Source of the DNA: Escherichia phage naswa
Sequence record: MN850595.1
DNA length: 64,000 nt
Direction: 5' to 3' (one strand)
Part shown: in pieces, positions 1-64,000 of the stretch
How the letters are laid out: every line of letters begins with the position of its first letter
How positions within the stretch are numbered: position 1 is the stretch's first letter
Program-made: the position numbers and the translations under genes
The notes under the pieces: generated by a model
The model's database searches: none
The model's input: the letters and a program-made list of their open reading frames with translations, nothing else
Told to the model about the DNA's origin: nothing

Positions 1-230
1 CACATACCCCACAAGTGATCTGTGATATCTCTGATGAAATATCCCTCGCCGAGGTTTGTATTCACACTGTAAGCTGATTCGTGATCTCCGCAAATATAAC
101 GGAAGGCAGTGTACTCTTTACCTGGTGTGAAGTGAGTATCCATTAGTATGGCTGTTAAAGAATAAGGGTCTCGAAAGCCCAAGAACTTTAGTTTAACAAT
201 TTCGACATTTACATCTGCAAGATTATCCAT
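1..230 (-). CDS. hypothetical protein, partial (C-terminus beyond window start)
   Basis: Minus-strand ORF with ATG at 228-230 and GGAGA-like SD upstream; >=76 codons open to window edge; absent from track because no stop in window. Confidence 0.4.
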   Translation of the reverse strand, partial: MDNLADVNVEIVKLKFLGFRDPYSLTAILMDTHFTPGKEYTAFRYICGDHESAYSVNTNLGEGYFIRDITDHLWGM

Positions 231-391
231 GACGATCTCCTCTGTTTGGTTGGTGAGAATTATATATAGATCTGGTGGTGGCGTCAAGCTTAATTTTAAG
301 AGATCTGAGAGGGTATTTTATTCAGGAAGGCAATCGCACAGGGTGGAGAAATTTATGAAGGCACAGGCCTCGTTTGAGGCCTTAAATTCTA

Positions 392-772
392 TTATGACAC
401 TTTGACATAGCGCTCTGACAAAGCTGGGAAGCCAAAAGTAGTGCCTATACTACCATAGGCTATCCACCATTGGAGTTCATCGTGACACCATTTTCCGATC
501 AGGAAGGTGCTGGGATAGCGGGTCAGTATTTTGGCATAAGCTTTAGGATCTGCATCTTCTGGGATAATGATGCTTGGAATATCTTTGTTATGACCACAGC
601 AGCAGTTTAGCGTTTTCAAACCTGCTGCCCACAAACTCATGATAGGCTTAGCCATACACTTATCAAGGCACACACGTTTTTTGCCGTCACGAAGATTTTT
701 AGGCACATCAACGATAACACTTGGATGCTTGGCACCTTTTACTTTCCAATTATAGGATTTACACTTGCACAT
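392..772 (-). CDS. hypothetical Cys-rich protein
   Basis: Track ORF 126 aa; several Cys clusters (CKCK, CCCGHNKD); co-oriented with neighbours. Confidence 0.45.
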   Translation of the reverse strand: MCKCKSYNWKVKGAKHPSVIVDVPKNLRDGKKRVCLDKCMAKPIMSLWAAGLKTLNCCCGHNKDIPSIIIPEDADPKAYAKILTRYPSTFLIGKWCHDELQWWIAYGSIGTTFGFPALSERYVKVS

Positions 773-998
773 TTAATCAGTCTCCGTCTAGAAAGCCGCA
801 CTATACGTTTTTGAGGTATACTTTACTTAAAGTCTTTATCACCTGCCACGATTGCATGAATCCACTCATTGTGATGCTCAATAGCGGTGAGATGTAACAT
901 GATGTAGTGATCGTCATTGCCAAACATGATATGATAGGCTTTGGCAGCATTTTGATATAACTTCCACATCAGGTAATGATATCTTCGCCTCATGGCTC

Positions 999-1469
999 TT
1001 ACTCCGGTTCAGGATCTGGGTAATCTTCAATAATAAAGGGCCATCCGTTCCGCTTAGCCTCAGACTTATACTCAATCTCCTTCATTGCAAACTCTAACTG
1101 ATTCTTAGCCGGAATACATGCCGGAGAATCATCAATCCAGATATCTGGGTAGATATCAAACTGCGCCAGGTAGGCTGCCTTCTGAACACCACCTGTGTAG
1201 AACACACCAACATCGAGCTCCTTGCGCCAATACTCAATGTCTACATTGTCTTGAGTAATGAATCGGAAAGTCACAAGGTAGACTGTCCACCCCTCCTTCT
1301 TCAGATCCCTGATCAGGCGGGAGAAGATGAAAGGGCTCGCATTAAACGTTCCATCAAAGTCGATGGCAATGATGTGCGTGCCGTGGCGAGTCTCATATGG
1401 ATTGCTCGTGGTAAGATTGCTGTAATTAAAAGGGACTTCTTCCCCGCAGTAGCTGTAGTCCATATTCAC
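999..1469 (-). CDS. HAD-superfamily phosphatase (possible nucleotidase / polynucleotide phosphatase)
   Basis: DxDGT motif 'IAIDFDGTF' plus downstream 'WIDDSP' acidic motif typical of HAD fold. Confidence 0.55.
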   Translation of the reverse strand: MNMDYSYCGEEVPFNYSNLTTSNPYETRHGTHIIAIDFDGTFNASPFIFSRLIRDLKKEGWTVYLVTFRFITQDNVDIEYWRKELDVGVFYTGGVQKAAYLAQFDIYPDIWIDDSPACIPAKNQLEFAMKEIEYKSEAKRNGWPFIIEDYPDPEPE

Positions 1470-1741
1470 ACCTTCTCGTTGATAAATTTACGGGCGGTTT
1501 GGTGAGTTGTTTCTGCTGTCTTCAGAATGATATTAATTTTATCGTCAAGATCATTCATCTCGGCAGTTAATTCAGGAATCTCTCCGGCATGCATGGTGAA
1601 ATCATACATAGACATGCCCAAGATCTCATTGATGCGGCGGTTGCATTCTGCAGCACGCTGGTTCATTTTCCAAGCTAACACCAAAGCCTCCTGCGTAGCC
1701 TCTAGTGCAAAATCTAATACGTCGGCCTCTTCTTTCGTCAT
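1466..1741 (-). CDS. hypothetical protein
   Basis: Track ORF 91 aa; start overlaps stop of upstream gene; co-directional. Confidence 0.45.
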   Translation of the reverse strand: MTKEEADVLDFALEATQEALVLAWKMNQRAAECNRRINEILGMSMYDFTMHAGEIPELTAEMNDLDDKINIILKTAETTHQTARKFINEKV

Positions 1742-1798
1742 CTTAGTCTCTCCTGTTGTATTGTTGGTAGGTGTATGAATACCTTATAACTCACCTTT

Positions 1799-2365
1799 TT
1801 ATTCAAACTGCAATAGTAAGTCCACCACCGCGCTAGGTCTGTCAACAAATTCCCCAGGTCCACATGCCCACAGAGGGTATCCGTCTACATACCGCCAAAT
1901 CCAACCTGCAGTGTGGAGTTCGAGCAGGGCAGTACCGTCCTTACTGTCAACCACTCTTTCCCACAGTGTCGGGCAGCGAAGCTTGAGGATCGGATCCCCT
2001 CCCTTATACCCATCCATGTAGATACCCATTGCAAAGTTCAGCATCATCTTTTTGTGCACTGATCTTTTACTGAGGGTACTCATCACTTCCTCTTTGTGAA
2101 TGTTTGTAAGCTTCTCCTTGGCTACCCGCAGATCGTTGCAACCATTGTTCAGCAGATCTTCCAGACACTTGATCCGAAGGTCGTGAATGTCTTTGTCGTG
2201 TACCGTTGGCACAGGGTCGTAGCGGTATAGCACTGTTGATACAAGGTTGCTCGGGTGTGGGTCTGACAGCAACCCATAACCCCAATACTCTTCTGTATCT
2301 GAAAGGACAAGACACCCAATGTCTCTGTCAAGCTTTCCTGTGTTGTAAGCCACATTGACCGCCAT
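1799..2365 (-). CDS. hypothetical protein
   Basis: Track ORF 188 aa; no motif recognised. Confidence 0.5.
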   Translation of the reverse strand: MAVNVAYNTGKLDRDIGCLVLSDTEEYWGYGLLSDPHPSNLVSTVLYRYDPVPTVHDKDIHDLRIKCLEDLLNNGCNDLRVAKEKLTNIHKEEVMSTLSKRSVHKKMMLNFAMGIYMDGYKGGDPILKLRCPTLWERVVDSKDGTALLELHTAGWIWRYVDGYPLWACGPGEFVDRPSAVVDLLLQFE

Positions 2366-2367
2366 GA

Positions 2368-2613
2368 CTATAGCTCCACTAGCAAAGTGCTTTCAAAGTG
2401 ACGTTCATGCAGACCGTTGTAAGGGACCACTTCCACAACGCCATCACGGACATATGGGGCCATCATGGTGGTATAATCTCCAAACGGGTTGGTATTGTCA
2501 CTAACCACAACCACCTTCTGCCCTTCCTTGGCAGAGTGCCAAATAGATCTGCACTTCATCAGGTGTTCGAGAGCCCCAGGTAAAATTTTGTTACGTTCTT
2601 TACGGGTCTTCAT
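2368..2613 (-). CDS. hypothetical protein
   Basis: Track ORF 81 aa; compact spacing with flanking genes. Confidence 0.45.
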   Translation of the reverse strand: MKTRKERNKILPGALEHLMKCRSIWHSAKEGQKVVVVSDNTNPFGDYTTMMAPYVRDGVVEVVPYNGLHERHFESTLLVEL

Positions 2614-3059
2614 AACAGGTATAGCTCCTTATGAAAGTGATCTTTTAATTTCTCACTGAGAAACTTCTTGATACCTTCCTCTAAAGTGTTTTCGATGTAG
2701 TCCAGCTTAACTGCTTCGATGGACATATCATAGATCGCCAGCTCTAAGCTGTCAAGTCCCATCATAGCATGAACCATAAGATTTTCATCTTCAGATACAT
2801 TCAGGGGACTTCCTATAACATCTGGAGGCAGAATAGTTTCCCAATTATTCTGGGTGGTAGTTCTCCCTCCCTCTACTTTACGGCGCAGTTCGAATGTGTT
2901 CTTAGTGTAGAACACTTCATAAGAAACGATACGACTGTCGCTCTCGTAATAAACGAAGTTCAGGTAGGAGCCTAGCCGCAGTCGGCAAACTTCTACCCCA
3001 AACCATTGTTTCTTATAAGAATTCAGGCTAATGCTGTCGCATTCACGTTTGCTCAACAC
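2610..3059 (-). CDS. hypothetical protein
   Basis: Track ORF 149 aa; ATGA-type overlap with downstream gene. Confidence 0.5.
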   Translation of the reverse strand: MLSKRECDSISLNSYKKQWFGVEVCRLRLGSYLNFVYYESDSRIVSYEVFYTKNTFELRRKVEGGRTTTQNNWETILPPDVIGSPLNVSEDENLMVHAMMGLDSLELAIYDMSIEAVKLDYIENTLEEGIKKFLSEKLKDHFHKELYLL

Positions 3060-3075
3060 GGCTCTCTCCTTTTTG

Positions 3076-3312
3076 TTAATCTTCGTAAATCAGGATTTCT
3101 GCTTTAGGTTTTCGTGCTTTCATGTCCAGCTCTATCCAGTGCACCATAGCTGTTTCAAGAAAAACAGCCTGGATGCATCCGTCCTCAGCAGCGTGTCCTA
3201 GCAGCATAACAAGATCTTCTCCTTCGTCATCTGCATCACGAACATACAGAATCTCCCCGGGTTCAAAATCTTTAACAACCTGATTGTTGGATAATTTACG
3301 AATTTTCGCCAT
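3076..3312 (-). CDS. small protein, tandem paralogue family (member 4)
   Basis: 78 aa; shares basic N-terminus, 'PGEIL' core and acidic tail with the three genes upstream. Confidence 0.5.
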   Translation of the reverse strand: MAKIRKLSNNQVVKDFEPGEILYVRDADDEGEDLVMLLGHAAEDGCIQAVFLETAMVHWIELDMKARKPKAEILIYED

Positions 3313-3313
3313 A

Positions 3314-3577
3314 TTAGAAACCCTCTAAAAAGCTCTTGTAGAAAATAATTTCAGTATCTACACCAGTCACGATCTTATCGTTCCTGATTTCATCTGTAAG
3401 GTAGGTGTCAAAACGCAGAACCTGTGTGGTGTTGTCACACATCCACTCAGCTGTGACCATTGCGAAAATCTTAGCATCTTCATTATCTGGTGTGAATGTT
3501 ACCACCTCACCGCACTTAAACTTTTCGATAGGCTGAGTGTTAGCTTTCGGTTCTGCGATAGTGATTTTTGTGGTCAT
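3314..3577 (-). CDS. small protein, tandem paralogue family (member 3)
   Basis: 87 aa; 'CGEVVTF' core; stop/start abuts neighbours. Confidence 0.5.
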   Translation of the reverse strand: MTTKITIAEPKANTQPIEKFKCGEVVTFTPDNEDAKIFAMVTAEWMCDNTTQVLRFDTYLTDEIRNDKIVTGVDTEIIFYKSFLEGF

Positions 3578-3840
3578 TATTCTCCTCCTTCTTTTGAATA
3601 GCTTGTCTCTCCAAGGATGGTAATTTTGGTGTCAAGCTCTGTAACTTTCATGTTTGGCGGCAGATCGTACAACTCATTATTTTCTAAATCGAACCCCCAC
3701 ACACAATGTTCTCCTGTTTTGACAATCATAACTATGTTTTGAATGCCGTCTCCGTCGCAACTTACCACGGTCCCACACGGAAAGCTGTCTGCACGCTTTT
3801 TGTTCTTCACCTTAGAATTGAATACAATGCTGGTAGCCAT
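3577..3840 (-). CDS. small protein, tandem paralogue family (member 2)
   Basis: 87 aa; starts MAT..., 'CGTVVS' core, 'ILGE' near C-terminus; overlapping stop/start. Confidence 0.55.
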   Translation of the reverse strand: MATSIVFNSKVKNKKRADSFPCGTVVSCDGDGIQNIVMIVKTGEHCVWGFDLENNELYDLPPNMKVTELDTKITILGETSYSKEGGE

Positions 3841-4103
3841 TATTGTTCCTCCACCATAACTTCGCCAATAATTTCTATGCAGGCATCCATTTCTGTAACA
3901 ACCAAACTGTGAGGTAGTTCTACAAACACCTTTCTGAACAGGTCAAATACCCCAACATATATGTTTGCAGGATGTGATTTTACAACAAGTGCTGTATTCA
4001 CATCCCCAAGTTCATCAACAAACATCACCACAGTGCCTGGAGCTACTGAGGACAGATACTTCTTAGTTTTACGGTTTGATGCAAATTTTAACTCTGTTGC
4101 CAT
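3840..4103 (-). CDS. small protein, tandem paralogue family (member 1)
   Basis: 87 aa; starts MAT..., 'PGTVVM' core, 'IIGE' near C-terminus. Confidence 0.55.
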   Translation of the reverse strand: MATELKFASNRKTKKYLSSVAPGTVVMFVDELGDVNTALVVKSHPANIYVGVFDLFRKVFVELPHSLVVTEMDACIEIIGEVMVEEQ

Positions 4104-4118
4104 AAATAACCTCCTCTC

Positions 4119-5600
4119 TTACTTAGCGTACTCGATTAATTCCACAGTTTTACCAAAGCTCGGGATATAATTTTTATTATACCCCTCAGTGAGGACCCAT
4201 AGAGTATCGTACTTTTTCCACTTGTTGTCAACAACCTTTTGTTCAAAGTTATGCTCAAAGTATAGGTCGGTCAGGACGATGACATCTTTTGCATTAGGTA
4301 TGTTGGCATCCAGATACTCGAACACGCAAGCAGCTGTTGTGCCCCATGTTGAGTGGACCTCATAGTTGATCATCTCGTCTATGTTGCCGCGAGTGTATAC
4401 TTTAACCTCTCCAACCTCAGTTGACCAACAGAACATTGTAACCTTAAACTCTTTATACAGATTGCACAATCCGGTGATTTCATTGAACATTTTCTTTAAA
4501 GTTCTTTGAGAGATCGAGCCAGAAACGTCTAAAGCCACCACAATATCTATAGTGTTTTCCGGATTACGACCAGGAACAATAACGTGCTGGTTCTTGTTTA
4601 TAGCCCCAACTTTTCGCATTGTGCTGGTCAAAGACCCAGATCGGCGACCAGGTTTTCTGTAGGTCAGTTCGGCCTTTCTTTTAGACAACATACGTTGCTT
4701 AATGATGTCTATATAGTTGATTACAGGCTTACCTCTGTTCTTGACAAACTCACGCACCGCCTCAGGGCAACGGCCTCCGGACGCTTGCATTGCTGCCTCC
4801 AGCATATCACCAGAGTCCTGCATGGCCTGATCTTTATCAGATTGGCTGATTACAGGTTGTGGCTGATCATACCCCATAGCCTTTCCAAGATTATCACTGG
4901 TGCCACCGTTCCCACTCATGTGATCATCGGTTTGTCGCTTATCACTTTGAGAGTTCTCACCTTTACCGTTCTTACTTTTACCGTTATTCTGATCTCTTTG
5001 CTTATCAAGAACTGCATAAACGTTCTCAGCAATCCATCCATGAAACTTCATGTCGCAGTAGCAGCTGGCTAAGAAGCCAAAAGGCTTACCTTTCATGAAC
5101 GTAGTGCTTTTCCCCTTCGGGAAGAAAACACAAGGGGGTTTGCTAAAGTCAACCACAAGGCCTGTGTTGATAACGTGATCACAAGCAATATTGAACAGTT
5201 CCGGCTCAAAGCTTTTACCACGGACTAGGTGATCACAGATAATATGCCCCACCTCATGTGACAGAAGGAAGGCCACCTCTTTCACAGATTTTGGGGAATA
5301 GAAAACTTCAGCCATCTCAAACTGCTCGTCAGTTAGAGAAGCCTTAAGAATAGCCTTGCGCTCATCAGCCAATCCCATAATGAACTCAGGACTGTAATAG
5401 ATGCGTTTATGGTCGGTTGCCATGGTGGAGCACCATGTGTGGTTTTCTACGAACTGCAACCCTGACAGTAGTGTGCCATAAAACGGCAGCTTTTCAAGGA
5501 GATACATACGTGCAGCCTGCAACATTCTCAGGGCATCATCTTTCTGCGAGGCAATGATTTCTGAACTTCTGCTATCCATTAAAACTCCAGAAGGGGCCAT
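4119..5600 (-). CDS. metallopeptidase-like (HExxH) / VWA-domain protein
   Basis: 493 aa; 'HEVGH' zinc-peptidase motif in N-terminal half; 'VALDVSGSIS' (DxSxS MIDAS-like) in C-terminal half; Gly/Ser/Asp-rich linker. Confidence 0.65.
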   Translation of the reverse strand: MAPSGVLMDSRSSEIIASQKDDALRMLQAARMYLLEKLPFYGTLLSGLQFVENHTWCSTMATDHKRIYYSPEFIMGLADERKAILKASLTDEQFEMAEVFYSPKSVKEVAFLLSHEVGHIICDHLVRGKSFEPELFNIACDHVINTGLVVDFSKPPCVFFPKGKSTTFMKGKPFGFLASCYCDMKFHGWIAENVYAVLDKQRDQNNGKSKNGKGENSQSDKRQTDDHMSGNGGTSDNLGKAMGYDQPQPVISQSDKDQAMQDSGDMLEAAMQASGGRCPEAVREFVKNRGKPVINYIDIIKQRMLSKRKAELTYRKPGRRSGSLTSTMRKVGAINKNQHVIVPGRNPENTIDIVVALDVSGSISQRTLKKMFNEITGLCNLYKEFKVTMFCWSTEVGEVKVYTRGNIDEMINYEVHSTWGTTAACVFEYLDANIPNAKDVIVLTDLYFEHNFEQKVVDNKWKKYDTLWVLTEGYNKNYIPSFGKTVELIEYAK

Positions 5601-5612
5601 CGGCCCCTGTCA

Positions 5613-6656
5613 TTATTTAACGTGTTTGAAAATACCTGCCAACTCGGTCATTGTCATGCGGGTGGTCTTCATAAGATCTGTCATAGCTTTCTCCATAATT
5701 GGAGATACTACCATAAAGTTTCCTTTAGTGAAACCTTTATTCCAGTCGGTCACCAACAGGGGTTTAAGTCCAGCTCCAAGACGTTCACCAGTTAAAGCAC
5801 AGCATTTGCGAATATACGAACTCTTAAATTGGCTGAACGACAGATCAACTTTCATACCTACATCGTAGAACGTTTGACAATAGAAAGTGTAAGCTTTGGC
5901 AATCTCAACATCATCAGGTAGTGCAGGAACCTCTTCTGTAAGCTCCTCTTCGACCTCCTGAGTCTCTTTTTCCTCTTCATGCACCTGTTGCGTCATTTCT
6001 TCAATCTCTTCTGTGATAGGCTCGTTTACAATGTCGGAAATGTGCTTCTTGGGTGCACGATAAGTAACTTTAGACATCGGTAGCATATCTTCCTCCTCTT
6101 CTTCGTCAAAGAGTGCTAGTTTATCCTCTTCCGTTCCATATTGCAAGATGAAATCTTCAAAAGTATAATCACCTTTCAATTTCTCCATACGCTCTTCGCT
6201 CAGGTGGAGCATCATCTGCTGGACAATTTTTCGATCAGTTTCGTCTTTAATCAAGACTGCAGTCTTTTTATCTACCAGACAGTCCTTTAGAGAGTTGCAT
6301 CTCAATCCCACCACACAACAGTTATCAACCGCATAAGGACCTTCATCATCTATCCGCTCCAGAGATGGGTAGAAAGGATTCCCCAGCCCGTTTTCATCTG
6401 TGTGCATGTCAAAAGGTATAAGGGTATAGTCGCATACTCCATCTCCTAAAAGTTTTTTACCAAATAGGAGGTATTCTTCCCATGACAGGTCGAACTCTAT
6501 ATCTCGTTTCCGTGCGTTATTCTGTTTGCGTCTATATTTTTTGAGCAAGCGCTCTAACTCTTCTGGTGTATAATATTTTTCAAGATTCATGAGTCGTCTC
6601 TCGTGCTCTGTAAGTGAAGAAATCGTATCAATTGTCTCAACAGATGTCAACATCAA
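5613..6656 (-). CDS. hypothetical acidic protein (possible fusion of two modules)
   Basis: 347 aa; Glu-rich central region; in-frame internal ATG at 6077 preceded by GAGGAGG, encoding 'MSKVTYRA' shared with the plus-strand gene at 7921. Confidence 0.5.
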   Translation of the reverse strand: MMLTSVETIDTISSLTEHERRLMNLEKYYTPEELERLLKKYRRKQNNARKRDIEFDLSWEEYLLFGKKLLGDGVCDYTLIPFDMHTDENGLGNPFYPSLERIDDEGPYAVDNCCVVGLRCNSLKDCLVDKKTAVLIKDETDRKIVQQMMLHLSEERMEKLKGDYTFEDFILQYGTEEDKLALFDEEEEEDMLPMSKVTYRAPKKHISDIVNEPITEEIEEMTQQVHEEEKETQEVEEELTEEVPALPDDVEIAKAYTFYCQTFYDVGMKVDLSFSQFKSSYIRKCCALTGERLGAGLKPLLVTDWNKGFTKGNFMVVSPIMEKAMTDLMKTTRMTMTELAGIFKHVK

Positions 6657-6663
6657 AAACGTG

Positions 6664-6692
6664 TTGACTTTACTCTAACTCCACAATATAGT
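6664..6692 (+). promoter_or_regulatory. sigma70-like promoter (TTGACT-N17-TATAGT)
   Basis: Hexamers read directly in the divergent intergenic region upstream of 6733. Confidence 0.45.
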
Positions 6693-6732
6693 GCACCCAT
6701 TCGAAAGAAAACTAACATAGGAGCACTTACTT

Positions 6733-7632
6733 ATGGCAAATCTTAACAGTTTTAGTACGCGGTGGAAACAGGACATAACAACCAATCTTTCAGCTGGGGA
6801 CATCCTTTCTGCAATTTACGAGGCTTTAGATGATAAAGCTACTTCAAAAGCGGTTTGTACCAACCCATTAATTCCTATAGTGATGAAGGTTATTGAGCGT
6901 AGATTGGTATCTGGGTCTGATAAGTGGACATATTTAGATAATGAAGGACACACCTATTCCAATGGGTATGTCGATATAAAAGTAGAATACGCGGTATCAT
7001 ACCGCCGGAGCGGTTCTGTAACTTTCAACTTCTCTGGAGGTTTTCGATCTCTGGCTACCTCACCTTTTGTTTCCTCAGAGGAGAAGTATGAGCTGCCATT
7101 TCTTTGGATGATGGCTAACGCGACAGGAAAAACCCCCGTTAGCATCCGAGTAAAATACAACTACAACGGATCTAGTAAGATCTATGCCGAAAGTGTCTCA
7201 GCAAGTTTTTATTTTGTGATGGGGGATGGAATCCTCAAACATATAAAGATGTGCGATATGCATGATGTTATAAATGAAGTGACTGATAAGAATGTTCTAG
7301 TGAAAGACCTCAACAATTTTTATACACCTGGAGACTATTACGTCAGCCGTCCACTGTGCATCTTTAATGCCGCACACCCTCTAGGTGAGTATTTGATCGC
7401 CAATAGCGATATTGCCAATAACCGCTTCGAGGTAGCAAGAGTTCAGAATGAGGTATTGACATCTTGCAAGAGCGGTGATAAGTTTACCGAAGAAGAGATG
7501 GGTGTTTTAGAAATGATGGGATATAAGTGTAGCCTTTGGGTAGATGAGGTGTTTAATGATTGCATCTATGGACAGGATATTTACCCATTAAAGAAGTATA
7601 CTGATACAAGTTTAATTTATGCGAGGGTTTGA
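6733..7632 (+). CDS. hypothetical protein
   Basis: Track ORF 299 aa; first gene of plus-strand arm. Confidence 0.5.
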   Translation: MANLNSFSTRWKQDITTNLSAGDILSAIYEALDDKATSKAVCTNPLIPIVMKVIERRLVSGSDKWTYLDNEGHTYSNGYVDIKVEYAVSYRRSGSVTFNFSGGFRSLATSPFVSSEEKYELPFLWMMANATGKTPVSIRVKYNYNGSSKIYAESVSASFYFVMGDGILKHIKMCDMHDVINEVTDKNVLVKDLNNFYTPGDYYVSRPLCIFNAAHPLGEYLIANSDIANNRFEVARVQNEVLTSCKSGDKFTEEEMGVLEMMGYKCSLWVDEVFNDCIYGQDIYPLKKYTDTSLIYARV

Positions 7633-7907
7633 CTATGATGAAGGCATGTGGTAATGTATATTACGTCGGTGAACATGTTCAGGCAGACAGTGTGTGGAAA
7701 TCTATTAAGTCCACCACTGACGATGCCTTTCTGAGTGGACTATGTTTCCCCAATCCGGGAGACATCCTCCCTCATCCTGGAGATTTTGTTGTCAACAAGA
7801 TGGACGGTTATACCGTGTGCCTGATGGTTGAAAAAATCTTTTTAGACACTAGACACAATCACCGTCTTGTGTTAAAATTTCAAGAATGTAAAATGACAAT
7901 TGCCTAA
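7629..7907 (+). CDS. hypothetical protein
   Basis: Track ORF 92 aa; ATGA overlap with upstream gene. Confidence 0.45.
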   Translation: MTMMKACGNVYYVGEHVQADSVWKSIKSTTDDAFLSGLCFPNPGDILPHPGDFVVNKMDGYTVCLMVEKIFLDTRHNHRLVLKFQECKMTIA

Positions 7908-7920
7908 GGAGACCTTACCG

Positions 7921-8277
7921 ATGTCTAAAGTTACTTATCGTGCAGCTATTTACTGCAATGAACACCCAATCAATAATGATGGTCACTGCCTTTTTAAAGA
8001 AAATCAATTGGGCTGTATTGTCCTCCCTGATGAAGGGGAAGGTTATCTGATTGCATTGACAGGGTTTGAACCTGAGGCTCTGGAAGCCAATCTGGACTAC
8101 CTGGTAGAAGAGGGTGCTGCAGACCTGGTTGCCAATGGCCTCTCCATAAGCCTTGACGAAGTAGAGCGCTTCATGGGCAATTACCGTGTAGTGCGTGAGT
8201 TTACTATCGAGGTGGAAACTCCCGAGTGGAGTAGCCATGAAACTAATGCCGAAGAAAAAGAAGAGGAGGTAGAATAA
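7921..8277 (+). CDS. hypothetical acidic protein
   Basis: Start moved to ATG 7921 (AAGGAG 8 nt upstream); N-terminus 'MSKVTYRA' repeated inside 5613..6656; Glu-rich C-terminus. Confidence 0.5.
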   Translation: MSKVTYRAAIYCNEHPINNDGHCLFKENQLGCIVLPDEGEGYLIALTGFEPEALEANLDYLVEEGAADLVANGLSISLDEVERFMGNYRVVREFTIEVETPEWSSHETNAEEKEEEVE

Positions 8278-8534
8278 TGAAAGTGCAGATCTTGACTAAT
8301 GCCGAGAAGATGTTTATTGAAGATACACCTTTTGAAGCTGGTGAGCTACAGTTCGTTTATTTTGTTGACTTAGATAAGGTGTTTCCTGCACTGAATCTAG
8401 GTTTGGATGAAGTTCCTCATAAGGTTTTGTGCCAAGTTGTTCGTGCCTTAGCGGCAGAGGGGGAGTTCCACACCCTTCAAGATGTCCAGACCTACGGGTA
8501 TCTTGAACTACAACGAGAAGAAGAGGTGGACTGA
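8277..8534 (+). CDS. hypothetical protein
   Basis: Track ORF 85 aa; ATGA overlap. Confidence 0.45.
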   Translation: MKVQILTNAEKMFIEDTPFEAGELQFVYFVDLDKVFPALNLGLDEVPHKVLCQVVRALAAEGEFHTLQDVQTYGYLELQREEEVD

Positions 8535-8536
8535 TA

Positions 8537-8917
8537 ATGGCTCAGTGGAAGACGACAGTTGACCTTCATGATCAGTGGTTAGGACGCATCACTGAAGACG
8601 GGAAGCTAGTGGAGTGGGACAATAAGCATGTTAGCGAGTTGGCAAGTATTGTGGCTGGCAAGTTACGCTCCAAGTTCCCTGAACAACTGGATCCTGATAG
8701 TTCAAAGTTCGATCCTGAGTTGGAGGATGTTGTATACTACTTCGATACCGTGGATGACTACGATGCGTGGTTTGCAGCACGGGAGCTTTACCCACAAGGC
8801 TCTGCTATGCGCCGGATGGAAGAAGATTATCCTCCGTGTGAGCAATTCAATAGTGCAATGACTTGCCTCTATGATTGGGCAGATAAGAACCTTGTCTGGA
8901 TTCGGACTGCATTTTAG
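8537..8917 (+). CDS. hypothetical protein
   Basis: Track ORF 126 aa. Confidence 0.5.
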   Translation: MAQWKTTVDLHDQWLGRITEDGKLVEWDNKHVSELASIVAGKLRSKFPEQLDPDSSKFDPELEDVVYYFDTVDDYDAWFAARELYPQGSAMRRMEEDYPPCEQFNSAMTCLYDWADKNLVWIRTAF

Positions 8918-8961
8918 TGGGCAGGAATGGCGGCAAGGATGCCGCTTAAGGAGTAGTAGAG

Positions 8962-9231
8962 ATGTTATACCAGCAATATGAACTTCGTGCAGAAAAAGAG
9001 TTAAATTTTGACAAAGATATTCACAGATATTATTATGGGAAAGTTAGAGGGCAAGCAAGAAAGTGTACTCCAACACTCTTTTATGCCAGCAGACGACTAG
9101 CGCCAGAAGAGGCAACAGCAGAAAGGGTTGCGTACAACTGGAGAGTCACGTATGATATTGACAGATTCGATGTGATATCTGTTTTGGAAAACTTTGAAAA
9201 CACTTACACACAAGTAGAGGACTTTTACTAA
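8962..9231 (+). CDS. hypothetical protein
   Basis: Track ORF 89 aa; stop overlaps start of the ATPase gene. Confidence 0.45.
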   Translation: MLYQQYELRAEKELNFDKDIHRYYYGKVRGQARKCTPTLFYASRRLAPEEATAERVAYNWRVTYDIDRFDVISVLENFENTYTQVEDFY

Positions 9232-10415
9232 TGTCAAGAAACGTATTCGAAAGTGGTCAAATCACTGTCCGTGAGTTGCCAGCTATTATTCAGTTTGCCC
9301 AACGTCATAGCCGATCTGTCCTAATTTTGGGACCAATGGGTGTGGGTAAAAGCCAGGTGATGAAGCAGATCGCTGATAATATGTTCGGTGAGCGAGATGA
9401 CAACCTTGTTGACGTGCGACTGTCAGATAAAGATCCTGCCGACTTATCTGGGCTACCTATCCCTGTAGAAGCGGATGGAACTACACGTACAGTGTTTGCA
9501 ATTCCAGAATTTTGGCCTGCGGATCCTGACTGGAGCGGAATTATCTTTCTGGATGAGCTCACTCATGCAGATAACTACCTGCAAAAGGTTGCAATGCAAA
9601 TTATGCTTGACCACAAGTGCGGCACCTATGCATTCCCTAAGGGTTCTGTTTTTGTGGCTGCGGGTAACCGTTCTACAGATGGTGCGGTTCTTTCGGCGCT
9701 CGAAGCCCCTCTGGCTAACCGTTTTATCATTGTAGAGGTTACAAGCAATGCAGAGGTGTTTATTGAGGACTACGCATTCCTCAACGGGGTTCACTCCTCT
9801 GTAATTGGGTATCTGAAAAGAGTTCCATCAGCTATTGATAATTATGAGGCTATGGCTGAGATTAATTGTCCATCTTTTGCCACACCACGATCTTGGGTTG
9901 CTGCATCTGACATCTTGCACGATTTTGACAGCGGTATTATTTCTGACGCTATGGCCCGTGTTCTTCTGCAAGGTGCTATTGGTCACACTGCAGCGGTAGA
10001 GATCTGGACATACCACACCAAGAAACGCAATTTACCGGAAATCGGTCGGATTATGGCAGGTGGCTGCAAAGAATACGTAGGCCCTAAGCAGCCAGACATT
10101 TTGTGGATTCTTGGATCTGAAGGTTGTATCGCTATTCGTAATATGATGGAAAATGCAAGTATCTCAGACGAAGATCTTGTCAGCTGCGTGGCAAACTTCC
10201 TCGATTTCCTTTGGGAAAACTTCAAGGACGAGAACCGAGATTTTGTATTCTCAGTCTTTATGGCGATGATGAAACCTAATGCCTTAGGAAATGCCTTGCT
10301 TATCGGTAAAGGGCGTGACAAGATTGTTGCTCAGCTGATCAAAGCATACCCAAACCTGATGAAGATTGTAAAAGAGTTTGGTGAAGAGTTTAGCGCCATT
10401 TTGGCTAAAGCTTAA
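9231..10415 (+). CDS. MoxR-like AAA+ ATPase
   Basis: Walker A 'GPMGVGKS', Walker B-like 'IIFLDEL', ~390 aa single AAA module. Confidence 0.65.
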   Translation: MSRNVFESGQITVRELPAIIQFAQRHSRSVLILGPMGVGKSQVMKQIADNMFGERDDNLVDVRLSDKDPADLSGLPIPVEADGTTRTVFAIPEFWPADPDWSGIIFLDELTHADNYLQKVAMQIMLDHKCGTYAFPKGSVFVAAGNRSTDGAVLSALEAPLANRFIIVEVTSNAEVFIEDYAFLNGVHSSVIGYLKRVPSAIDNYEAMAEINCPSFATPRSWVAASDILHDFDSGIISDAMARVLLQGAIGHTAAVEIWTYHTKKRNLPEIGRIMAGGCKEYVGPKQPDILWILGSEGCIAIRNMMENASISDEDLVSCVANFLDFLWENFKDENRDFVFSVFMAMMKPNALGNALLIGKGRDKIVAQLIKAYPNLMKIVKEFGEEFSAILAKA

Positions 10416-10425
10416 GGGGGGTTGT

Positions 10426-10806
10426 ATGGCTAAAGTAGGTAAGCGGGGAAACTACCTGGTGGTATTGACCGAGGAGCCGGAGAAGGAGTACGAATGCAGC
10501 TCCACTTGCGTGATCGATATCCGAGAAAAAGATGTAGATGAAATCTGGTTTAAAATATTGGACGCTTGCGATAGCAGTGATTATTTCTTCATTTATGTCA
10601 ACGATAAGGCTGGATTCTTCCATGACGACGGAGAGTTGCCGTATGAAATCTATGAACTTGTAGAGGCTTGCCATCGTGGAGATGCGGAGTTGTTTGGCCT
10701 ACGGCTGAAAAGCGGTAAATTCTTCTATCAAGATGAGTGCATGAATCTTCATAACTTTGTAGAGGGAACTTGCAACGATGGAGAGATTTTGGCACACTAC
10801 GATTAA
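10426..10806 (+). CDS. hypothetical protein
   Basis: Start moved to ATG 10426 behind AAGGGGGG SD (track start 10378 overlaps the ATPase gene). Confidence 0.45.
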   Translation: MAKVGKRGNYLVVLTEEPEKEYECSSTCVIDIREKDVDEIWFKILDACDSSDYFFIYVNDKAGFFHDDGELPYEIYELVEACHRGDAELFGLRLKSGKFFYQDECMNLHNFVEGTCNDGEILAHYD

Positions 10807-10817
10807 TTTCTAAGACC

Positions 10818-10845
10818 TCCCCCGCTTCGGCGGGGATTTTCTATT
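10818..10845 (+). terminator. rho-independent terminator
   Basis: CCCCGC-TTCG-GCGGGG hairpin followed by ATTTTCTATTT. Confidence 0.55.
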
Positions 10846-10855
10846 TGGAGTCATT

Positions 10856-11356
10856 GTGAAAATTAAGATCTTTGCTATTATTTTGAGCGCACTTTTATCG
10901 CTGCCTGTTGTTGCAGCACCAAAACAAAAAGTATATCATACTTGCAAGCCCTCAGATACTAAGGAAAACATTCTGGCATGCAATATCTACAGGGAGGCTA
11001 GAGGGGATGGCACGATGGGTATGCTGGCATCAGGGTTTGCCACACTAAACAGGAAATCTCACCCCAAATACCCAGACACTATAAGAAAGATTGTCTACCA
11101 ACCTAACCAGTTTTCGTGGACAAACCACGGCAAAACTTTTAAGGTGACAGAAAAAGATTCATGGGATCACGCTAAAAGTCTTGCAAAGATGCTTCTAAAG
11201 GTCTATAATAACAACCATGTTGCATACATGGCTATGGACATAACAGGTGGAGCAACACACTACCATACAACCAAAGTACGACCGAAATGGGCAAAAAAGA
11301 TGCAGAGGACAGCTCAATTCGGGAGTCATATCTACTACAAGGAGCGCAATAAATGA
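10856..11356 (+). CDS. secreted SleB/CwlJ-like cell-wall hydrolase
   Basis: N-terminal signal-peptide-like segment; 'NIYREARGDG' and 'IVYQPNQFSW' resemble Hydrolase_2 signatures. Confidence 0.5.
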   Translation: MKIKIFAIILSALLSLPVVAAPKQKVYHTCKPSDTKENILACNIYREARGDGTMGMLASGFATLNRKSHPKYPDTIRKIVYQPNQFSWTNHGKTFKVTEKDSWDHAKSLAKMLLKVYNNNHVAYMAMDITGGATHYHTTKVRPKWAKKMQRTAQFGSHIYYKERNK

Positions 11357-13335
11357 TTGTAAACAGTAATGAAACTAAAGCAGTACTAACCGGAAATATG
11401 GAGGTCACCAGGGGCTCAATTTCTCTGAACAAAGAGACTTTTGGGCTAATCATTAAAGGGATTTACGAAGATAAGGTGCTGGCAAGCTGCCGTGAACCAA
11501 TCTTCAATGCTGTGGACTCCCATGTTGAGTCTGGACGGGGTGATGTACCGATCATCATTCACTCTCCTACAGACCTTGAACCATACTTCTTTGTGCAGGA
11601 CGTTGGATTGGGCATGTCGGAAGAGATGGTCCGCAACACTTTCATGAACCTCGGGGAGTCAACCAAGCGCAACAGCAACGCTCTGGTAGGTAATAAAGGT
11701 GTAGGTTCAAAGGCCCCGTTCAGCATGGTGGACACTTTCGATGTGATCAGTGTGCACAACGGTGTTGAAAGCACATATCTGTTGTTCTTGGATCAGGGTA
11801 TCCCAAACGTTACCAAGATCCGCGAGCGAAAGACTGAAGAGCACAACGGGGTAAAAGTTCAGTTCCATGTTAAGAAAGAGCATGTTCTGAAATATCGCAC
11901 TGCTATTGCGTCATGCCTACGCTATGCAAAGTTTCCGTTTACCGTTACCGACCCTATGACCAGTAAGATGCTGGAAGGTGACAAGGTTGAGGCGCAGTAT
12001 CGCTACGAGAAAGATGGTTGGAAAATGACTATCCTGAAAGGTTATACCAGCTCTGATGAGAGCCGTGTGGTGATGGGACACCAACCTTACCGCTCTAAGT
12101 TTCTGGAAACATTGACAGACTACCCTGCAATCTGTGTAGAGATCCCTATCGGGGATTGCAATATTAACCCTGGGCGCGAATGGACCATAGAGGGGCACGA
12201 CGATGGTGGATTCCAGGATCGCCTGGAGGCCTTTGTCAAAGAAGGTATACGTCTTCGTGGGGCAGAAGTTGTTGCGGAATTGGAGACAGCAAAAACATCC
12301 TCAGAAGCACGTGAGATGATGAAGAACAGTGGAGTGTTCGGACACATCTTCGGCAAAAACTTTATGTGGAACCGTTGGGAAGAAACAGGGCTTGGCGACT
12401 TAGGCGATTGTGAAATTTTCGCTGGCGGCTTAAATAAAGGCCGCATAGGCTATGCTCGTTACGGAAAGTCGGAGTTCTTACGAGGTGTATACCTTGTATT
12501 TAACGACGGAGACGGCAAATATAACCGAAATAAGTGTAACTACTTAAGCGAGATCACCGGACGCAACGTTTTCTATTGCCGTAACACGGATCTGATGGAA
12601 GAGTTTAAAGAAGCGGCACACCACCCGTTCTTTGCAGATACGGTCAAATTGTTATCAGAGCTCCCTCGCCGTCCTGTAAAGAAAGGTGAAACAAAAACTC
12701 ACTATGAGCCAGGGTATTGGGTTAAAAAACTTGAGAAAGATGGTTACTTCCGTCGTGAGCGTATTACTAAGGCAGAGTTCAAGAAGATTAAGCACTGCAT
12801 TCCTTATGAGGGTGATATCCAACGTGGAAGTTGTTGGCTGGGACAGCTAAGTAACATCTACCAGCAAAATTATGACCGTGTGCGTGCGGCACTCCAGATT
12901 CCTGAAGGGGAAGATCTGTACCTGGTATCAGAATCTCGTCTGCTTTGGACTGATCCTGATTGCCAGTATGTTACAGAGAAAAATGTGGAACATTTGTTGA
13001 AAGAGGACGCCTGGAAATTCTTACTGACTCGCGCAGCAAATGAAACTTCATATGACAGCCTGTATAGACAATTAGGGAAAATTATCCCCATGCAAGATTT
13101 TGGAAATTATCGGCCACATTTCCACAAGTGGGAAGGTAACACCGCGTGGAAGCACAGTGAGCTAAATCATCGTGCCAAAATCTTAATCGCCAACCGAGTC
13201 AAGTGCGGGAAGGCCTATATTGCAAGATTGGAAAAGAAATATCCACTTTTGAAGCATGTGGGCTTGAAATATTGGGACACTCCTGCTATGATTGAATACC
13301 GTGAACTGATCGACGCAAAGAATAACACCAAATAA
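11353..13335 (+). CDS. rIIA: rIIA-like protein with GHKL (Bergerat-fold) ATPase domain
   Basis: N-box 'EPIFNAVD', G1 'DVGLG', G2 'GNKGVG' within first 130 aa; 660 aa; followed by an rIIB-sized gene. Confidence 0.55.
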   Translation: MIVNSNETKAVLTGNMEVTRGSISLNKETFGLIIKGIYEDKVLASCREPIFNAVDSHVESGRGDVPIIIHSPTDLEPYFFVQDVGLGMSEEMVRNTFMNLGESTKRNSNALVGNKGVGSKAPFSMVDTFDVISVHNGVESTYLLFLDQGIPNVTKIRERKTEEHNGVKVQFHVKKEHVLKYRTAIASCLRYAKFPFTVTDPMTSKMLEGDKVEAQYRYEKDGWKMTILKGYTSSDESRVVMGHQPYRSKFLETLTDYPAICVEIPIGDCNINPGREWTIEGHDDGGFQDRLEAFVKEGIRLRGAEVVAELETAKTSSEAREMMKNSGVFGHIFGKNFMWNRWEETGLGDLGDCEIFAGGLNKGRIGYARYGKSEFLRGVYLVFNDGDGKYNRNKCNYLSEITGRNVFYCRNTDLMEEFKEAAHHPFFADTVKLLSELPRRPVKKGETKTHYEPGYWVKKLEKDGYFRRERITKAEFKKIKHCIPYEGDIQRGSCWLGQLSNIYQQNYDRVRAALQIPEGEDLYLVSESRLLWTDPDCQYVTEKNVEHLLKEDAWKFLLTRAANETSYDSLYRQLGKIIPMQDFGNYRPHFHKWEGNTAWKHSELNHRAKILIANRVKCGKAYIARLEKKYPLLKHVGLKYWDTPAMIEYRELIDAKNNTK

Positions 13336-13345
13336 GGAGACAGCT

Positions 13346-14551
13346 ATGATTTTCATCTACGAACATTTCAAAACTCGTAAAGAAGCACGCGACCGCCGTG
13401 CAGAACTTGAGAAGAAGGGTTTCACATGTGCTATTGAGAAAGGTACTACAACATGGACACTGGCAGTAGGTGCCCCAGAGCTGTTTGATCCTGACCGAGA
13501 CAGTGTCTGCTATACCCGTGAGGATTTTGAAACCCGCGAAGAGGCCCGTTTATTCCGCTACGGACTGGAAGACAACGGTAAGTACGCCATGATCTTAGAT
13601 TCAGGTGAAGGTTCCGTTAAACGTTGGGGCGTGGTATACCCACTGTGTGTTGTTCACGGTGTGGGGGTCACTGGGGTAGCAATCAAGTCAGAAGAACCTT
13701 TAGTAGAAGTCAAAGATCCGGTGCTGGAAGTGGTGAGCAGTGTGTCTCAGCAACAGTCTCGAAGCATCGAGCCTTTGGTAGTTATTTGCGGGGAACTCCT
13801 CCAGATCACCTGCAACGAAGGCATTTTTGAAATTCGCCGCAGCGAAAGTGAGGAAGTTTACCAGAAAGTCTTCGACCATATTTCTGTTCAGGAATATGAT
13901 GAGGCAATTGGTGAAATCCTTGTCTGGCTGGAACGCAAGAATGAGTTCACCACACTTGCAGACAACCTGATCATGAAAGATGGTAAGCTCTACTACTACG
14001 GTGTAGAGATGCGATCCACCATTGCAAAGAAAATTGAGGAAGATTATGTAGATGGAACACTGGACGACCGATATGTTAAATTCCTTGTCCGTCTGCTACG
14101 CAACCCGTCTGCAAAATCTGTGAACATGCTCTACGATTTCATGCAGGCTAATGACATCCAGGTTGCAGAAGATGGTCGAATCATTTGCTATAAGGGGGTT
14201 CAGTTTAACGGGAGCAGGTGGGTGGATTGGCACAGCGGTAAAGTTCCACAATACCAGGGTGCTTTTGTGTCCATGCCTCGTAACTTTGTAGAAGATGATC
14301 CGGAAGCTGCGTGTTCTTATGGCCTGCACTGCGCCAGCAAAGAGTATGCAGCGGGCTATGGCACTGTAATGATGGTTATGGTTGACCCTGCGGATGTGGT
14401 TAGTGTGCCATACCAACACAACAGTGCTAAGTGCCGTGCATGCCGCTACGAAATAGTAGCAGCACCGGAATCACGCAAAGATGGCGATCCGATTGAATAC
14501 GTAGTTGACCGTGATGGTAACATCATCGACATTATCTACGAGGAGGCGTAA
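13346..14551 (+). CDS. rIIB-like protein (by position only)
   Basis: 401 aa directly downstream of the rIIA-like gene; internal ~45-aa duplicated module near N-terminus; no motif verified. Confidence 0.35.
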   Translation: MIFIYEHFKTRKEARDRRAELEKKGFTCAIEKGTTTWTLAVGAPELFDPDRDSVCYTREDFETREEARLFRYGLEDNGKYAMILDSGEGSVKRWGVVYPLCVVHGVGVTGVAIKSEEPLVEVKDPVLEVVSSVSQQQSRSIEPLVVICGELLQITCNEGIFEIRRSESEEVYQKVFDHISVQEYDEAIGEILVWLERKNEFTTLADNLIMKDGKLYYYGVEMRSTIAKKIEEDYVDGTLDDRYVKFLVRLLRNPSAKSVNMLYDFMQANDIQVAEDGRIICYKGVQFNGSRWVDWHSGKVPQYQGAFVSMPRNFVEDDPEAACSYGLHCASKEYAAGYGTVMMVMVDPADVVSVPYQHNSAKCRACRYEIVAAPESRKDGDPIEYVVDRDGNIIDIIYEEA

Positions 14552-15921
14552 TGGAAAAAGGGCAGTATGACGTAGGCACAGATGCTGCCCTCATTGCAAT
14601 CATGAGTGGTGAGAATGTCTTCGTTTCAGGACCTGCAGGTTGTGGGAAGACGTATCTCATCAACATGATCCAGTCAATGTATGGAGACTCTTGCATAACG
14701 GTTGCCCCGACAGGGGTAGCCGCTTTAAACGTTAATGGAGCAACAGCACACCGAACATTCGATCTTGCAGCAGGTGTGAGCATGGAGTCGGACTGGACCG
14801 CAATAAGGGCAAAAACAGCAAAGCCTTTGAAAAGCAAGGCATTTACCATCCTAATTATCGATGAAATCTCTATGATCCGTGCTGATAAGTTTATAGAGAT
14901 GGATAGGAAACTCCGCTTCCTTCGAAAAAATGACAAACCTTTCGGAGGCATACAGGTCATATTGTTTGGCGATTTTTACCAGGCACCTCCTGTTGTCTCT
15001 TCTATGGAGAAGGAAGCCTACTTCAACTTCTACCATACGGACCTGTGTTGCTACACCGAATCTTGGAAAGAGCTTGACCTCCACAACATAGCCCTAATAG
15101 ATCAGTTCCGACAGGAGTCTATTCGATTTGCCACAATGCTTAACTGTGTTCGTGAGGGTCGTCGCATAAAAGAGGTTGTAGCAGAACTTAATGCTCGCTG
15201 TTACAAAGGTGGTGTACCAACAGATGCTCTCACAATTTGCGCCACCAACAAACAAGCAGAGGAAGTAAACAGAAGGTTCTATGATGCCATCAACGCCCCA
15301 GAGAAGGTATACACTGGTGAAATGAAGGGTAAGTTTCCCTCCACCCTGCCAGTTGAGCAGGAGATGAAGTTGAAAATTGGCATGAAAGTTATGATAACCG
15401 CCAACGATGTTGACCCGACGCACAAAGTACCTTATTATGTTAACGGAACACGTGCCACAATTGTTAAATTTAAGAACAAGGCGGTGGTGGTAGAGCTTGA
15501 AGATGGAACACAGGTTGACATAGAGCAGAGGTTGTGGGAGAATAACGAGTATAAGCCCTCTCAGAGATACAACATTGCAGAAAGGAAGATGGAGAAGTTT
15601 ATAGAGAGGGTAGTGATTGGGTCATACAAGCAACTTCCTCTGAAATCTGGGTACGCCGTAACATCTCATAAAAGTCAAGGACTTACGCTAGATTGTTACA
15701 ACCTAGACCTTGGAAAGAACGGAGCTTTCTCTCCTGGGATGACGTATGTCGCTTTGAGTAGAGTTAAGACAATACAAGGAATAAACTTGTTGCGTCCCCT
15801 AAGAGAAGTTGACATTATTGTTGACCCGCGAGTAGTAGAGTTTTACAATACAACATTCCCTGACTTAGACAAAATTGTCAGGAAAGATTTTGAAACCAGA
15901 GCAGAAGAGGGGGACGTATGA
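14551..15921 (+). CDS. SF1B DNA helicase (Dda/RecD/Pif1-like)
   Basis: Walker A 'GPAGCGKT', motif II 'IIDEISM', C-terminal 'VTSHKSQG' and 'YVALSRV' signatures. Confidence 0.8.
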   Translation: MEKGQYDVGTDAALIAIMSGENVFVSGPAGCGKTYLINMIQSMYGDSCITVAPTGVAALNVNGATAHRTFDLAAGVSMESDWTAIRAKTAKPLKSKAFTILIIDEISMIRADKFIEMDRKLRFLRKNDKPFGGIQVILFGDFYQAPPVVSSMEKEAYFNFYHTDLCCYTESWKELDLHNIALIDQFRQESIRFATMLNCVREGRRIKEVVAELNARCYKGGVPTDALTICATNKQAEEVNRRFYDAINAPEKVYTGEMKGKFPSTLPVEQEMKLKIGMKVMITANDVDPTHKVPYYVNGTRATIVKFKNKAVVVELEDGTQVDIEQRLWENNEYKPSQRYNIAERKMEKFIERVVIGSYKQLPLKSGYAVTSHKSQGLTLDCYNLDLGKNGAFSPGMTYVALSRVKTIQGINLLRPLREVDIIVDPRVVEFYNTTFPDLDKIVRKDFETRAEEGDV

Positions 15922-16259
15922 GTTTGTGGAGAAATATCGTTAACTACGTGTGTGGCAATCCGACTCCTGAAGAGAAGGATGTTGTGATTCACGATTTTAC
16001 TAAAAGATCTCGTGAAAAAGATCTACTGCTAACAAAGGTGACTGATAAAGATCCTGCAGTAGGGGACTGGGCAGGTTTTGCGTTTACATCGGACAAATAC
16101 ACCTTTAACAAAGGTGACTACCTTGTTGTGGATTTTAACGAAGACATTGAGGGTGCTGAACCTTACTATCAAACCCTTATTGTTGCAGGGTGTGTTAATC
16201 TCTCTGCAGGTATGCACAGTTTGATTCTTTTTGAGCTTGACTCTGAAGACCTTGAGTAG
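15918..16259 (+). CDS. hypothetical protein
   Basis: Track ORF 113 aa; ATGA overlap with helicase stop. Confidence 0.45.
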   Translation: MSLWRNIVNYVCGNPTPEEKDVVIHDFTKRSREKDLLLTKVTDKDPAVGDWAGFAFTSDKYTFNKGDYLVVDFNEDIEGAEPYYQTLIVAGCVNLSAGMHSLILFELDSEDLE

Positions 16260-16320
16260 TAAGATGTGAGTATAAAGGGGAGGCACTCCTCCCCACAAAA
16301 ACTAAGGAGAGCACCAAACG

Positions 16321-17646
16321 ATGAGTAAAACCAAATTAGAACTAACCTGGATAGGTAAAAACGAGCGCAAAAAGTTAGAGCCGCACATTTTGTTAGAAGA
16401 TTCTAGCAAGTCTTACCACAGCCAGAAAGTGACCGAAAACGATATTTTTGATAATAAACTGATTTTTGGAGATAACTTATTAGCATTGAAGGCGCTAGAG
16501 CAAGAGTATGCAGGCAAAGTGAAGTGTGTTTACATAGACCCGCCATTCAATACCGGGAGGGCTTTTGAGCACTACGATGATAGCCTGGAGCATTCCATTT
16601 GGCTGGGCTTAATGAGGGATAGGTTAGAAATAATTCGTAATCTTCTAAGTGATGATGGGGTAATATTCGTTCACTTAGATGATTGCGAAATGGCGTATTT
16701 AAAAGTTTTGATGGACGAGATTTTTGGTCGTGCAAATCAGTTAAATACCATATCGATGACCACAAATTCCCCTTCGGGATTTAAGGCAACAGGAGCCACA
16801 GTTTTCTCCACAGCAAACTTTTTGCTTGTATATGCAAAAGATCGCACCCAGAAACCGCTTAATAAAATCTATATACCTAAAGGGTACGATACAGGATATA
16901 ACAAATACCTATTAAACCCGGATGACCATTATAAAAATTGGACGTGGTGCAGTATTGCCGATGCGTTTGCAAAGGCCAATGGCTATAAGGATGCAAAAGA
17001 AGCCAAGAAAAAACTGCCTGACACATTCGATGATGAATTAGCACAATTCGCAATTGATAATGCAGAACGTGTATTTCAATCTGTTGCAATTGGTGGTGGT
17101 GCTAAAATAAAGAGAAAAGAAACTATCGAGAAGTCAAAGAAAGATAGGGATAAGGTTTATGTACATCCAAATGAGGATGTTGAAGGATTTTATATCGCAA
17201 ATGGTAGGCAAATGGTCTTTTACTCCAATAGGCTTTTGGAAATTGACGGTGAGATGCAACCTGCGGAACTAATAACTGATGTTTGGACAGACATTAGTTG
17301 GAATGGAATAGCAAATGAAGGCGGCGTTAGTTTCAAAAATGGGAAAAAACCAGAAGCGCTTTTGAAGCGGATTTTCGAAATGTGTACGCGAGAAGGCGAT
17401 TTGGTATTGGATTCATTCGGTGGTTCGGGAACTACTGCTGCTGTAGCTCACAAGATGAAAAGACGTTGGATCTCAATCGAGCTAGGTGATCATTGTCATA
17501 CCCATATTATTCCGCGCTTGGAAAAAGTGATCGATGGCGAAGATCAAGGTGGTATTTCTAAGTCTGTAAGCTGGCAAGGTGGTGGTGGCTTCCGTTATTA
17601 CAAACTCACCCCGGCCTTAGTTGCGAAAGATAAGTCTGATCAATAA
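16321..17646 (+). CDS. DNA methyltransferase, beta-class amino-MTase (N6-adenine or N4-cytosine)
   Basis: Catalytic 'DPPF' motif precedes SAM-binding 'FGGSGTT' (motif IV before I). Confidence 0.75.
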   Translation: MSKTKLELTWIGKNERKKLEPHILLEDSSKSYHSQKVTENDIFDNKLIFGDNLLALKALEQEYAGKVKCVYIDPPFNTGRAFEHYDDSLEHSIWLGLMRDRLEIIRNLLSDDGVIFVHLDDCEMAYLKVLMDEIFGRANQLNTISMTTNSPSGFKATGATVFSTANFLLVYAKDRTQKPLNKIYIPKGYDTGYNKYLLNPDDHYKNWTWCSIADAFAKANGYKDAKEAKKKLPDTFDDELAQFAIDNAERVFQSVAIGGGAKIKRKETIEKSKKDRDKVYVHPNEDVEGFYIANGRQMVFYSNRLLEIDGEMQPAELITDVWTDISWNGIANEGGVSFKNGKKPEALLKRIFEMCTREGDLVLDSFGGSGTTAAVAHKMKRRWISIELGDHCHTHIIPRLEKVIDGEDQGGISKSVSWQGGGGFRYYKLTPALVAKDKSDQ

Positions 17647-17659
17647 AGAGTACAATCAA

Positions 17660-17965
17660 ATGATGAAACGTTATAAACCATACACTTTTGAAATCGATTT
17701 CGAACTTGACGATATGTTCACTGTGGAAGCTCAGGCAGTTGTCCAGTTGCCAGACCCAGAGTGTCGTGATTCTGATGTTGACTATTATGGATTTAGACAG
17801 ATCACTGATGTGCATGTTTACCACAACGGTGAAGAGGTGGACTTCCACCAATTGCCAAACGATATGCGCCACTCAATTTACAAACGTGCAGCCCGTGAAC
17901 TAGAGTCCTATCTGGATGCAGCGACGACAGCAGCTGCATTTGCTGAAGAAGTGGGAGGTTTCTGA
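17660..17965 (+). CDS. hypothetical protein
   Basis: Track ORF with start moved to first ATG downstream of the MTase stop. Confidence 0.4.
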   Translation: MMKRYKPYTFEIDFELDDMFTVEAQAVVQLPDPECRDSDVDYYGFRQITDVHVYHNGEEVDFHQLPNDMRHSIYKRAARELESYLDAATTAAAFAEEVGGF

Positions 17966-18360
17966 TGATTACAGGTGTGAAGATTATCCAATACCACTTA
18001 ACCAAATTGGAAGATGCTGAAAAAGAGCTTGCAGAAGTTCTAAATAGTGGATATACTTTGCTATCATGCGCCTGCTCAGACACCTACGCTGTGTGGACAC
18101 TTATCCGGAAGGAGGAGCCTGCAGGGATCTTGGTGCCAAACCCTAAGATTATCAGTGAAGTGGATGACTGCTCTCAGGACGGCCTGTCAGAAGACTGGGA
18201 AGCATGGGAAGGTGGTGAAAACCCTGCACCAGGTAAGTGGGTAAAATACAAACTACGTAGCGGTGCACAGCACGCTGGATACTCTGATAACCTGGACTGG
18301 AGTCATTCTTCACCGGAATCATTGGTAAGTGCATATGATATCGTTGCTTTTCAGGAATAA
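17965..18360 (+). CDS. hypothetical protein
   Basis: Track ORF 131 aa; ATGA overlap. Confidence 0.45.
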   Translation: MITGVKIIQYHLTKLEDAEKELAEVLNSGYTLLSCACSDTYAVWTLIRKEEPAGILVPNPKIISEVDDCSQDGLSEDWEAWEGGENPAPGKWVKYKLRSGAQHAGYSDNLDWSHSSPESLVSAYDIVAFQE

Positions 18361-18372
18361 GGAGAGAGTGTT

Positions 18373-18855
18373 ATGTCAGATTTTATGTGGAAAGTAGGTT
18401 ATGCCTCTCCTGAAATGTGCGAGGCTTGCTTTGTAAAAATAGGCCGCGAGGATATTGACAAAGTGATCTTTAAGTTTCGTGATGTATCTGTGATCGGCAA
18501 CCGAGTGCTTAAGCACTTAAAGAATCTGAAGCTCACCAAAAAGAAGTTCTTCGGACTTTTCGAAGAGAAAGTTGATGCTTGGACCCATTGCATTCAGGAA
18601 GCTAAATCTCACTACAGTGCTATCGTTACCCCAGAACGGGTAGCCAAGATGGAAGGATTCATCAACAGCACAGAGTTTGAGTGCCTAAAGGCTGCCCTTA
18701 ATAGTTATCCAAAGTGCCTCAAACACCTTGACAAGTATGTAGAAAAGGATGGGGAAATGTATCTCACCCTGGACGCATATTATGAGATGCAAGAAATTTT
18801 AAATTTAGATTTGACATTGGTATCCACCGAGTATACAATAGGTATCCGGGTTTAA
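18373..18855 (+). CDS. hypothetical protein
   Basis: Track ORF 160 aa; AGGAGAGAG SD upstream. Confidence 0.5.
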   Translation: MSDFMWKVGYASPEMCEACFVKIGREDIDKVIFKFRDVSVIGNRVLKHLKNLKLTKKKFFGLFEEKVDAWTHCIQEAKSHYSAIVTPERVAKMEGFINSTEFECLKAALNSYPKCLKHLDKYVEKDGEMYLTLDAYYEMQEILNLDLTLVSTEYTIGIRV

Positions 18856-18861
18856 CACTAG

Positions 18862-18888
18862 GCCCTGCCCGAAAGGGTGGGGCTTTTT
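18862..18888 (+). terminator. rho-independent terminator
   Basis: GCCCTGCCC-GAAA-GGGTGGGGC hairpin (G-U pairs) then TTTTT; same hairpin at 29008. Confidence 0.6.
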
Positions 18889-18906
18889 GCATTAGGAGAC
18901 AGCAAA

Positions 18907-19671
18907 TTGAAATTTATCTACAAAGAACACTACCACAAAGGTGTTGTGTGGAGTCTATTTGACGGGTCTGGTGGTGCAGTCATTGACTGGGCAAAAGCTG
19001 GGTACCTGTGCCTGTGCTTTAATGCAGAAGGCGCTGATCACGGCAGTTATGCAGAGGTTATAACCGATCATCCCAACATTCACTATGTGGATTATTGGAT
19101 TGACCCATGGTTCCCTCAGGAAACTTTTTGCATGTACCCAGCTCCAGACTTTATTCTTGCATTTCCTCCGTGCACGCATTTAGCGGTATCAGGTGCTGCA
19201 CATTTTAAGAAAAAGCTGGCTAAGGACCCTCTGATCCAAATTAATGCCGTAAAGGATGCTCGGGTTGCGGAAGAGCTGGGAGAGATTTACGATTGCCCGT
19301 GGCATGTAGAGAATCCTGTGGGTGTTATGTCCACACTGTGGCGCAAACCTGATTACCGTTTTCATCCTTCTGACTATGGTGGGTATTTACCGGAGGATGA
19401 TGTAAACCCTTGGTTTCCTGAATTTATAGCTCCACGTGATGCCTATCCAAAAATAACTTGCGGCTGGATAGGTAATGGATTTATAATCCCGCCCACAAAA
19501 CCTGTCCCGCAAATAGTTGACGCGGTTAGCGGGTATTCTATGCAACACGCCAAGCTGGGTGGAAAGAGTGCAAGAACGAAGATGATTCGAAGTCTCACAC
19601 CACGTGGCTGGGCAAAAGCCGTATTCTTAGCAAACGAGCCTGTAGTAAGGAGCAGAATTAATGGGAAGTAA
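18907..19671 (+). CDS. putative C5-cytosine DNA methyltransferase-like protein
   Basis: 'FDGSGG' (FxGxGG-like), 'FPPCTHLAVSG' (PC motif) and 'VENPVG' (ENV-like); start placed at TTG 18907 after terminator with TAGGAGA SD. Confidence 0.4.
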   Translation: MKFIYKEHYHKGVVWSLFDGSGGAVIDWAKAGYLCLCFNAEGADHGSYAEVITDHPNIHYVDYWIDPWFPQETFCMYPAPDFILAFPPCTHLAVSGAAHFKKKLAKDPLIQINAVKDARVAEELGEIYDCPWHVENPVGVMSTLWRKPDYRFHPSDYGGYLPEDDVNPWFPEFIAPRDAYPKITCGWIGNGFIIPPTKPVPQIVDAVSGYSMQHAKLGGKSARTKMIRSLTPRGWAKAVFLANEPVVRSRINGK

Positions 19672-21739
19672 ATTTATGGCATCTGCATACAACCGTTTCG
19701 GTGAGCCAAACCCGAAAGCAACTAAGTATAAAAGTGGGGGGAGTGTGAAACGAGACTATCGTGATGAAAAAGAAGTTGAAACTGTAGAGACTGTTTTAGA
19801 AAATACTAAAATTGTCCCTGTCCCACAACAAAATATCGGTCTGATGGCTGCACAATATTTTGGTGTGCGATCAGCATTGTCCCAAGAAGACGGTGTGACA
19901 GTCACTGCAACATATTTCCCATATTACGACCGCTACGGAAATCTGTCTGGTTTCAAAAAGCGTGACTGGACTATTCCTAAAGAGCAAAGGGGCCATTTCT
20001 CCGTTGTTGGCATCGTAAAGGCCAACTCCCAGATGTTTGGTCAAAAGCTGTGTGCATCTTCCAACAACCGTAAGCAGATTAACGTTTGTGAGGGAGAAGG
20101 TGATGTTATTGCAGCATGGCAGGCTGCATATCAGATACAAGTAAAAGGGATTCTCACCAACGCTAAAGCCCCGGCAAAGGTGAAGCAGTGGGCTAAAGAG
20201 GTCCAGGACGGGATCGACGCAGTTATCAACGGTGGTGATCTGGCAGGAAAACCCTGCCTGCCTTTTGTTGGAATTAACTGTGGATGTGCAAACGCAGTAG
20301 ATACTTTTGCAAACAATGAGAAGTTTATCCGTAGCTATGGAACAGTTGTGCTGGCAATGGATAACGATGCAGCTAACGAGGTAGAGAAGCAAAAACACGT
20401 CATTAAAGGTGTTGAGGCCACGCACAATATCGCAGCATTTTTGATGTCTGATAACGTTTACCACGTAGAATACCCCGGTGAAGTAAATGACCCTGACGGT
20501 GTAAAAGATATCCGAGACATGCTGAAGGCTAAAAAGCTGGAAGATATTGTCAACATGTTCCGGCACCCTGTTAAATATGTGCCTGATGCTGTGTCGGATT
20601 TAGAAGACTTCTCTATCGAGTCTTTGCGGAAAAAGACTTCCAACGGGGTAGATATCAGTGCAGAGTTCCCAAAACTGCAAAAAATGCTAAAAGGCTTGCA
20701 CAAAGGGACACTTGTAATGCTTACAGGTCCATCAGGCGGCGGTAAAACAACCGTGGCTAAAAAACTGGAACACTGTATTGCAAGATACCTAATGGACCCG
20801 ACATGCCCGAAGGCCGATGACTATGAAGAGGATGATCGTCTATGCATGATCCATCTTGAGGAGGATCCAGAGGAAGCAATTAACTCCTTGTATGCAAACC
20901 AGTTAGGGTTTGATGTTAAAGAGTTTGTTGAAGATCCTAGCCAGTTTTTAACTGATCAAGAACACGCAGAGATTCACCAATCATGGGCAAAAGCTGGAAA
21001 AATCAAAGTGTTCAAACATTTCGGGTCTATTCCGGTGGACGAGTTGATTACCAAGCTTAAGCAAATGGTTTGCCTGTACCATTGTCGTTATATTGTGCTG
21101 GATCACCTGTCCATGGTAATTTCAGGGCTTAATGTTAAGGATGAGCGAAAAGAACTGGACATGGCTATGACCCAACTGGCTGCGTTTTGTAAGCAGTTTA
21201 ACGTGTTTATCTTGGTGATCGCTCACCTCAAACGTACAGAGATTGTGCCCCCTAAGGACAAGGATGGTAACCCATTACCTTTCTGGTATCCTGTGCGAAA
21301 AGAGAATTTGCGAGGATCGGCTGGGCTTGAACAGTTGAGTTGGGTAGTCATAGGTGTCGAGGCCGAAGAAATGGTGGATCGTTCTCGTGGACGTGTCCGT
21401 CTGGTAGGTCTTAAAAACCGTCCAGCAAAAACTTTAGGTATTGCTGACACTTTAGTTATGGATCCGCATACAGGTAAGTTCCATGATGCCAGTAATTGGT
21501 ACTGGGACAAAGAAATGCAGATGTTCACAGACGGAGAAGGTGGGGAGGTTGTTTGGAGACCTCAGGCTATGTTTGAGGATCAGGAGCATGCAGTTGTAGA
21601 AACACCTATGGGCAAGGTTGTGGCTGATAAGGTTGTAACACCCACTGTCAAGCCTATTGACACGCAGGAAGACCTCCAATACGATGATCCATCCTCTGAT
21701 CCGGTCCCTGGTTTTGAGGATGATGAAACACCTTTTTAA
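19661..21739 (+). CDS. DNA primase-helicase (TOPRIM + DnaB/gp4-like helicase)
   Basis: Acidic TOPRIM-like 'CEGEGD'; Walker A 'GPSGGGKT', Walker B 'IVLDHL'; acidic C-terminal tail '...FEDDETPF'. Confidence 0.75.
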   Translation: MGSKFMASAYNRFGEPNPKATKYKSGGSVKRDYRDEKEVETVETVLENTKIVPVPQQNIGLMAAQYFGVRSALSQEDGVTVTATYFPYYDRYGNLSGFKKRDWTIPKEQRGHFSVVGIVKANSQMFGQKLCASSNNRKQINVCEGEGDVIAAWQAAYQIQVKGILTNAKAPAKVKQWAKEVQDGIDAVINGGDLAGKPCLPFVGINCGCANAVDTFANNEKFIRSYGTVVLAMDNDAANEVEKQKHVIKGVEATHNIAAFLMSDNVYHVEYPGEVNDPDGVKDIRDMLKAKKLEDIVNMFRHPVKYVPDAVSDLEDFSIESLRKKTSNGVDISAEFPKLQKMLKGLHKGTLVMLTGPSGGGKTTVAKKLEHCIARYLMDPTCPKADDYEEDDRLCMIHLEEDPEEAINSLYANQLGFDVKEFVEDPSQFLTDQEHAEIHQSWAKAGKIKVFKHFGSIPVDELITKLKQMVCLYHCRYIVLDHLSMVISGLNVKDERKELDMAMTQLAAFCKQFNVFILVIAHLKRTEIVPPKDKDGNPLPFWYPVRKENLRGSAGLEQLSWVVIGVEAEEMVDRSRGRVRLVGLKNRPAKTLGIADTLVMDPHTGKFHDASNWYWDKEMQMFTDGEGGEVVWRPQAMFEDQEHAVVETPMGKVVADKVVTPTVKPIDTQEDLQYDDPSSDPVPGFEDDETPF

Positions 21740-21797
21740 TGTTTAACAAAGAGTGGGAGGGGTAGTACAACCGCCTCCCCTTTAAGGAGAACTGTAT

Positions 21798-24575
21798 ATG
21801 AGCATGTGGTCGTTCGATTTTGAGTCATCCGGTTTGCTGGAAGACCCAGATCTTTATTATCACTGCGGTCTGTTTAAAGAGCTGAATAAGAACCGTTTTA
21901 TGCTGTTCCTTCCTCTAAATGACCGCACACACTACTCCGGGGAGGATATAGAAAAGGCTAAGAACTTCATTCTGGCAAAGAAAACTCTTTATAAAGATTT
22001 TGAAGTTCGCATAGCAGATTTTTCGGAGTTGGAAGGTTGGCTTACAGGCAATTCTGACTGGTCACCAACAGCTTTGAACTGCCATAACTGCTACAGTTAT
22101 GACTTTATGCTGATGGAAAGATTATCCGGTATTCATTTTGATATGTTCCGTGATCCTAAATGCATGGGGACTATCAACGACCACCAGGTTAACCTGTTTG
22201 ATACGTTGGCGATGAGCAGAATCTTGTGGCCTGATCGCCCTTTACCAAAAGGTTGTCCGGACTCTGTATTCAACCCGGTTACTAAGAAAATGCAGCCTGT
22301 TGGTCCTCACGGCCTTATGGCATGGGGCTACGCCCTTGGTAACCAGAAAGTTCAAATTGATGACTGGCGCGATCTTCCGTTGTGGAAGTATGTGGATCGT
22401 GTATTCGAGGACGTTATCATCCAGGAGCTGCTCTGGAAAGAGCTGGTAGCGGAATCAAAAGGCGTATTCTACGGCAAATCTGACATGCAGAACTTTATGT
22501 ACGATCCAGCCAAAGAGAAGCCGAAAGGGTTCAAGAAAATCACCTGGAAGAACGCATTACGCCGAGGCATGCTGCAGCACTTCCTGATGGAGCTGCAGGC
22601 CCGTCAGGGTGTGTATTTCGACATAGATGGGGCTATTGCCTTACGTGACCGTTGCGATGCGTGGATGAAAGAGATCGCTGATCGTGTTGAACCTCAACTT
22701 CCTTTAAAAGAGTTGTCAATGTCTCAGCGGCCCAAGTTCCCTGAAAAGCCGTTTAACCAAGACGGGACAATCTCCAATAATGGTTGGAAATGGTTAAAAG
22801 ATAAGCTTGGCTATCCTGTAGACATGAGCGCTTTAGAATTCAAAGCCCCGCCTAAGCGAGCATTTACCTCCACAGGAGATGTCAGCAAGATGGGGATAAA
22901 ATGGTGCGAAGAGATGGGCTGCAAAGACCCCGACAAGATGGCTGATTTCTTGAGAGGTTATATTAAGGGCACCTCCACACCACAACCTTTACCTAAAGAG
23001 CTGATGGATCAGGCAATAAGTGATCTGCAGCAGAAGCGAATGCCTGACTGCAAGATACCTATGAAAATCAGCAATCAGGACGACATTAAGCGATACCTGA
23101 TCAGTGCTGGTTGGCTTCCGACAATGTGGAGAACTAAGGATGTAACTAAGGACAGCAAGAAGAAAGCTCTACCTGATGCAGATGTTGATGCACGAGTATA
23201 TGCATACATGGACGAGCTTTTAGAGTCAGAGTATTGTGACCTAATTATCAACTTCTGGAACAAAACTGATGCTAAGTTTCAGACAACAGTGCACAAGTTC
23301 CGAAGCTTTCCTAACTCCGAAAGGATTAAAAAGGAAGTGTTCGGGAAAATACGCAGAAAAGCCAGGGCACTTATTACTTCTCCGCAACTGAAAGATACGT
23401 TTGGACACCTATGTCCGAATCTTGAAAAATTGAACGGAGAGATGGCTAAAGATATCGTCTTGTGGTTATCATTGCGAAACCGCAGATCGGTCCTTGATCC
23501 AATCAAGGAGGATAAGGTTGATACTGGTCTTCTTAATCACCCACGTTTGAAGATTGACCATAAGCTTCCTGCTAAAAGCTCTGGATTAACAAACACTTCC
23601 CGACAGAAACACAGTATTTGTGCAAACATGCCTAAACCATCTCCTAAAGTGGTTATGGGTAAAGAGATGCGTAGCTTGTGGGGTGTTCCTCCTGGATACT
23701 TTGAGATCGGTATTGACGGGTCCAACTTAGAGCAGCTTATCGGGGCTTGGGGTGCCTTTGAGTTCGACAACGGCTTGTACTATGATGTTGTAAGTAACGG
23801 AGACGCACACCAAAACAATGCTGAAGCATATACAAAAGTAGCAGGCAGAGAGGTGTCTCGTAACGACGGTAAACCTATCACGTATGGGGTTATGTACGGG
23901 GCACAAAAAGATAAAGTTGCAGATATGCTGGATATCTCCCCAGAGTTGGGGCAAAGGGTGATCGATGCACTTTGGGATGCCAACCCCGGTCTTAAGGGGC
24001 GCAAAGAGGATCTGGAGAAATTCTGGGAAGCAACAGGTAAGAAGTTTATCTACTCTTTTGATGGTCATGCTATCTGGACCCGATCTAAACACTCTTTACT
24101 TAATGCATACCAACAAAATGGTGGTGCATCGCTGTGTGACTTAGTTGGGATACTCATGCACCACCAAATGGTGAAGCGTGGGTGGTACGATGAAGGTGTC
24201 CGTCGTATTATCTATTACCATGACGAATATCAGCTTCAAGTGCCTGACACACCGAAGTATAAGACTGTGTACACCTTCGACACAATTGAAGAACTGGAAG
24301 CATTTAAGGCAGAGCAGGAAGCCAAACTTCATGTGTTCGACGGTCATAAGTACAAAAAGGTACGCAAGGATGAGGACGGAAACGAAGTGGTTGACAGAGA
24401 CGGAAACACGGTGTACGATCCTATCCTGAACGATGACGGAAAGCTTGAACTTATCTGGAGCCCTGTGGGTGAAATGGTGGTGCATTGCTTCTGGCAAGCT
24501 TCTAAAATGATGGGAGTCCCGTTCCAGATCACAGGTGAATACTTGTGTGGTCGTAATTGGGGTGATTGTCACTAA
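21798..24575 (+). CDS. DNA polymerase, family A, with 3'-5' exonuclease
   Basis: Exo I 'FDFE'; Pol A motif A 'DGSNLEQL', motif B 'RNDGKPITYGVMYG', motif C 'YYHDE'. Confidence 0.85.
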   Translation: MSMWSFDFESSGLLEDPDLYYHCGLFKELNKNRFMLFLPLNDRTHYSGEDIEKAKNFILAKKTLYKDFEVRIADFSELEGWLTGNSDWSPTALNCHNCYSYDFMLMERLSGIHFDMFRDPKCMGTINDHQVNLFDTLAMSRILWPDRPLPKGCPDSVFNPVTKKMQPVGPHGLMAWGYALGNQKVQIDDWRDLPLWKYVDRVFEDVIIQELLWKELVAESKGVFYGKSDMQNFMYDPAKEKPKGFKKITWKNALRRGMLQHFLMELQARQGVYFDIDGAIALRDRCDAWMKEIADRVEPQLPLKELSMSQRPKFPEKPFNQDGTISNNGWKWLKDKLGYPVDMSALEFKAPPKRAFTSTGDVSKMGIKWCEEMGCKDPDKMADFLRGYIKGTSTPQPLPKELMDQAISDLQQKRMPDCKIPMKISNQDDIKRYLISAGWLPTMWRTKDVTKDSKKKALPDADVDARVYAYMDELLESEYCDLIINFWNKTDAKFQTTVHKFRSFPNSERIKKEVFGKIRRKARALITSPQLKDTFGHLCPNLEKLNGEMAKDIVLWLSLRNRRSVLDPIKEDKVDTGLLNHPRLKIDHKLPAKSSGLTNTSRQKHSICANMPKPSPKVVMGKEMRSLWGVPPGYFEIGIDGSNLEQLIGAWGAFEFDNGLYYDVVSNGDAHQNNAEAYTKVAGREVSRNDGKPITYGVMYGAQKDKVADMLDISPELGQRVIDALWDANPGLKGRKEDLEKFWEATGKKFIYSFDGHAIWTRSKHSLLNAYQQNGGASLCDLVGILMHHQMVKRGWYDEGVRRIIYYHDEYQLQVPDTPKYKTVYTFDTIEELEAFKAEQEAKLHVFDGHKYKKVRKDEDGNEVVDRDGNTVYDPILNDDGKLELIWSPVGEMVVHCFWQASKMMGVPFQITGEYLCGRNWGDCH

Positions 24576-24624
24576 TGTAAACTATCAACACATGGAAGTG
24601 TTGTTGAGCAAAGAGGAGACTTTT

Positions 24625-24909
24625 ATGGTAGTAGAACCAACAAAAACATTTACATCCATGACTATTCCTGTTATTATGCAGGTGGAGTGTGTTCAGGTAT
24701 CTCAAGTGTGGCCTGGCACCAAAATCCCGACAGGGCCTGATTTCTTTCAGGTTGGCAAAGTGTACAATGTCTGGAAGGCACCAGATTGTTACCCTTTCAT
24801 CAAAGATGACCGTGGGATGCTGTGGTATCTTGGAAATGATTTGACACTGCACCTTGGGAATGCTATTATTGCAGTATTCAGACTTAACAAGAAGGAGACT
24901 GATCAATGA
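24625..24909 (+). CDS. small protein, WY/WF paralogue group
   Basis: Start moved to ATG 24625 behind AGAGGAG; 'GKVYNVW...DDRGMLWYL' pattern shared with next two genes. Confidence 0.45.
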   Translation: MVVEPTKTFTSMTIPVIMQVECVQVSQVWPGTKIPTGPDFFQVGKVYNVWKAPDCYPFIKDDRGMLWYLGNDLTLHLGNAIIAVFRLNKKETDQ

Positions 24910-25133
24910 CGACTTTGGTTAAAGCTACCTTTGTAGAAGAAAAGATGACAGACCTGTCATTCTTTAAAGAAGGAAAGACCTACGAGGTTTATTACGATAA
25001 AGCTCGTGCAAATAAAATGATTAAAGACGAGGAAGGGGTTGCCTGGTTTATCTCCCATCTGGCAAACGGTGAGTATCATATCTACGGAACCACCCTGCTT
25101 GCCAAGTTTGTAGCTGTTGAAGAGGACCTATGA
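24906..25133 (+). CDS. small protein, WY/WF paralogue group
   Basis: 75 aa; 'GKTYEVYY...DEEGVAWFI'. Confidence 0.5.
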   Translation: MTTLVKATFVEEKMTDLSFFKEGKTYEVYYDKARANKMIKDEEGVAWFISHLANGEYHIYGTTLLAKFVAVEEDL

Positions 25134-25324
25134 AAGTAAAGTATCTGGCTGAGGGTATGAGTAGGTATTTCACCCTTGGTGAAGAATATTGGCCATTTAC
25201 AAGCAACGGCGATGTCTACGTGAAAGATAATTTCGGCACGCCATGGTTTTTGCACCCTAACGGGTTAGGGTATTCTATTTATCGCAGTGCAATGAGCGAC
25301 ACAACCCTTGCAGAGTTTGTATAG
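25130..25324 (+). CDS. small protein, WY/WF paralogue group
   Basis: 64 aa; starts MKVKYL; 'GEEYWPF...NFGTPWFL'. Confidence 0.5.
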   Translation: MKVKYLAEGMSRYFTLGEEYWPFTSNGDVYVKDNFGTPWFLHPNGLGYSIYRSAMSDTTLAEFV

Positions 25325-25334
25325 AGGAGGTAGA

Positions 25335-25706
25335 ATGTTAGTAAAAGGTACTCACACAGTCAAACAACGTATCGAAGTTGAGATCGATGACTGCGAGCTG
25401 AAGCATATTTTACGGTCATGTTCCAACGTTTTGCTCCTTAGTATTCTCCAGGAGCGAGCGGAGAACGAGTTCTTAAATGCACTGGCAGGCCGCCCTGGTG
25501 ATTTCTGTGTGCGTAAGCGTGGTGACAACAAGTCATGGCTGTGGGAGATAGACGCAGAATGGGATTACCATAAAAATGAGGGTATAGATGAACCTATTCG
25601 TGAATTGACGGACAACGAGGTTCAGATGTACAATGAAGTTTGTCAGTGGGCAAAAAGTCAACAAACTTATCTTGATCCTTGGTGGATGATCGAAAATAGT
25701 CGTTGA
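25335..25706 (+). CDS. hypothetical protein
   Basis: Start moved to ATG 25335 behind AGAGGAGG SD. Confidence 0.45.
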   Translation: MLVKGTHTVKQRIEVEIDDCELKHILRSCSNVLLLSILQERAENEFLNALAGRPGDFCVRKRGDNKSWLWEIDAEWDYHKNEGIDEPIRELTDNEVQMYNEVCQWAKSQQTYLDPWWMIENSR

Positions 25707-25782
25707 CAGGAAGTAAGATTAGATATAAGATGCTTCACACAAACAGAGCGTTGATTGTTTAACACTTAAGGAGACCGCTAAG

Positions 25783-26037
25783 ATGAAAATTACTCTGAAG
25801 CCAGAATGCGTTGAAAATGACCGAGCTTTTAAAGATTGCACAATCGGTGCAATTTATGAAGCAGAGTTTTGTGAGAACCCTTTGGTAAAAGCCCTTCTGG
25901 AAGAAGGAGCTCCTCTATCACAGGAAGAGCTTGATGAGTTGGAAAACTCAGCACAGTGCCTTACCTTTAAAGATGATGAAGGAGACTCTGTCTGGTGCAC
26001 TGTTAATGAAGTAGTTTTTGTAAAACCTGAACATTAA
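25783..26037 (+). CDS. small protein, paralogue pair A
   Basis: 84 aa; 'KPECVENDRAFKDCT' matches next gene. Confidence 0.5.
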   Translation: MKITLKPECVENDRAFKDCTIGAIYEAEFCENPLVKALLEEGAPLSQEELDELENSAQCLTFKDDEGDSVWCTVNEVVFVKPEH

Positions 26038-26100
26038 TGCTTGACAACAGTCATAGGGCCTACTATAATGGCCCTATCAAAACGAAAGGGGACCACAGCA

Positions 26101-26373
26101 ATGACCAAACAATATCAACGAATTAAAGCCAAGGTTAAGCCAGACTATCTGGAGAAGGACTCTGCTTTTCGGGACTGCACAGCTGACAAAGTTTACACAG
26201 GGGCCGTCCTGTTGAACGATGAACTTGAAGTAGATATTCTGGGTAAAGAGGCCACTATTAAGGACGACCAAGGCGATTATGTTTGCTGCACCACACGTGA
26301 GCTAGAAATCTTAGAATACTTCGGTGAAATCTTCACCTCTCTTGATGATTACTTAGATGATGAGGAAGCGTGA
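26101..26373 (+). CDS. small protein, paralogue pair A
   Basis: Start moved to ATG 26101; 'KPDYLEKDSAFRDCT'. Confidence 0.5.
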   Translation: MTKQYQRIKAKVKPDYLEKDSAFRDCTADKVYTGAVLLNDELEVDILGKEATIKDDQGDYVCCTTRELEILEYFGEIFTSLDDYLDDEEA

Positions 26374-26762
26374 TGAAAAATATTTGGGATATCGATATCT
26401 TTGAAGCCTCTAAGCTTGATGGTGCTGATGGAGTGATTATGGTGTCTGATGGCAAAGCAACACTAACTTCCGGAGATATCATCTATGCCTTGGACGAGCT
26501 GGCGCTTCTGAAATCTACCGGTAACACTTTAGAGGAGCGTCTTCAAGGCTTCGCCTTCAAAGAAGGCACAAATACCGCCATGATGTGCACCACACGGACA
26601 GTTCAAGTTGGTAACGGTGTCTATATGATCATTGCTGTGTGTCCTAAATTCAGCAACGTCAACAAAGATGATGCTGACGCTGTCAACGATGTGGTTGTTC
26701 TCTTCGTGGGTGACGCTATGGCAGATCTGATGAATGCAGGAGAAGCAGCAAATGAAGACTGA
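26370..26762 (+). CDS. hypothetical protein
   Basis: Track ORF 130 aa; ATGA overlap. Confidence 0.5.
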   Translation: MMKNIWDIDIFEASKLDGADGVIMVSDGKATLTSGDIIYALDELALLKSTGNTLEERLQGFAFKEGTNTAMMCTTRTVQVGNGVYMIIAVCPKFSNVNKDDADAVNDVVVLFVGDAMADLMNAGEAANED

Positions 26763-27054
26763 AAACATCACCCCCGCAGGGTTCTTAAAAGTATACCGTG
26801 AACTGCTATATACTACAGAGGACAGTGTTCTAGAGTATCCAGAATATCTTTTGCTGTATAAGTATCTGCAGGAGGCTGGTGAAAATCTGCCAGTTAGTGC
26901 AGAAGGTGGTCCGAACTGGATATACAGCGCATGGAGAAAGGTTGACATTCTCCCAGATCCAGGTAAAGATATGGTAGTTTGGCAGCTTATCAACAACATT
27001 GGGATTCCAATCTTTGATGAAGCTGTTAAAATCTATTTTGAACTTGACGATTAA
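26752..27054 (+). CDS. hypothetical protein
   Basis: Start moved to ATG 26752 behind GGAGAAG. Confidence 0.45.
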   Translation: MKTENITPAGFLKVYRELLYTTEDSVLEYPEYLLLYKYLQEAGENLPVSAEGGPNWIYSAWRKVDILPDPGKDMVVWQLINNIGIPIFDEAVKIYFELDD

Positions 27055-27071
27055 TATCAGGAGACCTTAAG

Positions 27072-27317
27072 ATGACTGAAGTAGTTGCTCGCGCAGGACA
27101 GAAAGTACGTTGTGTTGAAGTAGGTTTTGGTGGCAAAGGGTGTCAAAACTTGACTCAAGGTAAGGAATACGCTGTTATTTCTGGTGGTGGCGACGAAAGT
27201 ATTGTGTTCGAGGGCCACATCCTGGATGCTGAAAACTTTGAAATCTTTGACGACGATGGGGATCCGATCACCTGCCTGCTGGACGGGAATTGGGGAACTT
27301 TCGAAGTGATTGGCTAA
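27072..27317 (+). CDS. hypothetical protein
   Basis: Track ORF 81 aa; AGGAGA SD upstream. Confidence 0.5.
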   Translation: MTEVVARAGQKVRCVEVGFGGKGCQNLTQGKEYAVISGGGDESIVFEGHILDAENFEIFDDDGDPITCLLDGNWGTFEVIG

Positions 27318-27400
27318 CAAATACCTATTGTAATTTGCAGAAGGGGATGCTAAAATAGTGTCTCCTTCTATGTTGTTCAAATAAAATCGGAGATTCCATA

Positions 27401-27766
27401 ATGGAACAAATGAACGATCAAGCGTCGGTTGCGATGAACGAGCAAGAACAACCTCAAGAATTTTTCTTAGGGTTAAGTAAAGATCAAGTGTCTCTTCTGC
27501 TAGTGCTTTCTTCTTTCATGGGAAGACTTCAGGAGCTCACACAACAACCAGAGGCTGAACAATTATTTCAAGCTCTGCGTGAAGAAGAAAAATATCGTCG
27601 TTTGGACTATGCCTTAGGTTGGGTAGCTCAACAACGAGATATGCTGATGGCCCTCTCTGGGACCACAAGTTTTGCAATGGGGCTGTTGGCTCAAGTTCAG
27701 GACAAATTAATTCAAGCAGGGTTTGCACACACGGCAAACACTAACGAAGAACAAGGAGACAAATAA
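27401..27766 (+). CDS. hypothetical protein
   Basis: Track ORF 121 aa directly upstream of SSB. Confidence 0.5.
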   Translation: MEQMNDQASVAMNEQEQPQEFFLGLSKDQVSLLLVLSSFMGRLQELTQQPEAEQLFQALREEEKYRRLDYALGWVAQQRDMLMALSGTTSFAMGLLAQVQDKLIQAGFAHTANTNEEQGDK

Positions 27767-28992
27767 TGAGCGTTATTCAACAATTCGCTAACCCGATGAA
27801 TCCGCGTGAAACTGTTTTACTGGCTCACGGCATGATTAAACGTGTCAGCATCAAGCCTATCAAAGGTGCTGATCCTACAACAGGTATTAAAACCACTGTG
27901 TGGCAAGGTAAGAAAATTGAATCCAGCCACACCATCTCTTTACTGATTTCTGAACTGGATTCCTCTGATAACCTGCTTCAAGGTGGTGAAGAAGTTTGGA
28001 TCAGCATGGGTGATAAGCTGCTTAAACCTGGTCATCAAGACTCTGTCTCTGTTAAAATTGATGACAAGTGGGAAACCGTAACGCCGGGATGGATCGTAAA
28101 TATCCCTTTGAAGGCAAACGAGCATAACGGTAAGACCTATTACAAAGGCTCACTGGCTAAGATGGTCAAGCTGGGTGCAGGAGAGGCTCCAGCAGCGACT
28201 CAGCAGCAAAAACAGCAACAAGGTGCACAATCACAAGGCCAGAAGCAGAAACCTCAGCAGAATGCCAATCAGGACGTTTTACGCATCTATGGCGATGTGA
28301 CTCAGATTGTTGGCAACGTGGTTACTGTTAATGACCACAAGATTGGCGAAGGTGCTATGGTTGTAACTGATGAGCAGCTTAAAGACCTGGTGGTAGGTGG
28401 TCGTGTTGCAGCCATTGTTGACAAAGACACCGGAAACATTATCAGTGGTTTCAAAGCCTACCCCCCTAAGGCAGAGAACGGCACTCAAGGCTCCGGTGGC
28501 AAGCGTAAATCCTCTTACGACCCTATCGGTGTGGAAACGGGGCATAGCATCAATGCGTTGCAGATCATCCTGGATCGCGGGTTTAAGGTAGACGACCCAC
28601 TGGGCGTGGCTAAAACACTGCACGTAGTCACCATTGAGCTTAAGAAAGAGTATGCTCAAGCCACCAACCGAACTGAAGATGAAGTAGGTGCCAGTGTCGG
28701 TAATGCGGTGTTGAACGCTTGTCGCCGTATTGACAAGAAAACGAAAGTTGATGATTTTGCAGCGGCAATTACTGCAGAAGCAAAAGATGTCTTGACTAAT
28801 CTGGCTGAACCGTTGTACGATTGGATCAAGAACGGTGCTGGGTCAACTGACTATCAAGAACCCCAGGCTGCCAAACAGGAAGCAGCTCCACAGCAAAACA
28901 CTGTAGACGCTCCTCCTGTAAATGATGAGGAAGATGACCCAATGGATCAGAATCCAGCACAGTATACCTTTGATGATGACATCCCTTTTTAA
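27766..28992 (+). CDS. ssb: single-stranded DNA-binding protein
   Basis: C-terminal 'DDDIPF' matches the canonical bacterial SSB acidic tip; Gln-rich linker; sits in the replication module. Confidence 0.6.
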   Translation: MSVIQQFANPMNPRETVLLAHGMIKRVSIKPIKGADPTTGIKTTVWQGKKIESSHTISLLISELDSSDNLLQGGEEVWISMGDKLLKPGHQDSVSVKIDDKWETVTPGWIVNIPLKANEHNGKTYYKGSLAKMVKLGAGEAPAATQQQKQQQGAQSQGQKQKPQQNANQDVLRIYGDVTQIVGNVVTVNDHKIGEGAMVVTDEQLKDLVVGGRVAAIVDKDTGNIISGFKAYPPKAENGTQGSGGKRKSSYDPIGVETGHSINALQIILDRGFKVDDPLGVAKTLHVVTIELKKEYAQATNRTEDEVGASVGNAVLNACRRIDKKTKVDDFAAAITAEAKDVLTNLAEPLYDWIKNGAGSTDYQEPQAAKQEAAPQQNTVDAPPVNDEEDDPMDQNPAQYTFDDDIPF

Positions 28993-29007
28993 CATCTAGT
29001 TAACATA

Positions 29008-29035
29008 GCCCTGCCCGAAAGGGTGGGGCATTTTT
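29008..29035 (+). terminator. rho-independent terminator
   Basis: Same GCCCTGCCC-GAAA-GGGTGGGGC hairpin as at 18862, followed by ATTTTTG. Confidence 0.6.
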
Positions 29036-29054
29036 GTATAAGGAGATCTGAAAA

Positions 29055-29471
29055 ATGACATTAGAAGATATCATTGTTAAGCCTGAGAACTATGACCAAT
29101 ACAACCTGTCAACTCAATCTGTAGACCTTGGATGCGCCACGGTCAGTGCGTGGCTGGTTAACGGAAAAGAGCTGGATAAATGCTTAGAAGCTCACATGTC
29201 TATTAACAAGTTTCTGGATGAAAATACTCACTGGCTTGAGGGTGCAGGCGTATATGCTTCATGGTTGGATAGTATGGGATTCGACTACCAATCTGAAGAG
29301 GGGTGGTGGAGCTATTTAGCTATCTGTCCAGAGACGCTACAATGCTTCATGAAATATTCTGAAGATTTGGAGTACCGGGCGGTGGTTGATAGTGCTATTG
29401 CCCGTTATAGCCGTAAACCTTTTTCCCACGACATTAAAACTGTGGAAGAATTTGTTGAAGTTTTCTGTTGA
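29055..29471 (+). CDS. hypothetical protein
   Basis: Track ORF 138 aa; AAGGAGA SD. Confidence 0.5.
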   Translation: MTLEDIIVKPENYDQYNLSTQSVDLGCATVSAWLVNGKELDKCLEAHMSINKFLDENTHWLEGAGVYASWLDSMGFDYQSEEGWWSYLAICPETLQCFMKYSEDLEYRAVVDSAIARYSRKPFSHDIKTVEEFVEVFC

Positions 29472-29567
29472 CACAGATTGAAAGGTGTGCAATTATAACT
29501 TCATAGAACGGGAGGACGTGATGAACGAAGAAAACTGGGATGTATAACTAACAGGAGGCCACTGCCC

Positions 29568-29765
29568 ATGATTTATCGAATCCGTGTAAGAGAAGATGCA
29601 CCAGGCTGTTACTTTGACTGGCGTGGGTGGTGGTTTATCCACCCAATGGATGGACTCACAGATAGAATGCTGGATGCTGCCCTTTACACAGATACCGACA
29701 TAGAATATAATCTCTATCTGAAGGACGGTATAGATAACGGCCTGTTTGAAGCAATTCCTGTGTAA
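29568..29765 (+). CDS. hypothetical protein
   Basis: Track ORF 65 aa; CAGGAGG SD. Confidence 0.4.
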   Translation: MIYRIRVREDAPGCYFDWRGWWFIHPMDGLTDRMLDAALYTDTDIEYNLYLKDGIDNGLFEAIPV

Positions 29766-29833
29766 GAGACTGTGATAGCTATGTTTTATGATCTTCCTGT
29801 AGCGCCACCACCTGTTGAACCAGGAGAACTAAG

Positions 29834-30259
29834 ATGATCTATGAAATGCCAAAACTGATTCGTGACGATGCCCAAAACGCTCACACCATTATTATGGGCA
29901 AACGCATGGATATTATTTGTCATAAAGATTTCTGGGAAGGAAGTTACTTCACAGAGTATTTTGGTAAACTGGACAATGGTCTGCTGATCCAGTTCTACAC
30001 CGATGCGGAAAACAACATTCCCTGGGAGTTCGAAACTGAAGATGTCCATAAACTTTTCACCTTCCTCGGTATTAAGGTTAAGGCCAAGTTTGAAGAAGGT
30101 GAGTGCGACGATTGTGGATTTTATGAGGTAACAGATTTCTACCTTCCTAGCGGTAAGAACCTTTACTATGAAAGCCACTTCGGTAACTCCAATATGCCAC
30201 AGTGCTGGACTGAGTTTTTTGAAATTGCGGAAGAGGAGCTGGCTTACCGTGATTATTGA
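29834..30259 (+). CDS. hypothetical protein
   Basis: Track ORF 141 aa; GGAGAA SD. Confidence 0.5.
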   Translation: MIYEMPKLIRDDAQNAHTIIMGKRMDIICHKDFWEGSYFTEYFGKLDNGLLIQFYTDAENNIPWEFETEDVHKLFTFLGIKVKAKFEEGECDDCGFYEVTDFYLPSGKNLYYESHFGNSNMPQCWTEFFEIAEEELAYRDY

Positions 30260-30707
30260 TACTGTAGAGGGAGATTTAATCTCCCTTTTTAAGAGCGGTG
30301 CTGGTCACCTGATCCACGGTTGTAACTGCTTCCACACAATGGGCAAGGGTATAGCAAAACAGATTGCCCGTGAGTTTCCTCAAGCACTGTCAGCCGACAA
30401 AGAGACTAGATACGGTTGCCTAAGTAAACTGGGTGCGTTCTCCCGATGGGAGCACTTATCTCCGATAGGTATTGTCTACGGAATCAATCTATATACCCAG
30501 TTCTACCCAGGACCTAATGCTGAGTATTTCTCAATCCTGAAAGGCTTTGAGCTAGTCAATGAAGTATTCAGCGGATCGACTTTACCATTCTACATCCCTA
30601 AGATCGGGTGCGGCATAGGCGGTTTGAAGTGGGAACACGTAGAGGACGTTATTAACCTTGCCACTTTCGACATAGATATTGTCGTGGTGGAGTACAAAAA
30701 GTGTTGA
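30249..30707 (+). CDS. macro-domain-like protein (ADP-ribose binding/processing)
   Basis: 'HLIHGCNCFHTMGKGIAKQIAREFP' and 'PKIGCGIGGL' resemble macro-domain nucleotide-binding loops; start at GTG 30249 (alternative ATG 30168). Confidence 0.5.
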   Translation: MIIDTVEGDLISLFKSGAGHLIHGCNCFHTMGKGIAKQIAREFPQALSADKETRYGCLSKLGAFSRWEHLSPIGIVYGINLYTQFYPGPNAEYFSILKGFELVNEVFSGSTLPFYIPKIGCGIGGLKWEHVEDVINLATFDIDIVVVEYKKC

Positions 30708-30958
30708 CGACCATCTTCTGAGGTGATATAGTTTCCACGACAACTAAGAGAGGAGAGCACTGTGGAGACTAAAATCTTAATTCTTGCTGTGGTAGATACA
30801 ACCGAAGGAGCTATATTCGAATCTGCAGGAGGGTATTTCTACCTACCATACGGAAAAAGAACTTCCGAGCCAAGTAAAGATTCAATCCTCAAAGTGTTCC
30901 CGTGTGCTTTCTGGCTGGAGATTTTGGTATAAGATTGCAGAGGATTTGGGAGAGAATT

Positions 30959-31153
30959 ATGAGAAACAAGAAAGAACTTTACTCCGGTGAGTGGATCAAC
31001 GATCAACAGGTGGGAGAGGTAACCTGCTTCCGATGTTTTACCAGGTACAATCTTAAAACTGCACCAAAAAGTGTTCCAAAGACTGACGGTTACTACATAA
31101 AAGAACCTCATTGCCCAAAATGTAAATGCCGATTGTACTGGAGCAATCTGTAA
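30959..31153 (+). CDS. small zinc-ribbon-like protein
   Basis: Start moved to ATG 30959; CxxC ... CxxC ('CFRC', 'CPKCKC'). Confidence 0.4.
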   Translation: MRNKKELYSGEWINDQQVGEVTCFRCFTRYNLKTAPKSVPKTDGYYIKEPHCPKCKCRLYWSNL

Positions 31154-31216
31154 GAGGTTGACATCTGAAAACTGCAGTGTATAATATACGCATAAACTAA
31201 CAGAGGGTGATGTATT

Positions 31217-31408
31217 ATGGTAATTTTTAACCGGGATGGTATCATAGTTAGACAGCACCCGTTCCTTGAATACTATCAAATTGAGCAATGGTGCTACGGG
31301 GATTGCAGTCACTCCTATGGGCAAAGTTGGGGATATCGTACAGTTTTTGAATCCACAGACCTTGACAAAGTAAAACAGAAAGTTTTAGAACTTCTTAACA
31401 ACAAGTGA
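31217..31408 (+). CDS. hypothetical protein
   Basis: Track ORF 63 aa. Confidence 0.4.
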   Translation: MVIFNRDGIIVRQHPFLEYYQIEQWCYGDCSHSYGQSWGYRTVFESTDLDKVKQKVLELLNNK

Positions 31409-31418
31409 GTATCGTGCC

Positions 31419-31751
31419 ATGGTAACATTGGAAAGACGTAAAGCTATTGCCGCCACACTGGCAGACATCTTTTGGGATTGTAATTTAAAATCTACCCGAA
31501 ATTGTGGTGCATCTGTAGATGTATTATTCCCACGGCCTACTATTGTTGCAATGGGCAACCTGCTCGATGTGGTATATGGAGCATGGGACAAGGAAGGTGG
31601 ATTCTATATCTGGCAACCTGACTACGGGACTTGGAAAGAGGTTAGTGGTTCTTCGGACTTCACTCCTGCAGTGGCTAAAATGGATGGCTGGAAAATCTAT
31701 GTCGGTAACGACATGGAACTGAAAGGCGAAATTGTTTACTGGTTACCTTAA
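31419..31751 (+). CDS. hypothetical protein
   Basis: Track ORF 110 aa. Confidence 0.45.
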   Translation: MVTLERRKAIAATLADIFWDCNLKSTRNCGASVDVLFPRPTIVAMGNLLDVVYGAWDKEGGFYIWQPDYGTWKEVSGSSDFTPAVAKMDGWKIYVGNDMELKGEIVYWLP

Positions 31752-31772
31752 GAAAGTCCAGGAGATAAAGTT

Positions 31773-32018
31773 ATGAACAAAGGGTGGACATTTGTAGACG
31801 GCGTTAAAAACATGCCTCTAGGAAAGTATATTGTAGCCATGGCAGATGAGAATGGCAAGGTTGATTTCGGAGTTTGCGAGGTTGTTCTTGCAGGATCTGG
31901 TGACTATGCTCACAAAACTGGGATAATTAACGGTCATTTCTACTTTGATTACAACCCTGTTGTGGCGTATATGGCTATGCCAGAGTTCGAGCTCCCAAAG
32001 GAAGGTGCAGATGTTTAA
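31773..32018 (+). CDS. hypothetical protein
   Basis: Track ORF 81 aa. Confidence 0.45.
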   Translation: MNKGWTFVDGVKNMPLGKYIVAMADENGKVDFGVCEVVLAGSGDYAHKTGIINGHFYFDYNPVVAYMAMPEFELPKEGADV

Positions 32019-32208
32019 GCTTAAATCTGCATGGAACATCGCTGTGGGGGACGAGATCCGTATCCCAGGTGGAAAGACCATTATGAAAATATCTCGTATC
32101 GAGTACGAAGGTGATCGTGTATTTCATATCTTTGCAGAAGATGGTCGAGAAATTTATATACAGGCAGGCTCTCACATCTATATTCGTAAGAAAGGGGAGG
32201 ACAAATGA
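32011..32208 (+). CDS. hypothetical protein
   Basis: Start moved to ATG 32011 behind AAGGAAGG; overlaps stop of upstream gene. Confidence 0.4.
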   Translation: MFKLKSAWNIAVGDEIRIPGGKTIMKISRIEYEGDRVFHIFAEDGREIYIQAGSHIYIRKKGEDK

Positions 32209-32534
32209 CAGAGATCATCATTTCAACTGCAGGGTATGTATTCCTGACAATCATTGCGCTGGCTATTCTGGTGGCGGTGTATGGATTTGTTATCCTTCCT
32301 ATTCTTGAGACATTTAGTTTGTGTCGGTGTTGGAGAAAAGCTTACGGTCCACAACCATGGAAGGACTGGCCCCACCTGGTGCGCTTAGCGTTCTCTTATG
32401 CTTACGATCACTCCAGTAGTGCATGCATAACCGGATACCACGCCCACAACTGGAGCTGGGAAGGGTTGAGGAAATGGAATGTTACAAAGACCATACCTCT
32501 GCGCATGTACAAACCTAAAAACAAAGACAACTGA
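32205..32534 (+). CDS. membrane protein
   Basis: 109 aa; hydrophobic helix 'YVFLTIIALAILVAVYGFVILPIL'. Confidence 0.5.
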   Translation: MTEIIISTAGYVFLTIIALAILVAVYGFVILPILETFSLCRCWRKAYGPQPWKDWPHLVRLAFSYAYDHSSSACITGYHAHNWSWEGLRKWNVTKTIPLRMYKPKNKDN

Positions 32535-32569
32535 TACTTGAAAATTCCTGGCATATCAAGTATAAGGGG

Positions 32570-33060
32570 GATTTCTAAAATGGATTTCCTCCTTTTGATA
32601 TTTCACCGGGCTGGATATTTTAAAATTCTTAGAAAATCAGAAAATGGATCGAAAACTAAAATGGATTTTTCAGAGTAGGCGCGACAAGCTGAATAGCTCA
32701 TCCTATCGTTTGCACCATATTCCAGACCACCATTATAGATTTCCCACACATGCTAACCTCCCTCTACTAGAACTTCCTCCACTTACCCTTGACCTTCTAT
32801 GGTAACAATCTAACCACTATCTTGAAGTTGCGGTGCAGCTTTCCAGGTACTCGATCTACTTTTCATTTCAGGGCTTGGATTTTCTGAAAATTTTTCTCGA
32901 TAAATTTCTCAGTACTCGATCTGTTTTTCGTTTTCTGAATCGGATTTTCTGGAAATCGTTCCGGATCTCGACCTGAAATTTTTGGGGACGAAATCTATTT
33001 TTCGTTTTCAGAAATGGATTTTTAAAATTTCTATATGGGAATATTTTATGGGGCACTGTT
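32570..33060. repeat. AT-rich degenerate tandem direct repeats (~70-bp period)
   Basis: Recurring 'TACTCGATCT(A/G)(C/T)TTTTC(A/G)TTT(T)C(A/T)G', 'GGATTTTCTG(G)AAA' and 'AAAATGGATTT' units; non-coding. Confidence 0.5.
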
Positions 33061-33083
33061 TTATAGGAAATTGTTACGGAGGG

Positions 33084-33101
33084 TAATTAGCATGCTAATT
33101 A
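33084..33101. promoter_or_regulatory. perfect 18-bp palindrome TAATTAGCATGCTAATTA
   Basis: Read directly; lies in non-coding region. Confidence 0.45.
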
Positions 33102-33167
33102 AATTTATTAAATGCGAGGGATTCTTATTTAGAATTTTGAATGATAATTATTCTCGTTTGCAGAATA

Positions 33168-33349
33168 ACGGGCAGGCCCGGTGATTGTCTCCCGGCCCCT
33201 GCTGCCCCGGCTTGTTATTATAGTATCACACAGGACAAAGAAGGCAAGGATTTTTTGCATAAATTTTTAAATGATAATGATAACCGTTCTCATTTTATGA
33301 AGCGCCCATCCCCGGTGGTTGTCTCCCCCGTCACCGGTGCCTGCCGTCC
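33168..33349. repeat. two direct copies of a GC-rich imperfect-palindrome element (~45 bp)
   Basis: 'GGCAGGCCCGGTGATTGTCTCCC...' at 33168-33211 and '...CCGGTGGTTGTCTCCCCCGTCACCGGTGCCTGCC' at 33305-33349; third inverted copy at 42738-42787. Confidence 0.5.
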
Positions 33350-33499
33350 TTTCGATAGGTATATTATGCCGCCTGGCGGGGCCGCTGTCAACACTTTTCA
33401 AAAAATTTTTCTAACCTGATGCGCTAACCGTTGCAACCTGGCGGGGCCAGCCTGGCAGGTCCGCACTATAAAGTAAACAGCTACAGAAGAGGTACAAAA

Positions 33500-33658
33500 A
33501 TGAAAGGTAATGCTACTCGCCTGGGAAATGTAGTGATTAATGATACGGAAGCTATCGCCCTGGTTGAAAAGGTTATGGCGGGAGCGTTGGAACATAAAGA
33601 AGAGTACGAAAAAATGGTGGTTAACCTGGCGGGGGGCGGCAGGTGGATTCTATCATAA
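33500..33658 (+). CDS. hypothetical small protein
   Basis: 52 codons from ATG 33500 behind AGAAGAGG; partly overlaps CCTGGCGGGG repeat, so coding status uncertain. Confidence 0.3.
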   Translation: MKGNATRLGNVVINDTEAIALVEKVMAGALEHKEEYEKMVVNLAGGGRWILS

Positions 33659-33677
33659 AAATAATTTAAAATAGTCG

Positions 33678-33705
33678 TTGACAACAAGGTTAATCATGGT
33701 ATTAT
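33678..33705 (+). promoter_or_regulatory. sigma70-like promoter (TTGACA-N16-TATTAT)
   Basis: Hexamers read directly. Confidence 0.5.
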
Positions 33706-33755
33706 TACCCTACAAGGTGAACAACACCGCACTAACCAGTAAAGAGGATAAATTT

Positions 33756-33953
33756 ATGAACGCATACGGGATCAAAGTACGTCGCAACACTCGCCAGGTG
33801 GTCACCAATCAAGTGATTTGCCGGGTGGATGTAACCATCAACAACGGGCAAGGCCTTTATAAATTTCGTCGCGGTCATAGCTATACCCTGCAACAGCTTA
33901 ATCGTTGCGCCCTGACAAAAGGTCAGATCAACCACTGGTTTAATAAAAAATAA
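33756..33953 (+). CDS. hypothetical small protein
   Basis: Start moved to ATG 33756 behind AAAGAGGA. Confidence 0.4.
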   Translation: MNAYGIKVRRNTRQVVTNQVICRVDVTINNGQGLYKFRRGHSYTLQQLNRCALTKGQINHWFNKK

Positions 33954-33956
33954 GTA

Positions 33957-33985
33957 TTGACATACAGTCCGACACCAAATACACT
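33957..33985 (+). promoter_or_regulatory. sigma70-like promoter (TTGACA-N17-TACACT)
   Basis: Hexamers read directly. Confidence 0.5.
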
Positions 33986-34017
33986 AAAAGCACAAAAGAC
34001 ACTAAGAGGATAAAATC

Positions 34018-34416
34018 ATGAAAACCACTACCTTTAATTTTGATAATGCAGACTTTTCTTTTTCTGATGTCAAGAACTGCCGCCGTGATCGTGGATTTTA
34101 CAAGGCTTATAATCTGGTGGGCCTGGACGATGACAATAATTTGCACGAAGTAGCTGAGATCCGGTATTATGCCGCCGCCAGCGGGAACACTCACTACTGC
34201 GTGTTTTGGATTCACGACAACAAGAACAATAAGTACGGTTATACTGGCGGCAAGGCGAGCGGTCACGGTTACGATAAAGCTAACGCAGCACTTGAGAGCG
34301 CATTAAATGCTATGGGGATCACTGCCGACGGCTGGATCTACGAAGAAGAGTTTTTGTCGGCACTTGCTGACCACCTGGGCTATAAAAAACACATTGTAAC
34401 ATGCGCCCACGAATAA
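34018..34416 (+). CDS. hypothetical protein
   Basis: Track ORF 132 aa; AAGAGGA SD. Confidence 0.5.
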   Translation: MKTTTFNFDNADFSFSDVKNCRRDRGFYKAYNLVGLDDDNNLHEVAEIRYYAAASGNTHYCVFWIHDNKNNKYGYTGGKASGHGYDKANAALESALNAMGITADGWIYEEEFLSALADHLGYKKHIVTCAHE

Positions 34417-34422
34417 AAATCA

Positions 34423-34450
34423 TTGACACGCTGCAAAATTTAAGTAAACT
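34423..34450 (+). promoter_or_regulatory. sigma70-like promoter (TTGACA-N16-TAAACT) with 5' leader hairpin
   Basis: Followed by GGCGGGAA-TGTT-TCCCGCC stem-loop at 34461-34479 and CA-rich leader. Confidence 0.5.
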
Positions 34451-34498
34451 AGACACAAAAGGCGGGAATGTTTCCCGCCAGCACAAAGGAAAAAGATC

Positions 34499-34894
34499 AT
34501 GAATAAGAACGTACGCCGCATCATGAACGAACTGGCAAACGATGAAAAAATTATTGATATGCATTTGGTCAACATTTGCCGCCGTTGTGTAACATATAAC
34601 AACCGCGCCGCAAAAGCGCGTGAGATGAACGCAAAAGGCACCTTAAAGCCCTTTCAGGTGGTTGTAAAATCTATAACTAGCGCAGCAGGCCAGGCGCAGG
34701 ACCACAACAACGAGAGCGCTAATATTGATCCGTCTTACGTAATGAAACGGATCCGGACTTGCAAGAATAAAGAGCAGGTATATAACGTCATAGATTGGCT
34801 GGACTCCCTGGGCGATGTGGTTTACAATAGGTTTTCTGCAGCTATCGAGATCCAGCTTGACAGATTGGACGGGAAAGTACTAAAAACTTATTGA
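34499..34894 (+). CDS. hypothetical protein
   Basis: Track ORF 131 aa. Confidence 0.5.
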   Translation: MNKNVRRIMNELANDEKIIDMHLVNICRRCVTYNNRAAKAREMNAKGTLKPFQVVVKSITSAAGQAQDHNNESANIDPSYVMKRIRTCKNKEQVYNVIDWLDSLGDVVYNRFSAAIEIQLDRLDGKVLKTY

Positions 34895-34896
34895 GT

Positions 34897-34942
34897 TTAT
34901 TTTTAGATGGCCTTGACACCAGGGCCATCAATAAAGTAAACT
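34897..34942 (+). promoter_or_regulatory. repeated promoter/operator element (copy 1): palindrome GATGGCC-TTGACA-CCAGGGCCATC with TAAACT -10
   Basis: 45-bp element 'TTATTTTTAGATGGCCTTGACACCAGGGCCATCAATAAAGTAAA' also at 35518 and 39251. Confidence 0.55.
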
Positions 34943-34974
34943 AACCACAGTTGAGCGGAAAAGGGGGCTTAAAG

Positions 34975-35094
34975 ATGAGCACTACACGCCAGCACACAAA
35001 GGTAACCATCATCGTTTGCATCATTGGGTACATCCTGGCGCAAATGTTGATGGGTAGCGCCAACGGTGTCGCAAAATTTTTCTTAAACTTTTAA
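34975..35094 (+). CDS. small hydrophobic peptide (39 aa)
   Basis: ATG behind AAAGGGGG; hydrophobic core 'IIVCIIGYILAQMLMG'; below track length cutoff. Confidence 0.3.
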   Translation: MSTTRQHTKVTIIVCIIGYILAQMLMGSANGVAKFFLNF

Positions 35095-35122
35095 TTGACA
35101 AGCTAACTTAAATCGATATAAT
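35095..35122 (+). promoter_or_regulatory. sigma70-like promoter (TTGACA-N16-TATAAT)
   Basis: Consensus hexamers read directly. Confidence 0.55.
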
Positions 35123-35173
35123 AAGCACATAAACGGGAAAACTTCCCAGAACACACAAAAGGAGAAAAACACC

Positions 35174-35515
35174 ATGACTACTATGACCGCCTCAGAAAAA
35201 GCTATGCAGATCGCTGAACTGAAAAAACAGATCGCAGACCTTGAGAATAAGATCGATAACTTTGAAATCGACGAGGACAAGTACGACGAAAACTATGATG
35301 AATGGTTAGACGAGATCTACGGCGAAATTATGATCGGAAACATTTCTTTTCTTCCGTCGCGTATCCTCAAGGAGCTAGATCCTATCGCTTACCGCTGCGG
35401 ATTTAGCGACTACATCGACAGCCTGGATATTGAGGACGATGAAGAATACCAGGAATTACAGACAGAGTTAGAAGAAGCAAAAGAAGAGCTTGCGGAGCTG
35501 GAAGAAAACGAGTAA
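35174..35515 (+). CDS. highly acidic small protein (DNA-mimic candidate)
   Basis: 113 aa; long Asp/Glu runs and coiled-coil-like heptads. Confidence 0.5.
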   Translation: MTTMTASEKAMQIAELKKQIADLENKIDNFEIDEDKYDENYDEWLDEIYGEIMIGNISFLPSRILKELDPIAYRCGFSDYIDSLDIEDDEEYQELQTELEEAKEELAELEENE

Positions 35516-35517
35516 GC

Positions 35518-35562
35518 TTATTTTTAGATGGCCTTGACACCAGGGCCATCAATAAAGTAAAC
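35518..35562 (+). promoter_or_regulatory. repeated promoter/operator element (copy 2)
   Basis: Identical 45-bp element to 34897. Confidence 0.55.
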
Positions 35563-35604
35563 TTTATACTGTTAACACTGAACTAATGCATAGGAGTTAA
35601 AACC

Positions 35605-35850
35605 ATGGCAGCACTAATCACCAAATATTATGCCCCTACCAACACCAAAAGCGCCCGTATCATGGTAAAAGGCTTCGGACGTAAAAAGGTGTACACCTGG
35701 GATTATGCCTTAGACACGGAAGACAACTACACCAACGCAATGACCGATTTTATTAATGAACTAAATAAGCAGATCTTGACAAGTTATAAAGTGACCGATA
35801 TTGCTTATATAGGTGAAGGCGGGATCTGTTTTGTAGGCATTGTGAAATAG
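35605..35850 (+). CDS. hypothetical protein
   Basis: Track ORF 81 aa; 'ATAGGAGTTAAAACCATGGC' start context identical to gene at 40217. Confidence 0.5.
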   Translation: MAALITKYYAPTNTKSARIMVKGFGRKKVYTWDYALDTEDNYTNAMTDFINELNKQILTSYKVTDIAYIGEGGICFVGIVK

Positions 35851-35924
35851 TTATTTTTTCGGTGGTCCTGGTTGCAGGGCCATCTATAAAGATAATTTAT
35901 TAACACCATGAAAGGAGAAAGTAC

Positions 35925-36278
35925 ATGATCAGCGGGGCAAGTTTTATTATTGGCGCTATTGCTACGGCTTTAATTGTAAATAAGATCCAGGATAAAAAGG
36001 AAAGAGGAAGTACCGCCCTTGCAGAATATCCATTTTGGGCATTCAACGATAACGAAGATTATATTATAAAGTATAAAAATAAAGAAGGTGACCAAGTAAC
36101 ACCGCGACCGATCCCGGCTTACAAAATGCAGGAAACACTATACCGCCTGGAGGCGGGAGGCGCAAAAATTGTAGACTTTTGGGGATACGACCACACAGAT
36201 CAGGAAGTTATAAAGCGCCGTATCCGGGCTATTCAGGCCAATATTGAAGTTAGCAAGGGGGGAATATATGAAAATTAA
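35925..36278 (+). CDS. hypothetical protein (N-terminal hydrophobic segment)
   Basis: Track ORF 117 aa. Confidence 0.5.
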   Translation: MISGASFIIGAIATALIVNKIQDKKERGSTALAEYPFWAFNDNEDYIIKYKNKEGDQVTPRPIPAYKMQETLYRLEAGGAKIVDFWGYDHTDQEVIKRRIRAIQANIEVSKGGIYEN

Positions 36279-36465
36279 TTTCGAGAAAATTGTAAAGCGC
36301 CCTCATGATTCCGAAGAGCTGCCAGAACGCCGCCAGCGTAACAATAAACTGAATAAGCCAAAAAGGTTTGGGAAGATCTGGCGTAATCATTATGATCGTA
36401 AATTGCCCGGCCTACTTTTGGAACGTGAACGACAGGCAGAACGATACCGCCATAAAGACAAATAA
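36268..36465 (+). CDS. hypothetical basic protein
   Basis: Start moved to ATG 36268 behind AAGGGGGG; Arg/Lys-rich. Confidence 0.4.
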   Translation: MKINFEKIVKRPHDSEELPERRQRNNKLNKPKRFGKIWRNHYDRKLPGLLLERERQAERYRHKDK

Positions 36466-36471
36466 CAACCA

Positions 36472-36498
36472 ACGCCCCGCCATTGTGCGGGGCTTTTT
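36472..36498 (+). terminator. rho-independent terminator
   Basis: GCCCCGC-CATTGT-GCGGGGC hairpin then TTTTTATTT. Confidence 0.6.
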
Positions 36499-36646
36499 AT
36501 TTCTATCCTACGAATAGCGCCCCTGGTTGGCCCCACAAACGCCACAAAAGCCCCTACCTATGCAATCCCCTTTCTTGACCTGAAAACAACGTCTAGGGCC
36601 GTTTTATGGCGTTAAAAATATTATTGACAGTGATTTTATTCAAAGC

Positions 36647-36675
36647 TTGACACCTTGGAATAGTCCGGATATACT
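36647..36675 (+). promoter_or_regulatory. sigma70-like promoter (TTGACA-N17-TATACT)
   Basis: Hexamers read directly; track ORF 36647 starts inside the -35 and is rejected. Confidence 0.5.
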
Positions 36676-36706
36676 AACCACATCAAAGCAAGAAGGAGTA
36701 AACGCC

Positions 36707-36967
36707 ATGCGTAAATTAAAAAATTTTGATAAAGTAGATGTTGTCCTGAATAATTTTTACTACTGCAATAATAAAGCCGTTTGGTGGCGTGATAGTTCCA
36801 CCGATAAAGTTAAAGCGCGCTTTCTCCAGGGGCACTGGCAAGGCCGCCCAGTGATTAAAATCTTAGGGCAATTGGTAGCGTTTAAAAATTGCCACCGTGT
36901 TGACGACGTTGAAGATATTTTGAACATTTTACGCCACAATAATTTAAAAAATAGTGTTGACAAGTAA
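36707..36967 (+). CDS. hypothetical protein
   Basis: Start moved to ATG 36707 behind AGAAGGAG. Confidence 0.45.
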   Translation: MRKLKNFDKVDVVLNNFYYCNNKAVWWRDSSTDKVKARFLQGHWQGRPVIKILGQLVAFKNCHRVDDVEDILNILRHNNLKNSVDK

Positions 36968-36984
36968 GCCTCAATAAGTATACT
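36957..36984 (+). promoter_or_regulatory. sigma70-like promoter (TTGACA-N16-TATACT) with leader hairpin
   Basis: Followed by GGCGGGAA-AACT-TCCCGCC at ~36996-37013. Confidence 0.5.
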
Positions 36985-37041
36985 TAAACACACAGGCGGG
37001 AAAACTTCCCGCCACTAACAAAGAAAATAGGAGAAAATATC

Positions 37042-37665
37042 ATGACCACCGTTAACATTACTACAGGTTACAATTTATCTTTCGACGTGCTGACCGACGA
37101 ACAAAAAGAAAAAGCCGTTGAAATGGTCCGCGAAAGAGAAGAACACAGCGGGGATAATTTTTTTGCAGAAAGTGTAATTGAATACTATAAAGAATATGTT
37201 TTTCCAGAGTATGGCCTTGAAGATACCGAAGTACATTGGTCAGGCTTTTGGTGCCAGGGTGACGGCGCGTCAATCAGTGCGGAAAACGTGGATTTAGAAA
37301 AATTCTTGCGTAAAGTAAAGGCCCTGACCAAGTTCCGATCAATTCGTCACTTGTTCGGCACAATGCACGATGGCGAGCTATCCGCAAGTGTTGAGCGTGA
37401 TCCATATAGCCGCTATAGTCACGAAAACACTGTAAGCGGGTACATCGATACTACATGGCTAGACCTGACCGCCAAACAAGAAAATAAAGTGGAAGATCTG
37501 GAAGAGCTGATCACCGAGACGGTACGGGAGCTATCCCGCAAGGTTTACGTAGACCTGGAGGAGGCCTATCTTGAGCAATTTACCGCCGAAAACTTGATCG
37601 GCCTTATCGAGGCAAATGATTGGCGGTTTGATGTGGATGAGCATGGCGAGATGAGTTTTTCATAA
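37042..37665 (+). CDS. hypothetical protein
   Basis: Track ORF 207 aa; TAGGAGAA SD. Confidence 0.55.
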   Translation: MTTVNITTGYNLSFDVLTDEQKEKAVEMVREREEHSGDNFFAESVIEYYKEYVFPEYGLEDTEVHWSGFWCQGDGASISAENVDLEKFLRKVKALTKFRSIRHLFGTMHDGELSASVERDPYSRYSHENTVSGYIDTTWLDLTAKQENKVEDLEELITETVRELSRKVYVDLEEAYLEQFTAENLIGLIEANDWRFDVDEHGEMSFS

Positions 37666-37672
37666 ATAAAGT

Positions 37673-37700
37673 GTTGCAATAATCTAAAAACCTGCTATAT
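37673..37700 (+). promoter_or_regulatory. sigma70-like promoter (TTGCAA-N16-TATATT) with leader hairpin
   Basis: Followed by GGGGCAAG-ACG-TTTGCCCC stem-loop. Confidence 0.45.
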
Positions 37701-37754
37701 TAAAACTCAAGGGGCAAGACGTTTGCCCCCACACAAAACAAAGAGGAAAACATC

Positions 37755-38135
37755 ATGAAAAACACTACTAAAGCTATTGACACCGTCATGTTTAACCTGG
37801 TTACATTCCGTGAAGATATGAAAGATCTTCCTCGTGAAACAGTGTGCGACCATATCGAAAACTATCGCAAACTAATCAAAGAGTTGCCTTTAAAACGTGA
37901 TCAATATGCGGCTAACGCCATGCTTAATGCCATGATCAAAAAGATGATCCAGTGTGATTTAACCCTGGCCTATGATTATGCAGGCGGTCGTTTTGCAGTA
38001 TACAATCAGCCCGTGCCCGGTATGAGCACCACCGAAGAATTGCACGCGCTCAATCTAAAACAAGACGTGTGGGATAGTATGCCTCGCGTGGTGGTATGGG
38101 TAGAAAGCGGAAAGATTTACGGCGATAATTTTTAA
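37755..38135 (+). CDS. hypothetical protein
   Basis: Track ORF 126 aa; AAGAGGAAAA SD. Confidence 0.5.
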   Translation: MKNTTKAIDTVMFNLVTFREDMKDLPRETVCDHIENYRKLIKELPLKRDQYAANAMLNAMIKKMIQCDLTLAYDYAGGRFAVYNQPVPGMSTTEELHALNLKQDVWDSMPRVVVWVESGKIYGDNF

Positions 38136-38199
38136 TCAGGTAGCAGGCGGCATATTTGCCGCCTTATTGTTAATCAGAACTGTAAAAGAGGTACATAGA

Positions 38200-38571
38200 A
38201 TGGAATTTATTATTTTGGCTGTATTTGTTGCCTTGTTCAACGCCTGGATCGCTGGCAAGATGGGTAGATCCGCCTTTTTATGGTTTATTATATCTATTTT
38301 CCTGGGGGTGGTTGCAACTATTGTACTTGTTATCCTTGCAATTGTTGACAAGGGGAATAATAGAAAGGGTAAAGTATTTTCAGACCTGTACGACGCTCAA
38401 ACGTTTGTCAACGCCTATTATAGTGATCTTCCAGTCTCCCTACGCTGCAGCCTGGCACAACAAGTTTTCGATGAGGCTAAAACCAGAGATCAAGCCCATG
38501 AGATATGTTTAACTGAGGCGGATCGCCTATTTGAGAGGAATAGAAAATATGTGGGCCAACCGTTTAAATAA
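38200..38571 (+). CDS. membrane protein (two predicted TM helices)
   Basis: Start moved to ATG 38200 behind AAAGAGG; 'FIILAVFVALF' and 'WFIISIFLGVVATIVLVILAIV'. Confidence 0.5.
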   Translation: MEFIILAVFVALFNAWIAGKMGRSAFLWFIISIFLGVVATIVLVILAIVDKGNNRKGKVFSDLYDAQTFVNAYYSDLPVSLRCSLAQQVFDEAKTRDQAHEICLTEADRLFERNRKYVGQPFK

Positions 38572-38770
38572 TGCCACATTAATTAATCCCTTTAGTGAAG
38601 ATTTGAAGCCAGCCGCCTGGCGTGATGGATTCAATAACGAACGCTTTATTTTCAAGCCTGATCTTGAGGAATTTTATAACAATGGATCGAACAACGACAG
38701 AGATAATTTTTCTTGTGGTGTGCGTAGTGATGGTACTCCTGGGGGCCATTGTAAACCACGTCACTACTAA
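38549..38770 (+). CDS. hypothetical protein
   Basis: Start moved to ATG 38549 behind GAGAGGAA. Confidence 0.35.
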   Translation: MWANRLNNATLINPFSEDLKPAAWRDGFNNERFIFKPDLEEFYNNGSNNDRDNFSCGVRSDGTPGGHCKPRHY

Positions 38771-38913
38771 CAGGGGGAAAGGGGGAGACGATGACACCCA
38801 AGGATAAGCCCCGCACCGATAAGGCGCGCCGTGTTATGGTATGGCTTGAGATCATCGCCCTTGAAATATTGTTAGGGGTAGGGATGTACTTTATCGCTGT
38901 AAGTAACTAAGAA

Positions 38914-38945
38914 CGGCCCCCCGATCATGGGGGCCTATCTTTTAA
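38914..38945 (+). terminator. rho-independent terminator
   Basis: GGCCCCCC-GATCAT-GGGGGCC hairpin then TATCTTTT. Confidence 0.5.
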
Positions 38946-38951
38946 AAAAAT

Positions 38952-38991
38952 TCTTCCGGGGTGTTGCAATCCGGTCCGGAATGTGGATAAT
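38952..38991 (+). promoter_or_regulatory. sigma70-like promoter (TTGCAA-N16-GATAAT) with -35 bracketed by TTCCGG/CCGGAA
   Basis: Hexamers and palindrome read directly. Confidence 0.4.
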
Positions 38992-39047
38992 AACAATCAA
39001 CGGGGAGCTAATCCCCACCACCACAAAAACCAGAAAGGAGAAACAAA

Positions 39048-39248
39048 ATGAGCAACAATATCCGCGTTATTAACTTCAAAAAAGAAGAAAAAATTGCCGT
39101 GCTGATTGACGGTCAAGAAATCTTCAAGGGCGACTATGAAGATCATCAAACGGCGATTAGTATCACTCGCGTGATTGGTTACCATAATTTTTACCCCCAA
39201 GGCGCTGAGGCAGCGGTTAAACGAATCAAAGAGATTGTAGGCCTGTAA
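39048..39248 (+). CDS. hypothetical protein
   Basis: Track ORF 66 aa; AAAGGAGAAA SD. Confidence 0.5.
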   Translation: MSNNIRVINFKKEEKIAVLIDGQEIFKGDYEDHQTAISITRVIGYHNFYPQGAEAAVKRIKEIVGL

Positions 39249-39250
39249 AA

Positions 39251-39295
39251 TTTATTTTTAGATGGCCTTGACTCCAGGGCCATCAATAAAGTAAA
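39251..39295 (+). promoter_or_regulatory. repeated promoter/operator element (copy 3, TTGACT variant)
   Basis: 'TTTATTTTTAGATGGCCTTGACTCCAGGGCCATCAATAAAGTAAA'. Confidence 0.5.
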
Positions 39296-39333
39296 TTTAA
39301 ACCCTGTTAAAAATACCACGCAGTTAACAAGGA

Positions 39334-39642
39334 GTGATAGACATGTTTATCCAGGCTAATAATCTTTATTTCTTTGATGGTCAGATCGTAGACGGCGTGG
39401 AGGTGGAAATCACCGGGTGCCCTGGCGGTCAGGTTATGACTTTTCGGAATAATGCCTTTGATGATTCTCATATCGTTATGAGAATGGAAGTTAGTAAGCT
39501 GGATGACAAGAAAACACTTATCGACTATTCCGTCAAAGATCATCCAGACTACCACATGATCTATGGTGATTTGTGCATTGTTGACCGTGACAAGGTTGGC
39601 GGCATTGTGATCGCTATTGTGAACGATGTTTTCTCAAACTAA
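39334..39642 (+). CDS. hypothetical protein
   Basis: Track ORF 102 aa; AAGGAG SD. Confidence 0.5.
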   Translation: MIDMFIQANNLYFFDGQIVDGVEVEITGCPGGQVMTFRNNAFDDSHIVMRMEVSKLDDKKTLIDYSVKDHPDYHMIYGDLCIVDRDKVGGIVIAIVNDVFSN

Positions 39643-39659
39643 TTTCAGCAGGTAATTTT

Positions 39660-40010
39660 ATGAAAGTAAAACTATATTACCTTAATGAGCTTAACCCCCT
39701 TGCCCAGGTCCGCGCCCTGGCTAATACCTTGATTTGTGAGAAATCTGTATATTGTGTTGAGCTTAACGCCATGCGTGAACGTCTCAAAGGTGGTTACTTT
39801 GACATCCATGCTGCAATCAACGGCCTGAATATAGAATTTATCCGCTTACGTAACAGCCGCCAGAATCTGGCAAGAATGGAACAAGATCCGGCCCACCTTC
39901 GTAAGCTGGTTATTGAAAATCATCTGATGTTTAATGCCGATGGTGATTATTACCATTTTCACCGTAAACGCTGGTACCGTAGCGGCAATATAGGAAAGAA
40001 TGCAAAATAA
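39660..40010 (+). CDS. hypothetical protein
   Basis: Track ORF 116 aa. Confidence 0.5.
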   Translation: MKVKLYYLNELNPLAQVRALANTLICEKSVYCVELNAMRERLKGGYFDIHAAINGLNIEFIRLRNSRQNLARMEQDPAHLRKLVIENHLMFNADGDYYHFHRKRWYRSGNIGKNAK

Positions 40011-40044
40011 GGCCCCTGGCAGGGCCTGCAGCGATATAATCACA

Positions 40045-40078
40045 TAAAGGCTATGCGGTTGCATAGCCTTTATTATTT
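40045..40078 (+). terminator. rho-independent terminator
   Basis: AAAGGCTATGC-GGTT-GCATAGCCTTT hairpin then ATTATTTT. Confidence 0.6.
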
Positions 40079-40216
40079 TGGCGTTACAGCGGCCCCCAAG
40101 GCGCTTAAAAAATTTTTAAAGAAGTACTTGCATCAAGTCCTACAATATGGATAATAAAGGGTGTCGGGGGGCGGTGAGGCCTCCAATCATTAACCGGATA
40201 GATAGGAGTTAAAACC

Positions 40217-40501
40217 ATGGCTATTGTTACCGTTGGCGATGTAGTGGAAATGGAAGCAAAATACTTAAAAGCGGGTATGCATATCCTACGCAACGATCTT
40301 GAACTAGTCCTGACAATGGTTGACTATAACCCAGGGCAAGATTATCCAAGCATCGACTACTTTTTTGAGTATGTTGATGAAGAGTTGAAAGAGGATGAGG
40401 CCTATTGCGGTGAGTTCTGCAATTTCTTTTGTCCTGATGAGGTTGTAAAGGTTATCTATCAACCTGGCGTACCTTTCCCGCTGCACGCTATCAATAAATA
40501 A
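40217..40501 (+). CDS. hypothetical protein
   Basis: Track ORF 94 aa; TAGGAG SD. Confidence 0.5.
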   Translation: MAIVTVGDVVEMEAKYLKAGMHILRNDLELVLTMVDYNPGQDYPSIDYFFEYVDEELKEDEAYCGEFCNFFCPDEVVKVIYQPGVPFPLHAINK

Positions 40502-40564
40502 ACCTGGTGGGGCCGAAAAGGCCCCCTCCTGAAACTATGAAAAAATAAAGAGAGGTAAATCATC

Positions 40565-40798
40565 ATGATGGAACAAATTAAACGCGCTGAGTCTATTAAT
40601 GGCAATGTGATCTATTTTGTCAGCAAAAACGAAAAAGGCGTACCATATGCGGCGGTAATAGTACAACCTGACGGCGATTATTGGTTTACTGTATACGGAT
40701 CTTATTCTTTCGGGCGTCCGGTTCATGATAGAATTTTGAAAGTAGCAAATCCGACCGGGAAAAATATCACAGCAGAAAAATTTTTTGAAAATAGTTGA
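40565..40798 (+). CDS. hypothetical protein
   Basis: Track ORF 77 aa; AGAGAGG SD. Confidence 0.5.
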   Translation: MMEQIKRAESINGNVIYFVSKNEKGVPYAAVIVQPDGDYWFTVYGSYSFGRPVHDRILKVANPTGKNITAEKFFENS

Positions 40799-40822
40799 CA
40801 TGACCATATAAGACTGTAATAT
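40795..40822 (+). promoter_or_regulatory. sigma70-like promoter (TTGACA-N16-TAATAT) with leader hairpin
   Basis: Followed by GGGGGGCAAC-AA-GCCCCACC and CCACAAAGAGGA leader. Confidence 0.5.
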
Positions 40823-40874
40823 ATAAATCAAAGGGGGGCAACAAGCCCCACCAACCACAAAGAGGATAAAAATC

Positions 40875-41054
40875 ATGGCTATTATTGCAAAGACTGAGAT
40901 CGTAGGCTTAGATTCTATTCTCCTCGCATATGAGGAAGCTATAGAAATGTATGTGGTTTCCTATGGTGAGTATATTCGTGAATATAAATCTATTGATCTG
41001 GCTTTTGAATGTTATATTCGCCAGGTAAATAAAGCATATGATGATTATCGTTAA
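40875..41054 (+). CDS. hypothetical small protein (59 aa)
   Basis: ATG 40875 behind AAGAGGA; below track cutoff; translated by eye. Confidence 0.4.
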   Translation: MAIIAKTEIVGLDSILLAYEEAIEMYVVSYGEYIREYKSIDLAFECYIRQVNKAYDDYR

Positions 41055-41060
41055 AATAGT

Positions 41061-41088
41061 TTGACAACAATTACAAATCGGGTAGAAT
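41061..41088 (+). promoter_or_regulatory. sigma70-like promoter (TTGACA-N16-TAGAAT)
   Basis: Followed by 'TGTATTTCGTAGGGCGG' leader (also at 41581) and GGCGGCA-ATGA-TGCCGC hairpin. Confidence 0.5.
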
Positions 41089-41139
41089 GTATTTCGTAGG
41101 GCGGCAATGATGCCGCTCACAACTAAAAGAGAGATCATC

Positions 41140-41334
41140 ATGGCGCTTAAAAAACTAACAAGCAATACTCGTTGGGATGAAATCGACGGGGAAGTTTACA
41201 TTTTTGCCCGTAAACCAGGGGATCAAAAATGGTCAAAGGCTTTTACTTGCCATCCTGCAACAATAGATCTGATAAAAAGTCAAGGACTACGTGAAGCAGT
41301 AGCAAGAAGTTTACTGATCCCTTGTAAAAATTAG
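41140..41334 (+). CDS. hypothetical small protein
   Basis: Start moved to ATG 41140 behind AAAGAGAG. Confidence 0.45.
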   Translation: MALKKLTSNTRWDEIDGEVYIFARKPGDQKWSKAFTCHPATIDLIKSQGLREAVARSLLIPCKN

Positions 41335-41345
41335 TTTGACAACAG

Positions 41346-41373
41346 TCAACAATCTGGTAAAGTGTACTACATA
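41346..41373 (+). promoter_or_regulatory. sigma70-like promoter (TTGACA-N16-TAAAGT)
   Basis: Followed by GCGGGAA-TACT-TCCCGC hairpin and 'CCATTAATGAGGGTA' leader. Confidence 0.5.
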
Positions 41374-41411
41374 GCGCGGGAATACTTCCCGCCATTAATG
41401 AGGGTAATTTA

Positions 41412-41549
41412 ATGAAAACTTTCAACGCAACAGCCTCGACAATTGGTTATATTATTACAGTACAAGCCGTGGATCTGGTAGCAGCAGCAAACAAGATTAA
41501 AAAGATGATTCCGCCAGGTAGTGAATTTTCCGTTTGGGAAGTAAAATAA
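41412..41549 (+). CDS. hypothetical small protein (45 aa)
   Basis: ATG 41412 behind GAGGGTAA; below track cutoff. Confidence 0.35.
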   Translation: MKTFNATASTIGYIITVQAVDLVAAANKIKKMIPPGSEFSVWEVK

Positions 41550-41552
41550 ATC

Positions 41553-41580
41553 TTGACAATAGTTTATTACTTGATAGACT
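41553..41580 (+). promoter_or_regulatory. sigma70-like promoter (TTGACA-N16-TAGACT)
   Basis: Followed by 'TGTATTTCGTAGGGCGG', hairpin and 'CCATTAATGAGGGTA' leader. Confidence 0.5.
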
Positions 41581-41632
41581 GTATTTCGTAGGGCGGGGCA
41601 ATAAGGCAACGCCCATTAATGAGGGTAGAATC

Positions 41633-41737
41633 ATGTTAGAGAAAATTTTCACGGTTGTAGTAGTTGGCCTGGCATTATCGGTTGGAGTGGTTGCAACTAT
41701 GGCTAACATGATCCTATCTTCCCACGGTATCGGTTAA
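41633..41737 (+). CDS. small hydrophobic peptide (34 aa)
   Basis: ATG 41633 behind GAGGGTAG; 'FTVVVVGLALSVGVVATMANMIL' single TM-like segment. Confidence 0.35.
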   Translation: MLEKIFTVVVVGLALSVGVVATMANMILSSHGIG

Positions 41738-41738
41738 G

Positions 41739-41963
41739 GTGAATCAAATGATCACGAATAAGACAGGTAAAACAGAATTTTTACGCGGCTTGCAAATAGG
41801 TAAGCCTGAGATCTGGCATTGCACTAAAACACCACGTGACGAAATGAAAGACTTCACCGCCACGCTGCAACGGGTAAAGATATCCATCACGCAGAAAAAG
41901 GCCTTGATAGTGGTGGAAGGTGAGATCCCTCAAACCGTTGTTATAGTTGAGCGTACAGCATAG
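41739..41963 (+). CDS. hypothetical protein
   Basis: Track ORF 74 aa. Confidence 0.4.
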   Translation: MNQMITNKTGKTEFLRGLQIGKPEIWHCTKTPRDEMKDFTATLQRVKISITQKKALIVVEGEIPQTVVIVERTA

Positions 41964-42054
41964 TTTAATTTATAGCGATACCTGAAAATTAACCAATAAA
42001 TCATAAACAGGCGGTTACCGCCGCCTTAAACGTAGCAGAAAGAGGCTAGACACA

Positions 42055-42339
42055 ATGAAAAAGATGATCGCAGTAGTTGCCCTGGTTGTTGGACTTAATG
42101 CGCCTGTAATGGCTAAAGAGCTGGCAAAAGAGGTTAATCTAACGGATATCCATGCCGTCAATAAAATCGGGGTTACTTATCGCTTATGCCTTGCCGCTAA
42201 AACTTTTAATGACGGCACAACAGAGTACTACGGATTCGAGGGTATCCGGTGCGGTGAGCTTGCTCGCGACCTTAAGGAAGATCCAGACCTGGAAGATCTG
42301 CCCATCACCGTAAACGGTAAAGCTTACGTAAACCGTTAA
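42055..42339 (+). CDS. secreted small protein
   Basis: 94 aa; signal-peptide-like 'MKKMIAVVALVVGLNAPVMA'; leader hairpin GGCGG-TTA-CCGCC upstream. Confidence 0.5.
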   Translation: MKKMIAVVALVVGLNAPVMAKELAKEVNLTDIHAVNKIGVTYRLCLAAKTFNDGTTEYYGFEGIRCGELARDLKEDPDLEDLPITVNGKAYVNR

Positions 42340-42488
42340 CCGTGAAAAAGATAATCATTACCTTGGGGATTGTGGCGGGATCGCTGGCGCTCTTTCCCCT
42401 TATGGTTAGATATGTGCTGATCAGTATTGTCCTGGTGGTCAGTGATCTACTAGAAACGGTTGGCACCTTGTTTTAAAGAGCGATAAAA

Positions 42489-42680
42489 ATGAATGTTGAA
42501 CAAGTTAGAAAGGTATTGGCGGTACTGCGTTATCATAATCATAGAAAGGTCATAGACGATCCTGATTATGTTGATTCAAGTCTGGAAGAGGATACACTAC
42601 AAGCCATAAGTAACATGCAAGAATTGCTAAAGCGCATGACAGAGAAAAACCGACCGGACTACATAGGCGAAAAAATATAA
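42489..42680 (+). CDS. hypothetical protein
   Basis: Track ORF 63 aa. Confidence 0.45.
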   Translation: MNVEQVRKVLAVLRYHNHRKVIDDPDYVDSSLEEDTLQAISNMQELLKRMTEKNRPDYIGEKI

Positions 42681-42695
42681 TCCTTATTAACTAGA

Positions 42696-42726
42696 AAACA
42701 GGGCTTGCAATGGTCCTGTTTTTTGT
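42696..42726 (+). terminator. rho-independent terminator
   Basis: AACAGG-GCTTGCAATGGT-CCTGTT hairpin then TTTTGTT. Confidence 0.45.
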
Positions 42727-42737
42727 TATACTTATTA

Positions 42738-42787
42738 CACGGCAGGCACCTGGCGACGGGGGGAGACAATCACCGGGCCTGCCTGTC
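42738..42787. repeat. GC-rich imperfect-palindrome element (inverted copy)
   Basis: Reverse complement carries 'GGCAGGCCCGGTGATTGTCTCCCCCCGTC..CAGGTGCCTGCC', matching the two copies at 33168-33349. Confidence 0.5.
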
Positions 42788-42808
42788 ATATAAGAACTAT
42801 AAAAACCG

Positions 42809-42837
42809 TTGACATCTGCCAGGTGGTGGGGTAACAT
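42809..42837 (+). promoter_or_regulatory. sigma70-like promoter (TTGACA-N17-TAACAT) with leader hairpin
   Basis: Followed by GGGGCAAAAGTGCCC-like hairpin and ACACAACAACCAGAAGAGAGG leader. Confidence 0.45.
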
Positions 42838-42891
42838 TTATCTTGAAGGGGCAAAAGTGCCCACACAACAACCAGAAGAGAGGAAAACATT

Positions 42892-43164
42892 ATGTCAAGC
42901 TGGATTAATCAAGAAGTCGAATCACGTTTTAATGCTATTTGGGATCTCATCGAAAAAGAGGACGGAACATCAAGCCCTTATCTCAATAATCTTGAATTCC
43001 ATTTCGTGGAAGCGATGAACGCAGAACATGATCACGAAGGTGGTGCGGATGAGTTCGCTAAAGGGTATGGCTTCAACAATGCCAACGAAATGATCGAGGC
43101 GGTTGTACTCCAGGCTGAGGAAGATTATCAATTAAAAACGCTTGAATTCTGCCGCCGTAAGTAA
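42892..43164 (+). CDS. hypothetical protein
   Basis: Track ORF 90 aa. Confidence 0.5.
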   Translation: MSSWINQEVESRFNAIWDLIEKEDGTSSPYLNNLEFHFVEAMNAEHDHEGGADEFAKGYGFNNANEMIEAVVLQAEEDYQLKTLEFCRRK

Positions 43165-43224
43165 TAAGATAATGACACGGGCCAAAAGGCCCACTAATCA
43201 GAACCACACAAAGAGAGAAAGAAA

Positions 43225-43443
43225 ATGACAACCCGTAAAATTAAAGTTGTTTGCATTGAATCGACTGGGGGCGCTTTTGTAGTTGGTCAGGAATATAATG
43301 CGGTTTTAATGGGTACGGATTGGAAGGTTAAAGGCCTTAATGGTTACGAGTACGGCACTACTTGCGGCTTGCGTGGTCGAATCGGATACGTGAGTTTAGA
43401 CAATAAAGAAAAATTTGTTTTCGACACCGTTGTGAGTAAATAG
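43225..43443 (+). CDS. hypothetical protein
   Basis: Track ORF 72 aa; leader hairpin GGGCC-AAAA-GGCCC upstream. Confidence 0.5.
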   Translation: MTTRKIKVVCIESTGGAFVVGQEYNAVLMGTDWKVKGLNGYEYGTTCGLRGRIGYVSLDNKEKFVFDTVVSK

Positions 43444-43521
43444 CATGAATTGCTAAAGACTGATCTGCGAACTGCTGTATTATCAACTAATCAAAACGAA
43501 CCGCATAAAGAGGAAAACATC

Positions 43522-43785
43522 ATGAAACGTCTGGATCAGCTTAAATTAGTTCAGTACATGGCCTACAGAATTCTTGAAGTCCAAAAAGGTAGCAAAAAAG
43601 AGGTTTGCGAGAAAGCTTATAAGATCTTTACTCGCAAAAAAGATGACTGGATGCTACGCCAGACCAAAAAATCCGATATCCTGGGGTACCTGGAAGAAGA
43701 GATCCGGCTTGAAGAACAAGAAGAGATCCGCCGCAGTGAGGCAGATTATCAGGCAGCTTGGGAAAACTGGATGAGCAACAAATAA
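43522..43785 (+). CDS. hypothetical protein
   Basis: Start moved to ATG 43522 behind AAGAGGAAAACATC leader. Confidence 0.45.
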   Translation: MKRLDQLKLVQYMAYRILEVQKGSKKEVCEKAYKIFTRKKDDWMLRQTKKSDILGYLEEEIRLEEQEEIRRSEADYQAAWENWMSNK

Positions 43786-43842
43786 TACAACAAGTTACGG
43801 TCAGGGGGGTAATAAAGCCCCTTGATCACATAAAAATTATGC

Positions 43843-43880
43843 TATCCCTGGTTGACAGGGATCGGCAGTTTTGCTATATT
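43843..43880 (+). promoter_or_regulatory. sigma70-like promoter (TTGACA-N17-TATATT) with -35 inside palindrome ATCCCTGG-TTGACA-GGGAT
   Basis: Hexamers and palindrome read directly. Confidence 0.5.
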
Positions 43881-43929
43881 CTTTTTTGAAGGGGAGTTGT
43901 AAGAAAATTAACTAAGAGGTAAAAACACC

Positions 43930-44349
43930 ATGAACATTAAATCTAATAATCCGGCATATAGCTTTGATAACGCTTTTTGTCACGGTCCGGCGGCGAAAGG
44001 ATTCGAAATCGATGGTAAACTAATTATTGTCAATGTTGACGGGGAAGAGGTTGCAGTATATCCGGTGGCAGACGTTAAAAGCCGTCTACAATGCCGCATG
44101 GATGTTACCGCCTATCAGCTTGATCCGGTCCGCATAGTTGCCCTGGTCCTGGAAGAAGAAATTAAAGCCATGCACCATAGCAACAGATTTATTGGTGACG
44201 CGCAGGATAATATGAAAGTATGCCGCCATAAAGTTAATGAAGTGCTTAAAGAGTACGGCTATAAAGATCTTATGATCAAACGCGAGGAAAAATTCCGCTA
44301 CCGTAACGACCTGGCAAATCGGATTTTTGAAATATACGAATCATTATAA
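43930..44349 (+). CDS. hypothetical protein
   Basis: Track ORF 139 aa; last gene of plus-strand arm. Confidence 0.5.
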   Translation: MNIKSNNPAYSFDNAFCHGPAAKGFEIDGKLIIVNVDGEEVAVYPVADVKSRLQCRMDVTAYQLDPVRIVALVLEEEIKAMHHSNRFIGDAQDNMKVCRHKVNEVLKEYGYKDLMIKREEKFRYRNDLANRIFEIYESL

Positions 44350-44367
44350 TTTTTTAACTGAATTATC

Positions 44368-44393
44368 AAGGGGCTTAGGCCCCTTTCTTTTTG
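44368..44393 (+). terminator. rho-independent terminator
   Basis: AAGGGGC-TTAG-GCCCCTT hairpin then TCTTTTTG. Confidence 0.6.
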
Positions 44394-44399
44394 TCTGCT

Positions 44400-46840
44400 C
44401 TTCCCCCCCTACCATAAACGGCCCTACCTGGCAAGTGGAATAATTGACGAGCCATCAATCCCACACACTGTACAAATATACATGGAAAATAACTATTGCA
44501 TAATTTTTCATTGTGTGGTAGCAAGGCCATTTTTACCCGTTTTACCTTCCAAAATTGCACGTAATGCCGCTATTGCACAAATTTTAACCTGATGCACATC
44601 TCCAATATCTTGTCAACAACTAAAAATCTTTATAAGTCATGCACTTACATAACCACAAAAGCGTGTTCTACGTGAAAAATCGAGTATAACTATAGCCGCC
44701 AGATCTCAGAATTTACGTACGCTCACCAGTCTATAGCCTGCTAAGTATTTATTCCAACCATAGAATAACGGAATAGTCAATACCTGCATAAAATAATTAT
44801 TCGTGTAAACTGCATAACATAAATCGGCTAGGATGTCAACATTTTTCGTAAACAGCTCGAAATTATAACGGTGAGTTATAATAAACAGAGAAATCTTTAG
44901 TCGTCTAATGTTTACTGTACATTACTATACTGACTGGAATCATTAGATGACTAAGAGAAAGATAAGAAATCATTAACAATGCAATTGTTTTATTCGTAAC
45001 AATAAGGCAACTATGCAAACGAATGGCATGGCGCGACGGAGTCGCGACATAATATAAAAGCAGTAACCATCACCCCCGTGATAGTTTGTCTGCAAACTAT
45101 TAATCAGATCATAGTTGCCTTGTATTTAGTTAATCATGACATAACAAGCAGGGCAACTATAGATCTGCTAATAGTTGCCCTGCTTTTATATTATGTCATG
45201 CTAATTATAATCAGTGCGATTATTGTCATGTATAATTATTGTCATGCAAACGAATGGCATGGCTGATTATCGGTGTGTAAACAGTCAATCATGTAAATGG
45301 TTAGCATGTGAACAATCAGGAATGTAAACAATCCAGTGTGTAAACTAATAGGTGTGTAAAAGTGTCATGTTGTGTCAGTTAGGTCACATTATGTCAGACA
45401 AGTTTTTCTCCTCTTTGTCAAGTGCTGCATGAAAAATTTACAAGCTTGTATGGTAGCATTTTTGCGGCCCTGTTTACATTCAGGAGTGTATGTATAATCC
45501 TTGGTGTGTGGGCGTTTAGACGTCTAGACGGTTGGAAGTATGCAGGTCAATATCTAATCTATTGGCTGCTAACTATATCCCACACAAATGATAAGAAATA
45601 TAATTGTTATATGCGTAAACTGTAACTCATGTTATCAATCCCTGTATGTATCGCCAGTGGTGCGCATAATGGGTATTATGTTAAATTGCCCGTAATGATA
45701 ACTATTCTCACAATGATAGGTATTCTCATTCACCCCCACAAGATAGGTTGCAAATGTTGTGCCACTGTGTGAACGGCCTAGCCTATTAATTTGCCTCACT
45801 GCCTTGATATTTGAGAATTGTTATAAGAATGAGAAGTATTCCCATTTCGTCCGCCTGGCAGCACTCCAGTCGCTACCGGCTCCTGACAGGGCAGCTCTCC
45901 TGTAGGTCAGGTCAAAATCGTGGTAGAATTGGGCCTATTCAGATATTTCTGGCTGACTCTTCAGGTCTGTGTGAGAAAAGCCAACCTTTCCGGCGGCGGG
46001 GAGGGGTCAATTAAAAAATTTACGTGGTGTATGAAGCGCTCTTCAGGTAAGGCAGGTATTATGTGATGAAACCCTCTTCAGGCAATGATATTTGTGGGTG
46101 TGATATTTGCTGGAAAGCCAGATATGACGGGACTCCCGGCGGGGCAGGGGTAGTACAGACAGGGAAAATATGGGGGATGTAGTTGGGGAAATTGATCAGG
46201 CAGGTAGAGTATGGAATATGTTACAAGTATGTTAAATATGGAGGTTGAATATCTGCAGGATTTGTGTGTAAAATCAAAGACTTAAGTGGTGTTGTGGTAT
46301 TTTCTATAAATAATTCAAGTTTAATAGGTAATATTTGTCTCTATCCACTTTGTGTGGTAAACAGATTCAGATGAAATTGGTTTACAAGTGTATACATAAT
46401 ATACAAATTAAAGATACAAGAAACCCCCCTCCCCCTTCGGCTACCATTCACCTTTTCCTCTGACTGGTACTTAAACACTTATTCAGACTCTTCAGGTTAT
46501 CACCCATATATCATATGGCAGTGACTGGTGTCCTCCGGCCCCTCTTTCGTCACCCGTCCGCTTCGCCATGCTAATGCCATAGCCAATGGTTCGGTTGTTC
46601 ACCCTGTTCACTCAGGTGTATCTCCATACCCCTTCAAACCGAAGAGAACAGAAAACCCGAATTACTCGGTAAAAGAAAAGAGAAGAACTTAATTTTATCA
46701 GGATAGGCAAGAATGTCAAGGCATGACTGCTCACTAAACAAGCAAACAGTCATGTGTGGTAGGTAAGTGATTGTGGTGGTAGGAAATTTAGTTGAAAGAT
46801 GTGTTATAGGTGCGCTTCCAGCACTTTAGCCGGGCAGCTA
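44400..46840. other. ~2.4-kb non-coding convergence region with several repeat families (candidate origin / packaging / terminus region)
   Basis: No long co-directional ORF; 20-bp direct repeat at 45013 and 45244; ATAGTT(G/T) palindromes 45082-45182; six TGTAAAC-like iterons 45276-45361; CTCTTCAGG x5 from 45957. Confidence 0.5.
45276..45361. repeat. six iteron-like repeats (TGTAAAC core, 14-17 bp period)
   Basis: Cores at 45276, 45293, 45307, 45323, 45339, 45355. Confidence 0.5.
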
Positions 46841-46848
46841 ATTGTGTG

Positions 46849-47064
46849 TCAGTCTAGCGGTTCATCCTCTACTTCACTGAAATCAATGTTCATGGTCTCT
46901 TCCCAACCATCGATCTCAGCACAAGAGTGGAGTTCTTTAGGGTTTACTCCCAAAGCCTCAGCAACAGAGTCTATATTTAACACCTCTGGCAGGTATGATT
47001 CATCGAATTCAAGGTAAATCAGGCCACGAGTGTTGTCAGCTCCACCAAATATCTCTATCTTCAT
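46849..47064 (-). CDS. hypothetical small protein
   Basis: Track ORF 71 aa; starts MKIEIF like other small proteins on this arm. Confidence 0.45.
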   Translation of the reverse strand: MKIEIFGGADNTRGLIYLEFDESYLPEVLNIDSVAEALGVNPKELHSCAEIDGWEETMNIDFSEVEDEPLD

Positions 47065-47185
47065 AAAATCTCCTCTGGGAATGAGAGTGTGAACAGGGTT
47101 TTATACGTTCCAATGCACAAGAATTATACACGTTTGCCTCTTCAGGCCATGCTTTAGCATGAGGAACCTGTGTGGGCTCGGTGCT

Positions 47186-47398
47186 TCATAGTCTACCACC
47201 TCTGAACTCTTCGTGCTCAGGCATAATAGAGAACCAGATATCTACGATGTCCTCCCACGTCAGGTCATCAGCCTCAGGATCTGTCTGGGACGAAGATGAA
47301 GAGTCCTCAGAATCTAAGTTTCCCTCTTTAACTGGCTCATCCAAGGGACATATGGTCACTCCTTCGGATGTCTCTTCAGATGCATGTGTGTTGATCAT
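47186..47398 (-). CDS. hypothetical acidic small protein
   Basis: Track ORF 70 aa; Ser/Asp/Glu-rich. Confidence 0.4.
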   Translation of the reverse strand: MINTHASEETSEGVTICPLDEPVKEGNLDSEDSSSSSQTDPEADDLTWEDIVDIWFSIMPEHEEFRGGRL

Positions 47399-47700
47399 GT
47401 TCCACCCGTGAGTATTCCGGCAACAGCCGCTATGGAAGTAATGATCATCAGGATCACCACTAAAACTTCAGACAATGTTCTCATTGTGTATTCCATATTC
47501 TCCAAACTGTGTGTGGATACTATCACGGGAGCGGTAATGTGTCAACAGCAACGCCGCGAGGGTTTGGTTAAAATCCGAGCGTATGGTGATTTGGGTCAAA
47601 ACGGACGTGCGTTCTCGCTACGCTCGAAAGAGAGACTTGTTTGTAGAAAGCTCTTAAACGCTCTGTAACGAGATTATCTGTCCAAGGTATGCAATCGTGC

Positions 47701-47734
47701 ACCAAATAAAGAAAAGGACGCCACAGAGCGTCCT
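47701..47734 (-). terminator. rho-independent terminator (minus strand)
   Basis: AGGACGC-CACAGA-GCGTCCT hairpin followed on minus strand by TTTTCTTTATTT. Confidence 0.5.
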
Positions 47735-47758
47735 AGGTGTCTTAAATTTGATATTTTG

Positions 47759-48058
47759 CTATACCCATGAGGGCTTATCAAGGTTGGAGTAGCTGAAAGG
47801 TGTCAAAAGGTGACTGTCAAAATCCCTCAAACTATCCAAATCTTTTTCCTCGTCCTGACACCATCTGTGCCTACATTTATTGTTGTAGTGCATAGAATGC
47901 ATAGCGTTCTGCAACTTAACAGGTACAAGTGATTCAGGAGTAGATAGTATTGTTGGGTATGCCAGAACCACCTCAAACAGTGGAAACACATCGAAACTAA
48001 AGTCTACCTCTGCAGAGGTTGATGGCATGTAGGAGTATTTAGCCGCCTTTGTAGACAT
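47759..48058 (-). CDS. hypothetical protein
   Basis: Start moved to internal ATG behind GAGGTGG (track start 48070). Confidence 0.4.
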   Translation of the reverse strand: MSTKAAKYSYMPSTSAEVDFSFDVFPLFEVVLAYPTILSTPESLVPVKLQNAMHSMHYNNKCRHRWCQDEEKDLDSLRDFDSHLLTPFSYSNLDKPSWV

Positions 48059-48066
48059 AATCCACC

Positions 48067-48393
48067 TCACACAGGTTTGATAATACCTTTACCGAATAAC
48101 TCTTCGTATCTAATCTTATCCGGATCCCACTCCTGGATAATTTCGAAGACAATATCCAACCCAGGGATAATCACTTCTCCAGTGTCAAGTTTGGCAAGAA
48201 CAAAACCAGAAGGTTGAATGGTTTCCCAGTTACGACGATTGGAATAGAAGACCTCAAAAATATCACCGACCTTGATCTGTTGATCAAGATGTTCAAGATT
48301 CTCTTTCATATAGACGCAGCGGATTTTTCGTGCAGGCCATAGACCGCCTGCATCACGCTCATTCAATTCTTTTACAGTGATTGGTATACCCAT
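48067..48393 (-). CDS. hypothetical protein
   Basis: Track ORF 108 aa. Confidence 0.5.
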   Translation of the reverse strand: MGIPITVKELNERDAGGLWPARKIRCVYMKENLEHLDQQIKVGDIFEVFYSNRRNWETIQPSGFVLAKLDTGEVIIPGLDIVFEIIQEWDPDKIRYEELFGKGIIKPV

Positions 48394-48423
48394 CTCAAAT
48401 CTCCTTCATAGATAGTAAAAAGA

Positions 48424-48450
48424 GGGGCCCAAGCCCCTCTCTTTGTCATT
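48424..48450 (-). terminator. rho-independent terminator (minus strand)
   Basis: GAGGGGC-TTGG-GCCCCTC hairpin followed on minus strand by TTTTTAC. Confidence 0.55.
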
Positions 48451-48754
48451 ATTCTACAGAGCGTTTGAACAGAATGTCTGCCTCAGACATGTGCTCAACC
48501 TCTTCTTCGATTTTAGCGCGACGTTTTTCAGCCTCATAGCGAATATCGAACTCGGTAGCCACCAGAGATTTGATGAATTTAGGAGAATACAGGTGATCCT
48601 GCTTCTCAACGAGAATGATATCCTTAATGGCATCTTTCAGATCTTTAATCTGAAGTTGGAGTTCTACCAGTTCTTCGATTGTTTTGCGAAGGCGATCACG
48701 CTCTGCAGTGTCAGAAGGAAGAGAGGTGAACAGTTCAACTTTAGATTTAGCCAT
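48449..48754 (-). CDS. hypothetical coiled-coil protein
   Basis: Track ORF 101 aa; heptad-like charged pattern. Confidence 0.5.
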   Translation of the reverse strand: MAKSKVELFTSLPSDTAERDRLRKTIEELVELQLQIKDLKDAIKDIILVEKQDHLYSPKFIKSLVATEFDIRYEAEKRRAKIEEEVEHMSEADILFKRSVE

Positions 48755-48782
48755 CGTAAGAGTCTCCTTATGTTGTTTTAAA

Positions 48783-49100
48783 TTAACGTTCTACAAAAAT
48801 ACCGTTCAGTTCAATAACCAGGAATTTCTGGTCTTCACTATCGTCTCGTGCCAGCACCTCACAGACGTATCGGTCATCCCCATCATCATCGCAGTCAAAT
48901 ACAAGACTGAGGACTTTATCATGGTAAACCTTCGCCACTACCGCCTCGTAAGTATTGCCGATTGTGAATCCAAGATAATCTCCGATGCATTTGACAACAA
49001 CATGGTCTCCAGCATTTAAGTCAATCTTCGTCATTACTGCGCTCCTTGGGTAATAATACTGTATGTAAAACTTTAACCAGAGATGTGAATAACGCCCCAA
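48783..49100 (-). CDS. hypothetical protein
   Basis: Track ORF 105 aa. Confidence 0.5.
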   Translation of the reverse strand: MGRYSHLWLKFYIQYYYPRSAVMTKIDLNAGDHVVVKCIGDYLGFTIGNTYEAVVAKVYHDKVLSLVFDCDDDGDDRYVCEVLARDDSEDQKFLVIELNGIFVER

Positions 49101-49189
49101 AACACACCGATAGCGCTAAAACAGACAAGGCCATCATTAAAGCTTCAGTAAAATCAGTCATTCCTCACCTCTTGTTAGTCACTATACTA

Positions 49190-49453
49190 TCATTTATCCT
49201 TGTCGTCAAGAACTTTTTTAAATCTTTCAGGGATATCTCCCGTTCTTAGATAGTTCATGACCTCGCAAGGTTCCCACTTGAATTTCTTACAGAGCAGGGC
49301 GGCTGAGATTGTTTCATTGCGAAAAGAAAGGATATTAATATCCCATTCTGAGAACCCCAACTTCCGAAGGGTAGCTACAGAAATCCTCACCGCAACCCAG
49401 CAGCAAAAACATGCAACAAACGCCACTGCTATAACCCACATCAGGATGTTCAT
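49190..49453 (-). CDS. membrane protein
   Basis: 87 aa; N-terminal 'ILMWVIAVAFVACFCCWVAV' hydrophobic helix. Confidence 0.45.
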   Translation of the reverse strand: MNILMWVIAVAFVACFCCWVAVRISVATLRKLGFSEWDINILSFRNETISAALLCKKFKWEPCEVMNYLRTGDIPERFKKVLDDKDK

Positions 49454-49542
49454 ACAAGCACCTCACTGAAATACAAGACACAGTGTTAAGGTTACTGACC
49501 AGCAAATAATTAGCAGGACCATTGCAACCTTGGCAAGATTTA

Positions 49543-49830
49543 TCATAGTGCCTCTAAGATTTCATATCCTTCAGGTCGAAATACAAGCCACTCCGTGGCT
49601 CCGTTTGGTCGATACGCTTTATACAGAACAACCTGATCTCGGCACATGCACATGGCTACATAGTTTTCATCCACACCTGCAGCCTGCATTGCAGCTTCTT
49701 CTCCGGCAACTGCTTTGCTTACAACCTCCTTAGTAGGCAGGTGTGCGATCAGCTCGTCACCATCATTAATTCCAAAATGGCTGAGTTCTCCATTGGTATC
49801 TTTAATCTTAATCTTAACCAGATCTTTCAT
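49543..49830 (-). CDS. hypothetical small protein
   Basis: Track ORF 95 aa. Confidence 0.5.
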   Translation of the reverse strand: MKDLVKIKIKDTNGELSHFGINDGDELIAHLPTKEVVSKAVAGEEAAMQAAGVDENYVAMCMCRDQVVLYKAYRPNGATEWLVFRPEGYEILEAL

Positions 49831-50159
49831 TAGTCTTCCTCCAGGTTCAAAGGCCCTAAGATTTCATATGCCAGATTAGAAGTTACCAGAGGGTCTTCTG
49901 CATCTTTAGTATTATACCACCCGTGAATAACCAGAGTCCCACTCTGTTTCATATCTAACTGGAACTGTTCTGCAGTTTCCTCATCCATCTCTAAGATCTC
50001 CATAAGGTACTTGATGTTAGGAAGGTATGCAGCTGTTACAGTTCCCTCCACCAAACCTTCGGGCCAACCTACATCCGGATGACAAGTAGGAACCAGATTA
50101 GTCAGCTTAATAGTGTACGCTTTTTCTGCACGAGCCTTCAGTAACGGGTCAATCTTCAT
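49830..50159 (-). CDS. hypothetical small protein
   Basis: Track ORF 109 aa; overlapping stop/start. Confidence 0.5.
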   Translation of the reverse strand: MKIDPLLKARAEKAYTIKLTNLVPTCHPDVGWPEGLVEGTVTAAYLPNIKYLMEILEMDEETAEQFQLDMKQSGTLVIHGWYNTKDAEDPLVTSNLAYEILGPLNLEED

Positions 50160-50509
50160 TATTCGTCCTCCTCTTCGGTGCCTGCTTCCAGTAATAAGTT
50201 AAGAATATCTTCTGCACAAGGTTCATAGAACTCTTGGCCTTCATTATCGATGATTTTGTAGTCATCTCCACGAATAATCAGGGGATCACTCTCAAAATTA
50301 TCGAGACCTTTAACAACGACAACACGATCGATTGCCATCATTGTAAGAACTTTATCGACATCTTCCTCTGCTACACCATACTGCAGCAGAATGTCTTTGG
50401 TAGGAGGAACAGCATCCACCACAACGCCGTTACCAAAACCTTCTGGAAGTTTAGCTAAAATATCTTCCGGAACCACATTCACATCAAAACCGGTAATTTC
50501 TACTTTCAT
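50159..50509 (-). CDS. hypothetical small protein (MKVEITG... N-terminus)
   Basis: Track ORF 116 aa; acidic C-terminus. Confidence 0.5.
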   Translation of the reverse strand: MKVEITGFDVNVVPEDILAKLPEGFGNGVVVDAVPPTKDILLQYGVAEEDVDKVLTMMAIDRVVVVKGLDNFESDPLIIRGDDYKIIDNEGQEFYEPCAEDILNLLLEAGTEEEDE

Positions 50510-50770
50510 TTACAGCACCTCTTCGTCAACTACTTCATAAAAATGGCCTGGGATTGCAATAGCGTTCTCACCTTCACCTACAAACACAGTTCCGTCAAGA
50601 ATCAACATCATAAGAATTTCTGTAATATCCTCTTCCGGAACGTTGCCAAAACCTTTAATCAGCTCGTAGGTTGGAATATTTACCTCTAAGATGTCACCAT
50701 CTTTAGAACGGAAATCAACACCGTCCTGAATCTCTGCCGTTTCAAGGTTTTTCAACTTAATCTTCATCAA
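50510..50770 (-). CDS. hypothetical small protein
   Basis: Track ORF 86 aa; MMKIKLK start, '...YEVVDEEVL' end. Confidence 0.5.
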   Translation of the reverse strand: MMKIKLKNLETAEIQDGVDFRSKDGDILEVNIPTYELIKGFGNVPEEDITEILMMLILDGTVFVGEGENAIAIPGHFYEVVDEEVL

Positions 50771-50846
50771 TCGGTCTCCTGTCTTGTTAAGATGAAGGTA
50801 TTATTTCACACAGGGTTGGCGTTGTCAACACCTGTGTGCAAGAAAA

Positions 50847-51242
50847 TTACTGAAACAGTGCGGATAAATTACCTTCTGGTGGGAACTTATCTGCCAAAAA
50901 CGGTGTTAGCACAGTAGCCTTCTGAAGATCTGGGGTCCACTCGTTGTTCAGAACATCCCAGTAGTACGCAATGTTGCTGTGTGGGTGCCGCATTACGAAC
51001 TTTTTCCCTTCGTAGTCATCTGAAACCTCTACAGAAGAAATAACAACAGAATCTTCAAGGGTTTCTTCATAGAAAGATCCGCCTTCAAATTTCCAACGAG
51101 ATGCAAGAGCCCCTGCCTTGAACGCTGCAGATAACGGACTGTCGGCAAGAACATACATTTCTTGCACTCTGTCGCTGCGATCTTTGCTTCTTACGTTGTA
51201 TACAGTATCTGAGCTATACTCAACACGGTATAGGCTTACCAT
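50847..51242 (-). CDS. hypothetical protein, paralogue of 53054..53452
   Basis: 131 aa; shared 'HP.S...YW......WTP' segment. Confidence 0.5.
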   Translation of the reverse strand: MVSLYRVEYSSDTVYNVRSKDRSDRVQEMYVLADSPLSAAFKAGALASRWKFEGGSFYEETLEDSVVISSVEVSDDYEGKKFVMRHPHSNIAYYWDVLNNEWTPDLQKATVLTPFLADKFPPEGNLSALFQ

Positions 51243-51601
51243 TACCGCACCTCCTCAATAACTTCCACATCTGAACCCACCACAAATGCAAAAGGACAGG
51301 TTTCATGAAAGACATCCGGATCTCCGCCAAGCTTGCTAACAATTTCTCCACCACTAATAAACACAAGCTCACCGATATTCATCAGATTGCTGAAATAGTA
51401 CCCATAATGATTAAAGAATGCAGCAGGGTCAGGTAGACTAGTAGCCTCAAGCACTACATCGGTTGAGGTTACTTTCTTATCATAACCTCTCGCCTTTTGA
51501 GATGCAAGATCTGCAGAATCCTCAGGAGACCGGAGATGCACAGGAATTGTTTCACCAATAAAGCGTACTTTCATATTATCACCCAACAACCATAGCTTCA
51601 A
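51242..51601 (-). CDS. hypothetical small protein
   Basis: Track ORF 119 aa; ends '...DVEVIEEVR'. Confidence 0.5.
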   Translation of the reverse strand: MKLWLLGDNMKVRFIGETIPVHLRSPEDSADLASQKARGYDKKVTSTDVVLEATSLPDPAAFFNHYGYYFSNLMNIGELVFISGGEIVSKLGGDPDVFHETCPFAFVVGSDVEVIEEVR

Positions 51602-51842
51602 AAGGAGTCATGAACGAATAAACGGCATCATCATCTGCTTCAGGGAATGCTCCCAAAGACTTCATGTCTGAGCCCTTGACAAATACAAGGTTTTGATCAA
51701 AAGCTTCTTGGGGGTCAATCCGATACATATTTCGTAGAATATTACTTACCTCCTCATCAAGAGGTGAGTATGCTGTGCACGTTTTTCCGATCAAGCTTTG
51801 AGAATCAGGGTATCCACCTGAAGTTTTAAAATAAACAATCAT
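51579..51842 (-). CDS. small protein, MKVK-family member (divergent)
   Basis: 87 aa; 'VFVKGSDMKSLGA' matches family core. Confidence 0.45.
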   Translation of the reverse strand: MIVYFKTSGGYPDSQSLIGKTCTAYSPLDEEVSNILRNMYRIDPQEAFDQNLVFVKGSDMKSLGAFPEADDDAVYSFMTPFEAMVVG

Positions 51843-51933
51843 ATAATATCACCTCTGGTAAGAGATTGGGATTCCTTTCCCACAAATAATTACAAATCTT
51901 ACTTAGCGAGGAAGTATGCTAATCCAAGCAGGA

Positions 51934-52203
51934 TTATTCCTCTACAATCTCATACACATCAGGAGTTACAATCAACTCTTCTCCATTACCAGGTGCAACA
52001 AACACCACCAAACCCTCAGGTGTGTGCTTTTTAGCCATCTCGATAACATCTTCTCGCAGAGCTGGCTCCATCAGATCAAAACCTTCACCCAGGGCATCAC
52101 GAACCACCTTCATATAGTCCACTGGTTGTGCTTCAACAATCATGCCTTCAACCAGACCACAATTTTTGTCTGCCAGCTCAGTTTTGAATAATTTAATTTT
52201 CAT
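51934..52203 (-). CDS. hypothetical small protein
   Basis: Track ORF 89 aa; MKIKLF start, '...YEIVEE' end. Confidence 0.5.
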   Translation of the reverse strand: MKIKLFKTELADKNCGLVEGMIVEAQPVDYMKVVRDALGEGFDLMEPALREDVIEMAKKHTPEGLVVFVAPGNGEELIVTPDVYEIVEE

Positions 52204-52340
52204 TTAGAGGTCTCCTCAATTATTTGATATTAATAGCCGTAACCTAACACATTAACTACAACTGCGATTGCAAACATAATTTCAAAGCATGCAATCTCTA
52301 CATTTGGGACTAATTTCTTAATCACACCCATTGTAGCACC

Positions 52341-52661
52341 TCATTCTCCAAAGTCAATCTTTACTTTGCCTTTCCCCTTACCTTTCTTTCCACCGCATTT
52401 AGCCAGCTGACGTGCTGCAACATCTACCATACGGTCAGTTGCCTCGTAAGCATCACTGCCTTTAGCCTTGGCAATAACTTCTTTTCCAGAATTGTCAAAA
52501 ATGAACGCCATAACTTCCTGGTGATCATTTTCAACTTTTACACTCACACGTGCATAGTTAACAGAGGGATGTAAACGCTCCAGCTTGGACATTTTGCGGG
52601 AAATAAAAGATACCATACCTTCTGTGATTTCTACATTGTTGCCAGTGATTTCAATTTGCAT
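52341..52661 (-). CDS. hpf: ribosome hibernation-promoting factor (HPF/RaiA family) homologue
   Basis: 'MQIEITGNNVEITEG' N-terminus and 'ARQL(A)K' C-terminal motif as recalled for bacterial HPF; ~100 aa; Lys/Gly-rich tail. Confidence 0.7.
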   Translation of the reverse strand: MQIEITGNNVEITEGMVSFISRKMSKLERLHPSVNYARVSVKVENDHQEVMAFIFDNSGKEVIAKAKGSDAYEATDRMVDVAARQLAKCGGKKGKGKGKVKIDFGE

Positions 52662-52745
52662 AACGTGTTCCTTTTAAGGAAGAGGGAATAACTATCTCTC
52701 TTTGAAAACAATGATACTAAATCTGAAGCGTTGTGTCAACAGTTT

Positions 52746-53036
52746 TTACAGCTTGTTGTCGATAGTTTTTAAAATATCCACAGCAAGATCTGCCATTTTT
52801 CGAACATACTCTGCAAACTCAACAGGATCCTTGATCAAAGAATTCACAGGGTCGTACCCTAGAGCGTTTAAAATGGCTGCAGCATCTACAACCTTCTCAT
52901 CATTTGCGAAGATCTCTCCGTCAAACTTGTAGGTCCATTTTGAGTCAACCTTAGCAGAGCAGGGTTTGTCCATGCTTGTTACACCATCGTCTTTAAACTC
53001 TCCTGCGTTATCAATATTTAGAATTAAATCCATCAT
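52746..53036 (-). CDS. hypothetical small protein
   Basis: Track ORF 96 aa. Confidence 0.5.
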   Translation of the reverse strand: MMDLILNIDNAGEFKDDGVTSMDKPCSAKVDSKWTYKFDGEIFANDEKVVDAAAILNALGYDPVNSLIKDPVEFAEYVRKMADLAVDILKTIDNKL

Positions 53037-53053
53037 GGTGACACCTCACTGTT

Positions 53054-53452
53054 TCAGTTTAGCTTTTCTTCAACAACCCCATAACTTGGGGCAGAGTCAA
53101 GAGCTTTCTGGTTTAAAAGTGGCGTAGCAGAATCTGCAAACGGTGTCCAAGTTTTTGTTCTGGCATTCCAGTAATGCTTCACTCTGGAATCTGGATGCAC
53201 TATAACAAAAACTTTTTCACTTGTCAACACATTAATTTCTTCTACACCCTTGCTGATAATTTCTCCGTCATAGCCCCCAGTCTGGTATCCTTCGTACCAG
53301 GTTCTTGCATAGGCATAGCCAGCCTGCCAGCATGCAGCCTCCTCCGAGGTGGAGACTACGTAGAAGTCTTTCTCAAATTCCGGAATACGCCCTTGCTTTA
53401 CGCTCCAAGCTCCGCGAATTTTCATTGTTACTTTGAAAAGCTTGTTCTTCAT
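53054..53452 (-). CDS. hypothetical protein, paralogue of 50847..51242
   Basis: 132 aa; 'VHPDSRVKHYWNARTKTWTP'. Confidence 0.5.
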   Translation of the reverse strand: MKNKLFKVTMKIRGAWSVKQGRIPEFEKDFYVVSTSEEAACWQAGYAYARTWYEGYQTGGYDGEIISKGVEEINVLTSEKVFVIVHPDSRVKHYWNARTKTWTPFADSATPLLNQKALDSAPSYGVVEEKLN

Positions 53453-53453
53453 A

Positions 53454-53708
53454 CTACCGCTCTACAATCTCTACATCTGTTCCTACACCGAAGGCATAGT
53501 AATGTTCTTCCCCAAAGTAATACTTGGGGACACCCGCTTTGATCAGATCTAACCCGCGAATAAATACCACACCGTGTGATACAGTGGAATGCTTCTGACG
53601 CACAGGATCGTTGTCAGGCAACCATTCAAAGTACACCGCAGGTACAACCTTTCCCTTCAGGAAGGATTGTCCCAAGTAGACGTTAGAATCAAGAATTTTA
53701 ACCTTCAT
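53454..53708 (-). CDS. small protein, MKVK family
   Basis: 84 aa; MKVKIL start, 'VFIRGLDLIKAGV' core, '...DVEIVER' end. Confidence 0.55.
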   Translation of the reverse strand: MKVKILDSNVYLGQSFLKGKVVPAVYFEWLPDNDPVRQKHSTVSHGVVFIRGLDLIKAGVPKYYFGEEHYYAFGVGTDVEIVER

Positions 53709-53925
53709 TCTCGTCCTCCACTATCTCTACATCCTCACCAAGGGCAAAGTTGTAGGTCCACTGGCTGTCAAAGCAGTCCTGAGATGCACCAGCGGCAATA
53801 AGATCTGCACCTTTTATTTTTAAAAGGTCAGGATAATCTTCGTTAGGGATAGCGGTAAACACTTTCCCCACTAAGGGCTCCTGACCAATATAGAAGCTTG
53901 AATCTAAAACTTTAACTTTCATCAA
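53698..53925 (-). CDS. small protein, MKVK family
   Basis: 75 aa; MMKVKVL start, 'LKIKGADLIAAGA' core, '...DVEIVEDENEG' end. Confidence 0.55.
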   Translation of the reverse strand: MMKVKVLDSSFYIGQEPLVGKVFTAIPNEDYPDLLKIKGADLIAAGASQDCFDSQWTYNFALGEDVEIVEDENEG

Positions 53926-54209
53926 CGGTCTCCCTCAGGCGGTTGTGGGACGTAAACACTGTTACGAATATCGTCAGCAGTGTAGTAATAAGTGGTTCCA
54001 ACCCTATCTCGGGCTGCAATGTACTCTGCTATACCAGCAAGTGCCATTGATTTGGTGGCGTATCTTCCCCACTCGTTAGCTCCCCAGTAGAATTTAGACC
54101 AGTAGGGAATAAGACCGAACAAATATACCTTTTGACGAACTTCCCAGTAAGTGCCTTTTCCGACAAGTTTAAACTCTACTTCACTACTGTTAATCTTTTT
54201 CATTATCAA
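53922..54209 (-). CDS. hypothetical protein
   Basis: Track ORF 95 aa; ATGA overlap. Confidence 0.5.
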   Translation of the reverse strand: MIMKKINSSEVEFKLVGKGTYWEVRQKVYLFGLIPYWSKFYWGANEWGRYATKSMALAGIAEYIAARDRVGTTYYYTADDIRNSVYVPQPPEGDR

Positions 54210-54502
54210 TCTCCCTCTACCGTGGTCGGATTGTCAGTAAGAAATTGAGCATTGGCTGGAGGCACGCCTGACATTTTCCACACAACCATAAGTTTATAAC
54301 CAGGCACTCTATTAAGTGCAGATCGAGTAGAGTTTGTGCACGTATACTTTCGCTTTCCAAACCCGTTCTCCATCATAATCCAGTACCCAGTATCTTTGTC
54401 ACCAGGTATCGGTAGACCACCTTCATCAACCCACTGAATTGACCACGGCACGATGGCTACAGCTTTATATTTAAACTTTTTAAACCACTCAAAAAGTTTC
54501 AT
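54206..54502 (-). CDS. hypothetical protein
   Basis: Track ORF 98 aa. Confidence 0.5.
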   Translation of the reverse strand: MKLFEWFKKFKYKAVAIVPWSIQWVDEGGLPIPGDKDTGYWIMMENGFGKRKYTCTNSTRSALNRVPGYKLMVVWKMSGVPPANAQFLTDNPTTVEGD

Positions 54503-54597
54503 AATTCAGCCCCGCATAGACATAATCACTATAAACAGGCAAACAATGAATCCGAATGCCACGCCACCCATAAACGTTAATATTGATGCAATCATAG

Positions 54598-54783
54598 TCA
54601 ATCAGCCTCGCCTGGCAACTCTTCTACCTTAACATGCCGAAAAGTGTTACCGTAATGGTTGATCCATGACATCAGCTCACTTTCTTGCTCTTCCTCTGGG
54701 ATGAACTCTCGAATACTGACAAGTTTTAAGAAAACCCAATCACAATCTGCACCCATTCTACCAGACAGACAATAGTGCTTCAT
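54598..54783 (-). CDS. hypothetical small protein
   Basis: Start moved to internal ATG 54783 behind GGAGGG to remove overlap with upstream gene. Confidence 0.4.
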   Translation of the reverse strand: MKHYCLSGRMGADCDWVFLKLVSIREFIPEEEQESELMSWINHYGNTFRHVKVEELPGEAD

Positions 54784-54802
54784 AAAAACCCTCCCGCCCG
54801 GT

Positions 54803-54997
54803 TTAGAATATTGCTTCTTCCATTGCGCCTGAGAGCAACAAAGAGGTGATCTGGCTAACATTCATCTCAGACTCTACTTCCTCCCCTTTGAAAGGTTCGC
54901 GGCAGAATAGGACTGTTTCAGGACTTTTACTTCGAACAATATAATACAAATCATTCAATGTGTTGTAGTAATAAGTGTTAAAACGTAAGTTTTTCAT
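54803..54997 (-). CDS. hypothetical small protein
   Basis: Track ORF 64 aa. Confidence 0.4.
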   Translation of the reverse strand: MKNLRFNTYYYNTLNDLYYIVRSKSPETVLFCREPFKGEEVESEMNVSQITSLLLSGAMEEAIF

Positions 54998-55281
54998 TTT
55001 CTAGTCCTCTTCTTAGATTTTTGGGGAGAAACGCTTTCTGCAATACGAGACAGACGTTCTTCTGAAGCCTTACCTACTCCAGGTTTTTTGAGTGGATTAT
55101 CTTTATGACCACAATCCAACTGGATATTGGATACCTCTCCAACTTTGTAAGTCAATTCTAGCAAAAGGTTGTCGTCCTTGTCAAATGTTTTTACGATAAA
55201 TTTTTTATCGTTCTCCTGAACTTCATATCTGGTACCTGCAGTATACAGCATGGTGCCATCAGCATAGGATATCCAAATCAT
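54994..55281 (-). CDS. hypothetical protein
   Basis: Track ORF 95 aa; ATGA overlap. Confidence 0.5.
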   Translation of the reverse strand: MIWISYADGTMLYTAGTRYEVQENDKKFIVKTFDKDDNLLLELTYKVGEVSNIQLDCGHKDNPLKKPGVGKASEERLSRIAESVSPQKSKKRTRK

Positions 55282-55625
55282 TGAGCCTCCTTTTGCTGCA
55301 ACAGCATTAACTCTTTGTTAGAAATCTTTACTGCTGTTTTTATTGTTCCATCTTCACGAAACCACGACCAGAACTCTACAGTGTCACCACTATCAAGTAA
55401 AGCATGCCCATGGTAAAAATCTTTGTCCTTAGACAGTTTCTCATCTATATCTGCATCAACACATTCGTGATCCATAGCATTTTGCCTGAACGCATCGGTT
55501 ATGCCAATGCACGCCTTGCTCTCAAGACTGGTATATCCGATATCTTTTAATTCAGTTTCCCAAGTCCAGTACCCTATAAAAGCTAAAACAGCTACCCACA
55601 GTAATAACGTTTTAATCTTTGGCAT
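55278..55625 (-). CDS. secreted or membrane-anchored protein
   Basis: 115 aa; N-terminal 'LLLWVAVLAFIGYWTW' hydrophobic segment. Confidence 0.5.
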   Translation of the reverse strand: MPKIKTLLLWVAVLAFIGYWTWETELKDIGYTSLESKACIGITDAFRQNAMDHECVDADIDEKLSKDKDFYHGHALLDSGDTVEFWSWFREDGTIKTAVKISNKELMLLQQKEAQ

Positions 55626-55687
55626 TCTCTCTACCTCTTTCTTAGTTTATTTCACTATGGCACATCCTTTGTGCCATATCTCAACTA

Positions 55688-56158
55688 CTACTTAAATAGT
55701 AGTTCAAAATAGTGCAAAATTAACAGAAGTTGAACTACACCTAGTGCAACGGCGAGTATGTTAATCTTAGAATCGAAAAACTTCTTAACTTTTACTCTAA
55801 AAGGTTCCTTAATGTCCTTTACGATCCTATCTATAGATGACCTCATATCTCTGATTACCATCCTGAACATTAAAGACGGATGCTCCCCCATCTCTGTAAC
55901 GGAATCGAAAACATACTCTCTTCGGTCATAAGGGCCGCCAGCTCTGCGTATTAACCTCTCCACAGAGACCTCGAACGTCACACCTGTAACGTAATCATCT
56001 ATAACAAGTCGTGACGGGTCTTTACCTTTACTATCAAGAGGTATCAAAGTTATCTTTCCAGATTTTGTTAAAATTTCCCCTTTTTCAAGCAAGGTGTACC
56101 AATGCTCTCTGCCAAGACTGTTGAGGCACGTTTTTACATATTTAACAAACATCGTCAC
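55688..56158 (-). CDS. hypothetical protein with C-terminal TM anchor
   Basis: 156 aa; C-terminal 'ILAVALGVVQLLLILHYF'. Confidence 0.5.
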   Translation of the reverse strand: MTMFVKYVKTCLNSLGREHWYTLLEKGEILTKSGKITLIPLDSKGKDPSRLVIDDYVTGVTFEVSVERLIRRAGGPYDRREYVFDSVTEMGEHPSLMFRMVIRDMRSSIDRIVKDIKEPFRVKVKKFFDSKINILAVALGVVQLLLILHYFELLFK

Positions 56159-56340
56159 CCCTCATCGCACGTCTGATATAACCACTCTATAAAATCTTGA
56201 TACCATTCGCCCTCTGAGCGCTCCGTAGGCCAATAATCTTCACCCTCTCGTGCATTAAAATCTGAGTATTCAACTTTCCACTCCTTTACCAGCTCGTGGA
56301 GAAGGTTTTCAGCCTGCTCTAAAGATTTATTTTTTACCAT
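56155..56340 (-). CDS. hypothetical small protein
   Basis: Start moved to ATG 56340 behind AAAGGAGA (track start 56358). Confidence 0.4.
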   Translation of the reverse strand: MVKNKSLEQAENLLHELVKEWKVEYSDFNAREGEDYWPTERSEGEWYQDFIEWLYQTCDEG

Positions 56341-56559
56341 TGCTGTCTCCTTTTTCAAGATAGTTATACATCAGAACTGCACCACCTAAGATGGCTACCA
56401 GTAACAATACCCCAGATAGCATCTCAATAAACATGGCTTGAAACACTGGAAGGCCTCCCTAAATTAACGCACCATTTTAAATACATGCTCTTTTCCCATA
56501 AAGGTGCCTGGCTAAGATCTGCGTAGAACGCAATCTCTTTAAGAACAGTATAAACAGTT

Positions 56560-56796
56560 TTAGGTGCGGTCTCCATCCCTACCCTCCTTTTTCTCCTTAC
56601 GGATATTCTTGTAGTAATCAACCAGGCACATTATCACGATGAAGATAACAACAGGCCAAAAAGGTGCAGCAGTGATGATGGTGATAAAATCATCAAACTT
56701 CACCCTTCGTCTGGACACGATGCATACACCTGTCAAGAATACCGCTGTTATAACGGACATTACCAGGTAACCTATTAGCACAACATTTATACTCAT
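56560..56796 (-). CDS. membrane protein (two TM segments)
   Basis: 78 aa; 'VVLIGYLVMSVITAVFLTGVCIV' and 'FWPVVIFIVIMCLV'. Confidence 0.5.
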   Translation of the reverse strand: MSINVVLIGYLVMSVITAVFLTGVCIVSRRRVKFDDFITIITAAPFWPVVIFIVIMCLVDYYKNIRKEKKEGRDGDRT

Positions 56797-56826
56797 TGGT
56801 CCTCCCTTTGTAGGTTAAATTGTATA

Positions 56827-57360
56827 CTACAAATGGCAACTGAGGGTGTCAAGAAAATTATCCCGTTCTTTCTCAGAGTTTTCATGGGTGTAGCTGAAAA
56901 ACATATCGAGAATAACCTTATTGATATATTCCAGCTCCTCTGTGTTCAGATGCTTAGCAGGATCTACAATGACATCCCAAATATCATACAGACCACACTC
57001 ATGATACCCATAACGCCACTCAATTGTCAAGCTGAGCGGCAAATCTTTACCGTCACAAACAACCTTCCATCTACATATGTTGGTATCTGGTCGTATCTGT
57101 GCACGGTACACCTGTACAAAATCCAATTTGAATTTGAGGTACTCGTCATACAATTTAAGCACAAAGCTCTCGATTTGTGGAGACACTTTTGCAGCAAACT
57201 GTGCGTATTTGTACTTGCACTGGATGATCTTTCTGCGTTTTGCAGTTAAATTTTTTGCCGCCAGTTGTTCTTCAGTGTATCTCCACCTACGATCAACAAA
57301 CGCAACAGGGTCTTTGTCCCCATAGAGGTCTTCCCAGTTAATCAGAAGCATACCTGTCAC
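56827..57360 (-). CDS. hypothetical protein
   Basis: Track ORF 177 aa. Confidence 0.5.
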   Translation of the reverse strand: MTGMLLINWEDLYGDKDPVAFVDRRWRYTEEQLAAKNLTAKRRKIIQCKYKYAQFAAKVSPQIESFVLKLYDEYLKFKLDFVQVYRAQIRPDTNICRWKVVCDGKDLPLSLTIEWRYGYHECGLYDIWDVIVDPAKHLNTEELEYINKVILDMFFSYTHENSEKERDNFLDTLSCHL

Positions 57361-57590
57361 TCCTCCACAACTTCAAGGCCTTTACCGCCTCGCTCTGGCA
57401 GATTACTTAAAGATAGGTAATACATATAATCAGGAGAGATCCTGCCAGACTCTGCACCTGCAGCTAGTAAATCCTTCCCTTTAACCAGGACAACATTCTC
57501 GTTTGCAGATAGCCGTTTTGCTTCCACAATTTTACCAACACAGTCAACCAAGGAAGGGTACCCTAAATCTGTAAGAAATTTAACTTTCAT
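57357..57590 (-). CDS. small protein, MKVK family
   Basis: 77 aa; MKVKFL start, 'VLVKGKDLLAAGA' core, '...GLEVVEE' end. Confidence 0.55.
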   Translation of the reverse strand: MKVKFLTDLGYPSLVDCVGKIVEAKRLSANENVVLVKGKDLLAAGAESGRISPDYMYYLSLSNLPERGGKGLEVVEE

Positions 57591-57629
57591 GCTACCTCCT
57601 GCTTCTACCGTCCCTGGTAAGATAAATTA

Positions 57630-58031
57630 TTACTGAACAGAGCGCGGGGCTAGGAAGGATAACTCTTCTAAAGAGAAGATTTCATTTCCTACCACCCAAG
57701 TTGCTGGATCATCTGGGTCAACAGGCTGGATAATCATTACCTCATCCGCCTCGCACACACGTTTCCCACCTATAGTAGCGGAGTCAGCCACTAGCATACG
57801 AGGCTCTTCAGAAATGCACAGGTAACCTCCTCGGCCCACTGTTCCTTCCACAGGATCCTGCCCTTTGACCACAATGAATACCTTCTCTCCTGTGGCGATA
57901 TTACTTTGCACACTAACAGTTTGACCAACTTTAGATGTACCGATCTTGGTGGCTTCAAACATTAAATCCCGAATTACTGTTGCATAGTTGCCGGACACTT
58001 TCTTACCTTCTTTAGTAATCTCAATCTTCAT
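57630..58031 (-). CDS. hypothetical protein
   Basis: Track ORF 133 aa; MKIEITKEG start. Confidence 0.5.
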   Translation of the reverse strand: MKIEITKEGKKVSGNYATVIRDLMFEATKIGTSKVGQTVSVQSNIATGEKVFIVVKGQDPVEGTVGRGGYLCISEEPRMLVADSATIGGKRVCEADEVMIIQPVDPDDPATWVVGNEIFSLEELSFLAPRSVQ

Positions 58032-58303
58032 AATCTAGGCTCCTTAAATGAATCTATGTAATCAATTAAATCCCAAGCATCGCGATGGGCTGTCAGAGGG
58101 TATACTTCTCCGAGAGGGATCATAGCAATAAGTCTATCAAAAACCCAGTCTGGACGCAACATTTTATGGTGATATTCCCACTCACCTTCCACAGATTTTT
58201 TCTGAGTGATCAGGATCTCTGTGTAGTGTTTCGACTGTCTTGAGTAGATTGAAAATGACTTGTACATAAATGACCCCCTCTTGTTGAAAACAACAATACA
58301 CAA
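58028..58303 (-). CDS. hypothetical protein
   Basis: Track ORF 91 aa; ATGA overlap. Confidence 0.5.
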   Translation of the reverse strand: MCIVVFNKRGSFMYKSFSIYSRQSKHYTEILITQKKSVEGEWEYHHKMLRPDWVFDRLIAMIPLGEVYPLTAHRDAWDLIDYIDSFKEPRL

Positions 58304-58588
58304 CTACCAGGTTACTGTCAAGTAGGCAACCGTATTATTTTTCTCTGGGGAGATGCCAACAACATCTACCTGCAGACCTCCTGCCCTTAAATCTCCAACA
58401 ATGTGCGGGAAGTAATCTGAGAGATGCGATGGTAGATTTATCGAAAATCCGCACCCCAGAAAGCCTGCTAACGCTTTATTTTGTATCTCCCCTACAATCG
58501 CATCATAAATAGAGTTAAGCTCGTCAGGAAGCGTTACAGGACGTTTTAGCGCTAACTGGTGTAATTTGTCCTTAGCACTCATTTTCAT
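58304..58588 (-). CDS. hypothetical protein
   Basis: Start moved to ATG 58586-58588 overlapping upstream stop (ATGA); track start 58618. Confidence 0.45.
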   Translation of the reverse strand: MKMSAKDKLHQLALKRPVTLPDELNSIYDAIVGEIQNKALAGFLGCGFSINLPSHLSDYFPHIVGDLRAGGLQVDVVGISPEKNNTVAYLTVTW

Positions 58589-59118
58589 TTCAGGTCTACC
58601 TCTGGAGGTGCCAACCACATAAATGGCGGCAAGTCTAAACGGTTTTTCTTATCCCAGACAAAATATGCATATGCTTGCCCGTCAGTTCTGCCATTTGATT
58701 GAAAAGATGGACGCTTAGATATTGTGATCACAGTGGTAGGTGCATTATCAAGCCACCATTCAAATCTGGCTTTGCTTTCCAGAAAATTAAGACGCAAAAG
58801 CATAATAACTACGTCAGCATCTTTCAACGCCTTGTCTACAAACTCACGAGCCAAACTGTATGGTGGGTTGGTGATAATACAGTCAACATGGTTGTATTCT
58901 GTATTCAGATAGTCAACACCTTCTTGGATTTCTCCCCATGCAGATCCTAACGGCATACGTGAGTAGAACACACCTGAGGCACTATTCCTGCAAGGCTCTA
59001 AATAGGTCCAGTCTTCTGGGAACGGAATAAGGTCATACAGCCCTTCTGCACACCACTCCGGTGTCACATACTCATCGTAAGCGTTACGTTGTTCATCAGG
59101 TTTTCTAGCACAAGTCAT
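58585..59118 (-). CDS. small N6-adenine DNA methyltransferase (phage Dam-like)
   Basis: 'TNPPYS' catalytic motif; upstream 'YVTPEW...LEPC' segment as in compact phage Dam-type MTases; 177 aa. Confidence 0.6.
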   Translation of the reverse strand: MTCARKPDEQRNAYDEYVTPEWCAEGLYDLIPFPEDWTYLEPCRNSASGVFYSRMPLGSAWGEIQEGVDYLNTEYNHVDCIITNPPYSLAREFVDKALKDADVVIMLLRLNFLESKARFEWWLDNAPTTVITISKRPSFQSNGRTDGQAYAYFVWDKKNRLDLPPFMWLAPPEVDLK

Positions 59119-59127
59119 GCAAATCTC

Positions 59128-59160
59128 CAGATCATAAAAGCCCTCCGAAGAGGGCTTTAG
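59128..59160 (-). terminator. rho-independent terminator (minus strand)
   Basis: AAAGCCCTC-TTCG-GAGGGCTTT hairpin followed by TTTTAT on minus strand. Confidence 0.5.
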
Positions 59161-59169
59161 AATTAATGT

Positions 59170-60219
59170 TTAAGCTTCTTCGACAATTCCTGCACCCAGG
59201 ATTTTTTCATTGAGCTCTTTTGCTGTTTTAATAATATTGTCCACCAGACGCTTGCGAGTCTTATCTTTTACCTTAACCTCTTCACCGCCGTTCAGGGTTG
59301 TCTTCAATTGGGACAGAATGTCTTGAAGTTCAACGACAGAGAATCGCTGCAGATCTTCTGAAGTAATCTCACTCAGGGCAATTCTGACGGTCTCGCCACT
59401 TTCCATCTGCAGATTCAGGAACACAGTGTGAACATCACCTTTCGAACCACCCGCTTTTGCAGATTCAACAGCATGAACTAACTCATCTAAAGATGTGCAC
59501 TGGTGAATCTCCGGAAGACCTGCTTCACCTAACACGCCTTCTTCATCACCTTTTGCCAGAAGCTTTTTCGGTTTTTGTCCGTTCTGGATGCGTTGTATGT
59601 TGCCTTCATCCAGAATAATAGCTCCAGTGCGTGCTGCCAGCTCTTCTCCGTCCAACCACACTTCGCCACCAGCTGTGATGGATGCGATCTCATCTTCTGT
59701 CAGCACCCCACCGTAGTATTTTTCGATCAGGCGTTCAAAACGTTTTTTCCAGTAGCTGACCTGAGTATTCATGTTCACACCGTTACCATAAGTGCCACCT
59801 TGATAGTAGTGGAACATAAACTCTGTGTCCGGAGCCACAGTACGTTCTTTACAACCAAGCCATAAGATTGTTCCAGCAGAGCAGCACATCCCTTCAGCAT
59901 GTGCAACAACGCTTGCCTGAGACTCTCGGAATGCCTGCAGATAAGCCATTGCAATGTGCACGCAACCCCCAGGGCTATTGATGATCACCCGAATGCTTTC
60001 TTCCGGCTGAGCCATACGGATCGTCTGCAGACGAGACATATGATCTTGTAAGTCTTCCAAATCGTCGATATAAAGAACGTGGTCAACAACAGGTGTTGGG
60101 TAGCTGTATGTTTCCATGATACCGCCCGGCATACCAAACATTTTATTACTCATAGGTTCGAAACCGTTCTGTTTTTCTTTCATGCCGTGTACCATGGTTC
60201 TGCGAGGTGTTAAATTCAT
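59170..60219 (-). CDS. ClpP/S14-like serine peptidase with C-terminal extension
   Basis: 'VIINSPGGCV' and 'GMCCSAGT' resemble ClpP oxyanion/Ser regions; ~150-aa extra C-terminal region. Confidence 0.6.
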   Translation of the reverse strand: MNLTPRRTMVHGMKEKQNGFEPMSNKMFGMPGGIMETYSYPTPVVDHVLYIDDLEDLQDHMSRLQTIRMAQPEESIRVIINSPGGCVHIAMAYLQAFRESQASVVAHAEGMCCSAGTILWLGCKERTVAPDTEFMFHYYQGGTYGNGVNMNTQVSYWKKRFERLIEKYYGGVLTEDEIASITAGGEVWLDGEELAARTGAIILDEGNIQRIQNGQKPKKLLAKGDEEGVLGEAGLPEIHQCTSLDELVHAVESAKAGGSKGDVHTVFLNLQMESGETVRIALSEITSEDLQRFSVVELQDILSQLKTTLNGGEEVKVKDKTRKRLVDNIIKTAKELNEKILGAGIVEEA

Positions 60220-60279
60220 GAGAAATCCTTAATATTGGAAGTTGAAAGCTATTTATTTAAACCTGATTCACATTTACCT

Positions 60280-60591
60280 TTATTTAGCAATCACTATGGA
60301 ATACTTACGATTGTCAGAAGCATCACAACTCAATGATTGCCAGTCTACCACATACCACGTATCATTGTCAACAATTACTTTATCGCCTGTTCTGTAGCAA
60401 GTGCTGCTTTCAATAATTCGAGACTCGATAAAGAATCTGTGTCGGCGCTCACGTAGCAACGCTAAGTTAATTATATTACCACCGCTGTCCTTGGTCCACA
60501 CATTCTTGGATCCCTTATTTGCCAAAATTGTCTCGCCGTTATAGACAAACAGGCAGTATATTTTATTCAGTTTCTCTTGTATTGTAGCCAT
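60280..60591 (-). CDS. hypothetical protein
   Basis: Track ORF 103 aa. Confidence 0.5.
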   Translation of the reverse strand: MATIQEKLNKIYCLFVYNGETILANKGSKNVWTKDSGGNIINLALLRERRHRFFIESRIIESSTCYRTGDKVIVDNDTWYVVDWQSLSCDASDNRKYSIVIAK

Positions 60592-60619
60592 ACTGTCCTT
60601 CTCTCTGTTTTGTCCGATA

Positions 60620-60648
60620 ATAATATCTAAAGCTTACCTATTTGTCAA
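60620..60648 (-). promoter_or_regulatory. sigma70-like promoter (TTGACA-N17-TATTAT, minus strand)
   Basis: Hexamers read on reverse complement upstream of gene starting 60591. Confidence 0.5.
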
Positions 60649-60692
60649 CAACTGTTTTAGATATTTAAGGGTGGAATAACCACCCTTCTGTA

Positions 60693-61481
60693 TTACTCGG
60701 AAACAGGGGTCCAAATATGATTTGCACGATCCTCAATAAGATTGAGTGCGATTTGACGACCCAACCCGGAACGAACGACATCGTCTGGACTATCAAAGCT
60801 GATCATTCCAACCTCAGGATCTGGATGACGAGTAAAGAAATCCGTCACCCATGCAAGGCCAGATTTACCAGGGATGTCACGTTGGCTATTATCACCCATA
60901 ATTACAAGGGTGGCTTGATCAGAGATCCTTGTGATAATTGACAACATTTCTTCAGGGTTAGTTTGCTGTGCCTCGTCAATCAGGACAAAGCATCGCTCAT
61001 CGAAACTACGACCACGAATGCTTTCAACTTCACAAATCTCGATACGACTGTTCTGACCGTCTCCCAGCATTGCGGCAAAAGCACCTTTGCCAACACGACG
61101 ACAAATCGTGTCCATCATGCTTCGAAGATAGGGCCACAGTTTCTGCATTGCATTTCCGGGTTTAAATCCTGAAGTCTTTCCTGTCTGGACGTAAGGACGT
61201 GCAACAATGATCTTATCAATCTCGTTCTTACGCAGAAGATCACCTGCATATGCAGATGCCATAAATGTCTTACCGGATCCAAACACACCGTTTACAATAA
61301 TAATCTTACGTGACCCTAGATAATCAAGATACTTTTGCTGCTTCTTATTCATTGGTCGGAGAGCTGGAGCGGTGTGCTCTCTTTCGTCAGCAAATTTCTC
61401 AGCAGCCTTACGCAGGCGATCAGATTTGCGAGCCTCTCTAGCTTCATCACGCATGCGTTTTGTTTCTTTAGCTCGACCCAT
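60693..61481 (-). CDS. phoH: PhoH-like ATPase
   Basis: Walker A 'GVFGSGKT'; 'FVLIDEAQ' Walker B; PhoH-like size and order. Confidence 0.75.
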   Translation of the reverse strand: MGRAKETKRMRDEAREARKSDRLRKAAEKFADEREHTAPALRPMNKKQQKYLDYLGSRKIIIVNGVFGSGKTFMASAYAGDLLRKNEIDKIIVARPYVQTGKTSGFKPGNAMQKLWPYLRSMMDTICRRVGKGAFAAMLGDGQNSRIEICEVESIRGRSFDERCFVLIDEAQQTNPEEMLSIITRISDQATLVIMGDNSQRDIPGKSGLAWVTDFFTRHPDPEVGMISFDSPDDVVRSGLGRQIALNLIEDRANHIWTPVSE

Positions 61482-61519
61482 GTTGGGACTCCTTTCAGAT
61501 TGAGATGTGCCAAGTACTT

Positions 61520-61870
61520 TTACTGCAACAGTTTTTCAATAGCCGCTTCCATGCTGCTTGCAACAGCCTGAACTCGGATATTCATCTCTTCTTGGTGGAT
61601 CAGCTCCTTAAGCTCTTTAATGGTAAATTCTTTAGAGAAACCTTCCACCATAATCTTGTGCAAGGCTTCTTGCGTGTCTACTTGCAAGAACTTTTCCAGT
61701 TTGTTGGCAGAGGCTTCTAAATCAGCCCGAATACGAGGGTCATCTGTGCGATTCAGCATTAGGCGTAAGCCATCAAGATTAGTAGAAATAGCATCTGCAT
61801 GTTGAGTAACTAACCGTGGCAAAATGAGATCTACAAACTTATTAGCCAAATCGATACGTTCTTGTGTCAC
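61520..61870 (-). CDS. hypothetical protein
   Basis: Track ORF 116 aa; GTG start overlaps stop of upstream mini-ORF. Confidence 0.5.
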   Translation of the reverse strand: MTQERIDLANKFVDLILPRLVTQHADAISTNLDGLRLMLNRTDDPRIRADLEASANKLEKFLQVDTQEALHKIMVEGFSKEFTIKELKELIHQEEMNIRVQAVASSMEAAIEKLLQ

Positions 61871-61980
61871 TGTTGCACCCCCTCTTCATCTTCATGATGT
61901 TTCTTTTCACGCTTGTGTTTTTTCTTAAGCTCAAGCGCAATCTCTTTCTTGTACGCCTTCTTCAAGGCTTTTTTAGCCAT
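61867..61980 (-). CDS. Lys-rich mini-protein (37 aa)
   Basis: ATG behind GAGGAGG; 'MAKKALKKAYKKEIALELKKKHKREKKHHEDEEGVQQ'; below track cutoff; directly downstream of consensus promoter. Confidence 0.4.
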   Translation of the reverse strand: MAKKALKKAYKKEIALELKKKHKREKKHHEDEEGVQQ

Positions 61981-62009
61981 TTGGCACCTCCTCTGCTTTC
62001 ATTACGACA

Positions 62010-62039
62010 ATTATAACCGACTTAACAAAGCTTTGTCAA
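62010..62039 (-). promoter_or_regulatory. sigma70 consensus promoter (TTGACA-N18-TATAAT, minus strand)
   Basis: Both hexamers match consensus on reverse complement. Confidence 0.55.
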
Positions 62040-62042
62040 CGA

Positions 62043-62516
62043 TTAGTCAACCTGAACCCAACCATCTGCTACCTTTTTAAACATTCTTTGGTTATCACTG
62101 CCTCTAAAGGGTTTTTTGGTGGGGTTATCTTTTTCGTACTTACCGTCCATAATGTAATCAACACTATCTTTAATGTAATCGGGGACTTCTTCAAACAAAT
62201 ACCCTGTGTACACCCAGATAGTTTTTGTGTTGCCGAAGTGTTCACGGATAGCGCGAATGATCGAGTACATACCATCAATATTGTAAGGCGCTAAAGGTTC
62301 GCCACCGCATAATGTAACGCCAGTAATGTGTTTCGGCTCTATAGAGTGAAGTATACTCTCAATAGTGTCATTTGTTAACGGTTCCCCTTTAGCTGGTGAC
62401 CAAACACTTTTGTTTTGGCAACCGACGCAGTGATGTGGGCAACCAGAACAGAACACCGTTGTCCTAATGCCTGGGCCGTCAACCATGCTACACTCTATAA
62501 TATTAACAACATTCAT
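62043..62516 (-). CDS. nrdG: anaerobic ribonucleotide reductase activating protein
   Basis: Radical-SAM cluster 'CSGCPHHCVGC', 'VDGPGIRTTVF', 'CGGEPL', 'IWVYTGY', 'RGSDNQ' as in NrdG. Confidence 0.8.
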   Translation of the reverse strand: MNVVNIIECSMVDGPGIRTTVFCSGCPHHCVGCQNKSVWSPAKGEPLTNDTIESILHSIEPKHITGVTLCGGEPLAPYNIDGMYSIIRAIREHFGNTKTIWVYTGYLFEEVPDYIKDSVDYIMDGKYEKDNPTKKPFRGSDNQRMFKKVADGWVQVD

Positions 62517-62749
62517 TCCTTATCCTCTTTTAGGTAAGGATATTCAGGCCCACAATAAGCTCTATCCAAGAAAACAGCTTCTTCCCCTCTGGAATCAGTA
62601 GATCTATAATACCCATCACCATGGTAACTAACGAACCAGTGGCACCCATCATCGCTTTCTACTGTTGTGGCTCTGTCCGAATGAAAGATAATTTCGTAAT
62701 CCTTACCGAATGTAAACCATCTGTTAGCTTTTACACAGACACCTATCAT
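62513..62749 (-). CDS. hypothetical small protein
   Basis: Track ORF 78 aa; ATGA overlap with nrdG. Confidence 0.45.
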   Translation of the reverse strand: MIGVCVKANRWFTFGKDYEIIFHSDRATTVESDDGCHWFVSYHGDGYYRSTDSRGEEAVFLDRAYCGPEYPYLKEDKE

Positions 62750-62900
62750 AAGGAACCTCTCTTCTGTGATGTGCTTCTATTCAAGATAAACCTATAAAAG
62801 TCCATTTGATGAAGCCGTATAACTTTTTATACTTACGCTTCAGTGCTAACAATTTTATCTTGATTTTCTTGATAGATTTCCGCATTTCGACCCCTTATGC

Positions 62901-63017
62901 TTATAAGTACTCCGCATCGCATTCAGGGCAATGCCAAATAAAATCGTCCAGTGCCTTGCACCAACGAAGATTGCAACGACAACCACACTTGCAAATTTTA
63001 TAAATACCTGATGACAT
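62901..63017 (-). CDS. Cys-rich mini-protein (38 aa, zinc-ribbon-like)
   Basis: ATG behind AGGAGGTG; 'CKCGCRC...CPEC' pattern; below track cutoff. Confidence 0.4.
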   Translation of the reverse strand: MSSGIYKICKCGCRCNLRWCKALDDFIWHCPECDAEYL

Positions 63018-63069
63018 ACTGCACCTCCTTAGTTAATAGCATGTTTAAGATATGCATATCTTTCTACAA

Positions 63070-64000
63070 TCATTTACCACAAATCTTCTTGTATACCTCT
63101 TCTACCGTGTCAAACACTTCAGGCCTGTAGTAGAAAAACTCAGTGCTACCGTCAAATTTTACAGGAAAGTTTATTTTATACTTGCTCAAGGCCTTATGCA
63201 CAGATTTTTCTAAATCTACCATGTTTTGAGTTGATCCGCTCCATGTTTTTACTACGTGAAGAGTGTGGACACCTGCGCCAGATTTACGAGCACTGTTAAG
63301 CACCTCATTTTTCCTCCTGTGCATTTTAACGCATACACCGATTTTCATAAGTGTTGGCACTTCTAAGTCATCAACCATAATGTAGAGTTTACCGTACTCA
63401 TGAGATAAGAATCCATTTTGTGCGCATTTACAGCAGCCACGACCACTTTTTAGGTTATTAGGTTTAGCAGACCACTTATACCTACAAATTTTGCACCTAC
63501 ATTGCACTTTTGTGTTATCATTGGCAATTTTCTCTAATATTTCTATGTCTGGGTTGGCTTTGTGGATAATTGCAGCGTGCTCCTTATGGGTTAACGCTTG
63601 ACTTTTCCCACGTCTTAAGTCATAGCACTCTGGGCAGCCGTTTCTTTGGTATAAGTGGTTTTCAGGGTATTGTTCAAACACACCGTGTTCAGGGCAAACA
63701 ATTTTTACAGGCGTTCTCATGTTCGCATATTTGACTAATGAGTAATCGTACTTGTCCCCATGAACAGCCATAGCCTCTTTTATGAACTCTTCAGTGTTCT
63801 TTTTCGCTGACCCACCACACCTTGGACAACCATGATTCTTGAAAGCATGTGCCACAGGGGTTTGCCAGAACTCACCGTGCTCAGGACAAATTATACACAC
63901 AGGTGTCTTGTTGTTTTTATACTCCACTTTGAAGTAATCATATTTGTCACCATGTATAGTCTGAGCTTTTTCTATAAACTCTTCGGTTGTTAGTCTTCTC
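63070..64000 (-). CDS. homing-endonuclease-like protein (N-terminus beyond window end)
   Basis: Reading frame open to window edge; repeated 'HGDKYDY...CPEHG.F.Q.P..H...GCP.C' modules; C-terminal 'KIG...RR..E...LEK..H..L...GSTEFF' resembles GIY-YIG/T5orf172-type domain. Confidence 0.45.
   Translation of the reverse strand, partial: RRLTTEEFIEKAQTIHGDKYDYFKVEYKNNKTPVCIICPEHGEFWQTPVAHAFKNHGCPRCGGSAKKNTEEFIKEAMAVHGDKYDYSLVKYANMRTPVKIVCPEHGVFEQYPENHLYQRNGCPECYDLRRGKSQALTHKEHAAIIHKANPDIEILEKIANDNTKVQCRCKICRYKWSAKPNNLKSGRGCCKCAQNGFLSHEYGKLYIMVDDLEVPTLMKIGVCVKMHRRKNEVLNSARKSGAGVHTLHVVKTWSGSTQNMVDLEKSVHKALSKYKINFPVKFDGSTEFFYYRPEVFDTVEEVYKKICGK

What the first reader, a model, noticed from the sequence alone, without database searches (positions are those of the whole stretch)
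32570..33060. AT-rich array of degenerate ~70-bp direct repeats between middle and early regions
At least three imperfect units repeat TACTCGATCT..TTTTCGTTTTC(T/A)G and GGATTTTCTG(G)AAA motifs with no credible ORF. The array is iteron-like and sits at a module boundary, consistent with a replication origin or a binding array for a regulator.
Basis: seen in the sequence. Interest (0 to 1): 0.55.

Follow-up and report, generated by a model that had tools for sequence, protein, structure and literature searches.

The report
Conserved non-coding repeat block in rV5-like phage
The repeats are real: a 1-kb gene-free stretch of an rV5-like E. coli phage holds degenerate repeats kept almost unchanged across the genus, most likely a control region that ends one transcription unit and possibly a replication start, but its function is untested.

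Summary
The window is a Vequintavirus (rV5-like) genome. The finding lies in a ~1-kb ORF-free gap (32535-33500) between co-directional genes. The repeats are real. Three 65-74-bp degenerate units span 32838-33050 (self-alignment score 42 against 13.4±1.8 in shuffles). A related pair of ~81-bp units lies at 32533-32694. All share a TTTCWRAAWYGGATTT box that occurs nowhere else in the 140-kb genome. A 175-bp non-repeated spacer separates the two groups. Across ten genomes the repeat blocks are better conserved than the neighbouring gene (94% against 85% identity). The spacer varies in sequence but keeps its length and a C-rich, G-poor composition. No ORF there is credible. The region is not the terminal repeat, which lies 12.4 kb away. 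It has no DnaA or IHF sites, no Rfam match, no host homology and no GC-skew switch. Plus-strand signals point to a layered transcription stop: two hairpins with U tails, the densest T-tract cluster in 64 kb, and a Rho-loading-like spacer. A minus-strand promoter aimed at the array and the near-total conservation keep a replication origin open. The origin reading is neither shown nor excluded.

The parts
32564..32603 (+). Hairpin t1 (arms 32564-32571 / 32587-32594, loop = first TTTCTAAAATGGATTT box) followed by TTGATATTT. It sits 30 nt after the stop codon of the last gene of the upstream operon and looks like an intrinsic terminator.
   Evidence: Plus-strand RNA fold is -15.3 kcal/mol, z -3.0 (1/200 shuffles). 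The minus strand gives only -6.8, z -0.6. It also folds in slur16 (-18.3, z -4.6), ECP2309 and NHEP1. All cells are paired in 8 distinct sequences, with one G-C to A-U double change and three compatible one-sided changes, while the loop is invariant.
32533..32694 (+). Left block: two ~81-bp degenerate direct repeats, each carrying a CTAAAATGGATTT box (32572-32587, 32653-32668). A further AAAATGGATCG copy lies at 32641.
   Evidence: Repeat families D3 and D7. AAATGGAT occurs four times here. The stretch 32572-32670 has 93% mean pairwise identity and 81% invariant columns in 10 genomes.
32671..32845 (+). Non-repeated spacer. It is variable in sequence, fixed in length, and C-rich/G-poor on the plus strand. 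This resembles a Rho-loading (rut) site on plus-strand RNA, or equally a G-rich transcript if read leftward.
   Evidence: 74% pairwise identity and 41% invariant columns. Length is 155-156 nt, C 28-34% and G 12-15% in all 10 genomes. Variable sites by codon phase are 34/35/33. GC skew is -0.51, the 99.7th percentile of the genome and the only such segment inside the plus-strand gene block. The plus-strand consensus fold is only -3.6 kcal/mol.
32838..32902 (+). Repeat unit 1 (TACTCGATCT...GGATTTTCTGAAAA).
32897..32906 (.). TCGATAAATT. From my own memory this is the reported high-affinity H-NS nucleation 10-mer. It lies at the junction of units 1 and 2.
   Evidence: It is the only exact copy in the 64-kb window and in the 140-kb EmilHeitz genome. 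The 13 bases TCTCGATAAATTT are invariant in 10 genomes. This was noticed post hoc.
32903..32976 (+). Repeat unit 2. It includes a small hairpin, 32948-32965 (UCUGGAA-AUCG-UUCCGGA).
   Evidence: Positions 32877-32969 are almost invariant in 10 genomes.
32977..33050 (+). Repeat unit 3. It contains hairpin t2 (32978-33015, 16 pairs including G-U pairs) followed by GGATTTTTAAAATTTC, the second terminator-like element.
   Evidence: The terminator scan lists it. The fold is -15.9 kcal/mol, z -2.56, against -7.8 on the minus strand. 98.8% of cells are paired, with G-U to A-U and U-A to U-G changes in NHEP1 and ECP2309.
33084..33101 (.). Perfect 18-bp palindrome TAATTAGCATGCTAATTA in the adjoining conserved block.
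   Evidence: One arm carries T>C in half of the relatives.
33137..33347 (+). Two ~133-bp tandem units. Each has a Fur-box-like 19-mer (33137, 33273) and a GC-rich core CCCGGTGRTTGTCTCCC (33177, 33311). They belong to the same conserved non-coding block.
33363..33391 (-). Near-consensus sigma-70 promoter on the minus strand (TTGACA-17-CATAAT) pointing towards the array. No minus-strand gene lies behind it.
   Evidence: 11/12 match. The -35 hexamer is invariant; the -10 is CACAAT in 8 of 10 relatives.

Best explanation
The region is a genus-wide, single-copy, non-coding control region. It closes the long rightward replication ('middle') operon and insulates it from the terminal block of small early genes. 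The proposed mechanism runs along the plus-strand transcript. RNA polymerase leaving the last gene (stop codon at 32532-32534) meets hairpin t1 and its U tail. Transcripts that read through then expose about 156 nt of untranslated, unstructured, C-rich/G-poor RNA on which Rho can load. They next run into three U-tract-dense repeat units that end in the 16-bp hairpin t2 and its U tail. Five same-orientation copies of the box TTTCWRAAWYGGATTT would be recognition sites for a sequence-specific factor, phage or host, that tunes this stop or uses the same DNA for a second purpose. What is shown: the anatomy, the conservation, the strand asymmetry, the plus-strand-specific folding, and the spacer's conserved composition and length. 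What is inferred: that termination occurs here, that Rho is involved, and that a factor binds the box.
For: Position: the region starts directly after the last gene of the plus-strand operon that carries helicase, primase-helicase and DNA polymerase, and it precedes genes that each have a TTGACA/TATAAT promoter. Hairpins t1 and t2 fold significantly only on the plus strand, each is followed by a U-rich tail, and natural substitutions keep the pairs. The array has 12 runs of four or more T on the plus strand against 2 A runs. That is the maximum for any 226-nt window of the 64 kb (mean 1.46; fraction reaching 12 is 0.0003). GGAT occurs 9 times on the plus strand and once on the minus strand. 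The spacer drifts in sequence but keeps its length of 155-156 nt and C 28-34% / G 12-15% in 10 genomes. It is non-coding and predicted to be unstructured as plus-strand RNA. Purifying selection is evident: 94% identity and 83% invariant columns, against 85%/63% for the neighbouring CDS and 74%/41% for the spacer, and the region is present in all 116 records.
Against: A terminator or insulator does not need base-by-base conservation of 215 + 100 bp, so this reading leaves the strongest feature unexplained. The phage's recognised terminators are short GC-rich hairpins (rV5 Table S4), whereas t1 and t2 are AU-rich and atypical. Covariation support is thin: one double change, with 60/500 shuffles reaching it, and none for t2. 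Units 1 and 2 have no significant hairpin. There are no transcript data for any Vequintavirus. C-richness on the plus strand is equally G-richness of a leftward transcript. The motif box is unique to this locus, which suits a unique cis site such as an origin at least as well.
Confidence: 0.35

Rival explanations
1. Replication origin. There are two versions. In the first, an unidentified phage initiator binds the directly repeated boxes. In the second, initiation is transcription-primed as at T7 phi1.1A/B or T4 oriF/oriG: the minus-strand promoter at 33391 sends a transcript leftward through the AT-rich array into the spacer. There the RNA is G-rich and the template C-rich, which favours a persistent R-loop that primes the polymerase.
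For: The motifs are single-copy in the genome. All boxes are in direct orientation. Conservation is near-total and exceeds that of coding DNA, and the region is present in every genome. The DNA is AT-rich and ranks 5th-10th least stable genome-wide. A near-consensus minus-strand promoter points at the array with no gene behind it. The spacer has GC skew +0.51 on the minus strand, conserved as composition rather than sequence. The phage encodes a T7-type Pol A and gp4-like primase-helicase. From my own knowledge, the T7 primary origin also lies at a gene-class boundary.
Against: The units are 65-74 bp, and the short box is spaced irregularly (64, 17 and 353 bp), unlike iterons. There are no DnaA or IHF sites. 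The resemblance to the oriC 13-mer is not above chance: 45 matches against 38.6 expected. No initiator or DNA-binding domain was found in ten flanking proteins. GC skew does not change sign across the array: +0.124 upstream, +0.085 downstream. The least stable DNA is the terminal non-coding region, not this one. The -10 of the minus-strand promoter is weaker (CACAAT) in most relatives. [quoted passage not shown]
Confidence: 0.25
2. Binding platform for a nucleoid-associated or regulatory protein acting on double-stranded DNA. One example is H-NS nucleating at TCGATAAATT and spreading over the T-tract-rich array. Another is a phage early/middle switch protein bound to the five boxes and looping the two repeat groups across the fixed-length spacer. 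Either would control the adjacent promoter block.
For: An exact H-NS-type 10-mer occurs once in 140 kb, inside the array, and is invariant. GGAT positions are helically phased: R = 0.76 at 10.6 bp, p about 0.02, tested post hoc. The spacer length is fixed while its sequence drifts. Fur-box-like sites and a palindrome lie in the adjoining conserved block.
Against: The T-tracts as a whole are not helically phased (R 0.43, p 0.79), so intrinsic curvature is not supported. The H-NS and Fur matches are single post-hoc consensus hits. A binding array normally shows conserved cores with drifting linkers, whereas here the linkers are conserved too. No plus-strand promoter was found within 600 bp downstream of the array.
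Confidence: 0.12
3. A non-coding RNA: either a long 3' UTR running from the stop codon to t2 (~500 nt, plus strand), or a leftward RNA of ~840 nt from the 33391 promoter. The repeated boxes would bind a protein or another RNA.
For: In ICP1, which shares the replication module (primase-helicase 48% identical), the most abundant transcript is an ~800-nt non-coding RNA from a ~1-kb ORF-less gap. The t1 loop is invariant while its stem co-varies. The minus-strand consensus fold of the spacer has 94% of cells paired and 9 pairs with double changes.
Against: There is no Rfam match at E <= 1. Whole-region folds are not significant: z -1.9 for the plus strand and +0.6 for the minus strand. Hairpins around the other four boxes are at chance. 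The long-range complementarity between the left block and the array is broken by uncompensated substitutions at 32627, 32629 and 32891. The minus-strand spacer structure was derived from the same alignment and is rich in G-U pairs, so its controls are biased. No plus-strand promoter was found.
Confidence: 0.1
4. A T5-type injection stop or hold site. The genome would enter end-first, and transfer would pause at this conserved repeat block until products of the terminal early genes allow the rest to enter.
For: Phage Gotham has 459-bp terminal repeats, and they map to window 45397-45855. That places the array at 8.3-8.7% of the genome from one physical end, compared with 7.9% for the T5 first-step-transfer DNA. 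The T5 iss also lies in a 1.2-1.7-kb untranslated region of direct repeats (including 66-bp units), inverted repeats and palindromes that is better conserved than nearby genes. The DNA between the array and the end carries only small early-type genes. Vequintaviruses share daunorubicin sensitivity with T5-like phages.
Against: The paired DnaA boxes typical of the T5 iss are absent. No A1/A2-like function was recognised, although only a few early proteins were scanned. Which end enters first is unknown. Two-step transfer has never been reported for a myovirus. The shared percentage may be coincidence.
Confidence: 0.05
5. A functionless relic of local duplications in an intergenic spacer.
For: The units are degenerate (70-77% identity) and Tandem Repeats Finder does not score them.
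Against: The repeat blocks are more conserved than the flanking coding sequence. The spacer between them drifts at 74% identity, so the local mutation rate is not low. The block is present in all 116 genomes.
Confidence: 0.03

Closest known systems
Layered terminators at operon ends, e.g. lambda tR1 (rut site followed by several release sites), and tandem intrinsic terminators
   Same: An untranslated C-rich/G-poor, unstructured stretch lies directly after a stop codon. It is followed by U-rich pause or termination positions and hairpins with U tails on the transcribed strand.
   Different: The hairpins are AU-rich with large loops. The downstream part is a triple 65-74-bp repeat conserved at almost every base. 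No dependence on Rho or Nus factors has been tested.
Bacteriophage T5 injection stop signal region (Repeat Region 3; Davison, bioRxiv 10.1101/866236)
   Same: A large untranslated region about 8% from a physical genome end. It is a mosaic of direct repeats (~66 bp), inverted repeats and palindromes, is conserved more strictly than neighbouring genes, and borders a block of small host-takeover-type genes.
   Different: There is no sequence similarity and there are no DnaA-box pairs. The terminal repeat is 459 bp, not ~10 kb, so the block lies outside the repeat. The phage is a myovirus with no evidence of two-step transfer.
Transcription-primed phage origins (T7 primary origin: phi1.1A/B promoters plus an AT-rich segment; T4 oriF/oriG: promoter plus downstream unwinding element). 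Named from my own knowledge.
   Same: A promoter aimed into AT-rich DNA at a boundary between gene classes, in a phage with a T7-type replisome. The transcript would be G-rich where the template is C-rich.
   Different: The promoter is about 300 bp from the array and about 510 bp from the G-rich stretch. GC-rich elements lie in between. No initiation data exist.
Iteron origins (lambda ori, SPP1 oriL, iteron plasmids)
   Same: Directly repeated, same-orientation motifs next to AT-rich DNA, at a unique locus.
   Different: The unit length is 65-74 bp rather than 17-22 bp. The short box is irregularly spaced. There is no adjacent or recognisable initiator gene.
ICP1 ~800-nt non-coding RNA in a ~1-kb ORF-less gap (Barth et al., mSystems 2020, PMC7567579)
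   Same: A ~1-kb ORF-free gap in a phage that shares the Pol A / gp4-type replication module.
   Different: There is no sequence or positional homology. No transcript is known here and no structure is supported.

Membership tests
Iteron-type replication origin | Three or more direct repeats of about 17-22 bp at regular (helical) spacing | tested here: not met
   The units are 65-74 bp. The 12-mer WRAAATGGATTT lies at 32576, 32657 and 33010, with a variant at 32640, so spacing is irregular.
Iteron-type replication origin | Adjacent easily melted AT-rich unwinding element | tested here: inconclusive
   Nearest-neighbour stability ranks the region 10th (100 bp), 5th (200 bp) and 6th (400 bp) least stable in 140 kb. 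The terminal non-coding region ranks first.
Iteron-type replication origin | Cognate initiator gene, usually adjacent | tested here: inconclusive
   Ten flanking proteins gave no DNA-binding or initiator family in PHROGs or Pfam. Most phage proteins here are unannotated.
Iteron-type replication origin | Host-factor sites (DnaA boxes, IHF) | tested here: not met
   No exact DnaA box and no IHF consensus lie in 32535-33500. One-mismatch hits are at background density. oriC 13-mer-like matches number 45 against 38.6 expected.
Iteron-type replication origin | Replication starts there | not testable with these tools
   This needs marker-frequency sequencing or 2-D gels. GC skew shows no switch, but skew in this phage follows transcription direction.
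Transcription-primed origin (T7 / T4 oriF-oriG type) | Promoter directed into a downstream AT-rich unwinding element | tested here: inconclusive
   A minus-strand TTGACA-17-CATAAT at 33391-33363 points at the array, which begins about 300 bp away. The -10 is weaker in 8 of 10 relatives.
Intrinsic (Rho-independent) terminator | Stable hairpin immediately followed by a U tract on the transcribed strand | tested here: met
   t1 is -15.3 kcal/mol, z -3.0, with tail UUGAUAUUU. t2 is -15.9 kcal/mol, z -2.6, with tail GGAUUUUUAAAAUUU, and is listed by the scan. The stems are AU-rich and the tails are interrupted, so efficiency is unknown.
Rho-dependent terminator | Untranslated, unstructured C-rich/G-poor stretch of at least ~80 nt (rut) upstream of pause sites | tested here: met
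   49 C against 16 G in 150 nt. The composition is kept in 10 genomes. The stretch is non-coding. The consensus fold is -3.6 kcal/mol. Dependence on Rho is not testable here.
T5-type injection stop signal | Conserved repeat- and palindrome-rich untranslated region ~8% from the entering end | tested here: inconclusive
   The array lies at 8.3-8.7% from the Gotham left end, and the repeats and conservation are present. Which end enters first is unknown.
T5-type injection stop signal | Paired DnaA boxes; A1/A2 proteins; two-step transfer | tested here: not met
   There are no DnaA boxes. A1/A2 homologues were not recognised in the proteins scanned. Two-step transfer is not testable here.
Direct terminal repeat / packaging site | Coincides with the physical genome ends | tested here: not met
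   The 459-bp Gotham repeat maps to window 45397-45855, 12.4 kb downstream.
Known RNA families (Rfam 15), tRNA/tmRNA | Covariance-model or ARAGORN match | tested here: not met
   No Rfam hit at E <= 1 in 31500-34500. No tRNA in the window.
H-NS nucleation site | High-affinity 10-mer TCGATAAATT in AT-rich DNA (consensus recalled from memory) | tested here: met
   An exact, unique and invariant copy lies at 32897-32906. Binding is not testable, and this is a single post-hoc match.

The most novel reading that the evidence does not exclude
The block is a unique essential cis site of a kind not yet described for myoviruses. One possibility is a T5-like hold point for end-first genome entry at ~8.5% of the genome. 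The other is a transcription-primed origin in which a leftward RNA crosses the triple repeat and forms an R-loop on the compositionally conserved C-rich spacer. Either would explain why every base of about 300 bp of non-coding DNA is held constant while the neighbouring genes drift.
Probability: 0.12. Interest if true: 0.75.

Novelty: new member of a known kind. Interest (0 to 1): 0.4.

Why it matters
Vequintaviruses (rV5, the BASEL phages Bas48-59, and many therapy and biocontrol candidates) have no mapped origin, no transcript map and no described regulatory sites. The rV5 genome paper lists no promoter or terminator in this gap. This is the best-conserved non-coding block found in the stretch examined and it is unique in the genome. 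That makes it a concrete target for locating the origin, for defining the early/middle boundary, or for testing how the genome enters the cell. It is also a segment to leave intact when engineering these phages. If it proves to be only a terminator region, the result is ordinary.

Tried and rejected
1. Terminal repeat or packaging site: rejected. The Gotham 459-bp repeat maps 12.4 kb away.
2. Small proteins: rejected. The 62-aa, 34-aa and 48-aa ORFs carry stops or frameshifts in relatives. The 47-aa ORF has no conserved start. Substitutions show no codon phase.
3. Known RNA families or tRNA: none.
4. Long-range pairing or cruciform between the left block and the array (inverted repeat I2): rejected. 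Substitutions at 32627, 32629 and 32891 break pairs without compensation.
5. DnaA boxes, IHF sites and GATC clustering: all at background.
6. oriC 13-mer-like GATCTnTTnTTTT at unit starts: not enriched.
7. Intrinsic curvature from phased T-tracts: not supported, p 0.79.
8. GGAU boxes displayed in hairpin loops, as in CsrA-sponge RNAs: only t1 folds above chance, and the base before GGA is U rather than a purine.
9. Sigma-70 promoters inside the array or the left block: none meets the scan criteria. By eye, TTGATA-15-TATTTT has the wrong spacing.
10. Host or plasmid origin of the sequence: no match in 5,426 E. coli genomes. The one 'plasmid' hit is a phage genome.
11. Synteny in other Vequintavirinae genera: PVP-SE1 lacks the region. 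The flanking gene and the unit pattern are confined to the genus.
12. A replication-linked GC-skew switch: absent.
13. Published transcriptome or origin data for the genus: none found.

Full report
IDENTITY AND CONTEXT

The window is a Vequintavirus (rV5-like myovirus of E. coli). The segment 32400-33500 is 100% identical to phages magaca and EmilHeitz and 80-99% identical to 114 further records, all in this genus. The finding lies in an ORF-free gap of about 1 kb (32535-33500) between genes on the same strand.

Upstream lies the end of a long plus-strand block carrying rIIA/B, helicase, primase-helicase (19661-21739) and DNA polymerase (21798-24575), followed by small genes. The last of these is the rV5 ORF200 homologue at 32205-32534. 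Downstream are about 35 small genes, most with their own TTGACA/TATAAT promoter. These are the rV5 promoters P164-P195A.

Different annotators call different, mutually incompatible ORFs inside the gap. The rV5 genome paper predicts no promoter or terminator there.

THE OBSERVATION

Three degenerate direct repeats of 65-74 bp span 32838-33050. They are 70-77% identical, with 75% mean column identity in a six-row alignment. The best off-diagonal self-alignment scores 42, against 13.4 ± 1.8 (maximum 21) in dinucleotide shuffles. BLAST finds the off-register match in a relative at E = 5e-12. Tandem Repeats Finder does not score the array.

The stated interval is composite:
- 32533-32694 holds two ~81-bp degenerate repeats (families D3 and D7).
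- 32671-32845 is not repeated.
- 32838-33050 holds the three 65-74-bp units.

All five units share the box TTTCWRAAWYGGATTT. The 12-mer WRAAATGGATTT (3 copies), GGATTTTCTG (2) and TTTTCGTTTTC (2) occur nowhere else in the 140-kb EmilHeitz genome. GC content is 0.335-0.385, against 0.42-0.49 in the flanks.

CONSERVATION

Ten genomes spanning the genus were aligned and compared block by block.

| Block | Mean pairwise identity | Invariant columns |
|---|---|---|
| Array 32846-33060 | 94% | 83% |
| Left block 32572-32670 | 93% | 81% |
| 3' end of the adjacent CDS | 85% | 63% |
| Spacer 32671-32845 | 74% | 41% |

The high conservation continues to about 33400. The block is present in all 116 records, with ≥80% coverage in 115 of them. 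The spacer drifts, so the local mutation rate is not low and the repeat blocks are under purifying selection.

The spacer is itself constrained in other ways. Its length is 155-156 nt, with C 28-34% and G 12-15%, in every genome. Its GC skew of -0.51 is at the 99.7th percentile of the genome and is the only such segment within the plus-strand gene block. It is non-coding: variable sites fall 34/35/33 by codon phase, against 8/22/9 for the CDS control. No ORF in the array is credible.

WHAT IT IS NOT

- It is not the terminal repeat. Phage Gotham has 459-bp repeats, annotated at its ends. They map to window 45397-45855, 12.4 kb downstream.
- It matches no Rfam family and no tRNA.
- It has no homology in E. 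coli genomes.
- It has no DnaA or IHF sites and no GATC clustering.
- The apparent resemblance of the unit starts to oriC 13-mers is at chance level.
- The inverted complementarity between the left block and the array is not maintained.
- T-tracts are not helically phased.
- GC skew keeps its sign across the array.
- Other Vequintavirinae genera lack the flanking gene and the synteny. IMG/VR adds only two contigs, both at within-genus divergence.

STRAND-SPECIFIC SIGNALS

Hairpin t1 (32564-32594, followed by UUGAUAUUU) sits 30 nt after the stop codon.
- It folds at -15.3 kcal/mol (z -3.0) on the plus strand and only -6.8 (z -0.6) on the minus strand.
- In eight distinct sequences every pair is kept, with one G-C to A-U double change. 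The loop, which is the first box, is invariant.

Hairpin t2 (32978-33015, followed by GGAUUUUUAAAAUUU) ends unit 3.
- It has 16 pairs, four of them G-U or U-G.
- It folds at -15.9 kcal/mol (z -2.6), against -7.8 on the minus strand.
- The two stem substitutions seen are pair-preserving.

Other asymmetries:
- The array carries 12 T-runs of four or more on the plus strand and 2 A-runs. That is the densest T-run cluster in the 64 kb.
- GGAT occurs 9:1 in favour of the plus strand.
- As plus-strand RNA the spacer has essentially no consensus structure, -3.6 kcal/mol.

Together these features match the signature of a layered transcription stop read on the plus strand: an intrinsic terminator, then a Rho-loading stretch, then U-rich release sites, then a second intrinsic terminator.

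COUNTER-EVIDENCE AND RIVALS

Terminators do not need near-total conservation. The phage's recognised terminators are short GC-rich hairpins. The covariation support is thin.

A near-consensus minus-strand promoter (33391→33363, 11/12) points at the array with no gene behind it. A leftward transcript would be G-rich over the spacer. That fits a transcription-primed origin of the T7 or T4 type in a phage with a Pol A / gp4-type replisome. The minus-strand consensus fold of the spacer has 94% of cells paired and 9 double changes. However, it was derived from the same alignment and is rich in G-U pairs.

The DNA is only the 5th-10th least stable in the genome. [quoted passage not shown]

ICP1 also expresses its most abundant RNA, an ~800-nt non-coding transcript, from a ~1-kb ORF-less gap. 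That keeps an RNA-gene reading open. Against it, whole-region folds are not significant and four of the five boxes sit in no significant hairpin.

An exact, unique and invariant TCGATAAATT lies between units 1 and 2. From memory this is the H-NS high-affinity consensus. GGAT positions show helical phasing (R 0.76 at 10.6 bp, p about 0.02, tested post hoc). These features allow a DNA-level protein array.

The block lies 8.3-8.7% of the genome from one physical end and borders a terminal block of small early genes. In these respects it resembles the T5 injection-stop region: 7.9% from the end, 1.2-1.7 kb untranslated, built of 66-bp and other repeats, and better conserved than the nearby genes. 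It lacks the T5 DnaA-box pairs. The shared daunorubicin sensitivity of Vequintaviruses and T5-like phages is only circumstantial.

VERDICT

The element is a real, selected, genus-specific, single-copy cis-acting block that has not been described in the literature I could search.

My estimates for each reading are:
- Terminator/insulator control region with a factor-binding box: about 0.35.
It lacks every specific hallmark tested but is not excluded.
- Protein array acting on double-stranded DNA: about 0.12.
- Non-coding RNA: about 0.10.
- T5-like entry stop: about 0.05.
- Functionless duplication relic: about 0.03.

Deciding between these needs wet-lab data, chiefly marker-frequency sequencing, 3'/5'-end mapping with and without bicyclomycin, and deletion genetics. 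Interest is moderate.

Noticed in passing
window 33060-33470: A second non-coding block, conserved to about 33400 as strongly as the array. It contains an 18-bp perfect palindrome TAATTAGCATGCTAATTA (33084-33101). It also has two ~133-bp tandem units, each with a Fur-box-like 19-mer (33137, 14/19; 33273, 16/19, and 17/19 in rV5) and a GC-rich core CCCGGTGRTTGTCTCCC (33177, 33311).
   Followed up: partly
window 42713-42790 (minus strand): A third, inverted copy of the GC-rich core lies in another early-region intergenic gap, between a terminator-like hairpin and a TTGACA promoter. There it folds into a strong hairpin (-27 kcal/mol, z -3.9), unlike the two copies at 33.2-33.3 kb.
   Followed up: partly
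window 33363-33391 (minus strand): A near-consensus sigma-70 promoter (TTGACA-17-CATAAT) is oriented against the flanking genes, with no conserved minus-strand ORF downstream of it.
   Followed up: partly
window 44350-46850: A ~2.4-kb ORF-poor gap where plus- and minus-strand gene blocks converge. It contains the equivalent of the 459-bp terminal repeat of phage Gotham (45397-45855) and the least stable DNA of the genome. The physical genome ends therefore lie inside this window.
   Followed up: partly
window 33501-33658: The first ORF after the gap has indels that are not multiples of three among relatives, and no codon periodicity (14/20/16). It is probably not a gene, so the non-coding region may extend to the promoter at 33678.
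   Followed up: partly
window 33141-33419 (+), rV5 ORF198 homologue: A 92-aa ORF annotated in several relatives overlaps the GC-rich and Fur-like units. It has no Shine-Dalgarno sequence, a C-terminus shifted by poly-A length variation, an internal stop in phita32, and 12 synonymous against 19 non-synonymous differences. Its coding status is doubtful.
   Followed up: partly
PLSDB record CP057073.1; GenBank MG0656xx 'Campylobacter phage' records: A 137.6-kb 'plasmid' of E. coli from cattle faeces is a complete Vequintavirus genome. Sixteen records labelled Campylobacter phage are also Vequintavirus genomes 94-98% identical to this window.
   Followed up: no
window 21798-24575 compared with EmilHeitz 70613-74232: The window's DNA polymerase gene is a single 925-aa ORF. 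In EmilHeitz the gene is split by an intron carrying a homing endonuclease, so the window is not colinear with that genome upstream of ~24 kb.
   Followed up: no

Follow-up and report, generated by a model that had tools for sequence, protein, structure and literature searches.

A promoter-coupled GC-rich sequence repeated in the early region of an rV5-like phage is a conserved, previously undescribed non-coding element

The early region of Escherichia phage naswa carries a short GC-rich sequence that recurs in inverted orientation across about 9.4 kb, which raises the question whether it is a structured RNA, a recombination or inversion site, or a regulator binding site, the candidate roles listed in a first-pass annotation. 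The window analysed here comprises 64,000 nucleotides (MN850595.1) of this rV5-like Vequintavirus, to which Escherichia phage EmilHeitz is 99.7% identical. An exact 16-nt core, GGAGACAAYCACCGGG, is common to three copies, at 33177-33192 and 33311-33326 on the minus strand and at 42762-42777 on the plus strand; 0.01 matches are expected by chance, and none of 100 shuffles reached a count of three. Orientation was set by reading the element as GGAGACAA…, which places copies A (33168-33212, RNA sense AGCCGGGGCAGCAGGGGCCGGGAGACAAUCACCGGGCCUGCCCGU) and B (33303-33347, RNA sense GGCAGGCACCGGUGACGGGGGAGACAACCACCGGGGAUGGGCGC) on the minus strand and the complete copy C (42741-42786, with the core at 42762-42777: GGCAGGCACCUGGCGACGGGGGGAGACAAUCACCGGGCCUGCC) on the plus strand. 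The first-pass annotation had thus placed two direct copies and one inverted copy correctly, and the described GC excess is equally real: GC content is 0.76 in A, 0.73 in B and 0.72 in C, as compared with 0.28-0.49 in the flanks and 0.43 in the window, and the three copies are the only 45-nt windows in the 64 kb with a GC content of at least 0.72. Its description of an imperfect palindrome of about 45 bp fits copy C, where alone the full palindrome (GGCAGGC...GCCTGCC) is present, but neither copy A, in which the left arm is followed by a different right half, nor copy B, of which only the right arm remains. The longest inverted pair, 33165-33193 and 42761-42789, measures 29 nt with 93% complementarity, and the direct repeat formed by A and B extends beyond 45 bp. 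An associated word, CCTGGCGGGG, occurs exactly three times (0.03 expected), at 33372, 33437 and 33625, 2-4 nt from where it had been reported. On the plus strand at 33437-33446 and again at 33625-33634 it is identical to the stretch ACCUGGCG..GGGG within copy C, and by their sequence these two words look like partial or scrambled plus-strand remnants.

Read as GGAGACAA, each copy is preceded by a sigma70-type -10 hexamer at a distance of 24-36 nt. The promoter of copy A (PA, minus strand, 33217-33247) has a perfect -10 TATAAT running from 33222 to 33217 and preceded by TGTGATAC, together with a weak -35 TTGCCT at a 19-nt spacer; it was read from the sequence and was not called by the consensus promoter scan, and the same arrangement is found in six other loci (L010, L013, L017, L048, L053 and L065). 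PB, upstream of copy B (minus strand, 33363-33391), matches the consensus at 11 of 12 positions (TTGACA-17-CATAAT, -10 at 33363-33368) and has a GC-rich spacer whose opposite strand carries the first CCTGGCGGGG word. PC (plus strand, 42705-42732; TTGCAA-16-TATACT, 9 of 12, -10 at 42727-42732) carries a TG before the -10 and so is of the extended -10 type. It is overlapped by the terminator hairpin of the upstream gene (plus strand, 42692-42725), in whose loop the PC -35 is located; in phage anhysbys, a C>T change in the stem is compensated by G>A (AACAGG/CCTGTT versus AATAGG/CCTATT). This hairpin is the only nearby terminator, and neither strand has an intrinsic terminator called at any of the three copies; in the window, the promoters of A and B stand without a preceding terminator. 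A second plus-strand promoter (42809-42837, TTGACA-17-TAACAT) follows copy C, ahead of the next gene, whose ATG is at 42892. The element is carried by just three of the many early promoters in the window. Over all loci examined, every core match is in the promoter-sense orientation, and among 71 unique matches, roughly a dozen of which are chance hits, a perfect TATAAT precedes 34 and a hexamer with at least five of six matches precedes 49, at a distance of 21-39 nt with a mode of 22-24 nt and no helical phasing; the antisense side yields 0 of 71 perfect hexamers and random positions 1.8%. The bracketing of about 9.4 kb by A/B and C, as first described, is real and syntenic, with the promoters at both ends directed outward from the bracketed segment, and copy C lies about 1.6 kb short of the end of the plus-strand gene cluster.

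The search in related phages that had been suggested as a check found the element present and strongly conserved, rather than absent from relatives. Matches to the A region were found in 254 phage records and to the C region in 215, and genera of both Vequintavirinae and Stephanstirmvirinae retain the core; in the distant Phapecoctavirus, Mydovirus, Certrevirus, Seunavirus and Erwinia/Serratia phages the match is confined to the element and its immediate surroundings. The core also occurs in freshwater phage contigs, 3-6 times per approximately 13 kb, for which blastn and tblastn detected no similarity. The order in these contigs is invariably terminator, -10 (TATAAT) and element, usually followed by a second promoter and a gene: 19 of 27 analysed copies have another -10-like hexamer and then a co-oriented ORF downstream, as at copy C, with the ORF starting after 103-222 nt in 17 cases and after about 400 nt in two. 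Bacterial genomes essentially lack the core, as a scan of 596 Gb returned six matches, a single one of them apparently homologous. The element is a conserved, previously undescribed non-coding element. An ATG-started 92-aa ORF does exist in the A/B region (33141-33419) and is annotated in EmilHeitz and some relatives as the CDS bas49_0104, but it has no ribosome-binding site, and stop codons interrupt its frame in L013, a close Vequintavirus relative, as well as in all other genera, while the DNA stays conserved; we rejected it as coding and give a protein-coding A/B region next to no chance.

The hairpins predicted for the transcripts begin at about +1 to +8. Copy A folds with -27.3 kcal/mol (z -2.75) and places the core in the apical region, copy C folds with -23.8 kcal/mol (z -2.79), and z-scores range from -2.75 to -3.3 across window copies A and C, CR3 and anhysbys; copy B folds no better than its shuffles (z -0.68), and the same applies to the freshwater copies. 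In A-type copies, the closing stem begins at the predicted +1 and is 80% paired, compared with 73.5% in shuffles (equalled by none of 500) and 24-55% when slid; it shows both-side changes at three pairs, and its G.U pairs occur on the RNA-sense strand only. The small hairpin adjoining the core gives no covariation signal (75% paired versus 74.6-74.8% in shuffles), and a family-wide consensus structure was sought and not found. Conservation is mainly of the primary sequence, and support for RNA structure is partial, consisting of the covarying A-type closing stem with no family-wide consensus fold. Rfam 15 gave no gathering-score match in the window or nine related loci, and an E-value search of 32400-33800 returned only chance-level matches outside the element. 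ARAGORN found no tRNA or tmRNA in the window, and a 'tRNA-Met' annotated over the copy A homolog in OY978796 was not reproduced. Of the proposed structured RNA, the compensatory changes in the A-type stem remain while a family-wide fold and an Rfam match fall away; together with the proposed regulator binding site, it pointed in the right direction with respect to promoter coupling, fixed orientation and conservation.

The account we favour, to which we assign slightly less than an even chance, is that a special class of sigma70-type phage promoters has the element as its conserved initial transcribed sequence, or 5' leader. Leftward transcription from the tandem promoters PB and PA would traverse copies B and A and enter a 1-kb non-coding region, and PC would fire rightward through copy C and on past the second promoter into the next small gene. 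The leader would act in cis, as RNA rather than DNA. In rV5-like copies, the GC-rich stem would sequester the 5' end and leave exposed the invariant CA-rich, Shine-Dalgarno-like GGAGACAAWCACC, for recognition by a phage factor or a conserved host machine, and this recognition may set the fate of the downstream transcripts, either through elongation and termination as in nut or put, or through 5'-end stability. If the element is such a leader, antitermination or anti-pausing is a plausible effect that we would put somewhat below half, a role as 5' stabiliser or tag is a little less probable, and other effects are less probable again. Like HK022 put and lambdoid nut sites, the element sits just past early promoters in an orientation-dependent manner, its two loci face opposite ways as putL and putR do, and by analogy it would act in cis on host RNA polymerase amid many terminators. 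The put RNA of HK022, of about 70 nt with two long stem-loops, suppresses downstream terminators via the zinc-binding domain of the RNA polymerase beta' subunit; unlike put, with which it was compared by description rather than by sequence, the element forms one imperfect hairpin at most and has no family-wide fold, and it presumably bears no resemblance to boxA. That every terminator in the freshwater cassettes is followed by its own promoter argues against strong antitermination. Stabilisers at mRNA 5' ends comprise 5'-terminal stem-loops and Shine-Dalgarno-like STAB-SD elements, and the element resembles them in its position at about +1 to +8, in the paired 5' end of A-type copies and in the GGAG within its core. 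To our knowledge, however, such stabilisers need no invariant 12-nt sequence, which the element has, and the A-type copies of Seunavirus and Phapecoctavirus carry CGAGACAA and lack GGAG.

Alternatively, the promoter-proximal 35 bp, in which two direct CACCKG repeats 22-24 bp apart surround a G-run and GAGACAA, could be a double-stranded DNA operator bound by a phage or host protein that acts by promoter repression, by blocking elongation or by loading an elongation factor as Q at qut. Since neither the freshwater copies nor window copy B folds better than its shuffles, an operator explains the sequence conservation equally well, and the direct CACC repeats in the alignment, the fixed placement relative to promoters and the primary-sequence conservation without a family-wide fold all agree with it, as do some freshwater copies with a terminator 35-60 nt downstream, an arrangement that we take to resemble lambda PR'-tR'. 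It would, however, call for the same binding protein in phage groups that, in the loci examined, share no detectable proteins; the distance to the -10 ranges over 21-39 nt without helical phasing; and the covariation of the A-type stem, its one-strand G.U pairs and its start at the predicted +1 are left unexplained, so that we hold an operator to be possible yet rather unlikely. Less likely than that is a conserved 5' domain of short trans-acting phage RNAs, serving as an sRNA seed or titrating a host factor (such as the 30S subunit, Hfq or CsrA) as decoy or sponge, with several promoter-driven copies supplying high dosage. In at least two of the 27 freshwater copies, an intrinsic terminator was scored 35-37 nt downstream with no co-oriented ORF following (five copies in all look this way by eye), which would give RNAs of about 80-100 nt; most freshwater copies have a U-rich run 12-20 nt past the core, A and B lack a downstream ORF, and a terminator-like AU-rich hairpin follows copy A in anhysbys. 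These points are set against the missing terminators after window copies A, B and C, the co-oriented gene downstream of copy C and of 19 of the 27 freshwater copies, and the finding of no complementary target in any examined locus.

The surroundings of the element recall the promoter-early stem-loops (PeSLs) of T4-like phages, composite terminator/promoter cassettes in which a Shine-Dalgarno sequence and start codon come straight after the promoter (PMC2839356, PMC4122927). In copy C and the freshwater copies, a stem-loop terminator likewise adjoins or overlaps a sigma70-like early promoter, and the unit is repeated amid small ORFs of a plastic early region and apparently at mosaic junctions among relatives. 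Many relatives align at the C region only from 42721 rightward, so that they differ in the upstream gene, with a mosaic junction at the terminator/promoter; A/B-region alignments break at about 33462-33590, and these individual breaks would fit replacement junctions. The window holds other repeated terminator-promoter cassettes as well. A PeSL-like mobile cassette serving mainly as recombination substrate for the swapping of neighbouring gene cassettes, its core functionless, is nevertheless improbable, as recombination alone fails to explain a near-identical 16-nt core in otherwise dissimilar phage groups, and three copies per rV5-like genome are too few to shuffle about 35 genes; moreover, described PeSLs include no transcribed core, whereas here about 35-45 nt, common to phage groups without other similarity, are conserved after the promoter and usually followed by a second promoter before the gene. 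The inverted copies as crossover sites for inversion of the 9.4-kb segment would fit the 29-nt inverted repeat and the short repeats flanking a multi-kilobase segment in Hin/Gin/Cin-type systems, but we regard it as having almost no likelihood. Ten proteins were scanned, namely the flanking 32205-32534 ORF and nine of the largest ORFs lying between the copies, and yielded neither a recombinase nor any other Pfam domain; a scan of further flanking genes was also negative for recombinases, and the repeats are promoter leaders with no alternative orientation seen in any genome. Single colinear alignments cross the A/B cores in 111 records and the C core in 79, at least 80% of 32-44 kb aligns on a single strand in 35 records, and the A(-)/C(+) arrangement is fixed, about 9.6-10.7 kb apart, in other genera including Phapecoctavirus and CR3. 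Inversion would also break up a unit, as all genes within and outside the segment are on the plus strand. Finally, PB and PA are aimed at an ORF-free non-coding region of about 1 kb (32535-33499) with iteron-like direct repeats of 65-74 nt, which have equivalents in Certrevirus and Mydovirus, and CTCGATC words containing GATC. Their G-rich transcripts, with G clusters within the first 30 nt, might form an R-loop or primer or otherwise activate a replication origin there. The region adjoins the replication gene module, the leftward tandem promoters are kept in CR3 and anhysbys, and the rV5 paper did not locate an origin and drew a 'non-coding' box; yet copy C and many freshwater copies (3-6 per 13 kb) occupy ordinary gene leaders and R-loop formation leaves the invariant GAGACAAWCACC unexplained, which makes an origin component a slim prospect. 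That copies A and B open into non-coding DNA rather than genes counts against the 5' leader, as does the restriction of the element to three of the many early promoters in the window.

To the left of copies A and B, that is 3' of them in RNA sense, lie AT-rich palindromic boxes resembling Fur boxes, formed by TTGAATGATAATTATTCTC and GATAATTATTCTCGTTTGC overlapping at a 6-bp offset for copy A (33137-33161) and by GATAATGATAACCGTTCTC, with three mismatches to the 19-bp consensus, for copy B (33273-33291). Scored by mismatches to the palindrome GATAATGATAATCATTATC rather than by a weight matrix, matches show 3-5 mismatches in the window and 2-5 in relatives, form 6-bp-offset pairs, and reach 14.6 per kb near cores versus 0.42 per kb overall. 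Such palindromes are not present at window copy C or the freshwater copies. Those after A- and B-type copies fit the consensus of enterobacterial iron-regulated promoters and overlap at 6 bp, in line with reported Fur clusters of sites at 3- or 6-bp offsets; unlike the boxes of those promoters, they lie 20-120 nt past the predicted start site and not over the -35/-10. No convincing promoter overlapping them was found, the boxes being downstream of PA and PB. The placement of these putative operators after the leader suggests that host Fur could gate the leftward transcripts of rV5-like phages.

Early-gene control in rV5-like phages, which are common in therapy and typing, is essentially uncharacterised. 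Over its whole length, the 32-44 kb stretch of the window shares 99.7% identity with Escherichia phage EmilHeitz (Vequintavirus), which is the BASEL phage Bas49 and belongs to the rV5-like group; 254 phage records match the stretch. Three GC-rich copies of a repeated element were described here in the first-pass annotation, and we find them with matching sequences: read as GGAGACAA…, copies A (33168-33212) and B (33303-33347) lie on the minus strand and copy C (42741-42786) on the plus strand. The exact core GGAGACAAYCACCGGG occurs three times (33177-33192 and 33311-33326, minus strand; 42762-42777, plus strand) where 0.01 occurrences are expected by chance, and the longest inverted pair spans 29 nt with 93% complementarity. 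The GC content of the copies (0.72-0.76) indeed exceeds that of their flanks (0.28-0.49), and they are the only 45-nt windows with a GC content of at least 0.72 across the 64 kb. The imperfect palindrome ascribed to the element is complete in copy C only, copies A and B retaining one arm each. The associated motif CCTGGCGGGG is likewise present three times (33372, 33437 and 33625; 0.03 expected).

The element is present in related phages, its A/B region matching 254 phage records and its C region 215. Vequintavirus genomes have 2-4 matching places each, and in Phapecoctavirus, Mydovirus, Certrevirus, Seunavirus, Erwinia, Serratia and other phages the match is limited to about 60-90 nt around the element. 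A minus-strand A copy and a plus-strand C copy, about 9.6-10.7 kb apart, are syntenic in Phapecoctavirus (anhysbys 43415 and 53239; ESCO13 138361 and 148250) and Certrevirus CR3. Pattern scans of viral and metagenome collections also turned up this core in contigs of freshwater phages (Ga0255088, Ga0255090, Ga0255098, Ga0228700 and a 215-kb ERZ650304 contig), where a locus of ~13 kb carries 3-6 copies. A blastn search of phage records with one freshwater locus (L014) gave no match, and tblastn detected no similarity between any freshwater locus and the rV5-like loci compared. An Rfam search of the window and nine related loci matched no family, and a literature string search for the motif returned no description of the core. 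We regard this 16-nt non-coding core as a shared regulatory device: different subfamilies retain it, unrelated freshwater phages have it too, and neither Rfam nor the literature string search yielded it. Searching bacterial genomes (596 Gb) for a 19-nt version of the core gave six places, which is about chance level. The sole occurrence in the bacterial collection that looks homologous is in a Pseudobdellovibrionaceae MAG (CAZFPB010000002.1), which has three copies (about 673, 4026 and 5349) inside 5 kb of a 330-kb contig; the contig was assigned to a bacterial genome and could be a prophage or a phage binned wrongly. The E. coli chromosome was rejected as a source of the element, with no blastn match in 5,426 genomes.

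All three copies lie downstream of predicted sigma70-type promoters. Copy B lies 36 nt downstream of the -10 of TTGACA-17-CATAAT (33391->33363, minus strand; 11/12), copy A 24 nt downstream of a perfect TATAAT (33222->33217, minus strand), and copy C 29 nt downstream of the -10 of TTGCAA-16-TGtTATACT (42705-42732, plus strand), the -35 of which sits within the loop of the upstream gene's terminator hairpin. The promoters of copies B and A are arranged in tandem. They read leftward into 1 kb of ORF-free DNA (32535-33499) that holds direct repeats of 65-74 nt, and tandem leftward promoters are found in CR3 and anhysbys too. Homologs from other phages show the same promoter coupling in one orientation. 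Among 71 unique core matches, of which about a dozen are chance hits in GC-rich coding DNA, a TATAAT 21-39 nt upstream of the core is perfect in 34 and matches in at least five of six positions in 49, with a mode of 22-24 nt; a perfect TATAAT is found in none on the antisense side and at 1.8% of random positions. The freshwater copies are highly uniform, a terminator hairpin with T-run being followed by TATAAT, about 7 nt, and then CAAUACCUGARAACGGGGGAGACAAWCACCGG. Behind 19 of 27 freshwater copies there is another -10-like hexamer and, beyond it, an ORF in the same orientation, which starts 103-222 nt downstream of the core in 17 and ~400 nt downstream in two, a layout that matches copy C with its second promoter at 42809-42837 and ATG at 42892. 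In a few others a terminator 35-60 nt away takes their place. Judged by the distance to the -10, the start of the element would fall between about +1 and +10 in the predicted transcripts. The reading with the best support is a transcribed 5' leader, coupled to promoters, that marks a small class of them in phages.

The evidence on whether RNA or DNA is the active form is mixed. Of the structured RNA proposed in the first-pass annotation, a covarying closing stem in the A-type copies is borne out, while a fold common to the family is not. This stem, AU(A/G)GCG / CG(C/U)(U/C)AU, starts at the predicted +1 in five genera and pairs at 80%, as compared to 73.5% in shuffles (0/500) and 24-55% when slid; both sides have changed in three pairs, and the G.U pairs work on this strand only. 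Against shuffled sequences, folding is better for copies C and A of the window and for the A copies of CR3 and anhysbys (z -2.75 to -3.3), whose core lies in or close to the apical loop; copy B and the freshwater copies show no such advantage. RNAalifold on MAFFT alignments produced no consensus fold across the family, and for a 4-bp hairpin next to the core neither of the two registers tried gave a covariation signal. The part that does not vary is a primary sequence, GAGACAAWCACC, with a G-run and two direct CACCKG words at its flanks.

Action of the leader in cis at the RNA level is favoured because the element starts at the 5' end, because the A-type closing stem covaries, because most copies occupy a gene's distal leader, and because conservation across phages of different hosts without shared proteins suggests a universal host partner. 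We propose such cis action tentatively, rating it a little below an even chance. Such a leader would alter elongation or termination, like put or nut, or protect the 5' end. In its broadest form, which we consider doubtful, the proposal is that GGAGACAAWCACCGG and its flanks constitute a new, widespread promoter-proximal RNA signal of unrelated virulent phages of different hosts, the nascent 5' leader engaging a machine of the host that is universally conserved, RNA polymerase or the 30S subunit, and so reprogramming elongation, termination or decay of defined early transcripts without a dedicated phage protein, and in rV5-like phages being also wired to the host's iron sensor Fur via operators just downstream. 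Were host RNA polymerase or ribosomes its target, the element would represent a compact, portable control part and a new case of protein-independent transcript control.

Two serious rivals have to be weighed against the cis-acting leader. A promoter-proximal DNA operator, with the invariant primary sequence on its side and the strand-specific G.U pairs of the closing stem speaking for RNA, appears unlikely. A short trans-acting RNA seems more unlikely still. Less likely than either are a recombination module and an origin primer. The first-pass annotation had raised recombination or inversion sites among the candidate roles of the element. No recombinase domain was detected in ten scanned proteins (nine of the largest ORFs between the copies and the flanking ORF 32205-32534), single colinear alignments run across the A/B cores in 111 records and across the C core in 79, and in 35 records at least 80% of 32-44 kb is covered on one strand. 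On these grounds we reject the inversion reading, which is effectively excluded. The mosaic breaks adjoining the element (42721 and ~33462-33590) do resemble those of PeSL cassettes, the promoter-early stem-loop terminator/promoter cassettes of T4-like phages (PMC2839356, PMC4122927), so that the conserved promoter and element may double as a recombination junction; a purely recombinational module is improbable. Priming of an origin, for which the tandem promoters reading into ORF-free DNA might be invoked, we hold to be about as improbable.

ORFs in and around the element are all small, on the plus strand and annotated as hypothetical proteins, and Pfam searches of neighbouring proteins gave nothing but DUF7170 for PVP-SE1 gp201. 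The 92-aa ORF annotated over copies A and B (33141-33419) does not stay intact in a close relative or in any other genus, and a protein-coding reading of this region is effectively excluded. Three EmilHeitz CDS inside the non-coding region look spurious (32833-32976, 32982-33086 and 33141-33419), and an ORF of 52 aa with a good ribosome-binding site, AGAAGAGG, goes unannotated at 33500-33658. ARAGORN found no tRNA or tmRNA in the window. The tRNA-Met annotated over the copy A homolog of Klebsiella phage K45PH128C2, together with a tRNA-Ile (OY978796.1 10891-11044, L002 1211-1364), appears to be an annotation error, as ARAGORN finds neither; the annotation is thus corrected for the spurious CDS over copies A and B and for this spurious tRNA-Met. 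Mimicry of the ToxI antitoxin RNA of phage phiTE was also rejected: the pseudo-ToxI of phiTE lies at 106.7 kb, away from this locus, and the shared GGTGATT 7-mer is on the opposite strand. Likenesses to CRISPR I-E and I-F repeats, sigma54 -24/-12 elements, rrn leader boxA/boxC, IHF and DnaA boxes, RfaH ops (GGCGGTAG, in a few copies only) and G-quadruplexes (the G-tracts are not conserved) we take to be due to chance. A literature search for Vequintavirus transcriptomes returned nothing relevant.

Just downstream of the A-type and B-type cores, all rV5-like genera carry one to four palindromes AATGAGAATSATTCTCATT with 2-5 mismatches to the classical Fur box (window 33137-33161 and 33273-33291; in relatives L018 990-1072, L020 1721-1762, L021 1067-1091, L027 3098-3186 and L029 5101-5153). 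Overlapping sites are offset by 6 bp, the arrangement reported for Fur clusters, and the density of 14.6 per kb near cores versus 0.42 per kb overall amounts to a ~34-fold enrichment. As the palindromes overlap no recognisable promoter, any Fur effect would be that of a roadblock. The palindromes may connect a virulent phage to the iron status of its host, which raises the possibility of a strictly virulent coliphage reading that status. In non-Vequintavirus genera GTAAA-N5-GTAAA direct repeats lie just upstream of the A-type promoter -35 (L020 1855-1880; L021 1185-1210; also L019, L002 and L018), and in freshwater phages TGTAAC-N5-TGTAA stands between the element and the second promoter (e.g. 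L014 3290-3310). These repeats, which resemble the CpxR box, may represent a common promoter feature of the activator or UP-like kind.

Several further features of the region were observed. According to the rV5 genome paper, that genome is circularly permuted, has sigma70-type promoters throughout and an ORF-free 'non-coding' box, and has no identified origin. In the window, the ORF-free segment 32535-33100, next to the replication-gene side, contains 65-74-nt direct repeats as well as (A)ATGGATTTT and CTCGATC (GATC) words; Certrevirus and Mydovirus carry equivalent GGTCTCGATCG repeats, and the segment is a candidate origin or packaging region. Where the window has copy B, Phapecoctavirus, Seunavirus, Certrevirus, Mydovirus and Hena1-like phages have a conserved non-coding block of ~100 nt, CTACCGGCGATCCACC...GCCCCGCC...GGGGTGGCG (L018 1206-1300, L020 1892-1990, L021 1215-1310 and equivalents in L019 and L002). 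The block carries a strong leftward promoter of its own, and some of its changes are compensatory. The promoter indicates the leftward strand and the G.U pairs the rightward one, and Rfam gave no match for the block. A non-coding patch near the strand switch (45690-46010) holds a Fur-like site at 45691, GAGAAT words, a GC-rich stretch at ~45848 and CTACCGGC; by blastn it has no homology to the ~100-nt block. PeSL-like cassettes, consisting of a hairpin GATGGCC..GGCCATC with TTGACA in the loop and then a -10, are repeated four times (34894-34942, 35515-35563, 35849-35897 and 39249-39297), and a second promoter repeat family has three copies (41053-41108, 41328-41383 and 41545-41600). Finally, a perfect 29-nt inverted repeat has arms at 6054-6082 and 7916-7944, 1.8 kb apart; one arm covers the ribosome-binding region and first eight codons (ATGTCTAAAGTTACTTATCGTGCA) of a gene on the plus strand, so that the starts of two divergent genes appear to be identical.

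Follow-up and report, generated by a model that had tools for sequence, protein, structure and literature searches.

Promoter-hairpin-leader cassettes in the hyperplastic early region of the Vequintavirus naswa

Layout of the early arm

The window analysed here is a 64,000-nt stretch of Escherichia phage naswa (MN850595.1), an rV5-like Vequintavirus with 99.7% identity to phage EmilHeitz. Its arm at 33650-44400 is a hyperplastic early region in which composite regulatory cassettes of ~85 bp, all members of one homologous family, recur; the arm's modules, promoters and terminators listed below lie on the + strand. The unit opens with an A/T-rich tract that contains the upstream stop codon; then come a sigma70 promoter close to consensus (spacer mostly 16 nt), a 10-nt linker with C-A-T/Y-A at its 3′ end, a hairpin, a leader, a Shine-Dalgarno (SD) sequence and a small ORF (34-207 aa). 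The leader, which the first-pass annotation called CA-rich, is better described as A-rich with C and low in G and T (A 58, C 22, G 9, T 10%, vs 32.5/19.5/22.8/25.2 in the arm background). The protein types noted for the arm in the first-pass annotation are present: membrane peptides (ORF starts 34975, 35925, 38200, 38791, 41633, 42342), a secreted protein (the signal-peptide-like ORF starting at 42055) and acidic proteins (net -27 for the ORF starting at 35174, net -25 for that at 37042).

At a match threshold of at least 10/12, the + strand of 33650-44400 holds 15 promoter matches and the - strand none; 300 dinucleotide shuffles gave 2.06 +/- 1.5 (max 9). Every promoter listed in the first-pass annotation is there, two of them at slightly shifted positions (41346 becomes 41336, and 37673 becomes 37674), and four more can be added at 35534, 38964, 39268 and 40128. 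Hairpins had been claimed after most of these promoters. They exist, at a frequency nearer half: 10 of 18 promoters have a clear hairpin and 12 of 18 have one if weak hairpins are included.

Ten modules carry the clear hairpins. The first (34408-34501) has TTGACA(34423)-16-TAAACT, linker agacacaaaa, hairpin GGCGGGAAtgtTTCCCGCC at 34461-34479 (-14.6 kcal/mol, z -3.95), leader agcacaaaggaaaaagatc and ATG 34499. At 36942-37044, TTGACA(36957)-16-TATACT and linker taaacacaca precede hairpin GGCGGGAAaacTTCCCGCC (36995-37013; z -5.6) and ATG 37042; at 37659-37757, TTGCAA(37674)-16-TATATT and a 9-nt linker precede hairpin GGGGCAAgacgtTTGCCCC (37711-37729; z -3.2), leader cacacaaaacaaagagg and ATG 37755. 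The module at 38949-39050 combines TTGCAA(38964)-16-GATAAT, linker aacaatcaac, hairpin GGGGAgctaaTCCCC (39002-39016; z -2.5), leader accaccacaaaaacc... and ATG 39048, and that at 40113-40219 combines TTGCAT(40128)-16-GATAAT, an extended TG, a 10-11-nt linker, a hairpin at 40167-40184 (-13 kcal/mol, z -0.4) and ATG 40217. In the module at 40780-40877 we read TTGACA(40795)-16-TAATAT, linker ataaatcaaa, hairpin GGGGGGCaacaaGCCCCACC (40833-40852; z -3.3), leader aaccacaaagagg and ATG 40875.

Three modules then share repeat D2. The first (41046-41142), a two-indel junction, reads AAAATAGT-TTGACA(41061)-16-TAGAAT, linker gtatttcgta, hairpin GGGCGGCAatgaTGCCGCTC with one G.U pair (41099-41118; z -4.1) and ATG 41140. 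The second (41321-41414), which also contains repeat D9, has TTGACA(41336)-16-TAAAGT, hairpin GCGGGAAtacTTCCCGC (41376-41392), leader cattaatgagggta and ATG 41412; the third (41538-41635) has TTGACA(41553)-16-TAGACT, linker gtatttcgta, a hairpin at 41591-41614 (z -3.9), leader attaatgagggta and ATG 41633, and each of these two is an indel junction. The last module (42794-42894) consists of TTGACA(42809)-17-TAACAT, an 11-nt linker, hairpin GGGCAaaagTGCCC (42849-42862; z -2.4), leader acacaacaaccagaagagagg and ATG 42892. A "half module" without a promoter (43179-43227) retains hairpin GGGCCaaaaGGCCC (43179-43192) and a CA-rich leader that is a cassette-indel junction, with ATG 43225. Outside the arm, a further + strand module (16237-16323; TTGACT-17-TAAGAT, 11-nt linker, hairpin GGGGAGGcactCCTCCCC at 16277-16294, z -3.2, leader acaaaaactaagg) leads to ATG 16321 of a 441-aa ORF.

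Weak hairpins occur in two modules: a 4-bp stem at 33716-33728 (module 33663-33758; A/T tract, TTGACA(33678)-16-TATTAT, 10-nt linker, ATG 33756; z -1.2), and the 5-bp GGGAAaacTTCCC at 35135-35147 (module 35080-35176; TTGACA(35095)-16-TATAAT, 12-nt linker, leader agaacacacaaaagg..., ATG 35174; z -1.8). The remaining 6 of the 18 promoters (33957, 34913, 35534, 36647, 39268 and 43852) have no hairpin at +4. Of these, the promoter at 33957-34020 has TTGACA-17-TACACT, an unstructured A/C-rich leader and ATG 34018, and that at 36647-36709 has TTGACA-17-TATACT and leader aaccacatcaaagcaagaaggag. A second class, repeat D1, has a stem-loop wrapped around the -35: at 34894-34977 the 10-bp stem-loop GATGGCCTTG-acac-CAGGGCCATC (34906-34929) surrounds TTGACA(34913), followed by an 18-nt spacer and TAAACT, and further copies lie at 35515-35607 (stem-loop 35527-35550, -35 at 35534), 35849-35897 (degenerate) and 39249-39345 (stem-loop 39261-39284, -35 at 39268). 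The same arrangement is seen at 43844-43932, where a 7-bp stem-loop (43844-43862) surrounds the -35 of TTGACA(43852)-17-TATATT (ATG 43930), and elsewhere in the window a stem-loop wraps a -10 (26053). No promoter of the convergent - strand arm carries a +4 hairpin. Since only 10-12 of 18 arm promoters have the hairpin, and those of the convergent arm have none, it is dispensable for early expression.

Units of the arm end at canonical intrinsic terminators at 36474-36501 (unit 1; GCCCCGCcattgtGCGGGGC + TTTTTATT), 38915-38943 (unit 2; GGCCCCCcgatcatGGGGGCC + TATCTTTT), 40044-40081 (unit 3; 13-bp stem + TATTTTGG) and 44368-44393 (arm end; AAGGGGCttagGCCCCTT + TCTTTTTG), and unit 4 ends at a terminator-like element at 42692-42733 (14-bp stem + TTATACTT).

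Constraint, conservation and spread of the module

The cassette architecture is real and well above chance expectation: a promoter followed at the set spacing by a strict GC hairpin was observed 8 times, vs 0.06 in shuffles. The GC stem, G-rich arm first, begins 9-12 nt (mode 10) past the -10 hexamer, an offset that holds over divergent linkers and at least seven different stem sequences, whereas anything between 18 and 32 nt separates hairpin and ATG. Shared ancestry and homogenisation among modules could account for part of the fixed spacing. Because C-A-T/Y is conserved at positions 7-9 past the -10, transcripts are predicted to begin there and the hairpin at about +4, in agreement with the first-pass placement at the transcript 5′ end; a search of the available literature on these phages returned no transcript data. 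The hairpins built on GGCGGGAA, first given four-nucleotide loops, in fact have N3 loops. When the 13 hairpin-bearing leaders (12 from the arm plus 16237) were folded, 9 had z of -2.4 or lower (lowest -5.6), and outside its hairpin every leader was unpaired. All 47 unique hairpins have a G-rich 5′ arm. Comparison of the two strands favours sense over antisense RNA in stability by 22:10 (Wilcoxon p = 0.04), which is weak evidence given non-independent paralogs.

Orthologous hairpins keep structure rather than sequence. Loops vary freely, and compensatory or wobble changes preserve the stems, which gain G.U/U.G pairs or are rebuilt, as when GGGGCAA/TTGCCCC becomes GGGGCGAG/CTTGCCCC or GGCGGGAA/TTCCCGCC becomes GGCGGTTGA/TCAGCCGCC. 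The hairpin of the module at 37674 is remodelled in L012/L013, and orthologs of the module at 40128 show three different versions. In a set of 54 distinct hairpins, pairing at the five inner positions is 93-100%, by more than one pair type at each, vs 6-89% after sliding the 3′ arm. C.A and G.A mismatches in two orthologs speak against the retention of stems.

The same module is found in three other large-coliphage lineages, with ~17 copies in tuntematon (Phapecoctavirus), 13 in EmilieFrey (Justusliebigvirus) and at least 7 in the jumbo phage phAPEC6. ORFs common to these phages (57-96% amino acid identity) are re-assorted relative to the module variants, and gene order is shuffled with respect to tuntematon. 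When close relatives are compared, four indel junctions fall inside module repeats, in the -35 tract, the hairpin loop and the leader; the one in the loop leaves a half hairpin. The modules mark places where small genes come, go and are rearranged. Neither the occurrence of the module in other phage lineages nor its association with gene gain, loss and shuffling figured in the first-pass annotation.

Possible roles of the hairpin

Three roles had been put forward for the hairpin: transcript stabilisation, processing and translational enhancement. Stabilisation of the 5′ end fits best, given a fixed offset from the promoter, a variable distance to the ATG, the lack of a U-tract and the retention of stems. 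Stems of merely 5-9 bp make RNase III processing unlikely. A role as structure-based translational enhancer is disfavoured too, since the hairpin keeps no set distance from the ribosome binding site (RBS).

Our best reading, which we hold with moderate confidence, is that a 5′-terminal RNA stem-loop protects or insulates the early mRNAs while the module also acts as recombination homology. Host RNA polymerase would start at an A ~8 nt past the -10, giving an mRNA with ~3 unpaired nucleotides followed by the hairpin. Such a stem-loop would hinder 5′-end-dependent decay (RppH, the RNase E 5′ sensor) and may also keep the RBS free of base pairing with upstream RNA, and translation would gain from a leader that is open and poor in U, so that each cassette could be expressed autonomously wherever it lands. 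In E. coli, 5′-terminal stem-loops stabilise mRNA and RppH prefers unpaired 5′ ends (reviewed in PMC3997798, which cites papers by Emory, Bouvet and Belasco on 5′ stem-loop stabilisers). The ~3 unpaired nucleotides predicted here would be borderline for blocking RppH. Because the modules are repeated and common to several phages, they would serve as homology patches for cassette deletion, insertion and re-assortment.

The hairpins might instead be terminators or attenuators that shield each cassette from upstream transcription, their position after the promoter being incidental. This is the role proposed for the promoter-early stem-loops (PeSL) of T4-like phages, where an RB49 G-run/C-run stem-loop is reported to have lowered lacZ expression like a strong terminator, and the GenBank records of ASO2A and EdH4 label these very hairpins as rho-independent terminators right after promoters. 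In addition, the stem-loops wrapped around a -35 or -10 elsewhere in the window would be absent from their own transcript and cannot act on it; a single role common to all would therefore have to be exerted on read-through RNA or on DNA. We nevertheless think termination unlikely. The hairpins lack a U-tract on their 3′ side: 42 of 60 have no more than one T among the 8 nt that follow, and the mean over all 60 is 1.07 T. The five true terminators of the arm (36474, 38915, 40044, 42692, 44368) have 5-7 T, so the hairpins are not canonical terminators, despite the GenBank labels, and a PeSL-style terminator role is doubtful here. A terminator at +4 to +22 would also strike the cassette's own strong promoter, and a read-through terminator has no need of an offset from the -10 fixed to within 1-2 nt.

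We consider it quite improbable that the palindromes act on DNA only, as recombination hot spots (through hairpin or cruciform extrusion, or as the target of a structure-specific nuclease or recombinase) or as simple homology for cassette spread, with the RNA hairpin a by-product. Several observations would suit such a role: indel junctions lie within modules, including the one that leaves a half hairpin; the copies inside each of tuntematon, EmilieFrey and phAPEC6 are near-identical, as homogenisation or spread might make them; ORFs have been re-assorted among module variants; and mini-circles with crossovers in the loop have been published for PeSL. However, other junctions lie in the -35 tract and leader, where plain homology is enough without a hairpin, and a DNA palindrome needs neither a G-arm that always comes first (47/47) nor tolerance of sense-strand G.U wobbles. 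Moreover, stems are retained by remodelling even after the sequence, and hence the homology, is lost.

That the hairpin is a binding site for a phage or host factor on nascent RNA or promoter-proximal DNA (nut/put-like antitermination, a translational repressor site or an early shut-off operator) is very unlikely: its place next to the promoter is constant and the Stephanstirmvirinae reuse only two stem types (GGGCGGCA.. and GGCGGGAA..), as would suit sequence-specific recognition, but loops vary (UGU, AAC, AUGG, UAG, GACGU, CAACA and others), at least seven different stems occupy the same place in the window, searches for a boxA-like partner and an Rfam match found neither, and antitermination is not obviously needed because cassettes have their own promoters.

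Relation to known systems

Promoters of the kind seen in naswa have been described in rV5 and in Certrevirus CB7/CR3. For rV5, 33 predicted promoters are published, and the CB7 consensus (AAAA-N3-TGTTGAC-N19-TATAAT), which clusters in the small-ORF region, fits the naswa AAAATAGTGTTGACA tract. These are the same sigma70-type promoters, but the rV5 and CB7/CR3 papers list promoters and terminators separately and do not describe a coupled +4 hairpin, leader and modular shuffling.

The gene 10 leader of phage T7, familiar from pET vectors, carries a comparable 5′ stem-loop stabiliser. The stabilising 5′ UTRs of ompA and papA share with naswa a stable hairpin near the 5′ end, an open leader and a strong SD, and protection from RNase E/RppH would be expected (PMC3997798). 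Whereas ompA, papA and T7 gene 10 are single, experimentally characterised leaders, the naswa hairpins form a repeated family of 5-9 bp stems with ~3 unpaired 5′ nucleotides and a presumed stabilising effect.

The closest likeness is to the PeSL cassettes of the T4-like phages RB49/phi1, PST/T4 and nt-1/KVP40 (Arbiol et al. 2010, PMC2839356; Comeau et al. 2014, PMC4122927). The two systems share their parts: an A/T tract containing the upstream stop codon, an early sigma70 promoter close to consensus, a stem-loop of G-run and C-run, a CA-rich leader and SD/ATG. In each, the element recurs within a hyperplastic region, separating small ORFs of unknown function, and indels or replacements that distinguish close relatives have their junctions within it, the loop included. 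The window even contains the PeSL subclasses with the stem-loop over the -35 and over the -10. The phage groups differ (Vequintavirinae, Stephanstirmvirinae and Asteriusvirus here, Straboviridae for PeSL), and, unlike PeSL, homologous modules are common to unrelated lineages. The geometry differs as well: the naswa stem-loop lies mostly 10 nt past the -10, at ~+4, and is hence predicted to be transcribed, whereas that of RB49 mostly fills the -35/-10 spacer; our re-reading of 20 kb of RB49 turned up a single d=10 case. The naswa cassettes thus match the PeSL of T4-like phages as their counterparts, with the stem-loop placed within the predicted initial transcribed region.

Promoters, hairpins and leaders of the early arm

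The repeated promoter-hairpin-leader architecture of the early-gene arm (+ strand, 33650-44400) is real and statistically strong, but its extent was overstated in the first-pass annotation, whose interpretation is plausible but incomplete. The phage, a myovirus of the rV5 type, belongs to the genus Vequintavirus; its arm (33650-44400) matches 254 phage records and has 99.7% identity with Escherichia phage EmilHeitz (BASEL Bas49). Arm genes are annotated as hypothetical throughout, save one putative holin. The cassette ORFs encode 34-207 aa, each with an SD and start codon at the 3′ end of its module (the ~85-bp unit of A/T tract, promoter, linker, hairpin and leader), and for the ten largest arm ORFs no Pfam family scored above threshold and the PHROGs found were only of unknown function. 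The membrane peptides, the signal-peptide (secreted) ORF and the acidic ORFs previously described in the arm hold. Some 23 mostly unannotated records that bear the name 'Campylobacter phage' show ~93% identity to the coliphage arm; these are probably mislabelled or contaminating rV5-like coliphages.

Our scan of the + strand between 33650 and 44400 found 15 sites scoring at least 10/12, with none on the − strand, against 2.06 ± 1.5 (maximum 9) in 300 dinucleotide shuffles of the arm, which bears out the earlier count of at least 15 near-consensus sigma70 promoters. Between 30 and 48 kb there are 68 promoter-like sites versus 41.9 ± 6.0 in shuffles, and the strong ones lie nearly all on the + strand of the arm. 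The A/T tract upstream of the promoter carries the end of the preceding gene, as in CGTTAAAATAGTTTGACA, which encloses the TAA stop codon of ORF 40875-41054. The rV5 genome paper reports 33 sigma70-type promoters and 20 terminators and leaves hairpins after promoters unmentioned; the Certrevirus CB7 paper describes promoters of the same type (AAAA-N3-TGTTGAC-N19-TATAAT), clustered in the small-ORF region. On the convergent − strand arm (46719-62039), we count 17 strong sigma70-type promoters and no +4 hairpins, with leaders that are short (19-30 nt) and likewise A/C-rich.

In a genome-wide list of GC hairpins, 11 on the + strand begin 9-12 nt past a −10 hexamer, ten of them in the arm and one at 16277; under a strict hairpin definition, the arm has 8 such pairings of promoter and hairpin versus 0.06 in 300 shuffles. 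Clear hairpins follow the + strand promoters at 34423, 36957, 37674, 38964, 40128, 40795, 41061, 41336, 41553 and 42809, weak ones follow those at 33678 and 35095, and the promoters at 33957, 34913, 35534, 36647, 39268 and 43852 have none. The proposed hairpins are genuine, but since only 10-12 of the 18 promoters carry one, placing them after most promoters was an overstatement. When we folded the predicted 5′ UTRs of 13 modules with a hairpin (12 in the arm and the one at 16237), 9 had z ≤ −2.4, the hairpin always lying 4-7 nt into the segment and the rest being unpaired; three hairpin-less control leaders showed no significant structure. From hairpin to SD the leader is 58% A, 22% C, 9% G and 10% T (arm background 32.5/19.5/22.8/25.2), so that what had been called CA-rich is, more precisely, a richness in A accompanied by C, at the expense of G and T.

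The distance from −10 to hairpin is 9-12 nt, with a mode of 10, despite widely differing linkers, and that from hairpin to ATG ranges from 18 to 32 nt; with the first fixed and the second variable, the position of the hairpin is tied to the promoter and not to the RBS. A pyrimidine at −1 and an A at +1 are the usual context of a transcription start. Because the linker usually ends in C-A-T/Y-A (CACATA, CACGTA, ACATC), we infer a start at the A about 8 nt past the −10, which would leave ~3 unpaired nucleotides and put the hairpin at about +4.

Three further GC hairpins (38145-38164, 40509-40525 and 42009-42026) sit in leaders between genes where no promoter can be recognised. The first, with its T-rich tail, may be a true terminator, and the other two look like half modules, consisting of hairpin and leader only.

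Other repeats lie in or beside the arm. Just upstream, at 32837-33022, three direct repeats of ~65 nt run beneath two tiny annotated ORFs, and the equivalent place in phage tuntematon (7126-7204 of the locus compared, L014) is annotated as a repeat_region. Three copies of a conserved 17-nt core, GGGAGACAA(T/C)CACCGGG, are present, at 42759-42789 (+) and, as reverse complement, at 33165-33193 and 33311-33329, each ~25-35 nt downstream of a promoter-like −10; the promoters nearby are TTGCAA-16-TATACT at 42705 (+) and TTGACA-17-CATAAT at 33391 (−). Folding gives an extended, imperfect hairpin for the + copy (−23.8 kcal/mol, z −2.8) and nothing remarkable for the others. The core, which lies near the left edge and in the right part of the arm, has no Rfam match and may represent a small RNA or a site for a protein. 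Between the convergent + and − arms, ~2.3 kb (44400-46700) are without annotated CDS in EmilHeitz, and a 'non-coding' box is likewise drawn in the rV5 paper. This interval contains two kinds of repeat: direct, with a 60-nt spacing (45095/45155), and inverted, 18 nt long and perfect (45046/45180).

Stem conservation and indel junctions

Comparison with the orthologous modules of five other Vequintaviruses indicates that loops vary freely (TGT/ACA; AAC/CAA/GTT) and stems are kept. The stem at 37711 is rebuilt from GGGGCAA/TTGCCCC to GGGGCGAG/CTTGCCCC, that at 34461 is rebuilt in MiataMamis from GGCGGGAA/TTCCCGCC to GGCGGTTGA/TCAGCCGCC, and the hairpin at 40167 exists in three versions. Some sense-strand changes are wobble-compatible (GGTGGG in relative L003, TGCTC in relative L011, a G.U pair in GGGCGGCA/TGCCGCTC), and two orthologs carry C.A or G.A mismatches. 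Among 54 distinct hairpins anchored on the loop, the five inner positions are paired in 93-100%, with several pair types per position, versus 6-89% in a control with the 3′ arm slid, the loop-anchored count being biased to each sequence's own fold. The G-rich arm comes first in all 47 unique hairpins collected. Weaker support comes from the sense RNA being more stable than the antisense in 22 cases versus 10 (p = 0.04, the sequences being non-independent) and from an asymmetry of G.U over A.C (11 versus 5). MAFFT with RNAalifold returned no consensus structure for the 54 modules; since stems of unequal length were put out of register, we take this as a failure of alignment and not as evidence against structure. 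Rfam 15 gave no match at gathering score in the window and only two chance-level matches (E 0.5-1) in the arm.

BLAST comparison of the arm with five relatives revealed cassette-sized indels, and the four junctions that were resolved all fall in module repeats (5-6 genomes compared, without a module-free intergenic control). Mangalyan has an extra cassette inserted at 41052-41070, at the repeated AAAATAG(T/C)TTG tract of module 41061. L003 and L011 lack a cassette (junction 41105|41400), the crossover lying in hairpin 41099-41118, half of which remains. Two more relatives, L010 and L012, lack the cassette 41406-41613, with the crossover in the shared leader ATTAATGAGGGTA. Four relatives lack ORF 43225-43443 (junction 43220|43486), the crossover falling in AACCRCAYAAAGAG leaders.

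Candidate roles of the hairpin

The hairpin most likely functions, judging from its sequence and placement, as a 5′-terminal stem-loop. It would lie within the first 25 nt of the module's own transcript, where it would shield the mRNA from 5′-end-dependent decay and insulate the RBS. Stabilisers of the ompA type are defined by a hairpin at most 4 nt from the 5′ end and by a stem whose loss is expected to shorten mRNA half-life through RNase E or RppH. Stem-loops at the 5′ end are known to stabilise mRNAs in E. coli, and enzymes of the RppH type act preferentially on 5′ ends that are unpaired (PMC3997798, citing Emory, Bouvet and Belasco). Such a function is favoured because the offset from the promoter is fixed, because no U-tract follows although true terminators are used in the same arm, because the orientation is strand-specific and wobbles are tolerated, and because the downstream leader is open and U-poor. 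Several points weigh against it: the hairpin is present at only about half of the promoters, the coexisting stem-loops that overlie a −35 or −10 are unable to work in this way, and ~3 unpaired nucleotides are borderline for a block of RppH. The fixed spacing, too, could be due in part to homogenisation of the modules.

Two rivals would have the hairpin serve as a factor-binding site or act in recombination as DNA only; the crossover within hairpin 41099-41118 bears on the latter, and the strand-specific, wobble-tolerant stems lean toward the 5′-terminal function. One could also suppose that the promoter/+4-hairpin module is actively recognised by a structure-specific phage or host factor acting on the G-first hairpin, either in DNA, for excision and insertion of cassettes, or in RNA, exempting early transcripts from a phage-induced global mRNA decay. 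We regard this as distinctly unlikely. In T4, Srd is an RNase E stimulator, and rV5 encodes a homolog. The DNA version, if true, would mean an integron-like common pool of host-takeover genes among rV5-like, phi92-like, phAPEC8-like and jumbo Asteriusvirus coliphages.

A further rival makes the hairpin a terminator or attenuator, as proposed for the promoter-early stem-loop (PeSL) cassettes of T4-like phages, and the GenBank records of ASO2A and EdH4 label these very hairpins terminators, directly after promoters. However, the 8 nt past a module hairpin contain a mean of 1.07 T (0-1 in 42 of 60), versus 5-7 at the arm's true terminators, so that by sequence the module hairpins are not intrinsic terminators. 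On the opposite strand, the 8 nt past the stem are moderately T-rich (mean 3.6), and no genes lie in that direction. Canonical terminators with U-tracts, at 36474, 38915, 40044, 42692 and 44368, divide the arm into about five units. Processing by RNase III is unlikely, the stems being just 5-9 bp.

Occurrence in other phages and comparison with PeSL cassettes

A 73-nt module query matched 155 phage records in the Phapecoctavirus and Justusliebigvirus groups. There are ~17 module copies in tuntematon (Phapecoctavirus) and ~13 in EmilieFrey (Justusliebigvirus), both of the Stephanstirmvirinae, where the module reads TTGACA-16-TAnnnT, a linker such as gtatcacata, a hairpin beginning GGGCGGCA or GGCGGGAA, and a short purine-rich leader; the ORFs that tuntematon shares with the window are in scrambled order. 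The 207-aa arm ORF led us to the jumbo phage phAPEC6 (Asteriusvirus, 352 kb; MK817115), whose small-ORF region has a module ahead of at least seven ORFs in 7 kb: TTGCAA-16-TATAAT, linker gttttacatc, a G-first hairpin such as GAGAGCGGGAAcacTTCCCGC, and a leader. Of the 17 small ORFs in this region (335265-345843), eight are homologous, with 57-96% aa identity, to ORFs of the window, tuntematon or EmilieFrey, and module variants and ORFs occur in different combinations. Sharing at up to 96% implies that early cassettes have recently passed between unrelated phage families. A related-locus search with the 207-aa protein found only two close relatives and otherwise unrelated high-GC contigs without such promoters. 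Scanning IMG/VR for TTGACA-N16/17-TAnnnT-N9-11-GGCGGGAA gave 105 matches, only ~12 of which (8 contigs, 97-153 kb) have the closing arm; the remainder were set aside as chance matches lacking it. In the searchable literature we found no paper linking PeSLs with rV5-, phi92-, phAPEC8- or PBECO4-like phages, and no transcriptome or map of transcription starts for Vequintavirinae, Phapecoctavirus or phAPEC6.

The module geometry is directly testable with existing BASEL phages. Should the 5′ hairpin indeed make early mRNAs more stable, it would represent a widespread and so far undescribed phage strategy, and the arrangement of strong promoter, 5′ hairpin at +4 and open, U-poor leader resembles the insulated expression cassettes of synthetic biology. 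For annotation, the module could serve as a simple marker of cassette boundaries, where hairpins directly after promoters are now labelled 'terminator'.

In a PeSL, an A/T tract with a stop codon is combined with a sigma70 promoter of consensus type, a stem-loop (GGGG..CCCC) and an SD/ATG; the stem-loop falls into five positional subclasses (upstream, over the −35, in the spacer, over the −10, or downstream of the −10), indel junctions lie in the elements, with crossovers in the loop, and neighbouring elements recombine to give mini-circles (PMC2839356, PMC4122927). The arm shares with them a promoter and an A/T tract holding the upstream gene's stop codon, a stable G-first stem-loop beside the promoter (10 clear, 2 weak, each 9-12 nt past the −10), the SD/ATG of a small ORF of unknown function at the 3′ end, clustered in a hyperplastic region, and indels between close relatives that join in or beside the elements. 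Re-reading 20 kb of the T4-like phage RB49, we find the stem-loop mostly in the −35/−10 spacer (TTGACA GGGGATC..GATCCCC TATAAT), followed by a ACACACAT leader. Unlike RB49, which has a single hairpin 10 nt past the −10 in those 20 kb, the window has this geometry as its dominant one.

Other positions also occur in the window: over the −10 at 26053, and over the −35 at 34906, 35527, 39261 and 43844. The first three of these latter belong to a 49-nt repeat, D1 (34894-34942, 35515-35563, 35849-35897 and 39249-39297; 94-98% identical in three copies), in which a 10-bp stem-loop surrounds the −35 TTGACA, with an 18-nt spacer. D1 is a separate promoter class with no +4 hairpin, and may be regulated or may equal the 'over −35' PeSL subclass.

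Our verdict, from sequence comparison, is that the arm's modules are PeSL-like cassettes outside the T4-like phages, with a predicted transcribed hairpin at +4, and that they are common to four lineages. The idea of a mobile regulatory cassette is thereby extended beyond the T4-like phages to four or more further lineages of large virulent coliphages, among them a 350-kb jumbo phage. These lineages have homologous promoter-hairpin-leader modules and a re-assorting common pool of small early genes, which would supply a concrete mechanism for the plasticity of host-takeover regions.
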